A DNA stretch of 39,389 bases from an uncultured Synechococcus sp. (GTDB taxonomy: Bacteria > Cyanobacteriota > Cyanobacteriia > Phormidesmidales > Phormidesmidaceae), in NCBI GenBank assembly GCA_937911865.1, contig CALDSK010000140.1, positions 1 to 39,389 on the forward strand, in the 5' to 3' direction. Of the stretch, positions 1 to 39,389 are shown piece after piece. The notes under the pieces were generated by a model. It made no database searches. It saw only the letters and a list, made by a program, of their open reading frames with translations, and was not told the DNA's origin. Within the stretch, counting starts at the first letter, position 1. The number at the start of each line of letters is the position of its first letter. A program made the translations under genes and the position numbers.

Positions 1-137
1 CCAGTTTTTGCTCCGTTATGCAACCCTTAATGAAAATGGTGCAAGATCTCAGATACTTCTCTTCCCTTTTTGCGGTCAGGCAGGTTGCAGCCAGTTCTCT
101 GGCAGAAAAGTGCCAGGGACTCAGCGGGTCGTAACGG

Positions 138-159
138 TATAATCAGTCACCGGGTGACT
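138..159 (+). promoter_or_regulatory. Candidate -10 hexamer TATAAT (138-143) followed by a 15-bp perfect palindrome AGTCACCGGGTGACT (145-159), upstream of the tpsB-like gene
   Basis: Consensus TATAAT and the palindrome were read directly. I found no convincing -35 element. The position about 125 nt upstream of the ATG at 267 fits a promoter plus operator or a 5' hairpin. Confidence 0.25.
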
Positions 160-171
160 CAGTGTGTGAAA

Positions 172-216
172 TATTTATTTCGGCACTGTTTATTTCAGCG
201 CTATTTATTTCAGCGC
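172..216. repeat. 15-nt tandem repeat x3 (TATTTATTTCGGCAC / TGTTTATTTCAGCGC / TATTTATTTCAGCGC) in the tpsB leader
   Basis: Three adjacent 15-nt units at 172-186, 187-201 and 202-216. The ORF-track proteins covering this stretch (FISALFISALFISAL) are just the repeat translated. Confidence 0.85.
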
Positions 217-266
217 TTGCTATCAAAAATCCATATCAAACAAATCTATATCGAACAAACTCACCC

Positions 267-2042
267 ATGACTCTACTTTGGCGATGTTTAGCCGCGCGAT
301 TAAGTGCAAATGTCGGCTTACGTTCTGGCTTATCTGTTGGGCTAAAGCTAGGACTAGCAACGGGGCTTATTGTTTCAGAGAGCCTGACAGCCCACGCACA
401 AACTACGCCGCCGGGCGATGTGACCCTGCCACCGCGCACGCCTGAAACGGTAGAACAAACGATTCCTGAACTGCCGCCACCGACTGTACCTGTGCCCGAA
501 CCTGCGCCGCCAGCGGTAGAGTTAGATCCGCCCGATTCTGAGAATGTTGTGCCAAGCACACCCTCTACAGAACAGCGATTTCGAGTGCGCCGGGTAGAGG
601 TGCTAGGGAGTACGGTTTTGCAGCGTGAGATCGATGCGATCGCCCGTCAGTTAGAAAATCGCGACGTTACCTTTGCCGATCTCTTGCAGCTGCGCGCTGA
701 TATTACCCAGCTCTACATTGACAATGGCTTCATTACCTCAGGGGCTTTTTTGCCAAACAACCAAGACCTGACAGATGGGGTTGTTCAAGTTCAGGTGCTA
801 GAAGGGACGCTAGAAGCTATTGCAATTGTTGGACTACAGCGATTGCGAGAGAACTACGTGCGCAGCCGGGTGAGGCTAGGGGCGACCGCGCCGCTCAATC
901 AGCAAAGCCTGGAAGACTCGATAAGACTGTTGCAGTTAAATCCGTTGCTAGAAACTGTAAATGCGGAGCTGGTCGCAGGGACCGGGGCAGGACAAAATAT
1001 TTTGCTGCTATCGCTAGTGGAAGCACCTGTTTTTTCGACGACGGTCTCAGTAGATAACTATCGGCCGCCGAGCGTGGGTACCACTCAGGGGGTGGTACGC
1101 GTGGCGCACAATAATGTATTAAGAGGGGGCGATCGCGCTGAAGCTGCTTTTAGTTTGAGTGATGGTTTAACGCTGTACAACCTTGACTATGTAGTACCGA
1201 TAACGCCTCAGGGCGGCACGGTGAGTTTTGGTTACGACAACAGTAATAGCCAGATTATTGAATCGGACTTTCGAGAGTTGGACATTCGCAGCGCGACTGA
1301 AACCGTGTCGGTAGGGGTGCGGCAGCCGATTGTTCGCTCGGCGCGCAGTGAGGTGGGGCTAAGGCTAGCGGTAGATCTGCGCCGTAATCGGACGTCTTTA
1401 TTGGGTCGGCCTTTCTCTTTTTCAGAAGGGCCAGAAGAGGGCGCGTCGAACGTGACAGCAGTGAGATTTTCTCAGGATTGGGTAAAGCGAGATGCACAGC
1501 GGGTTTTGTCAGCGCGATCGCAATTTAGCCTGGGGGTAAATGCGTTTGATGCCACGGTGAATGACACTGGCACCGACGGTGAGTTTTTCTCCTGGCTAGG
1601 TCAGTTTCAGTGGGTGCAGCAGGTTGCGCCCAAAGTTTTGCTGGTCAATCAGGTGAATGCTCAGCTAACGCCAGATTCGCTCTTGCCAATTGAGCGATTC
1701 AGCATGGGCGGTGTGGGGTCGGTGCGCGGCTACGAAGCGAACCAGATTGTGGCTGATAACGGTGTGACGGCTTCTGTAGAGGCGTTAATTGCTTTGACAG
1801 ATACGCCGAATGAGCTGCTGTTGACGCCTTTTGTAGAGGCCGGAACGGCTTGGAATTCCGCTGGGGCGGCGTTGGAAGAATCTACGTTGGCGAGTTTTGG
1901 GATGGGTGTGCGATGGGCGGCGTTGCCGAATTTGCAGCTGCGTGCGGACTATGGCGTGCCGCTCGTTAGCGTGGACGGGCGCGGCGATTCGTTGCAGTCG
2001 AGCGGACTGACGTTTTCTATGGTGTATGAGCCAACGAGATAG
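267..2042 (+). CDS. ShlB/FhaC/HecB-family two-partner-secretion outer-membrane transporter (TpsB) with POTRA region
   Basis: ATG at 267 gives a signal-like N-terminus (MTLLWRCLAARL...SLTAHAQ). A Pro-rich linker follows, then a POTRA-like segment (FRVRRVEVLGSTVL...ITQLYIDNGFITSGAFLP...VQVQVLEG). The C-terminal beta-barrel shows the family pattern (RFSMGGVGSVRGYE...ADYGVPL...LTFSMVY). The longer ORF from 162 only adds repeat-derived residues. Confidence 0.85.
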   Translation: MTLLWRCLAARLSANVGLRSGLSVGLKLGLATGLIVSESLTAHAQTTPPGDVTLPPRTPETVEQTIPELPPPTVPVPEPAPPAVELDPPDSENVVPSTPSTEQRFRVRRVEVLGSTVLQREIDAIARQLENRDVTFADLLQLRADITQLYIDNGFITSGAFLPNNQDLTDGVVQVQVLEGTLEAIAIVGLQRLRENYVRSRVRLGATAPLNQQSLEDSIRLLQLNPLLETVNAELVAGTGAGQNILLLSLVEAPVFSTTVSVDNYRPPSVGTTQGVVRVAHNNVLRGGDRAEAAFSLSDGLTLYNLDYVVPITPQGGTVSFGYDNSNSQIIESDFRELDIRSATETVSVGVRQPIVRSARSEVGLRLAVDLRRNRTSLLGRPFSFSEGPEEGASNVTAVRFSQDWVKRDAQRVLSARSQFSLGVNAFDATVNDTGTDGEFFSWLGQFQWVQQVAPKVLLVNQVNAQLTPDSLLPIERFSMGGVGSVRGYEANQIVADNGVTASVEALIALTDTPNELLLTPFVEAGTAWNSAGAALEESTLASFGMGVRWAALPNLQLRADYGVPLVSVDGRGDSLQSSGLTFSMVYEPTR

Positions 2043-2066
2043 CCGAAACAGAGAGGCAAAATACAT

Positions 2067-2110
2067 AGCAAAGCAAGGATGCATTCTTACTTTGCTGTCC
2101 CTACTTTTTG
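2067..2110. terminator. Hairpin between the convergent tpsB and vapC genes (possible bidirectional terminator)
   Basis: AGCAAAGCAAG (2067-2077) pairs with CTTACTTTGCT (2086-2096), 10 of 11 bp with an 8-nt loop. A T-run lies at 2105-2109 on the + strand, and a TTTT lies just past the stem on the - strand. Confidence 0.4.
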
Positions 2111-2122
2111 AAAGGATAGGGC

Positions 2123-2518
2123 CTAGCGGTTAATATCCCATACGCACTGAATGGGATACGCATTGAAAGTGTTATCCCGGCTGACTACGGATAGCGAATT
2201 GGTTAGAGCTTGAGCAATGATGATCCGATCGAAGGGATCTTTATGATGATTTGGCAGGGTCTGAAGCCTCACGGTATCTTTTATGCTGATGGGCAGCAGA
2301 ATGAATCGTGTGGCTCTAAATCTCTCTTCGATAGTGCTGAAATCATCCTTCAGGGAAAGTTTGCCAATTGCAGCTTTAATCGATATTTCCCAAAAGCTGG
2401 CGATGCTGACAAACACGCTATCAGTTGCTTCGATTTTGACACGAAGGGATGTGGGTAATTCCGGGCTATCGTCTGATAGCCAAATGAAAGCATGGGTATC
2501 TAACAAGAGAGCACTCAT
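2123..2518 (-). CDS. vapC: PIN-domain ribonuclease toxin (VapC family) of a type II toxin-antitoxin pair
   Basis: The N-terminus LLDTHAFIWL and the C-terminal HKDPFDRIIIAQA...VSRD are typical PIN/VapC acidic-residue contexts. The gene abuts the upstream antitoxin gene with no gap (2519/2518). Confidence 0.8.
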   Translation of the reverse strand: MSALLLDTHAFIWLSDDSPELPTSLRVKIEATDSVFVSIASFWEISIKAAIGKLSLKDDFSTIEERFRATRFILLPISIKDTVRLQTLPNHHKDPFDRIIIAQALTNSLSVVSRDNTFNAYPIQCVWDINR

Positions 2519-2755
2519 TTACAGATATTCTTCGAATGCTGCTAATGGCTCGTCAAAGTCGTCAGGTAATGGTAAAACAAACAGTCCTTTCATGGAGCCA
2601 GCCAGAGTGTGCTTCTTGTGTGTAGGCTCTTCTATCTCGTCGGTTTTTTGGTCGGCATATTGGCTTGCTAAGAACTTTGTGTACAGAAGCACAGATAGCT
2701 TTATAGATTCAGGCAAATCCTTGACGGTTTCTAATATGGCATTTTCTGTCGTCAT
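2519..2755 (-). CDS. Small antitoxin partner of VapC (DUF2281-like C-terminus)
   Basis: 78 aa, directly upstream of and contiguous with the PIN gene. The C-terminal ...PLPDDFDEPLAAFEEYL resembles DUF2281-type antitoxins. Confidence 0.65.
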   Translation of the reverse strand: MTTENAILETVKDLPESIKLSVLLYTKFLASQYADQKTDEIEEPTHKKHTLAGSMKGLFVLPLPDDFDEPLAAFEEYL

Positions 2756-2917
2756 TGCACTGTACTCCTACGAGTCAAAGCTTCTTCGATACTACACGAA
2801 TCAGGCTGCGGTTGTGATGGAGATTGTGCGGGTTACCAAAATTTTGCTCAAAAACGCTGCGCAAGTTCTAGCGCTTGGTGAAATTTAGGCGCATTAGAAC
2901 CCACACATATTTCCGCT

Positions 2918-4978
2918 TTATTCGTCGCAACTGCGGCTCATGATGAGTCTGCCGTCAGCGAGCTGAAAAACGCCTTGAGGTTCGGTTATGGGTTCACTTG
3001 TTTGTCGTCTGTTAGGGTCTGCTTGACCTGTGGTGTTCTCATGAAGTCGATGGATTTCTCCGAGGGGGTAGGTGGCGATCGCACTATCGCCAGGTCGATC
3101 GGGCAGTCCCCCACCGCCCGCTACAACAAAGCTCCCAGAGTCGCCTCTACGAGCAATACAGCTACTGGCAATGAGCTGATTGGTGTTAACAATATTGTCT
3201 GGCAGTTCAGTCAGTTCATCTTGGATAAAGCTGACATCGGGAAGGGTTATGCTGCCGGCGATCGCACCGCTGGCACTAATATCCACACGGTTATTCCCAT
3301 CTAGCTCGTCAGGAGACACCTGTTCAGATGAAGGCCGATAACCCTCTCCAAAAAATGCAGGCGTATCGAACACAATGTCACCGCCTTGTCCCTGTGACGC
3401 ATCTGCCAGAATATCACTATCGTCAAAAGCAGCCACTGAGCGAGCGACGACAGAAATATCACCACCTTGGCCTTCTCCTTGTCTTACAGCAGTTTCAATA
3501 TCGCTATCAAGTTGTAAAACAACAGCTCCAGCATTGATCGTAATATCGCCGCCTGAATTCTGTTGAGCAAAGGTGTTTATGCCGCCATTACTCACCAATA
3601 GCTGTTCGCGCACTGATAAAAGCAGACTACCTGCAATACCTGTGCTCTCACTAAACGCCGAGATTACAGAACCTTCTAAAATTTCTAAATTGTTAGTAGT
3701 AAGTTGGATTAGACCGCCATCACCCACCGCGCCAGCTCTCGCATTGCTAGAGATACCTCCTTGAAATTCACTGGAGGGGTTCTCTCCTGCTAATCTCACC
3801 GTTTCTTGCACATTAACAACGACATTCCCTGCATTACCCTCTCCATTCGTCCCTGAGCTGATTTGCCCACCGTTGGTAACTGCCAAGCTATTAGCGTTGA
3901 GCAGGATATCTCCCCCATCTCCCTCGCCTTCTGGTTGAACACTGCTGGTAATAAGACTAGGGCTGTTGTCCAAACTATCAAAGCCGTCAACGATTACTGT
4001 CCCGGTAATATCCAGAATAACGTCGCCTGAATCGCCCGTTCCTAAGGTGGCTGAGCCGATCTGAGCGTCATTGAGTACCCTCAGCTCATCTGCCGAAATT
4101 TCAACATTTCCGCCGATTCCAGTGCTATTGGCCTGAAGGCTAGTAGAAATAGCGCTGGGATCATTGTTGAGTGGGTTGGATCCCTCTAGCGTAACGTTCT
4201 CGGCCTCTATGTCAATATTGCCTGAATCGCCTGTCCCAAAACTCACAGCTAGTATTTGAGAGCCTGCTGTGACATCTAAGGTATTGGTTTCAATGGTAAG
4301 CTCTCCAGCCGAACCCTGGGCTGCAGACTCTACACTTGTAAATAGAAGGCCGCCATTAGATAGTTGAACAGTATCTACAACATCAAGGCTGATATTTCCG
4401 GCTGTACCTTGTCCAAAGGTGCCAGAACCGATTTGTGTTCCGTCAATCGTGAGTGTATTGGCTGTGACTGTTAAATCTCCGCTATTACCTACGCTACCGA
4501 GCTGTAGTCCAACAAAAATCAGACTGGGAAAGTTGATCAGCGGATTACGTCCTTCGACAAGCAAAGCATCATTCACATCGATCATGACATCGCCCGAGTT
4601 ACCTCTGCCAAAGGTTACAGCGCTAACTTGAGCACCCCCTAGAACGTCCATACGATTAGCGGTAATCTCTAAACTTCCACTATTGCCTTCACCTGTAGGG
4701 GCAATCGTACTGCCGAGGCTACTCGATCTCCCATCTTGAGTATTGAACCCCTCTACAGAGATCGCTTCGTTGATATTGAGAATGATATTACCGGCATTGC
4801 CGCGACCAAACCCAGAGGCTTCTGGGGTTGCACCATTGACTATTTCTAAAGAGTTTGCCGTGACTGTCACGTTTCCAGCATCTCCTTGTCCCCCTGTGCC
4901 AACGCTACTGGTAATCCCACTGGCACTCGGGAGCGATGTATTTCTATCGAACCCATCAAGTCGAACATTCTCTGACAC
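2918..4978 (-). CDS. C-terminal repeat segment of a frameshifted TpsA-like (filamentous-haemagglutinin-family) exoprotein
   Basis: Long array of beta-helix-type repeats (GxGNAGNI / GTGDSGNI / GEGNAGNV about every 45-50 aa). The cyanobacterial FHA-type C-terminus is present (SSCIARRGDSGSFVVAGGGGLPDRP). The frame stays open upstream to 5188 with no start codon, so this is a continuation of 5181..6233 and not an independent gene. Confidence 0.8.
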   Translation of the reverse strand: MSENVRLDGFDRNTSLPSASGITSSVGTGGQGDAGNVTVTANSLEIVNGATPEASGFGRGNAGNIILNINEAISVEGFNTQDGRSSSLGSTIAPTGEGNSGSLEITANRMDVLGGAQVSAVTFGRGNSGDVMIDVNDALLVEGRNPLINFPSLIFVGLQLGSVGNSGDLTVTANTLTIDGTQIGSGTFGQGTAGNISLDVVDTVQLSNGGLLFTSVESAAQGSAGELTIETNTLDVTAGSQILAVSFGTGDSGNIDIEAENVTLEGSNPLNNDPSAISTSLQANSTGIGGNVEISADELRVLNDAQIGSATLGTGDSGDVILDITGTVIVDGFDSLDNSPSLITSSVQPEGEGDGGDILLNANSLAVTNGGQISSGTNGEGNAGNVVVNVQETVRLAGENPSSEFQGGISSNARAGAVGDGGLIQLTTNNLEILEGSVISAFSESTGIAGSLLLSVREQLLVSNGGINTFAQQNSGGDITINAGAVVLQLDSDIETAVRQGEGQGGDISVVARSVAAFDDSDILADASQGQGGDIVFDTPAFFGEGYRPSSEQVSPDELDGNNRVDISASGAIAGSITLPDVSFIQDELTELPDNIVNTNQLIASSCIARRGDSGSFVVAGGGGLPDRPGDSAIATYPLGEIHRLHENTTGQADPNRRQTSEPITEPQGVFQLADGRLIMSRSCDE

Positions 4979-5180
4979 ATCGACAGCAATGCTGCCCGCA
5001 TTTCCCTGTCCTACTGTCTCAACGTTTAGCCTTGCACCGTTGAGAACAGTTAAGTTAGCCGCCTGAACCCGTACGTCGCCTCCATCACCTACGCCGCCTG
5101 TTTCTATATTGCTGAAGGCTCCGCTAATCGCTTCTCTGTTATCTATATCAGTGCCATCGAAGGTAACTGCTCCGGTCGCA

Positions 5181-6233
5181 TTAATTAATCAAGACATTGC
5201 CCGAGTCTCCGGTCCCTGCGCTGATAGAGGCTAGCTGAGCACCATTTAAAACTTCTACAGTGGCTGCATTCACACTGATATTGCCAGCTGTTCCTGTCTC
5301 TCCTGATGGAAGTTCGCTAAAAGCCCCACTCAAAATATCGGAAGAGCGGCCAACACCATCAAAGCGTGCGGTCTCGACAATATCTAAAACGATGTCACCA
5401 CCGCCCGATTGAGTAAGCAGCTGTGCCCCGTCTTTCACCGATAGGTTTGTTGCAGAGATTTCAATCGTGCCATCGTTTCCCGCTCTTCCAGAAGCTACAC
5501 CACTTTCGAGCAAATCGAAAGCGGTACCCTCATCTGAGGGTGCTGAGGAATCTATGCTGTTACTAAGGTCAATATTGTTAGCAGATAACCGAATATTGTT
5601 GTTGGCTAATAGTAGTCCAGACGAGTTGATCTGGCCTGCTATGAAAGTGAGATCCTGGCCTGCCGAAAGTAGTCCAGAATTGTCGATGGTTGCGGTGGAA
5701 GATGATGGGCCATATTGCAGACCCATCGGTACGCTAACCAGCAGCGGCGAATCGTCTTGTGAGGAAGGTGGAAATATGTTGTTGCCGTTTCTATTAATGG
5801 TACTTGCGGTTGTGGCTAAAAAAGAACCCTGTATATCCAGGTCAGCCTCGGGCCCGAACAATATGCCGTTAGGATTGATTAGGAACAGATTCGCAGCGCC
5901 TCGAACGCCTAGTGTGCCAAGAATGTTTGAAGAATTGACGCCCGTCACTCGACTAAAGATATTGTCGACATTAGTAGGATTGTTGAAGTAAACAGCTAGC
6001 CCTTCTGCAACGTTAAGTTCCTGAAAGCTATGAAACAAAGTAGTATCTCGAAGTGCACCCCCCTCAATCAGATCAGTTGTAGCGTCAAGTCCGTTCACCT
6101 GTGAGGACTCTGCACCTAGCGTATCGTCAGGTATGATGTTGTTTTGAGCGATGATGGCAGAGGTTGGACACAGAGCGCCTAAGCTTCCTAAAACTAGGGC
6201 AAAGGCAAGAGTACGACGTCTAGAGTTCATCAC
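5181..6233 (-). CDS. N-terminal segment of the same TpsA-like exoprotein: signal peptide plus TPS (haemagglutination-activity) secretion domain
   Basis: Signal peptide MMNSRRRTLAFALVLGSLGALCPTSAIIAQ. TPS-domain motifs follow (TTLFHSFQELNV, VDNIFSRVTG, ANLFLINPNGILFGP). The segment ends ...TGDSGNVLIN* inside a repeat unit. Confidence 0.85.
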   Translation of the reverse strand: MMNSRRRTLAFALVLGSLGALCPTSAIIAQNNIIPDDTLGAESSQVNGLDATTDLIEGGALRDTTLFHSFQELNVAEGLAVYFNNPTNVDNIFSRVTGVNSSNILGTLGVRGAANLFLINPNGILFGPEADLDIQGSFLATTASTINRNGNNIFPPSSQDDSPLLVSVPMGLQYGPSSSTATIDNSGLLSAGQDLTFIAGQINSSGLLLANNNIRLSANNIDLSNSIDSSAPSDEGTAFDLLESGVASGRAGNDGTIEISATNLSVKDGAQLLTQSGGGDIVLDIVETARFDGVGRSSDILSGAFSELPSGETGTAGNISVNAATVEVLNGAQLASISAGTGDSGNVLIN

Positions 6234-6363
6234 TGTTTTTTGATTGAGGGAGATCGACTAAGCGTAGATTGAGCAGTGGGTAGAGACTCTGAAGTAGCAT
6301 TAAATACTTGGTGTTGAAAGAAGAGTGTTGCAAAAAGAGTGTTGCAAAAAGAGCTATGAAGCG

Positions 6364-6771
6364 CTACTGCCAGCTACCGACGAGAATCAATGGCGACCAG
6401 CCGCTGGGACGGACGCCTGCTTGAATCATATTGATCTGGGCTGCTTGCAGAGCTTTGGCTTTGCCCATTTGATGGTTGACCAGGTTCTCGTAAAACTGGC
6501 CGGAGATTCGGGCAGTGACGGCGTCATTGACAGCCCAAAGAGAAGCGATCGCACTTTTCGCGCCTGCTCGAATCACCACCCCGCCAATGCCCAACGCTGC
6601 TCGGTCATCACCTACGGCCGTTTCACAGGCCGTTAGCGGTTCACTGTTTGACGACCCCCGCCGAATCAGTCTGTCCATCTCACCGAACGTCAGCTTTTCA
6701 CCTTGCCCGGTGACCAAGAAAGTGTCTTCAGGATCGATGCCAAACTGGGCATGGGTCGCCATATGTAGCAC
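6364..6771 (-). CDS. CHAT-domain (caspase-like) C-terminal fragment, probably a gene remnant
   Basis: It contains the CHAT His and Cys contexts (VLHMATHAQF and LTACETAVGDD) and the C-terminal SLWAVNDAVTARISGQFYENL...GWSPLILVGSW. CHAT-like sequence runs upstream in frame only to a stop at 6838-6840 (LNQSFTEQSLSEELGDTPYTVLHMATH). The whole N-terminal part of a normal CHAT protein is missing. Confidence 0.6.
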   Translation of the reverse strand: MLHMATHAQFGIDPEDTFLVTGQGEKLTFGEMDRLIRRGSSNSEPLTACETAVGDDRAALGIGGVVIRAGAKSAIASLWAVNDAVTARISGQFYENLVNHQMGKAKALQAAQINMIQAGVRPSGWSPLILVGSWQ

Positions 6772-6796
6772 GGTGTAAGGCGTGTCTCCTAACTCT

Positions 6797-7558
6797 TCAC
6801 TCAGACTTTGCTCGGTAAACGATTGATTTAGCTTCCATCAGTGAGCCATCTAGGGCAGGATTTTCATCATCTAGATGACCTGGCTGCTCGGGAAACGTGA
6901 CGGTTGGGGTGTACAGTCCGACGCCACGACCGCCGTTGGCTGCCTTAGCCTTTGGCCCTGAGAAAAAGAGTCCTTTGTTGTCTTTACTGCTCCCCTCTTT
7001 TTGTAGGCTCTGGTACCTGGCAACGTCTAGCGAGCCATCTGGGCTGAAAACGGATTCGCCTTTGCTATCAGTGATGTATTGATCAAAAGCGCCCCAGGTA
7101 CGATTATTGCCGAGATAAGGACTACGTCCAAACGGATTAATTTGGCTCAAAAAGCCCAAAGCATGACTTAGCTCGTGATAAAGAACGGCGTAAAAATCAT
7201 ATTCTTCCTCTGCTGCATTTGGCGTCTCGTTAAAGTCGAGCTCCCAATTTTTTCCCCAATTGATCCGAACGAGACCATCTTGCTCAGCGCCATTGAGGTC
7301 AGTCCCGGTCAGCACTTTGTTGCGGACAACTTCTATATTGCCAAATCCGGGTGATGGTGTCGGCTTCAGTTCGCTGCCCGCTTCCATCAGTACCCTGCTA
7401 GACGCATTAGAAGTAGATTCTACGGTCAGATTAATGGTGGCATCTTCTGCAAACTGGCTGCCCCACTGCCTAGCGGCTAGCCTCACAGCCTCTTGCTGAG
7501 CTTTGCTAGGCTTAAAGCCGTCGGCATTGGTGGCAAACGTGAGTTTGAAGTTGATCAT
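6797..7558 (-). CDS. Putative zinc metalloprotease-like protein (HExxH)
   Basis: 253-aa ORF with YHELSHALGF (an HExxHxxG-type zinc-binding motif). No signal peptide was seen and no closer family assignment is possible by eye. Confidence 0.5.
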   Translation of the reverse strand: MINFKLTFATNADGFKPSKAQQEAVRLAARQWGSQFAEDATINLTVESTSNASSRVLMEAGSELKPTPSPGFGNIEVVRNKVLTGTDLNGAEQDGLVRINWGKNWELDFNETPNAAEEEYDFYAVLYHELSHALGFLSQINPFGRSPYLGNNRTWGAFDQYITDSKGESVFSPDGSLDVARYQSLQKEGSSKDNKGLFFSGPKAKAANGGRGVGLYTPTVTFPEQPGHLDDENPALDGSLMEAKSIVYRAKSE

Positions 7559-7838
7559 TGTATTGGCTTGTTTCGTAGTGACTCGCCACTGATGAGGACA
7601 ACAGCTGAACTCTGTAAGGATGAAACTCAGCTGTTGCTGCTATTTTGTCGGGCCAAGACGAGAAAAAAATAGCGAAAACCACAAGAAGGCAGGCCGAAAA
7701 CGGCTGCATTGCTGGCACTTTTCTGCCAGTTATTAGCGATCTATTCCCTCCTTTGGAACCCCGTATACTGGTACCGAAATACTGATGCCTTAGATAAATG
7801 GCATGAGGAACTAGATTATTTATGGCGCGGGTTAATTA

Positions 7839-8663
7839 ATGCGGCTACATACTGAGATTTCGGGGCCAGATAGTGGGTATCCGGTGCTTTGTCTGCATGG
7901 GCATCCGGGCAGTGGCAGGGCTATGTCAGTGTTTACGGGGCCATTAGCCGCAATGGGGTTTCGGACCTATGCGCCGGACTTACGAGGCTACGGGCGCAGT
8001 AAAACCAAGGTAGCGTTTGAAATGACTCGTCATTTAGACGACTTGGAGGAACTGCTGGCCCGGTTTTCGATTGATCAATGTTTGGTGTTGGGCTGGTCGT
8101 TGGGCGGTATTTTGTCGATGGAGCTAGCGCTGCGGCGACCTGCAGCGGTGCAGGGGCTGGTCTTGATTGGTACGGCGGCGCGGCCTCGGGGATCGCATCC
8201 ACCTATTTCGTTGTCAGATAACGTGATGACGGGGTTAGCGGGCTTTGTGAATTGGATGAGTCCCGGCAGTTGGGGCGCGATCGCACTAGGTAAACATTCT
8301 CTCTTTCGCTACCTCGTCTGCAATCACACCCCGGTAGCTTACCGATACTTGGCCTCAGAGGGGGCGCCAGCGGTGATTAAAATGAGCCGCTATGCGGATG
8401 CTGCGCTGAGCCGAGCGATTCGCGCCGGGTACAACCGAGTGCCCGACCTGAGGTCGCTGACTATGCCGAGCTTGATGCTGTGTGGGGAGTGCGATCGCCA
8501 CATTACAGCAGACTCTAGTTTAGAAACCGCAAAAGCTCTGCCAAACTGCAACGCTCACTGCTACCCGCAGACAGCTCATCTATTTCCCTGGGAAATTCCA
8601 GAGAAAATGAATACAGATATTCATCAATGGTTAGCCGATCAAAACCTAATTCCCAAAGTCTAA
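7839..8663 (+). CDS. Alpha/beta-fold hydrolase
   Basis: Oxyanion-type HG motif (VLCLHGHPGSG), nucleophile elbow GWSLGG, and a late His context (PQTAHLFPWE). Confidence 0.8.
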   Translation: MRLHTEISGPDSGYPVLCLHGHPGSGRAMSVFTGPLAAMGFRTYAPDLRGYGRSKTKVAFEMTRHLDDLEELLARFSIDQCLVLGWSLGGILSMELALRRPAAVQGLVLIGTAARPRGSHPPISLSDNVMTGLAGFVNWMSPGSWGAIALGKHSLFRYLVCNHTPVAYRYLASEGAPAVIKMSRYADAALSRAIRAGYNRVPDLRSLTMPSLMLCGECDRHITADSSLETAKALPNCNAHCYPQTAHLFPWEIPEKMNTDIHQWLADQNLIPKV

Positions 8664-8863
8664 GTTATCTCTAATTAGTCTAATTTACCTTTATTCAACT
8701 TTACCTACTGGTGACGCAGGGCGGTGTTTACACCTCTTTTTTATAGCCTTTGATCAAGTCATCTTAAGCCAAAATTCTAGATTTGCTCAGTAACAATTGT
8801 CCTGAAAAATCTGACTCAATCCTTTAAGCTAACGGGAGCACAGTTAAATCTTATAACTTTTAC

Positions 8864-10312
8864 ATGGCCATCAAAACACCAGACTGGGTGAAGCACGCTG
8901 TTTTCTACCAGATCTTTCCGGATAGATTTGCCCGCACCACCCGCACTGACCTCCTACCAGAAATGAAGGTCCCATTTGAATCTTGGGAGAGTGCGCCGAC
9001 GGTTCATGGCTATAAAGGCGGTGACTTATGGGGTGTTGCAGAAAACTTAGATTATCTAAAAGATTTAGGTATTACGGCTATCTACTTCACTCCTATCTTT
9101 CAGTCTGCTAGTAACCATCGCTACCATACCCACGACTATTACAAGGTAGATCCGCTACTCGGCGGTAACGAAGCGTTTGCTCACATGCTAAAAGCTGCTC
9201 ACGATCGCGGCCTTAAAGTTGTTCTAGATGGCGTGTTTAATCATTCTAGTCGAGGATTCTTCTTCTTTAATGACCTTTTAGAAAACGGCGATAAATCTCC
9301 TTGGCTCGACTGGTTTCGCGTGAAAGACTGGCCTCTGAATGCCTATGATGATAGCAAGCCAACAAACTACGACTGCTGGTGGAACTTGCCAGCACTGCCC
9401 CAGTTTAACCACGACAATGCGCAGACCCGTGAGTACATTATGCGTGTGGGCGAATACTGGGTAGAGCAAGGCATTGATGGCTGGCGGCTAGATGTGCCTG
9501 AAGAGGTGAAAACAGAAGGCTTTTGGGTTGAGTTTCGCGATCGCATCAAAGCCATTAATCCAGAGGCCTACATTGTTGGAGAGATTTGGGTAGATGCCAG
9601 TGAATGGCTCCAAGGCGATCAGTTTGACGGGGTGATGAACTACTTGTTTACCGGTCCGGCGATTGCCTTTGCCGCACAAGAGACCGCTGATCAGATGCTG
9701 GCGGACACCGTTGCCTATGCGACCTATCCGGCTTTGGATGCGAAAAGCTATGCAGAGAAAGTGGATAAGCTGTTGAGTTTGTATGACTGGGAGATTCAAC
9801 AGACTCAGCTAAATCTGATCAGCAGTCACGATGTGGTGAGAGCGCTGAGTATGGTGGGTGATGACGTGGCAAGCATGTCACTGGCGACCCTTCTGTTGAT
9901 GACATTTCCTGGGGCGCCCAGCATTTATTACGGTGATGAAGTGGGCATAAATGGCAAGCGAGATCCTGACTGCCGTAAGGGATTTCCGAAAGAAGAGAAG
10001 TGGAATCAACAGATATATAAGGTGCACAAAGACTTGATTGCGCTGCGCTCTAGCCATGAGGCGCTGCGGATAGGCAAGTACCAAACGCTAGCAGCTGAGG
10101 GTAACTGCTATGTATTTTCTAGAATGCTGGATAAAGAGATGGTGGTGGTCGCTGTCAACGCAGGCGATGCTGCTGTGCAGGTGCGACTGGCTGATATGGC
10201 GATGAAAAATGGAGAAGTGCTCTATGGTGATGGAAAAGTAGAGTGGTTAGGCGATCGCACCGCTATGCTAGAAATTCCAGCTCGTGCTGGCATGATACTG
10301 GGTACTACCTAA
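8864..10312 (+). CDS. GH13 alpha-amylase-family glycosidase (neopullulanase / cyclomaltodextrinase-like)
   Basis: The four GH13 conserved regions are present: VVLDGVFNHSS, IDGWRLDVPEEV, YIVGEIW, LISSHDV. The N-terminal VFYQIFPDRFA and GGDLWGV...LDYLKDLGITAIYFTPIF also fit. Confidence 0.9.
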   Translation: MAIKTPDWVKHAVFYQIFPDRFARTTRTDLLPEMKVPFESWESAPTVHGYKGGDLWGVAENLDYLKDLGITAIYFTPIFQSASNHRYHTHDYYKVDPLLGGNEAFAHMLKAAHDRGLKVVLDGVFNHSSRGFFFFNDLLENGDKSPWLDWFRVKDWPLNAYDDSKPTNYDCWWNLPALPQFNHDNAQTREYIMRVGEYWVEQGIDGWRLDVPEEVKTEGFWVEFRDRIKAINPEAYIVGEIWVDASEWLQGDQFDGVMNYLFTGPAIAFAAQETADQMLADTVAYATYPALDAKSYAEKVDKLLSLYDWEIQQTQLNLISSHDVVRALSMVGDDVASMSLATLLLMTFPGAPSIYYGDEVGINGKRDPDCRKGFPKEEKWNQQIYKVHKDLIALRSSHEALRIGKYQTLAAEGNCYVFSRMLDKEMVVVAVNAGDAAVQVRLADMAMKNGEVLYGDGKVEWLGDRTAMLEIPARAGMILGTT

Positions 10313-10324
10313 TGCTCTCGAACC

Positions 10325-10354
10325 TGCGCCTCGTCATGGATAAACCGAGGCGCA
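10325..10354. terminator. Stem-loop between the convergent GH13 gene and the small minus-strand ORF
   Basis: TGCGCCTCG (10325-10333) pairs perfectly with CGAGGCGCA (10346-10354) with a 12-nt loop. The only T-run (10375-10382) is about 20 nt downstream, so the terminator call is weak. Confidence 0.3.
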
Positions 10355-10379
10355 AAGCAAGGCGTGAAGAGAAGTTTTT

Positions 10380-10562
10380 TTAAGATGCTTCAGCACTACT
10401 CTCAGCTGTCGCCATTTGACGTTCTACCGTTTCGATTTCGGCGTTGGTAGCCGCTAGGCGTGCTTCTAGAAAGTCGCGTATGGATTTGAGATTTTTGAGC
10501 TTGAATTTTTTGTAGTCTTGGGGAGACGTGTGATGAGGACTACAACAGAATGGAAAAAACAT
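10380..10562 (-). CDS. Small hypothetical protein (60 aa, predicted helical C-terminus)
   Basis: It is the only ORF in this spacer and I recognised no motif. LEARLAATNAEIETVERQMA looks coiled-coil-like. It could be non-coding. Confidence 0.3.
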   Translation of the reverse strand: MFFPFCCSPHHTSPQDYKKFKLKNLKSIRDFLEARLAATNAEIETVERQMATAESSAEAS

Positions 10563-10633
10563 AGAGAGTCACCTCGGAAAACCTAACTATAGGGTAACGA
10601 GTATGCTTACTATTGACAACGCAAGAGCGTTGG

Positions 10634-11158
10634 CTACACCTCGGTGGAGATGGGCTCTCCACTGACCTGTACAAAAAGTGTTCTTTCTCTGGGCCCGTCA
10701 AGTTCTAAAAACAGGATGGACTGGTAGGTACCCAAGGCCAGCTTTCCTTTTACGATAGGAACAACTTCGCTGGTGCTCAGTGTCATGGCCATCAGATGAG
10801 AGTGCGCGTTGATGGGTTCATCTGGGGGCACAACACGTAGATGTAAGTCGTTGTGAAGGTACTTATCGTTGGGCGATGCGAGCTTTTGTAAGTAAGTTTT
10901 AATATCAGTGAGTAGTCTTGTTTCGTACTCATTGATGGCAAGAGCGGTTGTCGTGTGGCGAGAGAAAACCAGTACCTGCCCTGACGCGATCTTATGTTCT
11001 GTTACAAAATCTTGAATTCTTTCGGTAACGTTATAGACGCCAATGCTTGCATCTGTGGGGATTTCTAAGACTGTGTGTGCGATCGCCATAGGGGAAATAT
11101 CGTCAGTTCTCTGCATAGACTGCATAAAAGAAGTGAGCACACCAGAGAGCGTACTCAC
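10634..11158 (-). CDS. YjbQ/UPF0047-family protein (secondary thiamine-phosphate synthase-like)
   Basis: Family signatures VFSRHTTTALAINEYE...L..D, then HNDLHLR...PINAHSHLMAM and ...LGTYQSILFLELDGPRER. Confidence 0.75.
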   Translation of the reverse strand: MSTLSGVLTSFMQSMQRTDDISPMAIAHTVLEIPTDASIGVYNVTERIQDFVTEHKIASGQVLVFSRHTTTALAINEYETRLLTDIKTYLQKLASPNDKYLHNDLHLRVVPPDEPINAHSHLMAMTLSTSEVVPIVKGKLALGTYQSILFLELDGPRERTLFVQVSGEPISTEV

Positions 11159-11231
11159 TTCTTTCTTTATAAGTAGATCCTACCAGCGCCCTTATGCAAG
11201 CGGTAGCGGCTTTCTCTGCTGTCGCGGTGAA

Positions 11232-12089
<858 letters not shown>

Positions 12090-12935
12090 TAGGAGTGTGT
12101 CTTCTTCTTTTTAAAGCCTTCAAACTGTCGCTACGTTACGAAATTTTGACATTACTTAACCTTGAGTGAACATTATGACGCATCGCGTGTTTGACTGCCC
12201 TGCTGTAGGACAGTTTTCCTTCGTGGTAGGTTTTTGTGTGCATAAAGTGAAAATGCGCTCACCCACAGATCGCAACCGTGAGCCTAGCAGGCAATGTTCG
12301 GTTTAGCCTTTGCCTAAAATTTCAGTGACGTGTCAGCTTTTAAAAAAGCGTGAAACGCTGCGGTGGCGTTCACTAAGCGTGAATTTCTGTTAAGGCTGAA
12401 AGCTGGCTGTGGGCTTCGGCTCGACAAGCGGCTTTAGCTCGGTTAGCGCTTGTTGTGTACGTTATGCCGTAAGAAATTTAGCCAATATTGGCCAATATGA
12501 GGGGCGGTTGGATAAAGCTGTGCGATAAGAAATTTGCATCATAGAAGCTTGCGCTATAGGAATTTTGTCCTGTGATCGCTATGCGCGGTGTGAGCAGTGT
12601 GCGCAAAGGGATTTGAAAGATGAGCGGTGAGCGCTTACCCGTGTCTCTTTGTTCAAATTCTTTTATGTGAGCATTCTATGAAACGTTATGCATACAACTT
12701 TGCCAGACGATCGACAGCCCGTAGACTGCTGAAATAGCGTTTACTACAGTATGCTCACGCTGAGTGATATTTTCTCTACCTTGTGATGTTTCCCGTGTGA
12801 TGTCCTCTATGTGGTGTCTGCTGTATAGTTTCTGTCGAGATGGGTCGTTCGCACAGGCTGTAGTCTTCTCTAGTTTTTCTCGATTGATGCTTATGCTCTT
12901 TTAGCAGCGGCAAGGTAGCAAGTAGTAGGTGCTGG

Positions 12936-13448
12936 ATGCTAGCTGTTGCTCTCGTCTCTTTTGTTCATCGCCCCAAACCAATGTCTATTTTTTTATCTCG
13001 CTCATTAGCGCGTCCGCCCGTTCGTTTCAGACTGGCTCACACGGTGCTTGCTGTGCTGGCCTGCGGTCTGTGTTTATTTAGCACAACGTTTGGTTTGAGT
13101 GCGATCGCTCATCAGCTCAACCAAAGCTATCTCTATTTGCAAATCGGTGAGTCGTCTATTACCGCGAGAGCTGAGCTACCGATTCAAGATTTAAACAAGG
13201 TGCTAGAGCTGGGCTTTGACCCAGACAAAAGAATAAGCCCCGAGCAAATAGCGCCGCACTTGGAGGATATAAAAGCCTACGTTGCAGCGCATACGGCGCT
13301 CGACTGTGCCCCCCAAACCTGCTCACTGTCGTTTACTGAAGTTGATTATCTCAACACCTATCAGTCACAGTATTTACTGCTGAACTATGATTTGGACGGC
13401 TTTGAGCAGCTGCCTGAATCACTAGAAGCAACCTATGATGTGATGTAG
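12936..13448 (+). CDS. N-terminal (signal peptide plus periplasmic) part of a HupE/UreJ_2-like membrane protein, ended by an in-frame TAG
   Basis: Signal-like VLAVLACGLCLFSTTFGLSAIAH. The ORF ends at TAG 13446-13448 and the next ORF (13473) is in the same frame. An alternative start is the ATG at 12981 (MSIFLSRS...). Confidence 0.6.
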   Translation: MLAVALVSFVHRPKPMSIFLSRSLARPPVRFRLAHTVLAVLACGLCLFSTTFGLSAIAHQLNQSYLYLQIGESSITARAELPIQDLNKVLELGFDPDKRISPEQIAPHLEDIKAYVAAHTALDCAPQTCSLSFTEVDYLNTYQSQYLLLNYDLDGFEQLPESLEATYDVM

Positions 13449-13472
13449 GCCGAACTGCCGCAGACCACCAAT

Positions 13473-14228
13473 ATGCAGCTGAATGAGGAGAACTGGATGC
13501 CAGAAACCTTAGGCAATGCATCCAGCGCGCTGTTGATATTCGATAATGCCGGCGATGTGCGATCGCTAGACCTTGCTTCCGGCAGCTTGCTTCAAGGCTT
13601 TTGGGGGGTTGTTAAGCTCGGTGTGAAGCACATTGTAGAAGGCATCGATCACGTTTTATTTTTGGTTGCTTTACTCCTCCCCTCAGTGCTACGCCGTAAA
13701 GAAAGCAGCGCTTGGCAACCTGTGGATAGCTTCTCTACCGCGTTTATTTATATTCTCAAGATTGTAACGGCCTTTACGGTCGCTCACAGCATTACCCTTT
13801 GCCTGGCGACTTTGCAGATTGTGTCGGTGCCGTCTCGGGTGGTGGAATCAATTATTGCGGCTTCTATTGGCCTGGCTGCGCTGGAAATCTTTTATCCTAT
13901 TTTCAAGGGAAGAGCCTGGCTAATTATCTTTTTGTTTGGTCTGTTTCACGGCTTTGGTTTTGCCGATGTACTCGGTGAACTAGGCGTTACCAGTCAGCAT
14001 ACGGCGCTCTCCTTATTTGGTTTCAACTTGGGCGTAGAGCTTGGTCAGATAGCGATAATCGCGGTCGTGTTTCCGATACTGTATCTGGTGCGCACTCAGC
14101 GATTCTATTCTTCTTTTGTGCTGAAGACGGGAGGACTGCTGCTAGGGGCGATATCTTTATACTGGTTCATTGAGCGAGCGTTTGACATCAATATTCGATT
14201 TTTGCCTTTGCTACAGGGCCTGTTTTAG
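13473..14228 (+). CDS. Membrane part of the same HupE/UreJ_2-like protein
   Basis: GVKHIVEGIDHVLFLVALLLP matches the HupE/UreJ H-x4-G-x-DH-x-LF motif. Five or six hydrophobic helices follow (FGLFHGFGFADVL...GVELGQIAI). Codons 13449-13472 upstream are open and in frame with 12936..13448. Confidence 0.7.
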   Translation: MQLNEENWMPETLGNASSALLIFDNAGDVRSLDLASGSLLQGFWGVVKLGVKHIVEGIDHVLFLVALLLPSVLRRKESSAWQPVDSFSTAFIYILKIVTAFTVAHSITLCLATLQIVSVPSRVVESIIAASIGLAALEIFYPIFKGRAWLIIFLFGLFHGFGFADVLGELGVTSQHTALSLFGFNLGVELGQIAIIAVVFPILYLVRTQRFYSSFVLKTGGLLLGAISLYWFIERAFDINIRFLPLLQGLF

Positions 14229-14231
14229 ACC

Positions 14232-15368
14232 ATGGTTGCTTTATTCCAAGAATCGTCTCTTTCCCAAGATAGTGTTCCTCAAGAGAGCGTTCCTCAAGCC
14301 GGTGTTACTCGTCCGCGCCTTCGCACAAAGGTCCTCTCTGTCGAAGATATTCGACAGATTGTGGTGCATGTGGGGTTAGACGTCTTGATGGATGAGATGA
14401 TCGCCCGGCTTACAGAGGCGTTTGCTCAGTTTGACCCGTCGGAGACTGTTGTCCCCGTGCGCACTGGCTTTAGCTACGAACAGCCACAGGTGGGGCTAGT
14501 GGAGTGGATGCCCCTGTTTCAAAAGTATCAGCAGATTGTGGTGAAGGCTGTAGGCTACCATCCGCACAACCCTGATGTGCATCATTTGCCGACAGTGCTC
14601 TCTACGCTCTCAGCCTATGACCCAAGCTCTGGCCATTTGAGCGCGGTAATGGATGGCACTTTTTTGACGGCGCTAAGAACTGGGGCCGCGAGTGCGATCG
14701 CTAGTCAACATCTGGCGCTGCCCCATAGCAAAACACTGGGATTAATCGGTGCGGGCGCGCAGGCCGTAACGCAACTCCATGCCCTTTCTCGCTGTTTTGA
14801 GCTAGAGCGGGTGCTGATTTTTGACAGTGATTCAAAGGTAAGCGGTTCGTTTTCTGAGCGGATAGCAGGTTTGGGATTAGAGACTTTAGTCTTTCAGCAG
14901 GCCACTGTTTCTGAGATAGTCGCGGCGGCAGATATTGTGTGTACGGCTACTTCGGTAGAGGTTGGTGCTGGGCCTGTTTTCGATGACCATAGTTTACAGC
15001 CCTGGCTACATGTGAACGCGGTGGGGGCTGATTTTCCGGGTAAGTTTGAGCTGCCACTTAGCCTGTTGCAGCGTGGTTTTGTTTGTCCTGATTTTAGGGC
15101 GCAGGCGATCTTAGAAGGCGAATGTCAGCAGCTGACAGAAAGAGGAGAGATTGGCCCGGAGCTATCGGCAGTGGTGAAGCGGCCCGAACAATACCAGGAG
15201 AAACAACAGCAGCTGACGGTGTTTGATTCGACCGGGTTTGCGTTGGAGGATCAAGTCGCGATGAACATGATGCTGGACTATGCTAAAGCCTTAGATGTGG
15301 GCTCGTGGATGAGTTTAGAGAGCGCGGCTGCGGATGTGAAAAATCCCTATAGCTTTTTGTCCCTGTAG
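14232..15368 (+). CDS. Ornithine cyclodeaminase / mu-crystallin family enzyme (probable L-proline or pipecolate supplier)
   Basis: FLTALRTGAASAIASQHLA and the Rossmann segment LGLIGAGAQAVTQLHAL are OCD-family hallmarks. The N-terminal 30 aa include a 15-nt x3 repeat (QDSVP/QESVP/QAGVT). Confidence 0.8.
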   Translation: MVALFQESSLSQDSVPQESVPQAGVTRPRLRTKVLSVEDIRQIVVHVGLDVLMDEMIARLTEAFAQFDPSETVVPVRTGFSYEQPQVGLVEWMPLFQKYQQIVVKAVGYHPHNPDVHHLPTVLSTLSAYDPSSGHLSAVMDGTFLTALRTGAASAIASQHLALPHSKTLGLIGAGAQAVTQLHALSRCFELERVLIFDSDSKVSGSFSERIAGLGLETLVFQQATVSEIVAAADIVCTATSVEVGAGPVFDDHSLQPWLHVNAVGADFPGKFELPLSLLQRGFVCPDFRAQAILEGECQQLTERGEIGPELSAVVKRPEQYQEKQQQLTVFDSTGFALEDQVAMNMMLDYAKALDVGSWMSLESAAADVKNPYSFLSL

Positions 15369-15400
15369 CTTTTTGTGGTTGTAATTTTACTAGCACCCTA

Positions 15401-15462
15401 AAGAGAAGCCAGAGAGAAAACAAAGAAGCCAAAGAGAAAACAGCGAAGGAGCCGGAGAGAGA
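15401..15462. repeat. Purine-rich tandem repeat of about 20-21 nt x3 filling the OCD-ACAD spacer
   Basis: The units are AAGAGAAGCCAGAGAGAAAAC, AAAGAAGCCAAAGAGAAAAC and AGCGAAGGAGCCGGAGAGAGAA. The last unit supplies the GGAG Shine-Dalgarno for the ATG at 15463. Confidence 0.75.
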
Positions 15463-16614
15463 ATGGAATTTGCTTGGTCAGAAGAACAGCTTGCCTTTAA
15501 ACAGCGCGTGGTGGAGTTTGCGAAAAACACGCTAGATAGTGACGATATGGTTGAGCGTGACTATCACGGCAAGTTCTCTTGGGAGAATTGGAAAAAGTGC
15601 GCTGACTTTGGCATTCAAGGCATGTGTATGCCCGCAGAATACAGCGGCTCTCCGGCGCTGGACATTATGACGGCGGTGCTAGGGATGGAGGCAATCGGCT
15701 ATGGCTGTAAAGACAACGGCTTGACTCTAGCGCTGAATGCGCAGATGTGGACGGTACAGATTTTGCTCTCGCAGTTTGGGTCTGATGCTCAAAAGCAAAA
15801 ATATTTGCCACGCTTGTGCAACGGTGAGTGGATTGGCGTACATGCCCTTTCTGAGCCGGATTCGGGATCGGATGTGTATAGCCTAAAAACGTCTGCAGCC
15901 AAGTGCGATGGGGGCTATCTGCTCAACGGACGCAAGAAATTTGTGACCTGTGCGCCGATTTGCAACCTGGCACTGGTGTTTGCCACGATTGATCAGAGCT
16001 TGGGCAAGTGGGGGCTGAGCGTCTTTTTAGTGGAAAAAGACGCTCCTGGCTTTTCTACCGGGCCGGTAAAAGAGAAAATGGGCCTGCGCACCGCGCCCTT
16101 TGGAGAGATTTTCTTTGAAGATTGTTTTGTGCCAGAAGAGAACCGGCTAGGGCCTGAAGGGGCTGGCTTTAGCTTTTCTCATAGCTCGCTAGAGTACGAC
16201 CGCTGTTTTAACCTGGCCAGTGAGCTAGGGGCTATGGAGCGACAGCTAGAGCGCACGATTGAGTATGCGAAGTCCAGAGAGCAGTACGGTCAGCCGATTG
16301 GCAAGTTTCAGTCGGTGTCGAATCGGATTGCGGATATGAAGCTGCGGCTAGAGACCGCGCGGCTGCTGCTGTACAAGGTGGCCTGGCTAAAAGAGCGAGG
16401 TGAGCCAGCGATGATGGAGGCCGCGATGCTGAAGCTACATTTAAGTGAGTGCTACGTGGCCTCTGGATTAGACGCGGTGCGGATTCATGGCGGCAATGGA
16501 TATTTGACTGAGCATGAGGTAGAAAGAGACTTTCGCGATTCGGTAGGCGGCGTGATTTATGCGGGTACCTCAGACATTCAGCGAAATATTATTGCGCGCT
16601 CTTTAGGGTTGTAA
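15463..16614 (+). CDS. Acyl-CoA dehydrogenase-family flavoprotein, probably an aminoacyl/acyl-carrier-protein oxidase
   Basis: Full-length ACAD architecture (...ALSEPDSGSD...; ...FKQRVVEF...; C-terminal RIHGGNGYLTEHEVERDFRD...YAGTSDIQRNIIARSL). It is adjacent to a stand-alone A enzyme and a carrier protein. Confidence 0.85.
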   Translation: MEFAWSEEQLAFKQRVVEFAKNTLDSDDMVERDYHGKFSWENWKKCADFGIQGMCMPAEYSGSPALDIMTAVLGMEAIGYGCKDNGLTLALNAQMWTVQILLSQFGSDAQKQKYLPRLCNGEWIGVHALSEPDSGSDVYSLKTSAAKCDGGYLLNGRKKFVTCAPICNLALVFATIDQSLGKWGLSVFLVEKDAPGFSTGPVKEKMGLRTAPFGEIFFEDCFVPEENRLGPEGAGFSFSHSSLEYDRCFNLASELGAMERQLERTIEYAKSREQYGQPIGKFQSVSNRIADMKLRLETARLLLYKVAWLKERGEPAMMEAAMLKLHLSECYVASGLDAVRIHGGNGYLTEHEVERDFRDSVGGVIYAGTSDIQRNIIARSLGL

Positions 16615-16628
16615 GGGGGCGAGTGGTA

Positions 16629-18290
16629 ATGATCTATCTTCTATCTCAAATCTTGGATCGTTCGGCGTCGCGCTTTCCCGATCACGATGCCTTTCGCTGT
16701 GAGGGCGTGGGCCTGACCTACGCTGAGCTGTTGCAGCGAGCGAATGGGCTGGCGCAATGGCTGGTAGCGCACGGGGTGGAAAGGGGCGATCGCGTTGGCA
16801 TTTATTTGAACAAAAGTTTGGAGAGTGCGATCGCTGTCTACGGCATTTGGAAAGCTGGCGGGGCCTATGTTCCACTAGATCCAAATGCGCCGCTAGCCCG
16901 AACGGCCTATGCGATTAATCACTGTGAGATTCGATGTTTGATTACCTACAAGGGGCGGCGATCGCGCATTCTAGATCTTCTACAAGCTTCACCCACACTC
17001 TCTTGCATTGTTGGCTTACCAGATTCGTTTGAGCTAGATCAATCTGTCACGCGCTCTGTTACACGCTCTGTCACGCGCTGCGATTGGACCAATCTGCCCC
17101 TAAGTGACCAGGCTCCCAATGTGCGACTGATGGAACAAGACCTGGCGTACATTATGTATACCTCGGGTTCTACTGGCACGCCAAAGGGGATCATGCACAC
17201 CCACCGCAGTGGCCTAAACTATGCACAGATGGCCGCAGACACCTACAAGCTCACTCACAAAGATCGCCTGGGAAATCACTCGCCTCTGCACTTTGATATG
17301 TCTACGCTGGACTACTTTTCGGGCCCGTTGGTCGGTGCGACTACAGTAATCATCCCATCTGCCTATACAAAGCTACCCGCCAGCCTTTCACAGCTCGTGC
17401 AAGATGAGAGAATGACCATTTGGTATTCGGTTCCATTCGCGCTTATTCAGCTACTGCTGCGAGGTGCTATAGAGGAAAATGGTGAAGGAGAAAAAGAAAA
17501 GAGAGATTTATCTTCTTTACGCTGGGTACTGTTTGGCGGCGAGCCTTATCCCGCAAAGTATATGTACGGGCTAATGGAGAAGCTGCCCCAGGCGAGATTT
17601 AGCAATGTGTATGGCCCAGCGGAGATCAATCAGTGCAGCTATTACCACGTGCCGCCACTCGCTGACGGTGAACCGATGCCTGATCAGGTTGCGCCGATTG
17701 GCAAGATCTGGGCGAATGCTGAGGAGATTGTTGTCGATGATGACGATCGGCCAGTGTCTGTAGGGGAGATAGGCGAGCTGTTGGTGCGGACGCCGACGAT
17801 GATGCAGGGCTATTGGCGGCAGCCAGCGCTAAATGAGCGATGCTTTTACCGGACGGAGATTGCGAATCAGACAGCGGTGTTTTATCGGACGGGCGATCTG
17901 GTGCAGGAAATTGATGGTAACTATCATTTTGTCGGTCGAAAAGATCGGCAAGTAAAGATACGAGGCTACCGAATAGAGCTAGATGAAATAGAAGCAGCCT
18001 TGGTCGCGCACGAACAGGTGGAGGAAGCCGCAGCGTATTCTGTGCCGTCTGAGGTGGGAAGCGTGCGAGTAGAGGCAGCGGTGATTTTGAAGTCAGAGGT
18101 GACGCTAGCAAAGGAAGATTTGATGGCGTTTATAGCCGATAGATTGCCGAGCTATGCAATGCCTCAGCAGCTAGAGATTGTCTCTGTGTTCCCCAGAACA
18201 GGGACAGGAAAGATTGACCGGCGACTGTTGCAAAAGCGGGCAGTGGACAGCTATCGCGTAGCGATCTCGGAGGCTTACTCGGTTCAATGA
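16629..18290 (+). CDS. Stand-alone adenylation enzyme (AMP-dependent ligase, NRPS A-domain type)
   Basis: Motifs A3 YIMYTSGSTGTPKG, A5 NVYGPAE, A7 YRTGDL, A8 GRKDRQVKIRGYRIELDEIE and A10 PRTGTGKIDR are present. The ORF-track start is GTG 16623; ATG 16629 follows a G-rich stretch. It contains a 12-nt x3 in-frame repeat (SVTR)3 at 17043-17078. Confidence 0.85.
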   Translation: MIYLLSQILDRSASRFPDHDAFRCEGVGLTYAELLQRANGLAQWLVAHGVERGDRVGIYLNKSLESAIAVYGIWKAGGAYVPLDPNAPLARTAYAINHCEIRCLITYKGRRSRILDLLQASPTLSCIVGLPDSFELDQSVTRSVTRSVTRCDWTNLPLSDQAPNVRLMEQDLAYIMYTSGSTGTPKGIMHTHRSGLNYAQMAADTYKLTHKDRLGNHSPLHFDMSTLDYFSGPLVGATTVIIPSAYTKLPASLSQLVQDERMTIWYSVPFALIQLLLRGAIEENGEGEKEKRDLSSLRWVLFGGEPYPAKYMYGLMEKLPQARFSNVYGPAEINQCSYYHVPPLADGEPMPDQVAPIGKIWANAEEIVVDDDDRPVSVGEIGELLVRTPTMMQGYWRQPALNERCFYRTEIANQTAVFYRTGDLVQEIDGNYHFVGRKDRQVKIRGYRIELDEIEAALVAHEQVEEAAAYSVPSEVGSVRVEAAVILKSEVTLAKEDLMAFIADRLPSYAMPQQLEIVSVFPRTGTGKIDRRLLQKRAVDSYRVAISEAYSVQ

Positions 18291-18386
18291 CAAGATGTAG
18301 CTAAGACTCATATATTGATTGCCACAAATAGCCAAAAACTCTCTTTTCCCTTTTTCTAATCGATTTTTTAATCTCCTAACTTTCTC

Positions 18387-18626
18387 ATGGATAATCAAGA
18401 AATTCTGAAAAAATTTATCAGTGAAGATCTACTCAACAGTCGTCAGCGGGTTGAGGCGGATGACGATTTGCTTGGTGAAGAGATTATTGATTCTATGGGG
18501 GTTATGCGACTTGTGGCGTTTGTAGAAGAGACGTTCTCCTGCAAAGTTCCTCAGTCTGACATCACAATTACTAACTTTCGCACTATTAAGGCGATTGACA
18601 CCTATCTGGCCGCTAGGAGCCTGTAA
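18387..18626 (+). CDS. Stand-alone acyl/peptidyl carrier protein
   Basis: 79 aa with the phosphopantetheine-site context EEIIDSMGVMRLVAFVEE (DSxG-type Ser). Confidence 0.8.
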   Translation: MDNQEILKKFISEDLLNSRQRVEADDDLLGEEIIDSMGVMRLVAFVEETFSCKVPQSDITITNFRTIKAIDTYLAARSL

Positions 18627-18631
18627 CGATT

Positions 18632-20983
18632 ATGATGGCCGCTTCACCCTCTACCAGCTCTTCTACTACGTTGAATTCGCGATTTGATCTGACAACGGCG
18701 CAACGGCTGCTGTGGTTAGGGCAAAAGCTCGTGCCAGAATCGCCGCTGTACAATATGGCGTTTTTGTTTACGCTGGGCGGTAAGGTGGACGCTGGGCACT
18801 TTCAGGCCGCTTTTCAGGCGGTGGTAGACCGGAGCGATACGCTGCGGACCGTGATTGATGAAGCGAGTGGTACGGCCAAGCAGCAGGTGCTGCCACCCTT
18901 TGATTTTCGGCTGCTGGTTTTGGACTTTAGCGCGCAGGAGAATCCGGTGGCGGCGGCGCGTGACTGGGCTGAGGTGAGGGTGCGATCGCCTTTTGATCTG
19001 TCTCAGTGTTTATTTGATACCGCGCTGATTTATCTGGGTCAAAATCGGACCGTTTGGTATCTCAATCAGCACCATCTGATTACCGATATTTCATCGGTGA
19101 AGCAGCTGGTTGAAACGGTAGGAGAGTTCTATGCGCGATCGCTTTCTGGCACATTACAAACGGCTAATCCGCTAACCCCTTACGCTGCTCTCGATCTGCC
19201 TACCCCCTCTACTCGTTGTATTGACTACTGGCGAGCGTGTGAGCTGCAGCCAGTGGCCCTATATCATCGAAGCGCTGAGACTATTTCTGCTAGAACCCGG
19301 CGCGTGCACTGTGAGATAGATGAAAAGAGAACGGCAGCGCTAAAAGAACTGTCAATGCATTCATCGGCGGCGGCTTTGACACCTGCGCTTTCTCTTTTTA
19401 ATTTGGTGGCGGGGCTGCTGTTTGCCTATCTCTATCGGGTTAGTGTCCAAGGTCAGGGTCGTCAGCAGCTGGCGATCGCAACCCCTGCGCATGGTAGACC
19501 CACCAAGGCACTGAAAGAAACGCTGGGCGTGTTTATAGAGCTGTTCCCGCTATTAAGTGAGATAGAAGAATCGGAAACGTTTTCTTCTCTGCTAGCGAAG
19601 GTGCGCGAGGCGAGCGGTGCCCTTTTACGACATGCTGAGCCCGGTGCGAGTGAGTTTGCGCCGAGCCGAGATGTGAACGTGGTGCTAAATTTTATTCCTG
19701 CTCAGCTTTCAGATTTTGCGGGGATGTCGGTACGCTCTGAATGGATTCACGCTGGCGCAGGCGATCCGCGTCATCACCTGCGCTTGCAAGTGCATGATTT
19801 CGATGGGCGAGGACGATTGCAGCTGCACTTTGACCTGAACGAAGATTTATTTGAAAGAGAATTGCAAGACCGGGTGCCAACTCACTTTTTAGCGCTGGTA
19901 GATGCGGTGCTAGCAGATCCTGAGCAGCTGATTTCGAGCGTGGATTTGTTGGGAGATGAGGAGCGATCGCAGCTTGCAGCGCTAGGCTCTTGTAAACCCG
20001 TCAACGCCGACGTAACGGTGGTTGAGTCGTTTGAGCAGACGGTGCAACAGAATGCCAGTGTGACGGCTGTGATCTGTGGTGCTGAGTCGTTGACCTACGA
20101 ACAGCTGAACGCGCAGGTGAATCGACTGGCGAGCTATTTGCGATCGCAAGGTGTGAGTACAGAAATTCCGGTCGGTATTTGCCTGCGTCGCTCAACAGAG
20201 ATGCTGATTGCCGTACTGGCCGTGCTTAAAGCGGGCGGTGCCTACGTGCCTATTGAGCCGAGCCATCCGGTTGAAAGAATCTCCTATATTTTGGAAGATA
20301 TGCAGATTGGCTGGGTGCTGACACACTCTGCTTTAACCGACCGACTGATTGGGAAGGCGCAGCTGATTGCGTTAGATGCAATAGAGCTGAGCCACTGGTC
20401 TGACACCGACCTAGACAGCTCTCCGCAGCCGCAAAACCTTGCTTACTTACTGTACACATCTGGTTCTACCGGTCAGCCAAAAGGAGTCGCCGTTGAGCAC
20501 CGTAATTTAGCAAATTATGTGCAGTGGGCTATTTCAAAGTATGTCCGCGGACGACAGCTTTCGTTCCCGCTGTTTTCTCCGCTAGCCTTTGACCTAACGG
20601 TTACTTCTATCTTTGTGCCCTTGCTATCTGGCGGGCAGGTTGTTGTTTACCCCGATAGCGACGAGCCGCTCGATCTGTCTTTGCAGCGAATTGTTCAAGA
20701 GAATGCTGTGGATGTTATTAAGCTGACGCCTTCTCATTTGGCTTTGATCCAGGGTATGCGTTTGGGCTCTCGGCTGAAGACGTTGATATTAGGAGGGGAA
20801 GATCTAAAGTCTGCGCTGGCTAGTGCGATCGCCTCAAGCAGTCAACAGCCTTTAGAAATCTATAACGAGTACGGCCCCACGGAAGCAACGGTGGGCTGCA
20901 TGATTCATTCGTTTGACTCTGAAGATAAGGCCGCATCCGTCCCGATTGGTCAGCCTGCGGCGGGCTCAGAGATTTATTTGTAA
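18632..20983 (+). CDS. NRPS module 1, part 1: starter-type C domain plus A domain through motif A5, ended by an in-frame TAA
   Basis: The C domain has [14 protein letters not shown]...SPLYNM and HHLITDISS (19070). The A domain has [16 protein letters not shown] and [10 protein letters not shown]. The ORF stops at 20981-20983 inside the expected Y(L/V)LD...PVP segment. Confidence 0.85.
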   Translation: [783 protein letters not shown]

Positions 20984-21001
20984 GATAAAGCGTTAAACCG
21001 G

Positions 21002-24000
21002 GTGCCGCTAGGAGCGGTGGGAGAGATTTTTATTGGTGGGCCTGGGTTAGCGCGAGGCTATTTTAACCGGGATGAGCTAACGGCTGAGCGGTTTGTTGAT
21101 TGGCGAGGAAAACGCCTGTACCGAACGGGAGACTTGGGCCGATGGCGAGAAAGCGATCGGTGGCAAGAAAGCGTTTTGCTGTACCTAGGGCGAGGCGATC
21201 GCCAAGTGAAAATTCGCGGACACCGGGTGGAGCTAGGAGAGATTGAGGCGGCGGTAGCCGCGCATCCGCGGGTGAGTGCGAGCGCGGTAAGTGTGGTGCA
21301 TCCGGTACAGGTAGAGCCGCCGGTATCGCTAAGCTACTGTACGCGCTGTGGATTGGCGTCTAACTATCCTGGCGTGAGCTTTGATGCGGCAGGCGTGTGT
21401 GATGTGTGCCGCGCGTATGAAACCTATAAGAACAGGACCGAACAGTATTTTCGTGAGATGGATGGGCTGCGTTGTCGGCTGGAGACTGCCCGTGCGAAAA
21501 AGACAGGTGACTACGACTGTATGATGCTGCTCAGCGGTGGTAAAGACAGTACTTATGCCCTGGCTCAGCTGGTGCAAATGGGTTTGAAGGTTTTCGCCTT
21601 TACCCTGGATAATGGCTATATCTCTGACGGTGCGAAAGAGAACATTCGGCGAGTGGTAGAAGCGTTGACTGTAGATCACGTTTTTGGTACGACGCCTGCC
21701 ATGAACGAGATTTTTGTGGATAGCCTAGAGCGGCACTGTAACGTGTGTAATGGCTGCTTCAAGACCATCTATACGCTGAGTATGAAGATGGCCTACGACA
21801 TGGGCATTCCGGTGATTGTAACCGGGCTTTCAAGAGGGCAGTTTTTTGAAACTAGGCTGAGTGAAGAATGGTTTACAGAGCTGTTTGGTCAGCCAGAGTT
21901 TAACCCAGATACGATTGATGAAACGGTGCTAGAAGCGCGGAAGGTCTATCATCGCAGCGATGATGCGGTCTCTCAGCTGATGGACGTTGAGGTGTTTCAA
22001 TCGGATGATATTTTTGAGGCGATTGAGATTGTTGATTTTTATCGGTATTGCGATGTAAGGCTAGCAGAGATGATGGCTTTTTTGCGCGATCGCCTGCCCT
22101 GGATTCGCCCTGCCGACACGGGCCGCTCCACCAACTGTCTGATCAACAATGCGGGTATTTATGTGCATACGCAGCAGCGCGGCTATCACAACTATGCGCT
22201 GCCCTACAGCTGGGATGTGCGCATGGGGCATAAAACGGTTGACGAATGCATTGATGAACTCAATGACGAGATTAATGTCAGTGAAGTTAAGCAGATTTTG
22301 AAAGAGATTGGCTACGACGCCCAGCGAACGACAGAAGCACAGCTGGCTGCTTACTACTGCGCCGCAGATGAACTTTCAGCAGCAGAGCTAAGAACGTTTC
22401 TCTCGCAGCGCCTGCCAAGCAATTTGGTCCCGGCTTACTTTGTTCCTGTGGAGCAGATGCCGCTGACTAAAAACGGCAAGGTTGACTATGCGGCCTTGCC
22501 AGCGCCGCAGACCCGTCGCTCAGAATTGCAGGCCGACTATGTTGCCCCGCAGACCGCTACAGAGAAGCTTCTGGTAAAGCTGTGGCGACAGGTGCTGAAG
22601 GTCGATAGAATTGGCATTCACGACAACTTTTTTGATCTGGGTGGCGATTCAATTATGGCGATTCAGATTGCAGCGAGACTGTCGGAAGCAGGATTTGGAC
22701 TGTCGCCCAATCAGATTTTTCAATATTCAACAATTGCTGAGCTGGTTACGGTGATGATGCGTGAAAGCAGTCTGGAACCCGAAGACTTGACTGGCAACGT
22801 GCCGCTAACGCCGATTCAACAGACATTTTTTGAGCTGGAATCTCCCGAGCCTGAGCAATTTACACAAACCGTGCTTTTGACGGTTAGTGAGTCGCTAAAT
22901 TTTGATAGCTTACGCGCGGCCGTGAAGGCTCTGGTGGACTATCACGCCAGTTTGCGTTTGAGCTATCAACTCTGGAAAGGTCAGTGGCGTCAGCGCTATC
23001 AGCAGACGGTAGAGGCGGAGCAGGTTTCTTGGGTAAATCTGTCGGATGCTGCTGTGGCGGAGGAAGCGGTTGGTGATGCGATCGCTTCTCTGCAAACGCA
23101 GCTAAATCTAGCCGACGGTGATTTGTTACGAGTAGCGCTATTTGATTTAGGCGATGTTCAGCAGCTAGGCATTGTGATTCATCATTTAGCGGTAGACGCC
23201 GTGTCCTGGCTGACGCTGTTAAAGGATTTGGAAACTCTGTATCGGCAGATAAATGAGGGAGAAGACATTGCTCTGCCGCCGAAGACGAGCTCTTTTAAGG
23301 CTTGGGCAGAGGGGCTTACGAAGGTTGATCTAGACGCACAGGAGAAAGCGTATTGGGAGAATCTATTCTCTTTAGAAGAATCCGAAGAAGAAGCTGAGCA
23401 TCACCATTCAGGGGCTATCTTTGAGCAAGACAACTCGACCGGTAATGTGACCAGACAGCTAGATAAGCCAGCAACGCAGGCATTTTTACAGGACTCGAAC
23501 CGAGATCGCCCGCAAGAGAAACTGCTAGCGGCGCTAACGTTAGCGGCTACGCAGTTGTTTGATTGTTCCAGTATTCGCCTGGATATGGAAGGCCATGGAC
23601 GAGAAGATGCTTTAGTGCCAGGGGCTCGGCTGGTGAGAACAGTCGGGTGGTTTACGTCGCTGTTTCCGGTTGTGCTGACGGCTGAGCCTGATTCAGCTAG
23701 CACGTTGAGAGCGGTGAAAAAGACGCTACGCAGCATACCACAGCACGGCATTGGCTATGGCATACTGCGATATTTTGGCGATGAGGAGACACAGACTAAA
23801 TTAAGAGAGCAACCTGAGTCGAAGATTCTGTTTAACTATCTGGGCGATTTGGAACAGCTGCTGCCAGCTGGTTCGATGTTTTCGCTGGTAGCGCCTTTGC
23901 GGGTGTCGCGTAGCGCTTTACAGCAGCGATCGCACCCTATAGACATCAGCGCTTTTATTCTTGATGGTCAGCTGCAAATCGACTGGTGCTACAGCGGCGT

Positions 24001-24175
24001 CAAGGCTGAAACCGTTGAAAAGCTAGCTGACGACATGATGGCCCAGCTACAGCTGTTAGGGGCAGGCCCAACAGAAGCGCCGATTGCAGAAGACTTTCCG
24101 CTGGCGAATCTCGACAGTCAAAAGATGGACAAGCTATCCACTTTGCTCGGCCAGCTAGATGGGTTGGAGGATTAA
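21002..24175 (+). CDS. NRPS module 1, part 2: A6-A8, embedded PP-loop domain, A9-A10, PCP, epimerisation domain
   Basis: It is in the same frame as 18632..20983, and codons 20984-21001 are open. Motifs: [14 protein letters not shown] (A6), YRTGDL (A7), [20 protein letters not shown] (A8), insert, [25 protein letters not shown] (A9/A10), FFDLGGDS (PCP). E-domain motifs are [20 protein letters not shown] and EGHGRED. Confidence 0.85.
   Translation: [1057 protein letters not shown]
21302..22339 (+). other. Zinc-ribbon plus PP-loop ATP-pyrophosphatase domain (N-acetyl-sugar-amidotransferase-like) inserted between A8 and A9 of the module-1 A domain
   Basis: [24 protein letters not shown], then the PP-loop LLSGGKDS (21533-21550), a second Cys cluster CNVCNGC, and ...[13 protein letters not shown]...PYSWDVRMG. 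The insert is flanked by the A8 strand AVSVVH and the A9-proximal strand LAAYYC. Confidence 0.7.
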
Positions 24176-24178
24176 GCG

Positions 24179-27034
24179 ATGAAAAACGTTGCTGATATTT
24201 ATCCGCTTTCGCCTGTACAGCTCGGTATGTTGTTTCATACGCTCGCCGAAGGTGAGCCCGAGTCGTCTGGCGTGTATGTGAACCAATATACCTGCGAGCT
24301 AAAGGGTGTACTACAGCTACCTTTGTTTCAGCAGGCCTGGCAGCAAACGATAGAGCGACATCCGGTGCTGCGAACGGCGTTTTTGTGGGAAGGGTTAGAC
24401 GAGCCGTTGCAGGTGGTGCGCCAGCAGGTGAACTTGCCCTGGCAGATGTTGGATTGGACGGGTGAAGAGAATTGGGAGAAGCGGATAGAAGCCTTTTTGA
24501 GCGGCGATCGCGCCAAGGGTTTTAACCTGGCTAAAGCGCCTCTGCTGCGACTAACCCTCATTCAGCGAAATGAAGAGATAATCCAACTGATATGGACTTC
24601 TCACCATATGCTATTTGACGGCTGGTCTTTGCCTTTGATTTGGCAAGATATGCTGGCGTACTATGAGGCTTTGCTAAAAGAGAGAACACCACAGCTAGAG
24701 CGCGTTAGGCCCTACCGGGACTATATTGCCTGGCAGCAAACCCAGAAGAAAGCAGACTCTGAACAGTTTTGGCGATCGCAGCTCGAAGGCTTTACTGAGC
24801 CAACGCCTTTACCGGCTGTGCTAACAGCTGGGCATAAGGTTTTTCAAGATAAGGTCTCTCAGGGCTATCAACAACAGTCTAAACAGATAGAAATTAAGCC
24901 ACTGACCGAGTTCGCTAGGTCTCAAAGACTAACGCTAAATACGCTTGTGCAAGGGGCCTGGGCACTGCTGTTACATCACTACAGCAGCAAAGCGCAGGTG
25001 ATGTACGGTTCGGTGGTGTCTGGGCGACCTGCCGCGCTTCAGGGCGTTGAGAAGATGGTGGGACTGTTTATTAATACGCTGCCCGTGCTGGCCAGCATTG
25101 ATACCGAAAAATCTGTTGTCGATTGGCTGAAAGATTGTCAACAGCAGCAGCTTAGCCTGAGGGACTATGGAACGGCTGCGCTGAGTGATTTACAGCAGTG
25201 GAGTGATTTGCCAGCAGGTAGTTCACTGTTTGAAAGTATTGTCGTATTTGAAAATTATCCGACAGCAGAGGCCCCTGAGCTGGGGTTTACGGTAGAAAAT
25301 GCTCGCTACTTGGAGCAAAGCAATTACCCGCTGGCGCTGCTGGTTGTTCCGGGTGAATCCTTAGAGCTGATATTGCTACACGATGCGACGAGGTTTGAGC
25401 GTGGTGCGATCGCTCGCCTACTCGAACATCTAGAACTGTTGCTCACTGTATTTCTACAACAGCCCAACTCAAAACTCTCCAATTTGCCTCGACTAACGCT
25501 TACGGAACAACAAGAAATAGACAGCTGGCTACACGCCCATCATCAGAATTCGACGTCGTCGGGTTTACTGATTCATCACATGATTGAAGCGCAGGTCGTC
25601 AAGACACCAAACGCCGAAGCGGTTGTCTTCAACGGCAAATCTTTGACCTACGAAGAATTGAATCAACAGGCAAATCAGTTGGCCTACGAGCTGCGATCGC
25701 GTGGCGTTACCCCTGGCACCTTTGTAGCAGTGTGTCTTAACCGCTCCGTAGACATGGTGGTGTGCACTTTAGCCATTCTCAAAGCGGGCGGTACCTATGT
25801 ACCTCTAGATCCGACCTATCCTGCAGAGCGACTTGCCTATTGCCTGCAAGACACCGCCCCAAAAATAATCTGCACCGACCGTTCTGTTAATGTGCCTTCT
25901 GAGTCGATTCCTTGTCTTTTTGTCGATGACCCTACCCTCTACACTCATCCAATAGAAAACCTGCCAAATCTGTCGCAGTCTAGCGACCTAGCGTATGTAA
26001 TCTACACCTCGGGCTCCACCGGTCAGCCCAAAGGGGTAATGGTGACCCATCAGAACCTAGTAGCCTCTACAGAAGCGCGGTTTACGGTTTATCCAAACAG
26101 CGTTGAGCGCTTTCTTTTACTGTCTTCTATTGCGTTCGATAGTTCTGTTGCTGGTCTGTTTTGGGCATTGTGCCAGGGTGGAGCGCTGGTTGTTGCGCCT
26201 GAGCGCATTGAGCAAGATTTACATCAGCTGTCTAACTTGATAGAAAAAGAGAGAATTACGCATACGCTTTGCGTACCCACGCTTTACGGCTTGCTGATAT
26301 CACAGAATACCCTGACTCAGCTTTCGACCTTGAAAACGGTAATCGTGGCGGGTGAAGCCTGCACTAGGGCTTTAGCCGTGCGGCATTATGCAAAGCTGCC
26401 GCAGGTAGTGCTATGGAATGAATATGGGCCCACAGAAACAACCGTATGGTGTACGGCCTACCGGGTTCCGCCTGCGTTATCGCCTGGACCTGTGGCGATT
26501 GGCTCAGCGATTCCGGGTGTGCGCATTTTGTTGTTGAATGAACAGCGCCGGATAGTGCCTGCTGGCGGTATTGGTGAAATTCACGTGTGTGGTGCTGGCG
26601 TGAGTCAGGGGTACTTGAATCAGCCGGAGCGGACGGAGCAGTCGTTTTTCGCGTCTGCTCAGCTGAGTGAGAAGGTCTTGTCTAAAACACCTTTCTCGCT
26701 GTATAAAACAGGAGATTTGGGGCGCTACAGGGCAGACGGTACGCTGGAATGGTTGGGGCGCTCAGACCGGCAGGTGAAGATTCGTGGGTATCGGATTGAG
26801 CTAGGAGAGATTGAGGAAGTGCTGCGATCGCAACCCAGCATCAAAGAAACCGTCGTCGTTGCTCGCACTACAGCTGCTGCTGCCGAGAGTGTTGCAAGTG
26901 GACGTGCTGAAAGTGGACGTGCTGAAAGTGGAAATGTTGAAAGTGGACGTGTTGAAAGTTTAGCGGAAGCTCTTCTATCCCTCCCGCCTGACGAGGCCGA
27001 GGCGCTTTTAAGTGCGGTTGAGGGAACGGGTTAG
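24179..27034 (+). CDS. NRPS module 2, part 1: C domain (follows an E domain, DCL-like) plus A domain that ends after motif A8
   Basis: The C domain has [13 protein letters not shown] and HHMLFDGW (24602). The A domain has A3 [14 protein letters not shown], A5 [10 protein letters not shown], A6 [14 protein letters not shown], A7 YKTGDL and A8 [20 protein letters not shown], then [9 protein letters not shown]. A (SGRAE)-type repeat and a short acidic helix precede the TAG stop. A9, A10 and a PCP are absent. Confidence 0.85.
   Translation: [951 protein letters not shown]
26897..26956 (+). repeat. In-frame 15-nt tandem repeat x4 (AGTGGACGTGCTGAA and variants; [20 protein letters not shown]) in the C-terminal tail of NRPS 24179..27034
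   Basis: Four adjacent units at 26897, 26912, 26927 and 26942, read directly. Confidence 0.9.
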
Positions 27035-27036
27035 CT

Positions 27037-28431
27037 ATGGCGCATATTGTTTGCATTACGGGTGGGCTAACAGGGATTTTTAACGCGAGTCTGGCGCTGG
27101 TGGAGCAGCTGGTGCAAGCGGGTCACCGGGTCACCTACGCAAGCCCGGCAGATTGGCGGGCTGCGGTAGAAGCCGAAAGCTTTGAGACTAAAAAGATTGA
27201 ATATGTGCAGCTAGATGAGTGGGTGATTCAGTTTGCAGAACCGCCTATGAGTCGTTGGGAGAAGCTGAAGAAGATGCGATCGCGACAGCAGTCAGCGGTT
27301 GCTGCTTTGGGCGTGCAGAATTTTGTAAGTACGATGCGATCGCTCTCTCCAGACCTGATATTAATCGATATTGAAATGCATCCGCATATCATGGCGGCTG
27401 TTAGTGCGGGGCTACCGGTTGCTTCGCTGTGTCAATTTTTGTCTGTGTGGCATCGGCCCAATCTACCGCCGACTCATACAGGGACTATTCCTGGTGTTGG
27501 CTGGAGAGGCCATCGGCTCGGTATTGAGCTGAGCTGGCTACAATACAGCTGGCAAAAGTGGAAAACTGCCCAACGCGAACGATGGCAGCGTATGGGCGTC
27601 GATCGAATTTCTGTGCTGCGCTGCTACGCCAAACAGCTGAAGCATCCCTTTTGCGAACAGTTTGGATTCTCTCAGTGGTTAGTGCCCTACCCTCACCGAA
27701 ATCTTCCCGTCCTTTGCCTTAACGCCAGTGAACTAGACTTTCCTCACAGTCTTCATCCCTGTATGAAATATGTTGGCGCGATGGTGAAAGAGAATCGAAA
27801 AGCGGTTCAGCTATCACCCATCGTTCGAGCTGAAGTAGAACAGCTGCTGAAAAAACGACAGCCAGGCCGACCGCTGATTTACTGCGGCTGTAGTACCTTT
27901 ATTAAAGGGAATAAGAGATTTCTGCTACAGCTGATAAAAGCTGTTGAGCAGCAGCCAGACTGGGACCTGGTTTTAGGCCTGGGTGGTCAGCTAGATCCGG
28001 GTGAGCTAGGTGAGCTGCCTGGTAATGTACGTGTGTTTGATTGGGTGCCGCAAATGATGCTTTTGCAGCAGGCCAGCTGTGCGATCAACAACGGGGGCAT
28101 TAACAGTATTAACGAATGCCTGCACCTTGGGGTGCCCATGCTGGTGTACTCGCTCAAACGCTATGACCAGAACGGTAACGCGGCCAGGGTGAGTTATCAC
28201 GGATTAGGGATAGCAGGTGATTTTGAGCAGGACAGCGCAGGGCAGATTCGACAGCATTTGCAGCGGCTGCTGAGTGAAGAACGGTATCGGCAGGCGGCGG
28301 AGAATATGCGCGATCGCTACCACCAATACCACCGTGAGCAACGAGCCGTTCGATGTGTAGAAGAGTTGCTGAAAAGTGCTCGGCTGCAAGATAACAAGCA
28401 TCAGGAGGCCAGTCAGCATGTCTCAGCCTAG
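27037..28431 (+). CDS. GT1-family (MGT/UDP-glycosyltransferase-like) glycosyltransferase
   Basis: C-terminal nucleotide-sugar motif VPQMMLLQQASCAINNGGINSINECLHLGVPMLVYSLKRYDQNGNAARV. The N-terminal IVCITGG...LVEQLVQAGHRVTYASP fits. The start lies 2 nt after the NRPS stop. Confidence 0.8.
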   Translation: MAHIVCITGGLTGIFNASLALVEQLVQAGHRVTYASPADWRAAVEAESFETKKIEYVQLDEWVIQFAEPPMSRWEKLKKMRSRQQSAVAALGVQNFVSTMRSLSPDLILIDIEMHPHIMAAVSAGLPVASLCQFLSVWHRPNLPPTHTGTIPGVGWRGHRLGIELSWLQYSWQKWKTAQRERWQRMGVDRISVLRCYAKQLKHPFCEQFGFSQWLVPYPHRNLPVLCLNASELDFPHSLHPCMKYVGAMVKENRKAVQLSPIVRAEVEQLLKKRQPGRPLIYCGCSTFIKGNKRFLLQLIKAVEQQPDWDLVLGLGGQLDPGELGELPGNVRVFDWVPQMMLLQQASCAINNGGINSINECLHLGVPMLVYSLKRYDQNGNAARVSYHGLGIAGDFEQDSAGQIRQHLQRLLSEERYRQAAENMRDRYHQYHREQRAVRCVEELLKSARLQDNKHQEASQHVSA

Positions 28432-29221
28432 CTATATTATTTGTTCTACGGTTCGCTCGGGCAGTACTCTGCTCGCCAGAACGCTGTCTGGGCTGGACGG
28501 CTGCGGTCAGCCAGAAGAGTCTTTTCACCGCCATATTATTCGACAAAAGCAGCTCAACCAAAGCTCAAAGAAGTTTATAGATTATTGTCAGGCAATTGTT
28601 GAAGCCAGCGTGAGAAAGGATGACGCCTTGGGTATAAAGCTTCACTGGTGGCAGCTGCGTGATTTTTTGATGCTTGCTAGACAGGCCGCCGATAGCGACA
28701 CAAGCCTGTCAGACCTGGCAGTGTTAGAGCAGTTTTTCCCTAATTTGAAGTTTGTTTATCTCTCAAGAGAGGATCGGGCAGCTCAGGCGGTGTCGGCTGC
28801 GATCGCCAGTCAAACCGGCCTTTGGGAAAAGAATGTCAGCATACCTGCGCCCACCGCAAAATTTCAGCCCTGGAAAATCTACGAGTGGGAGACCGCCCTA
28901 ACTGAGCAGCATCAGAACTGGCAGACCTTCTTTCAACAAAATAGTATTACGCCGTATCAACTCACCTATGAACAGCTGGTCTCAGCTTTTTCGCAGCAAA
29001 TCTCCCAGATAGTCGAGTATCTAGACCTGCCTGTAACACCATCCCCGGATGATATAGACATGCCCGTTCAGCGACAGGCTAACGCCAACAATCAACGCCT
29101 GATTAAGCAATACCAGCAGCTACCCAAGCCACTCAGCGCGGCATCTCTTTGGCTCTATCGTCAGCTAAAACCTTCGTCACAGCCCACTTTGACGGTTAGT
29201 TCGCCGCAGGAGAAAGCCTAA
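28418..29221 (+). CDS. Stf0-type (carbohydrate) sulfotransferase
   Basis: PAPS 5'-phosphosulfate loop STVRSGSTLLARTL and the Stf0-like YLSREDRAAQAVSAAIASQTGLW. ATG 28418 is preceded by AGGAGG (28404-28409) and overlaps the GT 3' end. Its TAA overlaps the next ATG (TAATG, 29219-29223). Confidence 0.8.
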   Translation: MSQPSYIICSTVRSGSTLLARTLSGLDGCGQPEESFHRHIIRQKQLNQSSKKFIDYCQAIVEASVRKDDALGIKLHWWQLRDFLMLARQAADSDTSLSDLAVLEQFFPNLKFVYLSREDRAAQAVSAAIASQTGLWEKNVSIPAPTAKFQPWKIYEWETALTEQHQNWQTFFQQNSITPYQLTYEQLVSAFSQQISQIVEYLDLPVTPSPDDIDMPVQRQANANNQRLIKQYQQLPKPLSAASLWLYRQLKPSSQPTLTVSSPQEKA

Positions 29222-32200
29222 TGACACAATCGCACTCTGACATAACGCAAGAGACTCAAAAGCAAAAGTCTCTAGAACCAGATGCTCTTAAACAAAGGCT
29301 ATCTGCACTATCCGTTCAGCAACGTTCGACACTGGCCAAAAAATTACAGAACCGTGCAGAGGCGAGCTCATCTTCTGCGAGTGCTTCTCAGCAGCTCGTG
29401 GCCTATGTATTGCCTGCTGAGCCCACTGTAGCGATAGATCCCTCTGAAATTAAGGCTGCCCTAAAGGAACAGCTGCCTGCCTACATGATGGTCTCTGCGC
29501 TGGTGCCGCTAGCAGACTTTCCACGAACGGCGAATGGAAAAATCGATGTAAACGCACTGCCCGCACCCGCTTCTCCTGTCAACACTCAGACCGTCTCACC
29601 GCCAACTACCCCTGAGGAGAAAACGCTAGCTGATATTTGGCGTGCGGTGCTAGGTCAGCCTACTGTGGGCATTCACGACAATTTTTTTGAGCTGGGCGGC
29701 GATTCTATTCTCAGCATTCAAATTGTTTCTAAGGCGAGAGAGGCAGGCTTGCGGTTAGCACCCAATCAACTGTTTGAGCAGCCTACGGTGGCTGAGCTGG
29801 CGGCAGCGGTGAATGCTGTTCCGGCGGTGAGGGCGGCGCAGTCTGTGGTGAGTGGTCCGGTTCCACTGACACCCATTCAGCGTTGGTTTGTAGAACAGAA
29901 GATGGCGGTGCCCTATCACTGGCATCAGGCGAGGCTGTTTCAGCTGTCAGCAGATGCTGATATTGAGCGGGTGAAAAGCGCGATCGCAATGCTATGGCAG
30001 CATCACGATGCACTTCGACTGCGCTTTACGCCTGAGGGGCAGCAAACGAATGCTGATATCGAACCTGCGCCAACCTGTTTGGAAATAGATATCTCGGCGC
30101 TAGATGCGGCGGGGCAAAGCGCTGCGATCGCCCGGCACGGTAGTGAGCTACATGCAAATTTGCGATCGCCTGATACCCCTCTCATGCAGGCCGCCTATTT
30201 CAATCGTGGCAAGGCTCAGTCTAACTGGCTGCTACTGAGCCTGCACCACTGGATAGTCGATACTGTCTCCTGGCAGATTATCCAAAATGATTTAGAAAAA
30301 CTGTTAGGTGCAACCGATCCTCAAGCGCAAAGTCTTCCTGAGAAAACAACTTCATTCAAGCAATGGGCTGAAACACTCCTCGCACAGGCTAATTCAAGAC
30401 AGGCTGAAGCTAGCTTTTGGTACGAGCAGGTAGAATCGTCAGCGATTGAAATCCCCGGTGCTACTGCGAAAACTACGCCAACAGAATCAACAACGGGTGA
30501 AGTGGTTACAGCGCTCTCTGAGGAGCACACGCAGCTACTGCTACAGTCTGTTCCTGCTGCCTACAACACTCAAATCAACGATGTTTTACTGACCGCGCTA
30601 ACAAAAACACTACTGCAGTGGGTGAATAAGACTGCTGGCAGTGTGCTGATAGCGTTAGAAGCTCATGGCCGTGAGGCGATCGCAGAGAGTGTAGATCTCT
30701 CTCGTACGGTGGGATGGTGTACAACAACTTATCCGGTTCGCTTGAGCATAGAAGAAGCCCCGAATTGGGGAGTGGCGCTTAAGGCTGTGAAAGAACAGCT
30801 GCGCCAGGTGCCTGATCGTGGCATTGGCTATGGGTTGCTGCGGTATTTAACCACTGGAGACGAGACTCAGGCGATGCGTCAGCGACTGGCGCAGGCGGCT
30901 TCTCCTAGTGTGCTGTTTAACTATTTAGGACAATATTCTTTAGGACAATATTCTAAAGGCGATGGCGTTGCTGAAAACGCGGCGCTGAAGCTGCTGCCTG
31001 ACGTTGACGTAGGTGTACTACGCAGCCCGCTAAATAAGCGTGACTATCTGCTAGAGATTAATGCTGTTGTGAGTCGCGGTCAGCTTCAGTGCAGCTGGCG
31101 CTATGATGAAACGCTTTATTCGGCTGAAACCATAGCGCACTTGGCTTATCAATATCTAGAAGCGCTGACGGCACTGATTGCCCACTGCACAGGGACTGAA
31201 GAGACTGGATTCACACCGTCGGATTTTCCAGATGCAGGGCTGACGCAAGCTGAGCTAGATGCGTTTATCGCTCAGCTGATAGATAGCTCAGCTGTGAGCG
31301 CAAAGCAGCAGGTTGCATCGATTTATCCTTTGGCCTCTTTGCAGCAGGCTTTCTTGTGGCATAGCTTACAGACTTCTGCTGCGGCTGGACTGCTCCACAT
31401 GCGCTGCACGCTGCATGGTGAAGTCGATACGACGCTTTTTCAGCGGGCCTGGAATACGGCTGTCGCTGGCCACCCAGTTTTACGAACCTCTGTGCACTGG
31501 GAGGGTGTGAAGCGGCCTTTGCAGGTGGTGGCCCAGCAGGTAAATCTGCCTGTGGCTGTCCTAGACTGGCGAGATAATGTGTCAGTTGAGCGCCAGATAG
31601 AAGACTTTTTACAGGAGGATAGCGATCGCAGCTTCATCCTCACCCAAGCCCCCATCTCTCGTCTAACGCTCATTCGCACAGCACAGACCACTTACGAATT
31701 TATTTGGACCTGTCATCACCTGTTGTTAGACGGCTGGTCTGGCGCTTTGGTGCTCAATCAAGTGATGGAAAGCTACGAGGCGCTGCGTCAAGGCAAGGTG
31801 CTTTCCCCCGCTGCTACGCCAACTTATCAGACCTATATTCGCTGGCAGCAACAGCAAGATGCAGCCGCCGCCAAAGCCTTTTGGCAAAAGACCTTGAGAG
31901 GATTCGCGACGCCAACGCCGCTACCGTTTGTTGATACTTCTGTTGATCTACCTGAAACGGAGCGGCAGGCGGAAGCTGCGGTAGTGCTGACGGTAGAAGA
32001 GACGGCTGCGGTGAATGCGTTTTTGCGATCGCACCGCCTTACGCTAAACACTTTTATGCAGGGCCTCTGGGCACTGACCCTAAACGGCTACAGCCAATCT
32101 TCAGATGTGTTGTTTGGTGCAACTGTGTCTGGCCGTCAGGGCGATTTGGCTGGCGTAGCGTCAACGGTGGGGTTGCTAATCAATGTGCTGCCGATCCGAA

Positions 32201-33936
32201 TGAAGATTTCGGCTTCGATGTCTGCTTTAGATTGGCTACAAAGCTGGCAACAGCAGCAGGCTGAAATGACGCCTTATGCCCATGCTTCGCTTACTGATAT
32301 TCAGGCTTGGTGCGAGCTGTCTGGTCGTCTTTCTGGCCGTCCTTCCGGCCGTCTTTTCGATAGCTTGCTCGTGATTGAAAACTATCCTATGAGTTTGCAG
32401 GCTGACGCTGCCAGCGTCCGGCTAGAAAATATGCGTTCGGGTGTGGTGAGTACCTACGGCCTGACGGTGCTTGTGAAACCAGGCGATGCCCTGACGCTCT
32501 CTATAGCGTCGGCCTATGCAGCGCGATCTGATATCCAAGATGTTTTGCAGCAGTTCCATCAGCTTTTAACCGCTATCGTTACGACACCTACGGCCTCGGT
32601 CGAAGAGGCTGTGGCAGCTGGTGATTTTTCAGCGATCTCTTCACGATCTGCTACGTTACTGGCTTCACCATCAGGCGTGGATGTTCACGCAGATTATCTG
32701 CCAGATCTGAGCCGGGAGGCGCTAGCTGATTCCTTCACCGCGCCTCGTAACTCACTAGAGCTGAGGTTACTTAAAATTTGGTCAGCTGTTTTGGGCCCGG
32801 CTTCTGAGCGGGCCACAGAGGCGCGTGCTGCCAGCCAGCTGACGGTAGAAGATAGCTTTTTCGACTGGGGCGGCAATTCTATGCAGGCCGTACAGCTGTT
32901 TAATCGTATGCAAACAGAACTAGACTGTACGTTACCCATTGCAACCTTATTTCAAGCGCCCAGCGTTCGTCAGTTTGCGGCCTTATTAGCTAAGTCTAAG
33001 GCTGAGGTAGACGGCGGCTCTGCTGCGATTCAATGGTCTAGCCTGGTCCCTGTGCAGCCTAGTGGCACGGAGCGTCCTTTTTTCTTTCATGGCGGCTCAG
33101 CCGATGCGCTGACATGGGCCCGGTTCTCTCAGCTGCTAGGAGCCAATCAGCCCTTTTACGCGTTTCAACGTCCTGATTTAGACGGGCGAGACAGTCTGCC
33201 GCTTACAGTAGAAGCGCTGGCGGCAAACTGCATAGCAGAGCTGCGAAACGTGCAGCCAGAAGGGCCTTATATCCTGGGTGGGCACTGCTTTGGGGGGGCC
33301 GTTGCTTTTGAAATGGCGCAGCAGCTTCAGGCCCAAGGGCAAGCCGTGGCCAGTGTGATTTTGATTGATGCCTATCGCCCTGAGGTACTGCCCAAGACTC
33401 GCCGAATTCAGCTACAAACGCAGCTGAATTTGGGCATTTTCTGGCTGCGCAAAAACTATTATTACTACGGTAATAAAGAGAATATTAGCCGTTTGCCTAG
33501 TCGGCTGTGGCAGCGAATTCGACCTGCTAAAGGCCGCTCAACATTGGCTGCCGAGAAGCCTGCTGTTGTTGAGATCTCTATGCCTTCTGAAACGTCTTCT
33601 GAAGCTTTTTCTGGAGCCTTTTCTGAAGCCAATTCTGAACAGCCTGATGAGATGTCCTATGAGATGCGCTACGAGCGGGCGATCGCAGCGAATGAAATTG
33701 CCGTGGCTCAGTACCAGGCTCAGCCCTACAGCGGCGATCTTAAACTGTTCCGCGCTCGGGTGCAGATGCTCGAATGGTATTTCGGGCTGATGCTGGGCTG
33801 GAACTCTGTGGTAAATGGTAAGCTCTCGGCGTCGGTTATTCCAGGCTTTTTTGGTAATTTATTCAATCAGAGGGCACTGCCGACACTGACGGCGCAGGTT
33901 AAAAAGCATCTGAATACGCTAAAAAGTAGCCTTTAG
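29221..33936 (+). CDS. NRPS: orphan A-domain C-terminal piece (A9-A10), PCP, E, C, PCP, TE-like domain, with no A domain in the last module
   Basis: Residues 57-116 read LVAYVLP...LPAYMMVSALVPLADFPRTANGKIDVNALPAP (A9/A10; Lys codon 29539-29541). The first PCP is FFELGGDS. The E domain has PLTPIQRWF, HHWIVDTVSW (30244) and EAHGREA. The C domain has YPLASLQQAFLWH and HHLLLDGW (31714). The second PCP is FFDWGGNS (Ser codon 32878). The TE has PFFFHGGS... and the elbow GGHCFGG (Cys codon 33286-33288). Confidence 0.85.
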   Translation: MTQSHSDITQETQKQKSLEPDALKQRLSALSVQQRSTLAKKLQNRAEASSSSASASQQLVAYVLPAEPTVAIDPSEIKAALKEQLPAYMMVSALVPLADFPRTANGKIDVNALPAPASPVNTQTVSPPTTPEEKTLADIWRAVLGQPTVGIHDNFFELGGDSILSIQIVSKAREAGLRLAPNQLFEQPTVAELAAAVNAVPAVRAAQSVVSGPVPLTPIQRWFVEQKMAVPYHWHQARLFQLSADADIERVKSAIAMLWQHHDALRLRFTPEGQQTNADIEPAPTCLEIDISALDAAGQSAAIARHGSELHANLRSPDTPLMQAAYFNRGKAQSNWLLLSLHHWIVDTVSWQIIQNDLEKLLGATDPQAQSLPEKTTSFKQWAETLLAQANSRQAEASFWYEQVESSAIEIPGATAKTTPTESTTGEVVTALSEEHTQLLLQSVPAAYNTQINDVLLTALTKTLLQWVNKTAGSVLIALEAHGREAIAESVDLSRTVGWCTTTYPVRLSIEEAPNWGVALKAVKEQLRQVPDRGIGYGLLRYLTTGDETQAMRQRLAQAASPSVLFNYLGQYSLGQYSKGDGVAENAALKLLPDVDVGVLRSPLNKRDYLLEINAVVSRGQLQCSWRYDETLYSAETIAHLAYQYLEALTALIAHCTGTEETGFTPSDFPDAGLTQAELDAFIAQLIDSSAVSAKQQVASIYPLASLQQAFLWHSLQTSAAAGLLHMRCTLHGEVDTTLFQRAWNTAVAGHPVLRTSVHWEGVKRPLQVVAQQVNLPVAVLDWRDNVSVERQIEDFLQEDSDRSFILTQAPISRLTLIRTAQTTYEFIWTCHHLLLDGWSGALVLNQVMESYEALRQGKVLSPAATPTYQTYIRWQQQQDAAAAKAFWQKTLRGFATPTPLPFVDTSVDLPETERQAEAAVVLTVEETAAVNAFLRSHRLTLNTFMQGLWALTLNGYSQSSDVLFGATVSGRQGDLAGVASTVGLLINVLPIRMKISASMSALDWLQSWQQQQAEMTPYAHASLTDIQAWCELSGRLSGRPSGRLFDSLLVIENYPMSLQADAASVRLENMRSGVVSTYGLTVLVKPGDALTLSIASAYAARSDIQDVLQQFHQLLTAIVTTPTASVEEAVAAGDFSAISSRSATLLASPSGVDVHADYLPDLSREALADSFTAPRNSLELRLLKIWSAVLGPASERATEARAASQLTVEDSFFDWGGNSMQAVQLFNRMQTELDCTLPIATLFQAPSVRQFAALLAKSKAEVDGGSAAIQWSSLVPVQPSGTERPFFFHGGSADALTWARFSQLLGANQPFYAFQRPDLDGRDSLPLTVEALAANCIAELRNVQPEGPYILGGHCFGGAVAFEMAQQLQAQGQAVASVILIDAYRPEVLPKTRRIQLQTQLNLGIFWLRKNYYYYGNKENISRLPSRLWQRIRPAKGRSTLAAEKPAVVEISMPSETSSEAFSGAFSEANSEQPDEMSYEMRYERAIAANEIAVAQYQAQPYSGDLKLFRARVQMLEWYFGLMLGWNSVVNGKLSASVIPGFFGNLFNQRALPTLTAQVKKHLNTLKSSL

Positions 33937-34028
33937 ATAAACTGTTCTTGAAGTGTGACCGGAATGTATGCCGTACAGCGTGGTGTGACTGTAAGCTAGG
34001 TTTTTTGCTGAAAGACCCCCTCTTTGCT

Positions 34029-35165
34029 ATGGCTACCCCCACTAAAATCCTTCAAATTGTGCCGCGCATTTCACCGGAAATGGACGGTGTGGGTGAGTAT
34101 TCGCTAAGGCTGTCAAAACGACTGCGCGCGAACCATCAAATTGATTCGGCCTTTTTAGTTGTGCGGCCTAGCGATAAAAATCAGCCGACGCTAGACGGGT
34201 TTGCGGTGCACTGTTTGCGATCGCATACGGTAGATGCCTTTCTAGATCTGGTGCCCTCAGATGTCTCTGCGGTGGTTTTGCAGTACAGCAACTATCCCTA
34301 TCTGCAAGGCAAGCTAGACGCGCCTATGTGGCTAGGTCTGGCGATGAGAAAGCTGAAGGCAAAAGGCATTGTGACCATTGTGATGTTTCATGAGCTGCCG
34401 ACTTTAAAGTATGGTGTGCTGCGTATGCCGAATCCAATTCAAGGACGGCTCTCTCGTGAGCTGGCTCAAGATTCGGACATTTCGCTGACTAACAATGAAG
34501 CGTTTCAAGAGGTTTTAGAAAAGTGGGCCCCACAGCCGGTTCACTGTCTGCCAAATTTTGCGACGATTGGTGAGCCTGATACGGTACTGCCGCTGGCTGA
34601 GCGCGATCGCGCCCTAGTGGTATTTGGCAGTACCGACCGCCGCCGGGTGTATCAAAGCAATTTGCAACAGCTGAAAGAAATTTGCGAACGGCTGCAGATT
34701 CATACGCTGTACGATGTGGGGCGCTCATTAGAGTGGGATTCTGAGAGCCTTGCGCCTACGGTGAAAACGGTGCGCACTGGGATGCTGTCAGATGAAGAGG
34801 TCAGCGCCCTGATGTCAAGATCTTTTGCTGGGGTATTTGACTATCACAGATTTCCGCGTAATTTGGGTAAATCGACGGTGTATGCCGCCTACTGCGCTCA
34901 CGGCCTGCTGCCCATCTGTAACGGTAGCTTTTTACGCCCTCAAGACGGTACAGTTGCCGATACGCACTATGTTGATACCTTTACGCTGCATACTCGCTCT
35001 GCGCAATCATCGACTGACGACTGGCTGCAAACGATTGCGACCAATGCCCACGAGCTGTATCTCACCAGGTCGCTCGACAGCTGCGCCCAAAAGTATGCGC
35101 AGCTAGTGCAATCAACTGAGGCTATGGCGAGTGCCCAGGCAGGTACGCAAGTTTCTATAAGTTGA
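34029..35165 (+). CDS. Putative glycosyltransferase (GT-B fold, GT4/GT1-like)
   Basis: The N-terminal KILQIVPRISPEMDGVGEYSLRLSKRL is typical of GT4 N-termini. The C-terminal half has LVVFGS... and GKSTVYAAYCAHGLLPI in place of the usual E-x7-E region. ATG 34029 is preferred over the longer ORF from 33948. Confidence 0.5.
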   Translation: MATPTKILQIVPRISPEMDGVGEYSLRLSKRLRANHQIDSAFLVVRPSDKNQPTLDGFAVHCLRSHTVDAFLDLVPSDVSAVVLQYSNYPYLQGKLDAPMWLGLAMRKLKAKGIVTIVMFHELPTLKYGVLRMPNPIQGRLSRELAQDSDISLTNNEAFQEVLEKWAPQPVHCLPNFATIGEPDTVLPLAERDRALVVFGSTDRRRVYQSNLQQLKEICERLQIHTLYDVGRSLEWDSESLAPTVKTVRTGMLSDEEVSALMSRSFAGVFDYHRFPRNLGKSTVYAAYCAHGLLPICNGSFLRPQDGTVADTHYVDTFTLHTRSAQSSTDDWLQTIATNAHELYLTRSLDSCAQKYAQLVQSTEAMASAQAGTQVSIS

Positions 35166-35215
35166 TGCGATAAGTTGACGCGGTGACCTAACGCTTTCTC
35201 TAACCGGTGCTAACA

Positions 35216-36172
35216 ATGCAATCGACCGACTACCCAAAACTTTTTGTAGTGGGTTGCCCGCGTTCGGGCACGTCCTGGGTCACTAAACTGATTGCTAGTC
35301 ACCACACTGTTGTTGAAATTCCGATAGAAACTCACGCCTATCCTTTTCTCTATGAGCCGTTTCTGCGGCTGCCAGCTCAAAGACTGCCTTCACGCTTGCG
35401 CTCGTGGAAAGGGATTGTTCGGCGCTATGGCCTTTGGCCTCTGCTACTGGGGTTCGAGTCTTCAGACATCTGGCGAGGAATTCTACGAAATTACGAGATT
35501 CTCAATACAGAAAACAGTCATGGTTTAAGGCTGTTGGCTGACTATTCCACCTTTGAATCATTGTTGCAAACAGCGCAGCTTCGGCCGGGTCCTGATTTGG
35601 AAAAGGCGGAGCAGCTGATTGGTGATTTGTTTGACTTATTTTTTCAGGAAAAAGGGCAGGCGGGCAGCACGCTGCTAGAAAAAACGCCGATGCATATTCG
35701 CTATTGCGATCGCATTCTTCAACGCTTTCCCAACGCGCAAATTATAGAAGTGATTCGCGATGGCCGAGACGTGTGTGCGTCTTTTCAGGCATTGGCCCAG
35801 CAGTTTGCCTGGGCTGATATGGGTACCGCAGCTGTTATGCACCAGTGGAAAAGCTGTATAGCGCTAGGAGAAAAGTGGCGATCGCATTCAGAATTCGCCG
35901 ATAGAATTCACACCGTACGTTTTGAAGCATTGAAGGCAGATGCTGAGGATCAGCTTCAACAGATTTTCTCTTTTGCCAACCTGGATACGACACCGCAACA
36001 GGTGAGCGAGATTGTACAGAGCGCAGATATTCGCCGGGTTAAAGATAAGGGCGAAGGGCAGTATGTGCGTAAAGGAATTGTAGGAGATTGGAAAGAGCGC
36101 CTGTCGGCTGAGGATGTGGCTATGTGTGAGGCGATCGCAGGTGAGCAGCTAAAATATTTAGGCTACATGTAA
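35216..36172 (+). CDS. PAPS-dependent sulfotransferase
   Basis: 5'-PSB loop VVGCPRSGTSWVTKLI and 3'-PB motif IEVIRDGRDVCASF. The C-terminal VRKGIVGDWKERLS is typical of cytosolic-type sulfotransferases. Confidence 0.8.
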   Translation: MQSTDYPKLFVVGCPRSGTSWVTKLIASHHTVVEIPIETHAYPFLYEPFLRLPAQRLPSRLRSWKGIVRRYGLWPLLLGFESSDIWRGILRNYEILNTENSHGLRLLADYSTFESLLQTAQLRPGPDLEKAEQLIGDLFDLFFQEKGQAGSTLLEKTPMHIRYCDRILQRFPNAQIIEVIRDGRDVCASFQALAQQFAWADMGTAAVMHQWKSCIALGEKWRSHSEFADRIHTVRFEALKADAEDQLQQIFSFANLDTTPQQVSEIVQSADIRRVKDKGEGQYVRKGIVGDWKERLSAEDVAMCEAIAGEQLKYLGYM

Positions 36173-36718
36173 TCTTCTGTTATGAATGGTTATCTATCAA
36201 AACTTCTCACACAGCATTTTTTGTTGAGCCGATTCATTTAAAAAATAAAAATTGTTGTAAAGTATGATTACGCTAGAATCTATAGGCTAGGCGCAACAAG
36301 CGCAACGCGATTGATGTGAGTTAAGTCTTAAAGGGATAGTAGAAGGTGATTTCATTGTTTAGTTCTTACAGTCACTGATATCAAGTTGTAAAAAAACTCA
36401 AGATTGTCAGCTTATTAACTAAAAAACAGCTCCTTATTCTAAATTGATAGTGACTTTTTATACACTCTTTTATTTTTTTCTTTAGTTGTAAGATTTTTTT
36501 AATCTATTTATTCTTTTACTTTCGCGAATGTAGCGTAACCTTTTGTACAATTAGAATTTATTGATAAAAGCTTGTTAATCATATCTATCTATAAAGGCGC
36601 ACTCTGCTATTAAATGAGGATATAGATCATGGATGAGGATGTAGATCAATGTCAAACAATGTCGGAATAAATTCTATAATAAAAGCACTCGGATAGCTAT
36701 CTACTTTAAAGTCCAAGT

Positions 36719-37168
36719 ATGTCATTGAAAACACAGCAAAAAGTTGAGTTAGAAGATCAAGGGCAACTCAAAAACTGGTGGCAGACGGTTCCCGGTATTT
36801 TGGGCGGTATAGCAGCAGTTCTCACCGCAACTGCAACTCTTGTTGTCACGGTTTCACAAGCTGGATTGCTAGACCGAACACAAGGCGATACGAACCAGCC
36901 TCCCGAAGAGACTACGCGGTCATCAGTTACTCAACCACAATCAAAGATAGAAACACTCGCTCCGCTGGAAGTTGCTGCAACCGTCGTTGACCCAGATGGG
37001 TATACAAATATCAGAGCTAAGAAAGACATAGAGTCTCAGATTATATCCAGAGTCAATGCGGGTGCGATCGTCTATACGATTCCTCAGAATGGAGAGTGGT
37101 GGCCCGTAAGAACGCAAAGTGACAAGCACGGTTATATTCACGAGAGTAGAGTTACTCTAGACAAGTAA
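36719..37168 (+). CDS. Single-pass membrane protein with a C-terminal bacterial SH3-like domain
   Basis: TM helix WWQTVPGILGGIAAVLTATATLVVTV, then DPDGYTNIRAKKDIESQIISRVNAGAIVYTIPQNGEWWPVRTQSDKHGYIHESRV (SH3b pattern). Confidence 0.65.
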   Translation: MSLKTQQKVELEDQGQLKNWWQTVPGILGGIAAVLTATATLVVTVSQAGLLDRTQGDTNQPPEETTRSSVTQPQSKIETLAPLEVAATVVDPDGYTNIRAKKDIESQIISRVNAGAIVYTIPQNGEWWPVRTQSDKHGYIHESRVTLDK

Positions 37169-37828
37169 TAGAGCTGTTGCAAGATAAGTTACTAGAATAA
37201 ATTTTCGTTGCCTCCCAATTGTCCTGATGCTGGATATCAACCGTGTCTAAAAGAATGACCGTTTGATTCAAGCCAGTCATGGCTTGAATCTGGTTGCTTT
37301 CAATGAGTTGTTGCCTAATCTCAGTGCAGCTTACCCAACAACTCATTCGGCTTCTACCCAAATGACAAACGCCTGCTGGACTGTCTCACCAGAAAACGTA
37401 TGTGAGCAGTCTCGACGGTGAACAGAAAGAGGAGAATAAGGCATTCAACGGTGAGCGGGTTTTGATTGAATAGACGTTTAGCGGCATCAAATGCTACGAA
37501 GCAGCGGCAGGTATCTGTCGCAACTGTAAGCAAGACTTTGATGCCTGTCTGATGTTGACCTCAGCTAGATTATGGAGCTTCTACTTGCAAGCGGCACAAG
37601 AGACAAAGAGAACGAGAGAAACCCGAACGATTGCTCTTCCTTATTACTGGTACTATTTCGCAATAGCTCGAATACTTAACCTTTCGTCATTTCTATTTTT
37701 AGTGGACCTTTGTGCAGCTTTGTAGCATTTGGCTGGCTGCCTAAGATACTTCTAACAGTTAGAGCTATTGCTGGTGAAGCAATTCAACTAATAATAAATG
37801 TTCTAGTGCATAGGGACATTTGCCACAC

Positions 37829-37857
37829 AAAAAAAGGAGATGACAATTGTCATCTCC
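37829..37857 (-). terminator. Rho-independent terminator of the minus-strand gene 37905..38273
   Basis: 22-nt perfect palindrome GGAGATGACAATTGTCATCTCC (37836-37857), giving a 9-bp stem and 4-nt loop. On the minus strand it is followed directly by a run of seven T (37829-37835), about 50 nt after the stop codon. Confidence 0.75.
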
Positions 37858-37904
37858 CACCAAGGTGCGTCATAAGAATAATGTCAGTGCAATTTTGGCA
37901 ATAC

Positions 37905-38273
37905 CTATGCCATGACGGTATTGCCTGAGGCTGTCTGAGTCTTGCGGCGACGGCGCTCGCTCTGGCGAGTACCGCCCACCATTTCGTACTGGTTGCTGTC
38001 TTTTCCGTATTTCATTTTTACGCCAAGCAAAACATTTTCAGCTGCAACAGACAATTCTCTCTCCAACTGTTTTAGTTGGTTGGCCGACTCGTCAATTTTT
38101 GAGAGCATGGTGTTGTGAGCTTCCTGTTTTTGTCGAAACTCATTGACCCGCTTTTCAAACGATGCTGTGGTGAGGCCATGACCCAAGTCAACCTTGGGTC
38201 CGATGGATTTGAGCCCGGAGAGCCGATATTCAGACTTGGTCAAAATTGGAGACTGCTTTTTACGATGTCCCAT
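37905..38273 (-). CDS. Hypothetical protein (122 aa, coiled-coil centre, basic C-terminus)
   Basis: A clean ORF with its own terminator. The sequence ...LSVAAENVLLGVKMKYGKDSNQYEMVGGTRQSERRRRK suggests a small conserved family, but I cannot name it. Confidence 0.55.
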   Translation of the reverse strand: MGHRKKQSPILTKSEYRLSGLKSIGPKVDLGHGLTTASFEKRVNEFRQKQEAHNTMLSKIDESANQLKQLERELSVAAENVLLGVKMKYGKDSNQYEMVGGTRQSERRRRKTQTASGNTVMA

Positions 38274-38546
38274 AGTTGGAGCGTATTAGATTTAATAAGA
38301 TGTGGTCAAGATGCGAACAAAGGAACGCTGAGCCAGTTGGCACCATCAGCGGCTAAGCGGTTTTATTTTTGAGTTGATGGTGCTACTGGCAGTAGTCCTC
38401 TCGCTGACGTAAATATGCCCGAGAGCTGTGATAGAAAGAACAAGATTTTGTCAGGGTGACTACAGAGATTATTGTCCATCCGGAAAAGTAAGAACAAAAA
38501 TATCCGTAGAGTTTGCGAGTTAACGAGTAATATTTGTAACTTTGCA

Positions 38547-38870
38547 GAAGTGGATTGGCGATTTTGATCGTGGATCGACGATTTAAAGAACGAATTGACG
38601 ATCGTGAGGAGTTGATCAGCGATTTTGGAAGTGGTTTGGCGATCGTGAGGAGTTGATCAACGATCTTGGAAGTGGATTGGCGATCGCGAGGAGTTGATCG
38701 ACGATTTTGGAAGTTGATCAGCGATTCTGAAAGGTGAATTGGCGATCGTAAGGAATCGATTGGCGATCGCGGCATTAGATCGATGATTGCGAGGAGTCAA
38801 TCGTCGATCTGATGTAGTGAATTAAAGAGTGCGAAGAGTGGATCGGCGATCTGAAAATTTGATTGATATG
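38547..38870. repeat. Degenerate tandem array with a period of about 41 bp and HIP1-like cores (GGCGATCG)
   Basis: Units begin at 38547, 38588, 38628 and 38669 (for example GAAGTGGATTGGCGATCGCGAGGAGTTGATCGACGATTTTG). They decay into shorter TTGATCxxCGAT / GGCGATCG sub-repeats out to about 38870. There are no unique spacers. Confidence 0.8.
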
Positions 38871-38972
38871 GATTAACGGGCGATCGCGATAGGGCAATTA
38901 GGAATGCCGTTCTTCTATAGCGTTTTTCGCTTTTGCAGGATGTGAGCTGGCTAGGAGGGGGTGGGCCACAGG

Positions 38973-39389
38973 CTAGTCAGGTTGAAGCCAGGGCTGAGCA
39001 TCGCAGGCGGCCTTGGCGTCTCTGCCAATGTTGATGGCTTCTTCGTCCAAGAAGGGGAGGGTTTCTGGTGCGGTTAGGAGGGGGTGGTACTTTAGGCGAT
39101 CGCAGGCAAGGCGCATCCACCCAGGCCAGTTGCCTTCCCAAATGCGCACCGTTTGGTCATCACTGCCACTGACGATACGCTGTCCATCGGGGCTGATCGC
39201 CACGGACCAGACCGGACCCGTATGTCCCTGCAGCGGCTGTCCAATGGGTTCACCGGTCTGGGCATTCCAAATGCGTACCGTTTGGTCCGCACTGCCACTG
39301 ACGATGCGCTGACCATCGGGGCTCACCGCCACGGACCAGACCCCATCCGTATGTCCCTGCAGTGGCTGCCCAATGGGCTCACCGGTCTG
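38973..39389 (-). CDS. WD40-repeat protein, C-terminal part (gene continues beyond the window end)
   Basis: Repeated ...GHTGPVWSVAISPDGQRIVSGSxDQTVRIW(N/E)... blades. The frame is open to the last base of the window (QTGEPIGQPLQGHTDGVWSVAVSPDGQ). Confidence 0.85.
   Translation of the reverse strand, partial: QTGEPIGQPLQGHTDGVWSVAVSPDGQRIVSGSADQTVRIWNAQTGEPIGQPLQGHTGPVWSVAISPDGQRIVSGSDDQTVRIWEGNWPGWMRLACDRLKYHPLLTAPETLPFLDEEAINIGRDAKAACDAQPWLQPD

Follow-up and report, generated by a model that had tools for sequence, protein, structure and literature searches.

The window, that is, the whole stretch of 39,389 nucleotides analyzed (contig CALDSK010000140.1), holds at 12936-36172 a set of co-directional and tightly packed NRPS genes, as read from the ORF list and the junction sequences (Table 1). 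Neighboring genes are separated by 3 nt at the HupE-OCD junction (14228/14232) and at 24175/24179, by 5 nt between the free carrier protein and C1 (18626/18632), and by 2 nt at 27034/27037. The ACAD gene ends at 16614 and the free A gene opens at 16623-16629, while the stop of the nested GT gene (28431) overlaps the ATG of the following ST gene (28418) by 14 nt, and the TAA of the latter shares base 29221 with the ATG of the next ORF. Every ORF and junction coordinate quoted in a preliminary description of this DNA was recovered as stated. The cluster span given there was appropriate for the gene content up to 36172 but not for the start at 14232; the true start is at approximately 12936, one gene earlier, because the gene at 12936-14228 is co-directional, ends 3 nt before the OCD gene and is conserved in the family. 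Pfam and NCBIfam profile searches of the window proteins provided the domain assignments and agreed with the earlier tally of three C, three A, four T, two E and one TE domains. Neither PKS nor Choi-type genes were found in the cluster, in line with the distinction previously drawn from the pathways based on them. The searchable literature yielded no characterized counterpart or product and no earlier description of the cluster, which can still be called an orphan.

Table 1. Positions of the genes, domains and motifs of the NRPS cluster, counted from the first base of the window.
Feature	Position	Strand	Evidence
Membrane protein, N-terminal domain of unknown type plus HupE/UreJ_2 domain	12936..14228	+	Pfam HupE_UreJ_2 1.6e-45
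Ornithine cyclodeaminase (OCD)-family enzyme	14232..15368	+	Pfam OCD_Mu_crystall 2.3e-60
Acyl-CoA-dehydrogenase (ACAD)-type flavoprotein	15463..16614	+	Three ACAD Pfam domains
Free-standing adenylation (A) enzyme, code DMLYLGVQCK	16623..18290	+	AMP-binding and AMP-binding_C
Free-standing carrier protein, 79 aa, Ser in DSMG	18387..18626	+	ORF; NCBIfam ACP/PCP matches; PP-binding weak
Module 1: C1-A1(a1-a8)-AANH/PP-loop domain-A1(a9-a10)-T1-E1	18632..24175	+	Pfam, NCBIfam, junction translation
C-A half of module 1 as read in the window	18632-20983	+	Pfam, NCBIfam
A(a6-a8)-PP-loop-A(a9-a10)-T-E half of module 1 as read in the window	21002-24175	+	Pfam, NCBIfam
Embedded AANH/PP-loop domain, 346 aa	21299..22336	+	NCBIfam, AF2, Foldseek
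Zn-ribbon tetracysteine of the embedded domain	21338-21409	+	Sequence
PP-loop SGGKDS of the embedded domain	21533-21550	+	Sequence
Invariant Cys triad of the embedded domain	CNGC 21746-21757; C 22136-22138	+	Homologue alignment
C2 (DCL-type motifs)-A2 core (a1-a8, code DSALIAEVW)-variable linker-C-terminal helix peptide	24179..27034	+	Pfam, translation
Conserved C-terminal helix peptide (tail) of the A2 core ORF, then stop	26957-27031	+	Conservation
GT1-family glycosyltransferase (EryCIII/MGT/UDPGT-like), nested in split A2	27037..28431	+	Pfam EryCIII-like_C 6.4e-17, UDPGT
Stf0-type sulfotransferase, second gene nested in split A2	28418..29221	+	Pfam Sulphotransf 1.1e-27
Head peptide-A2 sub-domain-T2-E2-C3 (DCL-type)-T3-TE	29221..33936	+	Pfam, translation, motifs
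Conserved N-terminal helix peptide (head) of ORF 29221	29287-29346	+	Conservation
A2 sub-domain	a9 at 29473; a10 at 29533	+	Motifs
GT-B-fold GT4-like protein, putative second glycosyltransferase	34029..35165 (longest ORF start 33948)	+	AF2 fold, Foldseek
Sulfotransferase (Sulfotransfer_3/Sulfotransfer_1 type), last cluster gene	35207..36172	+	Pfam 9.9e-29, 6.1e-18

The specificity codes of all three A domains, the extraction of which had been proposed, were read by alignment with a GrsA sequence that reproduces DAWTIAAICK, and are DMLYLGVQCK (free A), DLTKIGEVGK (A1) and DSALIAEVWK (A2); their assignments to Asn, His and Pro are presumptive. The top NCBIfam match of the OCD-family enzyme was ornithine cyclodeaminase, albeit under the cut-off (198 vs 350 bits), and the enzyme is presumed to supply L-proline. 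Likewise, the ACAD-type flavoprotein matched PigA (399 bits; cut-off 500) and the RedW L-prolyl-PCP dehydrogenase (356 bits) best, and is presumed to be a prolyl-S-carrier-protein dehydrogenase. Among stand-alone enzymes in the PDB, the free A enzyme is most closely related to PltF (6o6e, 9e-74), which is an L-proline-[prolyl carrier protein] ligase. Together with the free carrier protein, these genes are, judged from their relatives, a proline-type starter cassette, as had been suggested.

Both E domains are followed by C domains with DCL-type motifs (motif reading). The collinear reading in the preliminary description is supported for the starter and the two E domains. Its third residue, Xaa3, is unsupported; the three A domains counted include the free-standing one and, thus, module 3 (C-T-TE) possesses no A domain to serve T3. 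In the TE, the nucleophile is a Cys (GHCFGG; codon 33286-33288) that is conserved in all family TEs and is also found in the nearest PDB match, AB3403 (4zxh; GWCFGG). Two GT-fold proteins and two sulfotransferases are present, consistent with the two glycosylation and two sulfation opportunities counted earlier. The distal GT4-like protein scored 22 bits against the cut-off of 28.5 for Pfam Glyco_transf_4, but its AF2 model (pLDDT 91.2) has a GT-B/GT4 fold, and its top Foldseek matches are the GT4 enzymes 6EJI, BshA, GlgM, PimA and MshA (~1e-11). Orthologues of the last sulfotransferase occupy the equivalent position in PCC 7375 and others. As for the nested pair, the GT has 213 homologues, chiefly in marine Leptolyngbyaceae, and the ST, which bears an RSGST PAPS-loop motif and scored 88 bits for NCBIfam Stf0 (under the family cut-off), recurs at the equivalent place in five loci (L017, L018 and L031-L033).

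The GT profile search recovered 80 loci. The core layout is kept in Leptolyngbya PCC 7375, Leptolyngbya Heron Island J, Adonisia, Crocosphaera, Dapis and many MAGs, and a reduced version, in which the OCD gene is retained, was found in the Bacteroidota Saprospiraceae, Maribacter, Wocania, Roseivirga and Flavilitoribacter (domain map). The cluster is thus a member of a large uncharacterized family of marine filamentous cyanobacteria and Bacteroidota, not a singleton. In many of the reduced loci there is also a gene for a TonB-dependent receptor; it usually lies just upstream of that for the ACAD, and the OCD gene can be on either side. No transporter had been seen in the window at first, but the conserved HupE/UreJ_2 gene directly upstream of the OCD gene is of membrane/transport type, and orthologues with the same fusion to the N-terminal domain occur in L018, L021, L050 and others. 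Taken together, the conserved HupE/UreJ_2 and TonB-dependent receptor genes suggest that the product may be a metal-binding compound that is re-imported, namely a metallophore. We take HupE_UreJ_2 (PF13795) to be no more than related to the Ni/Co permeases, and the link to metal to be circumstantial. Alternatively, the product could be a bioactive peptide with sugar and sulfate groups that acts as a protease inhibitor, a toxin or an antibiotic, in which case the HupE-like and TonB receptor genes would serve in export, immunity or unrelated roles. Cyanobacterial protease inhibitors, e.g., aeruginosins, typically carry such groups, the function of PF13795 is only putative, and Fur, Zur and riboswitch elements were looked for upstream of the cluster but not found. 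Nevertheless, we consider a bioactive peptide somewhat improbable, as the TonB-dependent receptor genes lie inside many Bacteroidota versions of the cluster, the HupE_UreJ_2 fusion adjoins the NRPS genes in both phyla, and L005 has a HupE_UreJ gene (PF04955) beside an unrelated PP-loop NRPS. Furthermore, the predicted pyrrole/pyrroline N, thioamide/amidine and imidazole are classical soft-metal ligands.

Module 1 of the orthologues is a single ORF of 1800-1890 aa. Its A1 code is Asn-like, and the PP-loop-bearing A1 domains across the family always have the Asn-like DLTK..EVG. The PP-loop noticed earlier in this module is indeed present, and can now be refined to an entire AANH domain, bearing a Cys triad of Fe-S type, which is inserted in the a8/a9 loop of A1 (the flanks match contiguous LgrA residues) and was modeled by AF2 with a pLDDT of 91.9. 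This domain occurs in at least 587 protein clusters (50% identity, E<=1e-30); nearly all of the best 150 are NRPS proteins, 1350-2700 aa long, in which the domain occupies residues ~900-1230. From the Fe-S-type triad, the predicted chemistry is the replacement of O by S or N on an intermediate that contains Asn, and the domain is probably sulfur-inserting. On the other hand, the nearest whole-domain structure is that of NASAT, an amidotransferase and not a sulfur transferase (8WEX; 3e-12, TM 0.59), followed in Foldseek by AsnB, YcfA, TtuA and LarE. The domain may then be a NASAT-like amidotransferase/dehydratase that converts an amide to an amidine (perhaps cyclic, via the Asn side-chain N) or a nitrile with no sulfur inserted; the strict Asn-type code would suit an intramolecular N nucleophile, rendering a glutaminase partner unnecessary. 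In addition, [4Fe-4S] AANH enzymes are oxygen-labile whereas the hosts of the cluster are oxygenic or aerobic, which is a point against sulfur insertion. The NCBIfam WbuX profile (N-acetyl sugar amidotransferase) covers the entire domain, but scores 115 bits against a family cut-off of 203, Pfam gave a weak QueC match, and both NASAT signature motifs are present (compared with PMC10607449). We nonetheless regard a NASAT-like function as rather unlikely. The tetracysteine is the sole conserved Cys motif reported for NASAT (PMC10607449), whereas the embedded domain has three additional Cys that are invariant in 30 of 30 homologues and, when compared by published ligand positions, share the CxxC-127-C spacing of the CtaC Fe-S ligands C154/C157/C284 (PMC6772006). 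Moreover, a core profile excluding the Zn ribbon matched the [4Fe-4S] enzyme LarE best (8CNZ; 2.6e-8, CxxC aligned), with NASAT at 0.28.

Module 1 of the window is interrupted by a TAA at 20981-20983. This stop lies past a5 and before a6, within a conserved 'IYLLD' segment, and the orthologues have Leu-Leu there instead of Leu-stop. Likewise, a TAG at 13446-13448 interrupts the HupE-fusion gene. If both were real inactivating mutations, the copy in the window would be dead or decaying and the strain would make no product. The TAA is common to three of the four near-identical assemblies (the window, GCA_050043225.1 and ERZ23489093), and the strain may truly lack a functional module 1; nine substitutions clustered at 13447-13525 of the window also remove residues conserved in orthologues. 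We find a dead copy doubtful, because these assemblies may share reads and are not independent support, and because the TAA differs by one base (A vs T at 20982) from the TTA of a 99.9% identical contig (L092; ERZ4903302 NODE_407), in which module 1 is an intact ORF of 1847 aa. At 13447, L089-L093 have T for the A of the window (TTG), with the HupE-fusion gene intact (430 aa) in L089-L092, and TTG is found in every near-identical contig covering the site except that of the window (three other assemblies). Nine of the 10 differences between the window and L001 are transversions, which is atypical of real SNPs and, among low-coverage assemblies, points to errors. The rest of the 23 kb is intact, and no frameshifts were found. 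The suspicion that the module-1 stop marks a silent relic is thus not borne out; as far as the allele comparison tells, both T-to-A stops are either null alleles of the strain or errors in base calling.

The A2 domain is broken exactly between motifs, with a8 (GYRIELGEIE) closing the ORF at 24179-27034 and a9/a10 (LPAYMMV, NGKID) opening that at 29221. The order of C-A', GT, ST and 'A was described correctly before, but its significance was missed: this is a conserved gene-nested a8/a9 split and not damage, shared by 28 other species-level loci with the layout core / [MT] / GT / [ST] / sub. The cargo varies while the break point is fixed. The tail peptide of the A2 core is conserved in 29 loci and the head peptide of the A2 sub-domain is also conserved, both being helical and of ~20 aa. 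In Wocania, A2 is contiguous with a plain hairpin and both peptides are absent, and in Maribacter 2210JD10-5 it is split with the halves adjacent. From the conservation of the tail and head peptides, the two halves are presumed to dock through them. An A domain split between a8 and a9 can function, as known for Crz1/Crz2 (PMC11342130). Foreign genes cutting an A domain in two resemble disruption, and only one split A domain is so far reported to function, but damage by insertion of a GT/ST cassette, leaving halves that do not cooperate and module 2 inactive or skipped, is very unlikely, considering the intact ORFs on either side of the split in the 28 other genomes, the intact motifs a8, a9 and a10, the extension peptides missing from the unsplit Wocania orthologue, the constant break point, and the nine-residue code, which differs by no more than one residue in all family loci where it is readable.

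Altogether, the region is a genuine NRPS cluster of a marine Phormidesmis sp. (Leptolyngbyaceae-like); proteins of the window are identical to NCBI entries annotated as MAG: Phormidesmis sp. We consider it reasonably likely that the cluster operates as follows. Proline made from ornithine would be attached to the free carrier protein and oxidized to a dehydroprolyl or pyrrolyl thioester, which C1 would couple to Asn on T1. The embedded Fe-S-type AANH domain may adenylate an amide carbonyl on T1 (that of the Asn side chain or of the new backbone amide) and then swap O for S to give a thioamide or, less likely, introduce N to give an amidine, and E1 would epimerize the T1-bound intermediate. The A2 pieces, reassembled via their terminal helices, would load a His-like residue on T2 and may load T3 too. 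The nested GT and ST, as well as the distal GT4-like protein and ST, would decorate the product, and the Cys-TE would release it. The cluster belongs to a widespread family with one A domain divided by complete genes and another into which a probably sulfur-inserting domain is embedded, and its product is uncharacterized.

The cluster at 12936-36172 represents an orphan family of nonribosomal peptide synthetase (NRPS) systems that combines an adenylation (A) domain split around nested genes with an undescribed class of interrupted A domain. Its ORFs run on the same (+) strand, with spacings ranging from a 14-nt overlap up to 96 nt. The gene order compiled below is based on Pfam and NCBIfam scans, a small-ORF listing and direct reading of the junctions, and these analyses bore out the coordinates, spacings and domain tally of the preliminary description. 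Condensation (C), AMP-binding, PP-binding (carrier, T) and Thioesterase (TE) domains were detected far above the Pfam cut-offs in modular order, and the NRPS ORFs contain the catalytic motifs HHxxxD, GGxS and GxCxG.

Genes of the cluster in their order along the contig. OCD, ornithine cyclodeaminase family; ACAD, acyl-CoA-dehydrogenase type; a1-a10, core motifs of A domains.
Feature	Position	Strand	Source
Unknown N-terminal domain + HupE/UreJ_2	12936-14228	+	
OCD	14232-15368	+	
ACAD-type dehydrogenase	15463-16614	+	
Free A enzyme	16623-18290	+	
79-aa carrier protein	18387-18626	+	small-ORF listing
C-A	18632-20983	+	
A(a6-a8)-PP-loop-A(a9-a10)-T-E	21002-24175	+	
C-A(a1-a8)	24179-27034	+	
GT1-family glycosyltransferase (GT)	27037-28431	+	
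Stf0-type sulfotransferase (ST)	28418-29221	+	
A(a9-a10)-T-E-C-T-TE	29221-33936	+	
GT4-like protein	34029-35165	+	
Sulfotransferase	35207-36172	+	

Proteins of the window are identical to NCBI entries annotated 'MAG: Phormidesmis sp.', which makes the host a Leptolyngbyaceae-type cyanobacterium. The genes flanking the cluster are unrelated to it. Those on the 5' side (162-12089) encode two-partner secretion, a hydrolase, an amylase, UPF0047 and a desaturase, and those on the 3' side are SH3 and WD40 genes without a link to the cluster, including a WD40-repeat ORF (38973-39332, -) heading to the window end. A ShlB/FhaC-type two-partner-secretion transporter lies in the region comprising 162-2042 (+), 2918-4978 (-) and 5181-6233 (-). 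The TPS-domain ORF is just 350 aa long and is followed about 200 nt on by a 686-aa ORF without family, and the two may be a fragmented TpsA exoprotein gene. In-frame tandem repeats of 12-15 nt in 2.6-4.6 copies occur in inter-domain linkers of the window (14261-14298, 17043-17079, 26896-26959, 32320-32356 and 33585-33639). The search against Rfam found no riboswitch or other RNA, either in the whole window at the gathering threshold or in the upstream region (12000-13100) at E<=1, and promoter and terminator scans stayed at background level. Altogether, the searches revealed neither a metal-responsive RNA nor an obvious regulatory element for the cluster.

The A domain of module 2 (A2) is encoded by two ORFs, one bearing a1-a8 and the other a9-a10. 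At the end of the ORF at 24179-27034, a8 (GYRIELGEIE) is followed by the strand VVVAR, then by a linker of low complexity and, before the stop, by the peptide SLAEALLSLPPDEAEALLSAVEGTG, while the start of the ORF at 29221 contains LKQRLSALSVQQRSTLAKKL, a linker and QQLVAYVLP, followed by a9 (LPAYMMV) and a10 (NGKID). As a8 ends one ORF and a9/a10 open the next, the break falls in the hairpin loop between a8 and a9, which is the classical interruption site of A domains (PMC11355689). Two complete genes in other reading frames, encoding GT and ST (27037-29221), sit between the two halves. Damage is highly improbable as the origin of the split, in view of 28 other loci with intact ORFs, the kept specificity code and the conserved peptides at the broken ends. 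These species-level loci (27 cyanobacterial and one of Microscillaceae) share the order A2 core, optional methyltransferase (MT), GT, optional ST and A2 sub-domain. The nested cargo is GT alone, MT and GT (the type of PCC 7375), GT and Stf0-type ST (the window), or GT and a Sulfotransfer_3 gene, and the break point stays constant although the cargo changes. The nine-residue code of A2, DSALIAEVW, varies by at most one substitution across the readable family loci of both phyla.

Conserved peptides, which we term the tail and the head, terminate the two A2 halves, with the consensus ..(D/E)SvesLvxaLxxLxpExAEaLLxaxEE-stop for the former and M..LyQRVxaLSPsQRxaLAQQL for the latter. In the window, the tail lies at 26957-27031 and the head at 29287-29346. 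Through these terminal helices, the two halves would reassemble. The linker preceding the tail contains a tandem repeat, SGRAESGRAESGNVESGRVES, in which the window and ERZ1740060 differ. In the orthologue of Wocania, A2 is contiguous with a plain hairpin (VVLVKQDEDKPKRLVAYIIP) and has neither tail nor head, and the GT gene follows E2. In Maribacter sp. 2210JD10-5, the A2 halves are adjacent, both peptides are present and the GT gene lies downstream. The only precedent for a split A domain found in the literature is Crz1/Crz2 of corallorazine, in which the domain is split between a8 and a9 on adjacent ORFs and activity needs both proteins (PMC11342130). The Crz pair resembles the window in distributing a1-a8 and a9-a10 of one A domain over two ORFs (PMC11342130). 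In Crz, however, the two ORFs adjoin each other and the first half carries a fused nMT domain, whereas one or two independent tailoring genes (MT, GT, ST) intervene in the family, GT and ST in the window. The family split further differs from Crz in having conserved helical peptides at both ends and in its occurrence in ~28 species of two phyla.

The A domain of module 1 (A1) is interrupted at the corresponding site. In the ORF starting at 21002, a8 (GRGDRQVKIRGHRVELGEIE) is followed by an insert of 346 aa at 21299-22336, a9 (LPSNLVP) and a10 (NGKVD), and in a profile including the flanks of the insert, both sides aligned to contiguous residues of LgrA. Reviews list M, Ox, KR and MOx as the classes of interrupting domains (PMC8341866, PMC11355689). 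The insert, an AANH/PP-loop domain, lies outside them, and we found no description of an A-embedded AANH domain in the literature. Thus, judged against PMC8341866 and PMC11355689, module 1 is an undescribed class of interrupted A domain. As in A-M-A, A-KR-A, A-Ox-A and A-MOx-A, a catalytic insert occupies the a8-a9 loop beside the T domain presumably acted on. These architectures do not, however, involve an ATPase of the AANH/PP-loop type, which is what interrupts A1, equipped with a Zn ribbon and a Cys triad.

An exhaustive HMMER search with the insert yielded 587 clusters at 50% identity (E<=1e-30), and the best 150 of these were nearly all NRPS proteins of 1350-2700 aa carrying the domain at approximately residues 900-1230. 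A word-indexed search, which listed proteins of <=606 aa only, had pointed to a broken module 1 throughout the relatives; both this possibility and that of a stand-alone PP-loop-A(sub)-T family are ruled out by the full-length proteins. In L004 (contig_29609), the PP-loop-interrupted NRPS gene is broken by a frameshift that coincides with an A7 homopolymer run of a long-read assembly. Frameshifts also break the PP-loop-interrupted NRPS genes of another long-read metagenome contig (ERZ25039603 contig_35863, L005), which encodes a different NRPS (A-T-C..., C-A(PP)-T and C-A-T-TE) adjoining a PPTase and a HupE_UreJ gene.

Two activities were considered for the insert, and we favour an ATP-dependent O-to-S exchange, which would yield a thioamide on the T1-bound intermediate, because of an invariant Cys triad, its CtaC-like spacing and the match of the core to [4Fe-4S] LarE. 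The triad comprises CNGC at insert residues 150-153 (C150 and C153) and C280, which correspond to C249, C252 and C379 of the ORF starting at 21002, and was invariant in 30 of 30 homologues. When a profile of the insert core without the Zn ribbon was compared with the PDB, the best match was LarE (8CNZ, entitled mmLarE-[4Fe-4S]; 2.6e-8), with the CxxC motifs aligned. CtaC, the thioamide synthetase of closthioamide, is an Fe-S AANH enzyme acting on carrier-protein-bound peptides, with C154, C157 and C284 as Fe-S ligands and D77 and S78 in the ATP site (PMC6772006). By the published residue numbers, the CxxC-to-C distance in the insert (127) equals that between C157 and C284 of CtaC. The combination of PP-loop, CxxC and distal Cys seen in TtuA, TtcA, CtaC and [4Fe-4S] LarE is thus present in the insert as a sequence pattern, together with the PP-loop ATP site and Zn-binding Cys shared with these proteins. 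The action of CtaC on carrier-protein-bound peptides is also what is expected of an NRPS-embedded domain. CtaC is, however, a stand-alone protein of an NRPS-independent pathway in an anaerobe, whereas the insert resides inside an A domain of aerobes and oxygenic phototrophs.

The rival is an O-to-N exchange like that of the N-acetyl sugar amidotransferases (NASAT). The signature motifs of NASAT are the PP-loop SGGXDS and the tetracysteine CXXCXn[GN]XCXXC (PMC10607449), and the insert possesses both (SGGKDS at 21533-21550 and CTRC...GVCDVC at 21338-21409). Its AF2 model (pLDDT 91.9) matched NASAT 8WEX best in Foldseek (3e-12), ahead of asparagine synthetase, YcfA, TtuA, carbapenam synthetase and LarE. 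In SGGKDS, the zinc motif and overall fold, the insert is therefore similar to WbpG, WbuX and LpNASAT (8WEX; PMC10607449). It differs from them, on the other hand, in scoring 115.4 bits against NCBIfam WbuX (TIGR03573), under the cut-off of 203.2, in its embedding in an NRPS and in its extra invariant Cys triad, the tetracysteine motif alone being reported as conserved in NASAT (PMC10607449). Against the core profile without the Zn ribbon, 8WEX gave an E-value of 0.28. Moreover, the substrate of NASAT is a nucleotide sugar, whereas that of the insert would be a thioester-bound peptide.

Regarding the target of the insert, all A1 domains bearing the PP-loop have the Asn-like code DLTK(x)(G/A)EVG, and in insert-free relatives the code is either this one or one for Ser. 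Given the constant Asn code of PP-loop-bearing A1, the putative target is the carboxamide of Asn or else the new amide next to it. The insert is absent from L011, L029, L031-L034, L043, L047, L058 and other family loci; several insert-free members have the Ser code DVWHLSLID/E in place of the Asn-like code in A1, and L031-L035 also lack E1. These members are natural variation usable to deduce the role of the insert.

The starter genes correspond in layout to a prolyl-carrier-protein dehydrogenase cassette, with the A enzyme, carrier protein and ACAD flavoprotein encoded by three separate ORFs (15463-18626). The free A enzyme has the specificity code DMLYLGVQCK and PltF as its best stand-alone relative in the PDB, and the best NCBIfam matches of the ACAD gene, both under cut-off, were PigA (399 bits, cut-off 500) and RedW (356 bits, cut-off 650). 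The same three-protein set is known as PltF/PltL/PltE (pyoluteorin), PigI/PigG/PigA and RedM/RedO/RedW (prodiginines), AnaC/AnaD/AnaB (anatoxin-a) and ChmJ/ChmI/ChmH (chalkophomycin). Chalkophomycin, a copper-binding NRPS-PKS product, contains the pyrrole as one of its parts (PMC11085572). The putative role of the cassette, predicted from sequence, is to oxidise a prolyl thioester to either pyrroline or pyrrole as the end point. Unlike the Plt, Pig, Red, Ana and Chm cassettes, that of the window is accompanied by an OCD gene and delivers to a C domain of the ordinary NRPS kind, and the cluster has no PKS, halogenase or N-oxygenase.

As for the remaining domains, C1 carries HHLITD, and C2 and C3 carry HHxxxDGWS with the N-terminal YPLSPVQ/YPLASLQ, motifs that we take to be DCL-like by Rausch-type C-domain signatures. 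E1 and E2 have HHxxxDxVSW, and T1 and T2 have GGDSI. The collinear reading proposed in the preliminary description is supported by these motifs for its two D-residues. Its third residue found no support: the Ser of the last carrier domain (T3) is present, but neither an A domain nor a remnant of one occurs between C3 and T3. A2, the sub-domain of which shares a polypeptide with T3, and the free A enzyme are the candidates for loading T3. The distinction drawn earlier from the anatoxin-a pathway held, with KS, AT and KR domains absent from every window ORF (Pfam), as did that from the aeruginosin type, all 14 cluster ORFs being otherwise assigned in general Pfam and NCBIfam scans, and the window was confirmed to contain no PPTase. 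In Wocania ichthyoenteri, an Sfp-type 4'-phosphopantetheinyl transferase gene (L085, 13739-14473) lies directly 3' of C3-T3-TE. A GrsA reference, for which the procedure recovers DAWTIAAICK, served to extract the codes of the A domains. Presumably, and as leads only, the code of A1 is for Asn (9/10 to DLTKLGEVGK) and that of A2 is His-like (7/10 to DSELTAEVCK).

The nucleophile of the TE is Cys (GHCFGG), as in every TE of the family, including those of Bacteroidota (YCFS). ObiF1 and SulM are NRPS thioesterases with a Cys nucleophile, and form beta-lactone and beta-lactam rings, respectively, from beta-hydroxy or beta-amino residues. The TE of the window shares GxCxG in place of GxSxG with ObiF1, SulM and AB3403, the last of which was its best PDB match (4zxh; GWCFGG). 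Unlike for ObiF1 and SulM, no beta-hydroxy or beta-amino residue is predicted in the window, and the terminal module has no A domain.

The nested GT belongs to the GT1 family, matching PF06722 (62 bits, cut-off 31.7) and PF00201 (42 bits, cut-off 19.5), and scored 140 bits against the NCBIfam MGT subfamily, under the cut-off of 260. The product of the gene at 34029-35165 scored 22 bits against PF13439, below the cut-off of 28.5, and four of its seven relatives match this family. Its AF2 model (pLDDT 91) has a GT-B fold matching GT4 structures (E ~1e-11, TM ~0.6), while the family profile retrieved no match in the PDB by sequence. Both sulfotransferase domains were above threshold (PF09037 with 97.5 bits in 28376-29221; PF13469 with 101.6 bits and PF00685 with 65.6 bits in 35207-36172). 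Downstream of the TE, L008/L010, L017, L024, L025 and L031-L034 possess a DegT/DnrJ/EryC1-type aminotransferase gene and a second GT4-like paralogue, and the former suggests amino-sugar decoration in these relatives. Aeruginosins, aeruginosides and suomilide are glycosylated, sulfated cyanobacterial peptides, and their clusters resemble that of the window as cyanobacterial NRPS systems with GT and sulfotransferase genes. The window, in contrast, has no Choi/Abn genes and no loading module for glyceric or phenyllactic acid, and its starter and modules are different.

Two in-frame stops were found in the cluster. TAA at 20981-20983, between a5 and a6 of A1, replaces the second Leu of the conserved IYLLD. 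It is shared by the window, GCA_050043225.1 and ERZ23489093; the contig ERZ4903302 NODE_407 (L092), 99.9% identical to the window, has TTA and an intact 1847-aa ORF. A conserved recoding site is ruled out by this TTA and by Leu in the orthologues. No database record exists for the exact 783-aa product, and allele sharing was traced via the neighbouring proteins. TAG at 13446-13448, which splits the HupE-fusion gene, is unique to the window; the other near-identical contigs covering the site, from three other assemblies, have TTG and a 430-aa ORF. Compared with two near-identical contigs, TAG is accompanied by 8 further substitutions within 80 bp (13446-13525), which convert the orthologue-conserved IEENW..GTF.NES into LNEENWMPETLGNASS. 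GCA_050043225.1 has this patch of substitutions and lacks TAG. Nearly all differences between the window and L001, L091, L092 and L093 (99.8-99.95% identical) are transversions (A<->T, C<->A), amounting to 9 of 10 for L001. Such an excess is atypical of real SNPs, suggesting low-coverage assembly errors or shared read sets, and for this reason we regard a base-call error to be as probable as a true null allele. In either case, the cluster is not an old relic.

For the nested GT, 213 relatives were found, the majority from marine Leptolyngbyaceae. A scan with the GT profile in one genome per species identified 80 loci, which were annotated by BLASTP of all stop-to-stop ORFs against the domains of the window. 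The whole core is common to the cyanobacteria, among them Leptolyngbya sp. PCC 7375, Leptolyngbya sp. Heron Island J, Adonisia turfae, LEGE 11479, Phormidesmis, Crocosphaera, Dapis and many J06/P01 MAGs. In PCC 7375, the locus lies at about 7.755-7.778 Mb of JH993797.1. The set in Bacteroidota, the carriers of which include Saprospiraceae, Maribacter, Wocania, Roseivirga and Flavilitoribacter nigricans, consists of OCD, ACAD, free A, carrier protein, C-A(PP-loop)-T and GT. In many of the Bacteroidota loci, a gene for a TonB-dependent receptor is present, in most cases upstream of ACAD, and the HupE fusion and a further NRPS gene often occur as well. The literature search found no description of the cluster family or its product. 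The culturable carriers Leptolyngbya sp. PCC 7375, Flavilitoribacter nigricans DSM 23189, Maribacter algarum and Wocania spp. make the questions raised here directly testable.

The HupE/UreJ_2 fusion is a conserved neighbour of the NRPS genes in the two phyla, and the unrelated PP-loop NRPS of L005 likewise has a HupE_UreJ gene (PF04955) next to it. The predicted ligand set comprises a pyrroline or pyrrole N, a thioamide or amidine, and an imidazole. Considering the TonB-dependent receptors, the HupE/UreJ_2 fusion and this ligand set together, a metallophore is the most economical, albeit circumstantial, reading of the product. It is possible, if rather doubtful as a whole, that the family makes thioamide-bearing, glycosylated (here sulfated) peptide metallophores of aerobic marine cyanobacteria and Bacteroidota and reveals two undescribed design principles of NRPS: an A domain that houses a thioamide synthetase of the CtaC-like Fe-S type, which would be a new interruption class occurring in hundreds of protein clusters, and a two-polypeptide A domain joined by terminal helices, the genes of which are parted by a variable cargo bay of MT, GT and ST.

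A functional split A domain has been reported only once, in 2024. The A2 split, kept in ~28 species with whole tailoring genes between the halves and conserved peptides at the ends, offers NRPS engineering a natural break point already tested by evolution, along with candidate docking elements, and may show how interrupted A domains arise or dissolve. Thioamide non-ribosomal peptides have been described as exceedingly rare, with closthioamide as the single bacterial example as of 2019. An A-embedded AANH domain of the Fe-S type, occurring in at least 587 protein clusters, would make these a large untapped source of thioamidated, or else amidinated, peptides. Finally, the neighbouring receptor and permease genes suggest that cyanobacteria and their Bacteroidota associates share a class of marine metallophores so far unrecognised.

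What the first reader, a model, noticed from the sequence alone, without database searches (positions are those of the whole stretch)
21302..22339. Interrupted A domain carrying a zinc-ribbon PP-loop ATPase (N-acetyl-sugar-amidotransferase-like) domain
Within module 1 about 346 aa are inserted between the A8 strand (…AVSVVH) and the A9-proximal strand (LAAYYC…LPSNLVPAYFVPVEQMPLTKNGKVD).

The insert starts with CTRCGLASNYPGVSFDAAGVCDVC, the Cys-x2-Cys…FD..GVC..C ribbon typical of the WbpG/WbuX-type LPS N-acetyl-sugar amidotransferase family. It then has a canonical PP-loop SGGKDS and a CNVCNGC cluster.

Embedded domains described so far in interrupted A domains are methyltransferases, ketoreductases, oxidases and monooxygenases. 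I am not aware of a PP-loop adenine-nucleotide alpha-hydrolase among them.

PP-loop enzymes activate a carbonyl or carboxylate by adenylylation before N or S transfer. The domain could therefore amidate a side-chain carboxylate, form an amidine, or thioamidate the tethered intermediate. The thioamide synthetase of closthioamide biosynthesis is also a PP-loop enzyme acting on carrier-bound substrates.
Basis: partly seen in the sequence, partly recalled or inferred. Interest (0 to 1): 0.85.

Follow-up and report, generated by a model that had tools for sequence, protein, structure and literature searches.

The report
Fe-S PP-loop domain inside adenylation domain
An asparagine-loading module of a peptide-assembly enzyme carries, nested inside its adenylation domain, a complete zinc-ribbon PP-loop ATPase related to the sugar amidotransferases and the closthioamide thioamide synthetase; I found no description of this domain combination, which occurs in several hundred species, and it most likely converts an amide of the tethered asparagine into a thioamide.

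Summary
Window 21302-22339 (residues 101-446 of ORF 21002-24175) is a complete ~335-aa PP-loop domain nested in the a8/a9 loop of an NRPS adenylation domain. It matches TIGR03573/WbuX at E 2.4e-34, but below that model's cutoff. Its AF2 model (pLDDT 90) best matches the Legionella N-acetyl-sugar amidotransferase structure 8wex.

It is equally related to CtaC, the [4Fe-4S]-dependent thioamide synthetase of closthioamide. The three Fe-S ligand cysteines of CtaC align with three cysteines that are invariant in 146/146 embedded domains. They are absent from 7 of 8 annotated sugar amidotransferases.

The host A domain always carries an Asn code (137/137). The module occurs in at least 538 species genomes of about nine phyla. 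It usually sits beside genes for a proline-derived pyrrolyl starter, a HupE/UreJ transporter and a TonB receptor, which suggests a metallophore.

Best reading: a cis-acting, ATP-dependent amide-activating domain that most likely thioamidates carrier-bound Asn. Amidine or nitrile formation are not excluded.

No paper found describes this architecture. In this window the A domain is cut by an in-frame TAA 107 codons upstream, so this copy may be inactive.

The parts
18632..20983 (+). N-terminal part of module 1: condensation domain plus A-domain core (A1 to about A6), ending at an in-frame TAA
   Evidence: Pfam Condensation 19-448 and AMP-binding 467-783. Same reading frame as ORF 21002.
20981..20983 (+). 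In-frame TAA stop inside the A core (…SEIYL*DKALNRVPLGAVGEIFIGG…)
   Evidence: Sequence read. The closest relatives L003 and L004 have CTA/CTG (Leu) here. The same TAA is present in the public metagenome contig L083.
21002..21301 (+). A-domain motifs A7 and A8 and the first strand of the C-terminal subdomain (…SASAVSVVH)
   Evidence: NCBIfam TIGR01733 AA-adenyl-dom matches residues 1-96.
21302..22339 (+). Nested PP-loop (AANH) domain of the NASAT/CtaC clade; core about 21326-22327
   Evidence: TIGR03573 at E 2.4e-34. AF2 model pLDDT 89.9, pTM 0.90. Foldseek best hit 8wex, E 1e-11. BLASTP to CtaC E 5e-12.
21338..21409 (+). Tetracysteine zinc ribbon CTRC…GVCDVC
   Evidence: Matches the NASAT motif CXXCXn[GN]XCXXC, which binds Zn in 8wex. 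All four Cys are invariant in 146/146.
21533..21550 (+). PP-loop SGGKDS (ATP pyrophosphatase site)
   Evidence: Invariant in 146/146. Aligns with CtaC S73-S78; the D77A and S78A mutants of CtaC are inactive.
21746..21757 (+). CxxC (VCNGC): two of the three predicted [4Fe-4S] ligands
   Evidence: Invariant in 146/146. Aligns with CtaC C154/C157 and with the NrCynC of [4Fe-4S] LarE 8cnz.
22136..22138 (+). Third invariant Cys (DTGRSTNC): predicted third cluster ligand
   Evidence: Invariant in 146/146. Aligns with CtaC C284. The spacing from the CxxC is 127 residues in both proteins.
22340..22486 (+). Second strand of the A C-terminal subdomain, A9 and A10 (catalytic Lys in NGKVD)
   Evidence: Pfam AMP-binding_C profile positions 29-76 at residues 448-493. 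Coordinates.
22568..22750 (+). Carrier (T/PCP) domain with LGGDS serine, the presumed presenter of the substrate to the nested domain
   Evidence: Pfam PP-binding at residues 523-583. Serine located.
22796..24175 (+). Condensation-fold domain, probably an epimerisation domain
   Evidence: Pfam Condensation 599-1023. TIGR01720 matches 900-1045 above its cutoff. Assignment as an E domain is inference.
14232..18626 (+). Starter-unit cassette: ornithine cyclodeaminase, acyl-CoA dehydrogenase-like oxidase, free-standing A domain, small PCP (18387-18626). Predicted to give pyrrolyl-2-carboxyl-S-PCP.
   Evidence: Pfam hits. PCP called in L083 and translated. The same cassette accompanies the interrupted module across phyla.
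12936..14228 (+). HupE/UreJ-type metal transporter gene, split in the window by TAG at 13446-13448
   Evidence: Pfam HupE_UreJ_2. It is a single 430-aa gene in L083, where the codon is TTG. The family neighbours the module in 40/80 loci.

Best explanation
The insert is a catalytically intact adenine-nucleotide alpha-hydrolase (PP-loop) tailoring domain of the NASAT/CtaC clade. It is nested in the a8/a9 loop of an asparagine-specific adenylation domain.

Proposed mechanism:
1. The A domain loads Asn on the adjacent carrier domain.
2. The phosphopantetheine arm delivers the tethered Asn, free or already N-acylated by the upstream pyrrolyl unit, to the nested domain.
3. The PP-loop uses a second ATP to O-adenylylate an amide carbonyl. 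This is most likely the Asn side-chain carboxamide, the only amide common to all contexts in which the module occurs.
4. Sulfide held on the free iron of a [4Fe-4S] cluster displaces AMP and gives a thioamide. The cluster would be bound by the invariant CxxC…C triad.

In most genomes the module belongs to a small conserved cassette. It contains Orn-to-Pro conversion, a pyrrolyl-S-PCP starter, HupE/UreJ and a TonB-dependent receptor. This suggests a sulfur/nitrogen-donor metallophore.

Shown here: domain identity, insertion site, conservation, Asn code and gene context.

Inferred: Fe-S binding, sulfur as the nucleophile, which amide is modified, and the metallophore role.

In this particular window the gene carries an in-frame stop, so this copy may not make product.
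For: Domain identity:
- TIGR03573 E 2.4e-34.
- Confident AF2 model. Best structural match is the NASAT 8wex. Next come the sulfur-inserting PP-loop enzymes YcfA, [4Fe-4S] LarE and TtuA.

Link to CtaC:
- Full-length BLASTP alignment, E 5e-12. hhalign E 4e-21.
- CtaC C154/C157/C284 align with the three Cys that are invariant in 146/146 embedded domains. C154, C157 and C284 are the predicted Fe-S ligands of CtaC; their mutation impairs thioamidation. The CxxC-to-Cys spacing is 127 residues in both proteins.
- The triad is absent from 7 of 8 annotated sugar amidotransferases.
- It is present in the closest free-standing homologue, which sits next to an ACP gene in a thiotemplate cluster on a B. 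thuringiensis plasmid.
- CtaC works only on carrier-bound substrates and its cluster also lacks a sulfur-mobilising gene. Likewise no such gene, and no glutaminase gene, recurs beside the module.

Asn as substrate:
- The specificity code is DLTK[IVL]GE[VI][GA]K in 137/137. This set includes A(ins)-T proteins without a C domain that lie in polysaccharide loci.

Gene context:
- HupE 40/80, acyl-CoA dehydrogenase 38/80, PCP 27/80, OCD 26/80, TonB-dependent receptor 25/80.
Against: - No biochemical data exist for any member.
- The embedded family is no closer to CtaC than to the NASATs. hhalign gives 1.7e-25 to NASAT against 4e-21 to CtaC, and CtaC to NASAT is 5e-22. Homology alone therefore does not choose sulfur over nitrogen.
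- One annotated NASAT (Rhodobacteraceae SC52) lies beside hisH/hisF, which suggests ammonia supply. It also has the CxxC…C triad.
- I could not measure Cys-Cys distances in the model, because no coordinates are returned.
- The hosts are mostly aerobes, whereas CtaC homologues are mostly from anaerobes.
- Which amide is modified is unresolved.
- The window copy has a premature stop.
Confidence: 0.42

Rival explanations
1. NASAT-like amidine formation. The domain O-adenylylates an amide of the tethered (acyl-)Asn and a nitrogen nucleophile displaces AMP. With ammonia this gives an amidine. With an intramolecular nitrogen it gives a cyclic amidine, for example the Asn carboxamide N attacking the pyrrolyl amide to form a dihydropyrimidinone.
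For: - The best family and structure matches are the N-acetyl-sugar amidotransferases.
- One NASAT with hisH/hisF neighbours carries the same Cys triad.
- Some members sit in polysaccharide or nonulosonic-acid loci, as NASATs do.
- AsnB genes lie near divergent members.
Against: - The score is below the TIGR03573 cutoff (119 against 203 bits).
- No HisH/HisF-type or other glutaminase recurs next to the module. Six of the eight annotated plasmid NASATs examined have hisH/hisF beside them.
- The invariant three-Cys site is lacking in 7 of 8 NASATs.
- The cyclisation variant needs an upstream acyl amide, yet A(ins)-T proteins without a C domain keep the same domain and the same Asn code.
Confidence: 0.2
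2. QueC-like nitrile synthesis. The Asn side-chain carboxamide is O-adenylylated and AMP is eliminated, giving carrier-bound beta-cyanoalanine. No co-substrate is required.
For: - The Pfam QueC model hits the PP-loop region at about its gathering score.
- NCBI annotates the free-standing homologues as 7-cyano-7-deazaguanine synthase.
- QueC is among the structural matches.
- The invariant Asn specificity fits a primary-amide substrate.
- No nitrogen or sulfur donor gene is conserved nearby.
Against: - The QueC match covers only about 72 residues around the PP-loop.
- The fold and the full-length alignments are to NASAT and CtaC, not to QueC.
- Nitrile formation gives no role to the invariant CxxC…C triad.
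Confidence: 0.15
3. The feature is real, but this copy is a decaying pseudogene. The nonsense codon in the A core, and a second one in the transporter gene, mean that the cluster in this organism makes nothing, whatever the domain does elsewhere.
For: - TAA at 20981-20983, where relatives encode Leu. It is present in two independent assemblies.
- TAG at 13446-13448 in the HupE gene of the window only.
Against: - Apart from these two codons, the ORFs of the cluster are uninterrupted.
- The insert carries every family-invariant residue.
- The two assemblies differ at only 17 positions downstream of window position 12,500 (window 12,500-34,175).
- A single-base assembly or population variant cannot be excluded.
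- This rival concerns the window copy only, not the domain family.
Confidence: 0.5

Closest known systems
N-acetyl sugar amidotransferases (NASAT: WbuX, WbpG, LpNASAT; TIGR03573; PDB 8wex)
   Same: N-terminal tetracysteine zinc ribbon of the same pattern, SGGKDS PP-loop, overall fold (Foldseek E 1e-11, TM 0.58-0.61), and a profile match over the whole domain. Presumably the same first step: ATP-dependent activation of an amide oxygen.
   Different: - About 20% identity, and a score below the family cutoff.
- Nested in an NRPS A domain instead of free-standing.
- No HisH/HisF partner.
- Carries an invariant CxxC…C triad that 7 of 8 NASATs lack.
- The substrate is carrier-bound Asn, not a nucleotide sugar.
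CtaC, the [4Fe-4S]-dependent thioamide synthetase of closthioamide biosynthesis (PMC6772006)
   Same: Zinc finger, PP-loop and CxxC…C layout with identical 127-residue spacing. All three Fe-S ligand Cys align. CtaC acts only on carrier-protein-tethered substrates, which the fusion implies here too. Neither has a sulfur-mobilising gene in its cluster.
   Different: - 21% identity.
- CtaC is a free-standing protein in an NRPS-independent thiotemplated pathway of an anaerobe, and it thioamidates backbone beta-alanyl amides iteratively.
- The domain here is covalently nested in an Asn-specific A domain, is found mostly in aerobes, and probably acts once per cycle.
Interrupted adenylation domains with nested methyltransferase, oxidase, monooxygenase or reductase domains (e.g. 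TioS, IndC)
   Same: The insertion point is the same loop between core motifs a8 and a9. The A motifs are intact on both sides, and a carrier domain lies immediately downstream.
   Different: The nested domain belongs to a different superfamily (AANH/PP-loop) and consumes its own ATP. The review consulted does not list it among nested domain types.
Sulfur-inserting PP-loop enzymes TtuA/TtcA/Ncs6 and [4Fe-4S] LarE
   Same: PP-loop plus a three-Cys [4Fe-4S] site. HMMER aligns the CxxC of the insert with that of mmLarE 8cnz.
   Different: Their substrates are tRNA or a nicotinate nucleotide. The C-terminal halves differ, and structural similarity is only TM 0.3-0.4.
QueC (7-cyano-7-deazaguanine synthase)
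   Same: PP-loop ATPase that activates a carboxamide oxygen. There is a weak Pfam match, and free-standing homologues carry this annotation.
   Different: The match is limited to the nucleotide-binding N-terminus. The overall architecture is different.

Membership tests
NASAT (TIGR03573 / WbuX-WbpG) | PP-loop SGGXDS | tested here: met
   SGGKDS at 21533-21550; invariant in 146/146.
NASAT (TIGR03573 / WbuX-WbpG) | Tetracysteine motif CXXCXn[GN]XCXXC (Zn site in 8wex) | tested here: met
   CTRC-x16-GVCDVC; all four Cys invariant.
NASAT (TIGR03573 / WbuX-WbpG) | Score at or above the curated NCBIfam cutoff (203.2 bits) | tested here: not met
   119.3 bits, E 2.4e-34.
NASAT (TIGR03573 / WbuX-WbpG) | Fold of LpNASAT | tested here: met
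   Foldseek E 1.2e-11, TM 0.58-0.61. Best PDB hit.
NASAT (TIGR03573 / WbuX-WbpG) | Free-standing enzyme in a glycan cluster, typically with HisH/HisF-type ammonia supply | tested here: not met
   The domain is nested in an NRPS. No glutaminase is among the recurrent neighbours. NASAT controls do have hisH/hisF.
NASAT (TIGR03573 / WbuX-WbpG) | Converts an acetamido group to an acetamidino group | not testable with these tools
   Needs an enzyme assay.
CtaC-type Fe-S thioamide synthetase | PP-loop with the essential Asp and Ser (CtaC D77, S78) | tested here: met
   Aligned in BLASTP and hhalign.
CtaC-type Fe-S thioamide synthetase | CxxC…C [4Fe-4S] ligand triad (CtaC C154, C157, C284) | tested here: met
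   All three align. Invariant in 146/146. Spacing is 127 residues in both.
CtaC-type Fe-S thioamide synthetase | Specific sequence relationship to CtaC (closer than to other AANH clades) | tested here: inconclusive
   E 5e-12 and 21% identity. Profile scores to CtaC (4e-21) and NASAT (1.7e-25) are comparable.
CtaC-type Fe-S thioamide synthetase | Acts on carrier-protein-tethered substrate | tested here: inconclusive
   Implied by covalent nesting in an A-T module, and by the ACP neighbour of the closest free-standing homologue. Not demonstrated.
CtaC-type Fe-S thioamide synthetase | Binds a [4Fe-4S] cluster and replaces an amide O by S | not testable with these tools
   Needs anaerobic reconstitution and MS.
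Interrupted adenylation domain (a8/a9 type) | Auxiliary domain nested between core motifs a8 and a9 | tested here: met
   A8 at 21188-21247, insert 21302-22339, A9 at 22412-22441. Definition taken.
Interrupted adenylation domain (a8/a9 type) | Host A domain otherwise complete and in one reading frame | tested here: not met
   A7-A10 and the Asn code are intact, but an in-frame TAA at 20981-20983 splits the A core in this window. The homologous genes in L003 and L005 are continuous ORFs.
QueC nitrile synthase (PF06508) | Full-length match to the QueC profile | tested here: not met
   Only profile positions 2-73 of 210 match, at 22.3-22.7 bits against a cutoff of 22.

The most novel reading that the evidence does not exclude
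A previously unrecognised NRPS tailoring domain: a cis-acting, Fe-S-dependent thioamide synthetase nested in Asn-specific adenylation domains. It would make thio-asparagine-containing (pyrrolyl-capped) metallophores and glycan decorations in hundreds of mostly aerobic species across about nine phyla. This would be the first thioamide-forming domain of canonical NRPS assembly lines. It would greatly expand the set of known bacterial thioamidated nonribosomal peptides, which in 2019 consisted of closthioamide alone.
Probability: 0.35. Interest if true: 0.88.

Novelty: new variant of a known kind. Interest (0 to 1): 0.72.

Why it matters
Nested domains in adenylation domains are a short, well-catalogued list: methyltransferase, oxidase, monooxygenase and reductase. 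A PP-loop/AANH domain would add a new chemistry to that list, namely ATP-driven replacement or removal of an amide oxygen on the carrier-bound residue.

The module is not a curiosity. It is strictly conserved, always paired with an Asn code, and present in at least 538 species-representative genomes, including culturable Zobellia, Algoriphagus, Microvirga and Adonisia.

It defines an orphan cassette found in many phyla, with metal-transport genes beside it. It therefore points to an unknown family of small sulfur- or nitrogen-donor metallophores.

It also gives a direct bioinformatic handle and a simple MS experiment for finding thioamide (or amidine or nitrile) nonribosomal peptides outside anaerobes.

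Tried and rejected
Searches that led nowhere:
- A PDB profile search with the untrimmed alignment A1 was swamped by A and PCP hits. I repeated it with the trimmed A2.
- A search with an 81-aa LpNASAT fragment returned only short fragments. In both searches every listed hit was no longer than about 1.75 times the query, which suggests a length limit in that tool. I took full-length NASATs from annotated plasmids instead.
- The AF2 model returns no coordinates, so I could not measure clustering of the Cys triad.
- Literature searches for this architecture were all negative: interrupted A domain plus amidotransferase; PP-loop or AANH plus NRPS; NASAT plus nonribosomal; the HupE/OCD/ACAD cassette.

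Ideas considered and set aside:
- Heterocyclisation of the pyrrolyl amide with the Asn carboxamide into a dihydropyrimidinone: disfavoured, because A(ins)-T proteins lacking any C domain keep the domain and the Asn code.
- A dedicated sulfur or ammonia donor among neighbours: looked for, none recurrent.
- Altered genetic code or readthrough as an explanation of the TAA: no support. The gene caller on the public contig also stops there.
Full report
**1. What is in the sequence**

ORFs 18632-20983 and 21002-24175 lie in the same frame. Together they encode one NRPS module. Pfam finds Condensation and AMP-binding in the first ORF. In the second it finds AMP-binding_C (only profile positions 29-76), PP-binding and a second Condensation-fold domain.

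Translation and motif mapping give the following order:
- A7 YRTGD
- A8 GRGDRQVKIRGHRVELGEIE (21188-21247)
- strand SASAVSVVH (ending at 21301)
- 346 extra residues (21302-22339)
- LAAYYC, then A9 LPSNLVPAYF, A10 NGKVD and the carrier serine LGGDS

The insert therefore sits in the loop between core motifs a8 and a9. A 2022 review describes this loop as the usual insertion point for nested domains. It lists only methyltransferase, monooxygenase, oxidase and reductase activities as nested domains.

**2. What the insert is**

Sequence and structure matches:
- NCBIfam TIGR03573 (WbuX, N-acetyl sugar amidotransferase, NASAT) matches at E 2.4e-34 over profile positions 2-326 of 344. The score of 119 bits is below the curated 203-bit cutoff.
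- Pfam sees only the PP-loop region, through the QueC and ThiI models.
- An AlphaFold2 model built on 18 trimmed homologues is confident (pLDDT 89.9, pTM 0.90).
- Its best PDB match is the Legionella NASAT 8wex (E 1e-11, TM 0.58-0.61).
- The next matches are the sulfur-inserting PP-loop enzymes YcfA, [4Fe-4S] LarE (8cnz/8cp4) and TtuA, then AsnB and QueC.

The NASAT structure paper defines the family by SGGXDS and a Zn-binding CXXCXn[GN]XCXXC motif. Both are present here.

**3. Relation to CtaC**

The closthioamide paper (PMC6772006) shows the following for CtaC:
- It is an AANH enzyme with zinc, ATP and [4Fe-4S] sites.
- D77A and S78A abolish thioamidation. C154A, C157A and C284A diminish it.
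- It acts only on PCP-tethered substrates.
- Its cluster encodes no sulfur-mobilising enzyme.

I recovered the CtaC sequence (P0388, 355 aa, R. cellulolyticum) with a query stitched from the paper's cloning and mutagenesis primers.

BLASTP of the window insert against CtaC aligns both proteins end to end (21% identity, E 5e-12). The zinc ribbon, the PP-loop and the DNG[FY] motif are all matched. So is the CxxC (C154/C157 with VCNGC) and C284 with the Cys of DTGRSTNC. hhalign of the two families gives E 4e-21.

The CxxC-to-Cys distance is 127 residues in both proteins.

The embedded family is just as similar to NASATs (E 1.7e-25), and CtaC is too (E 5e-22). These are three sister groups of one clade, so similarity scores alone do not assign chemistry.

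The discriminating character is the Cys triad.
- Present in 146/146 embedded domains.
- Present in 3/3 CtaC-family proteins examined.
- Present in the closest free-standing homologue (32% identity). This gene lies directly after an ACP gene in a thiotemplate cluster on a B. thuringiensis plasmid.
- Present in a Streptomyces NRPS variant.
- Absent from 7 of 8 annotated NASATs.
- The exception is a Rhodobacteraceae NASAT flanked by hisH/hisF. It has the triad and is the main caveat.

The first is Cys in 12/146.

**4. How widespread it is, and in what company**

An exhaustive HMMER scan found 3244 cluster representatives at E<=1e-3 and 584 at E<=1e-30. The top 150 are almost all long NRPS proteins.
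- In 116 of the 146 representatives analysed, the insert starts after residue 830, which implies a C-A arrangement upstream.
- In 72 of 146, only A9/A10 and the carrier domain follow. C-A(ins)-T is therefore the commonest form.

They span Cyanobacteria, Bacteroidota, Actinomycetota, Acidobacteriota, Chloroflexota, Planctomycetota, Verrucomicrobiota, Gemmatimonadota and Pseudomonadota.

The window itself matches a public metagenome contig (L083). Its nearest genomes are Phormidesmis and Leptolyngbyaceae MAGs and Adonisia turfae.

The Stachelhaus code of the host A domain was read against GrsA. The code is DLTKIGEVGK in the window and DLTK[IVL]GE[VI][GA]K in 137/137 homologues. From established knowledge of specificity codes this is the Asn code; Asp has His at position 322.

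Recurrent neighbours in the 80 fetched loci:

| Neighbour | Loci (of 80) |
|---|---|
| HupE/UreJ-type transporter | 40 |
| Acyl-CoA dehydrogenase-like enzyme | 38 |
| Small PCP | 27 |
| Ornithine cyclodeaminase | 26 |
| TonB-dependent receptor | 25 |

Together with a free-standing A domain, this is the classical route Orn to Pro to prolyl-S-PCP to pyrrolyl-S-PCP. That reading is inference from the PltE/PltF and RedW/RedM precedents. The window has exactly this cassette at 14232-18626.

A second context exists. In Microvirga and Mesorhizobium the protein is A(ins)-T only, with no C domain. It sits among glycosyltransferase, polysaccharide-export, AsnB and thioesterase genes. A Saprospiraceae locus has NeuB and a UDP-GlcNAc 2-epimerase.

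No cysteine desulfurase, sulfur carrier or glutaminase recurs among the neighbours.

**5. Most likely mechanism**

Shown:
- A complete nested AANH domain under strong purifying selection (51 invariant positions across phyla).
- It is always in an Asn-specific A domain and always followed by a carrier domain.

Inferred:
- As in all AANH enzymes, the PP-loop adenylylates a carbonyl oxygen of the substrate and a nucleophile displaces AMP (general statement).
- The substrate is the carrier-bound Asn or acyl-Asn.
- The Asn code is kept in two unrelated pathway contexts, and some members have no upstream amide. The Asn side-chain carboxamide is therefore the most economical target.
- The invariant CtaC-type triad argues that the nucleophile is sulfide on a [4Fe-4S] cluster, giving a thioamide.

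Estimated probabilities:

| Reading | Probability |
|---|---|
| Thioamide | about 0.4 |
| Amidine (NASAT-like) | about 0.2 |
| Nitrile (QueC-like dehydration) | about 0.15 |
| Remainder | unknown |

The general statement, an active cis-acting amide- or carbonyl-activating tailoring domain, I hold at about 0.85.

A pyrrole nitrogen plus a thioamide or amidine donor set, with HupE and TonB-receptor genes alongside, suggests a metallophore for a soft metal such as Ni, Co or Cu. This is speculation from gene context.

**6. State of this copy**

The A core is interrupted by TAA at 20981-20983, within …SEIYL*DKALNRVPLGAVGEIFIGG…. The closest relatives have Leu codons there, CTA in L003 and CTG in L004. 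The homologous genes in L003 and L005 are single continuous ORFs. The same TAA is in the independent public contig.

The window also has TAG at 13446-13448 in the HupE gene, where the public contig has TTG.

Everything else is intact. This looks like either recent inactivation or a consensus error. It does not affect the reality of the domain family.

**7. Novelty**

None returned a paper that describes a PP-loop/AANH domain nested in an adenylation domain.

The CtaC paper noted free-standing homologues near NRPS genes, mostly in anaerobes, and no fused forms.

The library does not cover subscription-only papers, so prior description cannot be excluded.

I rate it a new variant of known kinds: an interrupted A domain combined with a NASAT/CtaC-type AANH enzyme.

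Noticed in passing
window 20981-20983: In-frame TAA splits the A core of module 1 into two ORFs. Relatives encode Leu (CTA/CTG). The same stop is present in the public contig L083.
   Followed up: yes
window 13446-13525: TAG at 13446-13448 splits the HupE/UreJ-like gene, which is a single 430-aa gene with TTG in L083. Nine of the 17 differences between the window and L083 cluster in 13447-13525, mostly A/T and C/A transversions. This may be an assembly problem or a hypervariable spot.
   Followed up: partly
window 24179-29400: The A domain of module 2 is split into two proteins at the same a8/a9 loop. ORF 24179-27034 ends after the first strand plus a helical tail. ORF 29221-33936 starts with a helical head and then the second strand (AMP-binding_C profile 27-76). 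A glycosyltransferase gene (27037-28431) and a Stf0-type sulfotransferase gene (28376-29221) lie between them. The same arrangement is seen in Crocosphaera L010 and in L009.
   Followed up: partly
window 29221-33936: The last NRPS protein reads (A-sub)-T-C-C-T-TE. It has two condensation-fold domains in tandem and a terminal C-T-TE module without its own A domain. A C-T-TE protein family recurs in 8 related loci.
   Followed up: no
window 33948-36172: A further glycosyltransferase (33948-35165) and a second sulfotransferase (35207-36172) follow the NRPS. The cyanobacterial product is therefore probably glycosylated and sulfated.
   Followed up: no
L069 8528-11500; L067 8510-11500 (Microvirga plasmid, Mesorhizobium): Free-standing A(ins)-T proteins of about 991-997 aa without a C domain. 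They are embedded in polysaccharide-type loci containing glycosyltransferases, Poly_export, AsnB, a TubC-docking thioesterase and a FemAB-like acyltransferase. This suggests transfer of the modified Asn to a glycan.
   Followed up: partly
L088 12001-12972 (B. thuringiensis HD1002 plasmid 1): Closest free-standing homologue (32% identity, annotated as QueC). It lies directly downstream of an ACP gene in a cluster with two adenylating enzymes, two PCPs, KS, FabZ, FabG, AsnB, a PPTase and a radical SAM gene. It has the zinc ribbon, the PP-loop and the Cys triad.
   Followed up: partly
L089 13062-17112 (Streptomyces sp. NBC_01216 plasmid): Variant in which the A core (618-aa protein) and a protein beginning with the PP-loop domain are separate genes, preceded by asnB. 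This is another split at the a8/a9 loop.
   Followed up: no
L087 2959-4164 (Rhodobacteraceae SC52 plasmid): An annotated N-acetyl sugar amidotransferase next to hisH/hisF that, unlike seven other NASATs, carries the CxxC…C triad (FCWHC … VEC). It is unexplained and relevant to what the triad does.
   Followed up: partly
window 162-6233: Two-partner-secretion genes (a ShlB/FhaC-type transporter at 162-2042 and a TPS-domain protein at 5181-6233 on the minus strand) lie upstream. They appear unrelated to the NRPS cluster.
   Followed up: no

Follow-up and report, generated by a model that had tools for sequence, protein, structure and literature searches.

The terminal module encoded at positions 31310 to 33936 of the analyzed stretch of DNA (the window; 39,389 nt from an uncultured Synechococcus sp.) appears to be a conserved, functional termination module that consists of condensation (C), carrier (T), and thioesterase (TE) domains and has no adenylation (A) domain of its own. 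Its TE carries a Cys nucleophile and the expected Asp, with a Phe at the position of the catalytic His. Conservation of the A-less module together with a His-less Cys-TE in ~40 genomes suggests that the product is unloaded in a manner not yet described. We hypothesize that the TE is catalytically active and relies on its Cys for off-loading, acquiring the chain through thiol-thioester exchange and then releasing it nonhydrolytically; we assign this reading a probability of roughly 0.45. TE domains set how nonribosomal peptides exit the assembly line and are widely used as cyclization biocatalysts; a natural clade with Cys and Asp and without His is a direct test case for the role of His in thiol-based TEs.

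The open reading frame (ORF) at positions 29221 to 33936 has the domain order A(sub)-T-E-C-T-TE. Pfam searches of this ORF returned two Condensation domains, two PP-binding domains, and one Thioesterase domain, and the sole adenylation signal was a C-terminal A subdomain at the extreme N terminus. The first Condensation match had been taken for a C domain in an earlier reading of this DNA (the sequence-only reading); it is in fact an epimerization (E) domain (HHWIVD, TIGR01720), and the module is therefore an E domain followed by a DCL-type C-T-TE. The C domain of the terminal module (C3) starts with IYPLxxxQ at its N terminus and is 40% identical to C2, which is likewise preceded by an E domain. 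The coordinates given earlier for the region 31310-33936 were all correct on rechecking: HHLLLDGW lies at 31714-31737 (aa 832; HHLLLDG of C3, 31714-31734), FFDWGGNSMQAV, which carries the carrier Ser1220 (32878-32880), at 32857-32892, YILGGHCFGG at 33268-33297, the SETS...SEQP stretch at 33586-33645, and IPGFFGNLF at 33838-33864. Features of the module and of candidate partner genes are listed in Table 1.

Table 1. Coordinates of the terminal module, its TE residues, and candidate partners in the window
Feature	Position	Strand	Remark
Free-standing A enzyme, candidate trans-loader	16623..18290	+	Present in complete orthologous clusters
C2-A2core protein, Stachelhaus code DSALIAEVW, candidate T3 trans-loader	24179..27034	+	
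C3, terminal-module DCL-type condensation domain	31318..32622	+	Pfam Condensation, aa 700-1134
C3-T3 linker, ~40 aa, no adenylation domain	32623..32733	+	
T3 carrier domain without cognate A	32734..33006	+	Pfam PP-binding; FFDWGGNS, phosphopantetheine-attachment Ser1220
TE domain, type I fold, AB3403-like subfamily	33043..33933	+	Pfam PF00975, E 2e-23
Cys1356 (TGC), nucleophile, elbow GGHCFGG after beta5	33286..33288	+	Aligns with Cys in AB3403 GGWCFGG
Asp1383 (LIDAY), acid at Cys+27 after beta6, ordinary "position I"	33367..33369	+	Aligns with AB3403 VMID
K-x-Y-Y-Y lid motif (Lys1411, Tyr1413-1415)	33451..33465	+	Clade-invariant, not in other relatives
12-nt tandem repeat, 4.6 copies, encoding SEAF-like low-complexity lid loop	33585..33639	+	TRF
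Glu1518, acidic, just after beta7	33772..33774	+	Mostly Asp in orthologues
GFFGNLFN loop after beta8	33844..33867	+	Phe1544 (33850-33852) in catalytic-His column
GT4-fold (GT-B) gene, directly 3' of TE, candidate partner	34026..35165	+	Mechanical ORF from TTG 33948

The TE was recognized as a member of its fold. Its AF2 model (pLDDT 87) matched many TE structures with a Foldseek probability of 1.00, and when ranked by Foldseek and by sequence against the PDB, AB3403 came first, followed by the FAS, NocB, and Pks13 TEs. The fold, the GxS/CxG elbow, and the acid after beta6 that mark PF00975 TEs are all present, and the His after beta8 is absent. As the sequence-only reading had it, the residue at the nucleophile elbow is Cys1356, encoded by TGC; it was invariant in all clade loci covering the site. 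A sequencing error in this codon was ruled out by its invariance in orthologues. The column of Asp1383, which comes after strand E102-108 of the AF2 model, holds Asp in all 15 clade members examined and in 82 of the 88 sequences of the family. Phe1544 fell in the canonical His column in three independent alignments (pairwise with AB3403, profile, and 88-sequence MAFFT), and in the alignment with the solved AB3403 sequence, the PGFF of the TE stands opposite PGDH. This column is occupied by His in 67 of 73 nonclade relatives and by Phe, Tyr, or Ala in the clade. The only His past Cys1356 is H1563, 8 residues before the C terminus. The earlier observation that a conventionally placed His is missing thus stands.

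The altered active site is a shared property of a clade. Cys, Asp, and G[FL]FGNLFN persist across 40+ cyanobacterial genomes, where overall identity is 41-64%, although loci in the genome scan were retrieved with patterns that included [IV]PG[LF][FY]GNLF, so the His-less motif was partly selected for, and in loci retrieved via G[FL]FGNLFN the motif is therefore no independent observation. Independent support for the His-less motif came from word-based and full-library protein searches, and G[FL]FGNLFN was found again in 17 representative clusters. The oxyanion-loop motif FHGGSAD is likewise invariant in the clade. Because they are conserved across 40+ genomes, these features go beyond chance, and their retention indicates that they are under selection rather than in decay.

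Cys-TEs have been described as a rare class, amounting to about 2% of known TEs, with poorly understood catalytic requirements (PMC13288461). The sequence-only reading had also called them rare, which proved false locally: Cys is about as frequent as Ser in this subfamily, making up about half of its TEs (45 of 87 in the 88-sequence alignment and 80 of ~145 among 150 representatives). That reading had named a family with common Cys and a conventionally placed His as observations that would weaken its view of the TE; the former is what we found, and the latter is not. His was missing from 0 of 42 Ser-TEs versus 20 of 45 Cys-TEs in the 88-sequence alignment and from 1 of 62 Ser-TEs versus 39 of 80 Cys-TEs among the 150 representatives at 50% identity (Fisher p = 2e-11); with the clade counted as one event and 7 possibly one-position-shifted His residues discounted, p was 3e-5. 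These counts indicate that loss of His is tied to the Cys nucleophile. About 16,000 relatives were recovered at E <= 1e-10. That it is almost confined to a Cys background bears on the question of transfer versus hydrolysis by such domains. The Cys nucleophile itself being common in the subfamily, what is new here, judged from sequence, is the missing His; neither a His-less NRPS TE nor this cluster family was found described in the literature searched.

Other parts of the TE differ in how well they are preserved. The "repeat-rich" insertion of ~60 aa described earlier in the lid corresponds to the loop encoded by the 12-nt tandem repeat, and it is not conserved: both its sequence and its length differ between orthologues, and TE residues 167-199, around the repeat, were predicted to be disordered (pLDDT <50 in the AF2 model). 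Positions that are invariant within the clade and specific to it are (in TE numbering) Lys 137, Tyr 139-141, Arg 209, Asp/Glu 244, and Asn 272 and 275. The column of Glu1518, which comes after strand E233-240 of the AF2 model, is acidic (Asp or Glu) in all 15 clade members examined, whereas other relatives have Gly or Phe there.

The rest of the module is intact in sequence, except for its missing A domain. No A3, A7, A8, or A10 motif was found from the last HHxxxDG to T3 in this module or in 27 orthologues; A motifs were present in three outgroup loci whose module is a complete C-A-T-TE. HHxxxDG, the T3 Ser, and GGHC[FL]GG were kept in the 27 orthologous C-T-TE modules, confirming the earlier description of a terminal C-T-TE module without an A domain and with an intact carrier Ser. 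A deletion artefact of assembly was ruled out as the source of the A-less state, which is common to the 27 orthologues. The GGNS of T3 had been singled out as an oddity in place of GGDS or GGHS, but it reflects ordinary variation, as the residue preceding the Ser differs among orthologues (GGNS, GGDS, GGSS, or GGHS). No A domain was found downstream of the module in ~30 loci, and the genes past the edges of the complete clusters are unrelated. Since complete orthologous clusters contain three A enzymes for four carrier domains, T3 must, by this domain count, obtain its building block in trans from an A enzyme of the cluster, as had been proposed. We would rank the split A2 directly upstream as the likeliest loader, followed by the free-standing A enzyme and then by A1. 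A2 is split after A8, and its A9-A10 portion opens the ORF at 29221; the cognate PCP of the free-standing A enzyme is 79 aa long (18387-18626).

Modules of this kind have precedents. AmbE (Pseudomonas aeruginosa AMB synthesis) and the last module of SyrE (syringomycin) are reportedly A-less C-T-TE modules that are loaded in trans. There, an A domain or a shuttle from another gene of the cluster charges the carrier, and the TEs have ordinary Ser triads. The module studied here has in common with them the C-T-TE arrangement without an A domain, with HHxxxDG and the carrier Ser intact. It departs from those systems in that its upstream A domain is divided between two proteins and a SyrC-like free shuttle gene is absent. 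For the TE, the nearest solved relative in both sequence and fold is that of AB3403 from Acinetobacter baumannii (PDB 4ZXH/4ZXI). The two share the Cys in GGxCFGG, the Asp after beta6, the FH..GG oxyanion loop, and a similar lid length, whereas AB3403 possesses the canonical His (LPGDHSS) and, as a C-A-T-TE module, an A domain of its own. ObiF1 (beta-lactone), SulM (beta-lactam), and MacB-TE (macrolactam) likewise place a Cys on the NRPS type I TE fold and release their products nonhydrolytically, but all three have a full Cys-His-Asp triad, unlike the His-less TE described here. In the MacB Cys-TE, H218A lowers amine-mediated macrocyclization and is not reported to abolish it, and Cys89 is indispensable (PMC13288461).

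We propose the following sequence of events. C3 and T3 would both be functional, with T3 charged in trans by one of the three A enzymes of the cluster, and C3, given its domain type, would condense the D-configured chain from T2/E2 with the unit on T3. The TE would be a remodelled AB3403-like type I domain in which Cys1356 and Asp1383 were kept and His was replaced by Phe1544 in the invariant G[FL]FGNLFN loop. It would take the chain off T3 via thiol-thioester exchange, a chemistry that should need no His. The nucleophile that resolves the resulting acyl-S-Cys would not depend on water activated by a His; an amine or a group activated beforehand is most likely, and the outcome would be nonhydrolytic release, that is, transfer or cyclization. 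The GT4-fold protein encoded next to the TE and co-inherited with the TE clade may supply or position the acceptor. A bolder and rather doubtful extension of this idea is that His-less Cys-TEs of the clade form a natural class of peptidyl transferases, as opposed to hydrolases, that hold the chain as a Cys thioester, a form of capture that can be likened to that of ubiquitin E2 enzymes, and hand it on to a sugar-bearing acceptor from the GT4-fold partner, at an amine or hydroxyl; for TE domains more generally, the switch from Ser to Cys may have permitted the loss of His. If true, this would represent a new NRPS off-loading logic by which marine filamentous cyanobacteria make peptides that are glycoconjugated at the C terminus and partly sulfated. 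A parallel is offered by the Pks13 TE of Mycobacterium, which moves mycolate to trehalose and is thus an acyltransferase to a sugar and not a hydrolase. The Pks13 TE is a fold relative of the TE described here, although it has a Ser-His-Asp triad, and the cluster carries a homologue of the trehalose 2-sulfotransferase Stf0. Another His-less Cys-TE, P0026, sits in an aminosugar/polysaccharide locus, but no sugar genes were found near two others, P0385 and P0440, in the contexts examined; we therefore do not generalize the sugar-acceptor idea.

The TE could instead be an ordinary hydrolytic or macrocyclizing domain that uses another residue as its base and yields a free acid or a lactone/lactam. 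Clade-specific invariant residues do exist, and Asp1383 has been kept even with no His to pair with; candidate bases are Glu/Asp1518, Lys1411, Tyr1413-1415, Asn1546, and His1355 beside the Cys, and Lys1411 would create a Cys-acid-Lys arrangement comparable to that in nitrilase-superfamily enzymes. We regard this as unlikely, as a hydrophobic Phe has taken the place of the His here and other lineages have Arg, Gln, or Tyr instead; the lack of a single recurrent alternative argues that the base was lost rather than relocated. The beta-lactone or beta-lactam type of release, which the sequence-only reading had connected with this TE through ObiF1 and SulM, appears very improbable. The Cys nucleophile, the additional acidic residue of the clade after beta7, and the sulfotransferase genes in the cluster would fit such strained-ring formation, and a nucleophile made by a sulfotransferase might make a base dispensable, as the sulfamate of SulM requires none (PMC11298585). 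However, the defining mark of the ObiF1 and SulM TEs is an Asp that has shifted into the loop following beta7 ("position II"), to which SulM adds Gln-Cys-Asn (PMC11298585), whereas in our clade the position-I Asp is kept and invariant, with Asp/Glu after beta7 in addition, and the nucleophile motif is His-Cys-Phe/Leu in all members. Moreover, ObiF1 and SulM possess the His, a search with the TE alone at E <= 0.01 matched 43 solved sequences, with neither of the two among them (ObiF1 was matched only by a profile search that also covered A and T domains), and several loci with the same TE lack sulfotransferases (e.g., L002, L022, L025, L029, L036-L038, and L040).

An acyl or aminoacyl shuttle similar to SyrC or CmaE, which are free-standing Cys aminoacyl-shuttling enzymes, would account for the A-less T3 and the His-less Cys-TE together, for example by moving a unit from the free PCP, charged by the free A enzyme, through a Cys thioester to T3. 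The A-less T3 is indeed fused to a Cys alpha/beta-hydrolase without a water-activating His, and a free A and PCP pair is present in every complete cluster seen. Nevertheless, we consider a shuttle improbable: the clade TE also ends modules that have their own A domain (L002, L025, L029, and outgroups L036-L038), where a shuttle is needless, and, unlike SyrC and CmaE, the TE is fused C-terminally to T3 in all loci. The clusters also conserve no other release enzyme, which likewise weighs against a dead pseudo-TE with a structural or docking role, from which release would be spontaneous or due to another enzyme. The incomplete canonical triad and a Pfam match limited to the N-terminal half of the TE profile are compatible with such a domain, but dead domains normally lose the nucleophile, and here Cys, Asp, FHGGSAD, and G[FL]FGNLFN are invariant despite the divergence of the sequences around them (41-64% overall identity), so we think it improbable that the TE is inert.

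The GT4-fold gene is the next gene after the TE in nearly all of 43+ loci, including outgroups L036-L038. Its family is narrow (113 members in 5.8 billion proteins). The AF2 model of the protein (pLDDT 93.5) matched MshA, BshA, PimA, and GlgM in Foldseek searches, which places it in GT-B; only an N-terminal GT4 domain matched, weakly, in Pfam, NCBIfam gave no match, and a profile search against PDB sequences gave nothing useful. The whole cluster is syntenic, and adjacency of the TE and GT4-fold genes may reflect mere conserved gene order.

In complete clusters (L048 and L049), the layout is HupE-ACAD-freeA-PCP-[C-A-T]-[C-A / GT / (ST) / Asub-T-E-C-T-TE]. Oddities of the family are the A-less end module and an A domain whose two parts are separated by glycosyltransferase and sulfotransferase genes. 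In the window, sulfotransferase genes lie at 28376-29221 and 35207-36172. The copy in the window has an in-frame stop in A1 (20981-20983), and the pathway may be inactive in this organism. Through this clade, a so far uncharacterized family of clusters can be recognized in 40+ cyanobacterial genomes, including those of three cultured strains, Leptolyngbya sp. PCC 7375, Adonisia turfae CCMR0081, and Lusitaniella coriacea LEGE 07167.

The 1571-aa ORF of the cluster opens with the A9-A10 part of A2 (A2sub; NGKIDV), followed by a carrier (T2; GGDS), an epimerization domain (E2; HHWIVD, TIGR01720), a second condensation domain (C3; HHLLLDGW at 31714), a carrier (T3; FFDWGGNS at 32857), and a thioesterase (TE). 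The motifs and coordinates of the sequence-only reading were all correct, including the TGC codon (33286-33288) for the Cys at the TE nucleophile elbow. That reading was also right that the terminal module has no A domain: A-domain core motifs were absent between C3 and T3, where the gap from the C3 end to the first T3 helix is ~40 residues. C3 and C2 share 40% identity; each comes after an E domain and starts with IYPLxxxQ, the DCL-type signature. The A-less C3-T3-TE was seen in 27 loci, with HHxxxDG and the T3 Ser invariant and no A motifs, and in many of these 27 it is a separate protein of ~850 aa. In three outgroup loci (L036-L038), the module is an ordinary C-A-T-TE. Three further loci (L002, L025, and L029) end in A2sub-T2-TE, with T2 fused straight to a His-less Cys-TE and no E domain after T. 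Their T domains keep GGDSI, which is typical of E-partnering carrier domains; because it is retained without an E domain, these loci look like deletion derivatives, which suggests that they may have arisen by loss of E2-C3-T3. We conclude that the terminal C3-T3-TE is a conserved, predicted functional termination module lacking an A domain.

Features of the cluster and their positions in the window
Feature	Position	Strand	Remark
HupE-like (HupE/UreJ-like) membrane protein	12936-14228 (two ORFs, 12936-13448 and 13473-14228)	+	5' edge of cluster
Ornithine-cyclodeaminase (OCD)-family gene	14232-15368	+	
Acyl-CoA-dehydrogenase (ACAD)-type gene	15463-16614	+	Best family matches PigA and RedW L-prolyl-PCP dehydrogenases, under their cut-offs
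Free-standing A enzyme	16623-18290	+	
79-aa carrier protein	18387-18626	+	
C1-A1 (PP-loop domain inserted A8/A9), then T1-E1	18632-24175	+	
C2-A2core	24179-27034	+	
GT1-family glycosyltransferase	27037-28431	+	
Stf0-like sulfotransferase	28376-29221	+	
1571-aa ORF, A2sub-T2-E2-C3-T3-TE	29221-33936	+	
GT4-like gene	34026-35165	+	
Second sulfotransferase	After GT4-like gene	+	
In-frame tandem repeats	30924-30954, 32320-32356, 33585-33639		NRPS genes

Scanning one genome per species yielded 43 loci, all cyanobacterial, in hosts including Leptolyngbya sp. PCC 7375, Adonisia turfae, Leptolyngbya sp. Heron Island J, Dapis, Crocosphaera, Okeania, Lusitaniella, and Aerosakkonema. Synteny was striking, with the shared order C2-A2core / GT / [ST] / A2sub-T2-E2-C3-T3-TE / GT4-like / [ST], where ST is a sulfotransferase. 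The scan patterns took in the His-less loop of the TE, so its recurrence partly reflects selection by the search. No pattern covered the Cys elbow, the FHGG[SA]AD oxyanion loop, or the Asp, and these too were invariant in the scanned loci. Members of the close clade recovered by a word-based search of 5.8 billion proteins were cyanobacterial and 42-58% identical, and GHC[FL]G and PG[FL]FGNLFN were present in every member reaching those regions.

The TE was modelled with AlphaFold2 from 88 homologues (mean pLDDT, 87) and shows the canonical strand order. In this model, Cys1356 (TE residue 82) lies after strand 76-81, at the start of a helix, forming the nucleophile elbow, while Asp1383 (residue 109) follows strand 102-108 and Phe1544 (residue 270) follows the final strand, 261-269; an Asp or Glu after beta7 is clade specific. 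Foldseek and sequence searches of the PDB placed the A. baumannii AB3403 termination module at the top, followed by the FAS, NocB, Pks13, and EntF TEs. A pairwise alignment matches GGHCFGG, LID, and IPGFFGNL of the TE with GGWCFGG, MID, and LPGDHSSI of AB3403, respectively. By the last pairing, the second Phe stands in place of the catalytic His, in agreement with the earlier proposal that this His is missing; the sole His after Cys1356 is H1563, eight residues before the end. The proposed lid insertion is present, but it is a 12-nt tandem repeat (33585-33639) that is predicted to be disordered and is not conserved.

Cys-TEs had been regarded as rare, which does not hold here, as Cys is about as frequent as Ser among relatives: the nucleophile was Cys in 45 and Ser in 42 sequences of the 88-sequence alignment and Cys in ~80 and Ser in ~64 of the best 150 cluster representatives from 1.84 billion proteins. 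AB3403, the closest solved TE, likewise uses Cys and has its Asp in the usual place (PMC11298585). In the alignment, the His was kept in 42/42 Ser-TEs and lost in 20/45 Cys-TEs; among the best 150 representatives, it was kept in 61/62 Ser-TEs versus 41/80 Cys-TEs. Fisher's test of His loss against Cys gave a P value of 2e-11, or 3e-5 with the clade counted as a single event and seven “GH” cases as shifted His, values that are indicative only since cluster representatives are not phylogenetically independent. The absence of His is thus unusual and patterned on a Cys background, and our literature searches found no description of a His-less NRPS TE. Some wider-family Cys-His TEs (P0054, P0059, and P0082) are fused to sulfotransferase domains, resembling the ST-TE didomains of CurM-type olefin-forming modules.

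The TE is best read as an active off-loading domain that depends on its Cys and no longer has the catalytic His; it varies a known type of domain and does not amount to a separate kind of system. The chain would first pass to Cys1356 by thiol-thioester exchange and would then be released by a nucleophile that has no need of His-activated water, through aminolysis, transfer, or cyclization. This two-step chemistry is the most economical account, and published work on Cys-TEs is consistent with thiol-based TEs being less dependent on the triad. In MacB-TE, Cys89 is absolutely needed and H218A and D116A merely reduce amine-mediated cyclization (PMC13288461), and for SulM a base is said to be unnecessary for the sulfamate nucleophile (PMC11298585).

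A rival explanation is that a relocated base replaces the His. Where the clade has Phe in place of the His, other lineages have Arg, Gln, Tyr, or Asn, a variety that looks more like several losses than a single relocation. The TE might instead be a dead domain; the features of the terminal module, however, are conserved, not decayed. The sequence-only reading had likened the TE to the ring formers ObiF1 and SulM, whose beta-lactone- and beta-lactam-forming TEs are defined by an Asp after beta7, SulM also having Gln-Cys-Asn (PMC11298585). That link found no support: the TE keeps its Asp after beta6 and does not have Gln-Cys-Asn, and a search of solved sequences with the TE alone matched neither protein, although the clade-specific Asp or Glu does follow beta7.

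The last rival, that the TE is an aminoacyl shuttle for T3, touches on how T3 is loaded. Two complete orthologous clusters (L048 and L049) read HupE-ACAD-freeA-PCP-[C-A-T]-[C-A / GT / (ST) / Asub-T-E-C-T-TE], with unrelated genes on both flanks and three A enzymes versus four carrier domains, and no A domain was found 3' of the TE in ~30 loci. An A domain encoded just outside the cluster, the case named in advance as one that would overturn the trans-loading proposal, was thus looked for in three genomes and not found. Stachelhaus-type codes read DLTKIGEVG (Asn-like) in A1, DSALIAEVW (unassigned) in A2, and DMLYLGVQC in the free A enzyme. We infer that A2 is the first candidate for loading T3, because it is already a non-covalent split enzyme adjoining T3, and that the free A enzyme is the second. 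The latter belongs to a proline-to-pyrrole-type ACAD-A-PCP cassette, and A enzymes of such cassettes typically show selectivity for the small carrier protein that accompanies them.

A2 is cut after A8 into two proteins (24179-29565), with the GT1-family and Stf0-like genes between them; ~35 cyanobacterial loci share this split together with the GT gene, and independent gene calls agree. In A1, an in-frame TAA (20981-20983) lies inside the core between motifs A5 and A6 (...SEIYL*DKALNRVPLGAVGEIFIGG...). The ORFs on both sides share one frame, and the L001 orthologue is called as a single 1799-aa protein. The stop may be a nonsense mutation of recent date, in which case the cluster in the window may be newly inactivated; a wrong base call and read-through are the alternatives. 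Conclusions on the TE rest on the orthologues as much as on the window. A PP-loop ATPase domain (~350 aa, SGGKDS; 21287-22321, within ORF 21002-24175) is also inserted in A1, between A8 and A9; its best family match, under cut-off, is the WbuX N-acetyl-sugar amidotransferase (E value, 2.5e-34). We know of no A-domain insertion of this type; a possible role is conversion of a side-chain amide into an amidine.

Nearly all loci carry a 360- to 400-aa gene directly after the TE, even the outgroups, in which the remaining synteny is missing. This GT4-like family has 113 members in the 5.8-billion-protein collection, and all named ones are cyanobacterial. The model (pLDDT, 93.5) shows a GT-B fold nearest to the retaining GT4 enzymes MshA, BshA, PimA, and GlgM (12-15% identity). 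Pfam GT4 models match the N-terminal half only, with no Glycos_transf_1 donor-domain match in the window protein or its orthologues, and the usual E-x7-E region reads, by eye, K-S-T-V-Y-A-A-Y; invariant residues include H122, E123, R205, D230, K282, and H292. These sequence features suggest that the protein may not be a standard nucleotide-sugar transferase, and it is a possible partner of the TE. Several loci add a DegT-type sugar aminotransferase, and P0026, an independent His-less Cys-TE, is encoded in an aminosugar/polysaccharide locus; no sugar setting was found around two other His-less Cys-TEs (P0385 and P0440).

At the 5' side, the OCD-family gene, ACAD, free A enzyme, and 79-aa PCP resemble a proline-to-pyrrole-2-carboxyl starter cassette and look like they feed the divergent starter domain C1 (HHLITDISS). 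The ACAD-A-PCP order recurs in L048 and L049, and the OCD gene was found only in the window and L003 among the loci inspected. The HupE/UreJ-like gene, split in the window, is one gene of ~405 aa in L048, L049, and L003. Many short in-frame tandem repeats of 12 to 15 nt across the NRPS genes give low-complexity peptide loops; further examples are VTRSVTRSVTR in the free A enzyme and GRAESGRAESG at the A2core end.
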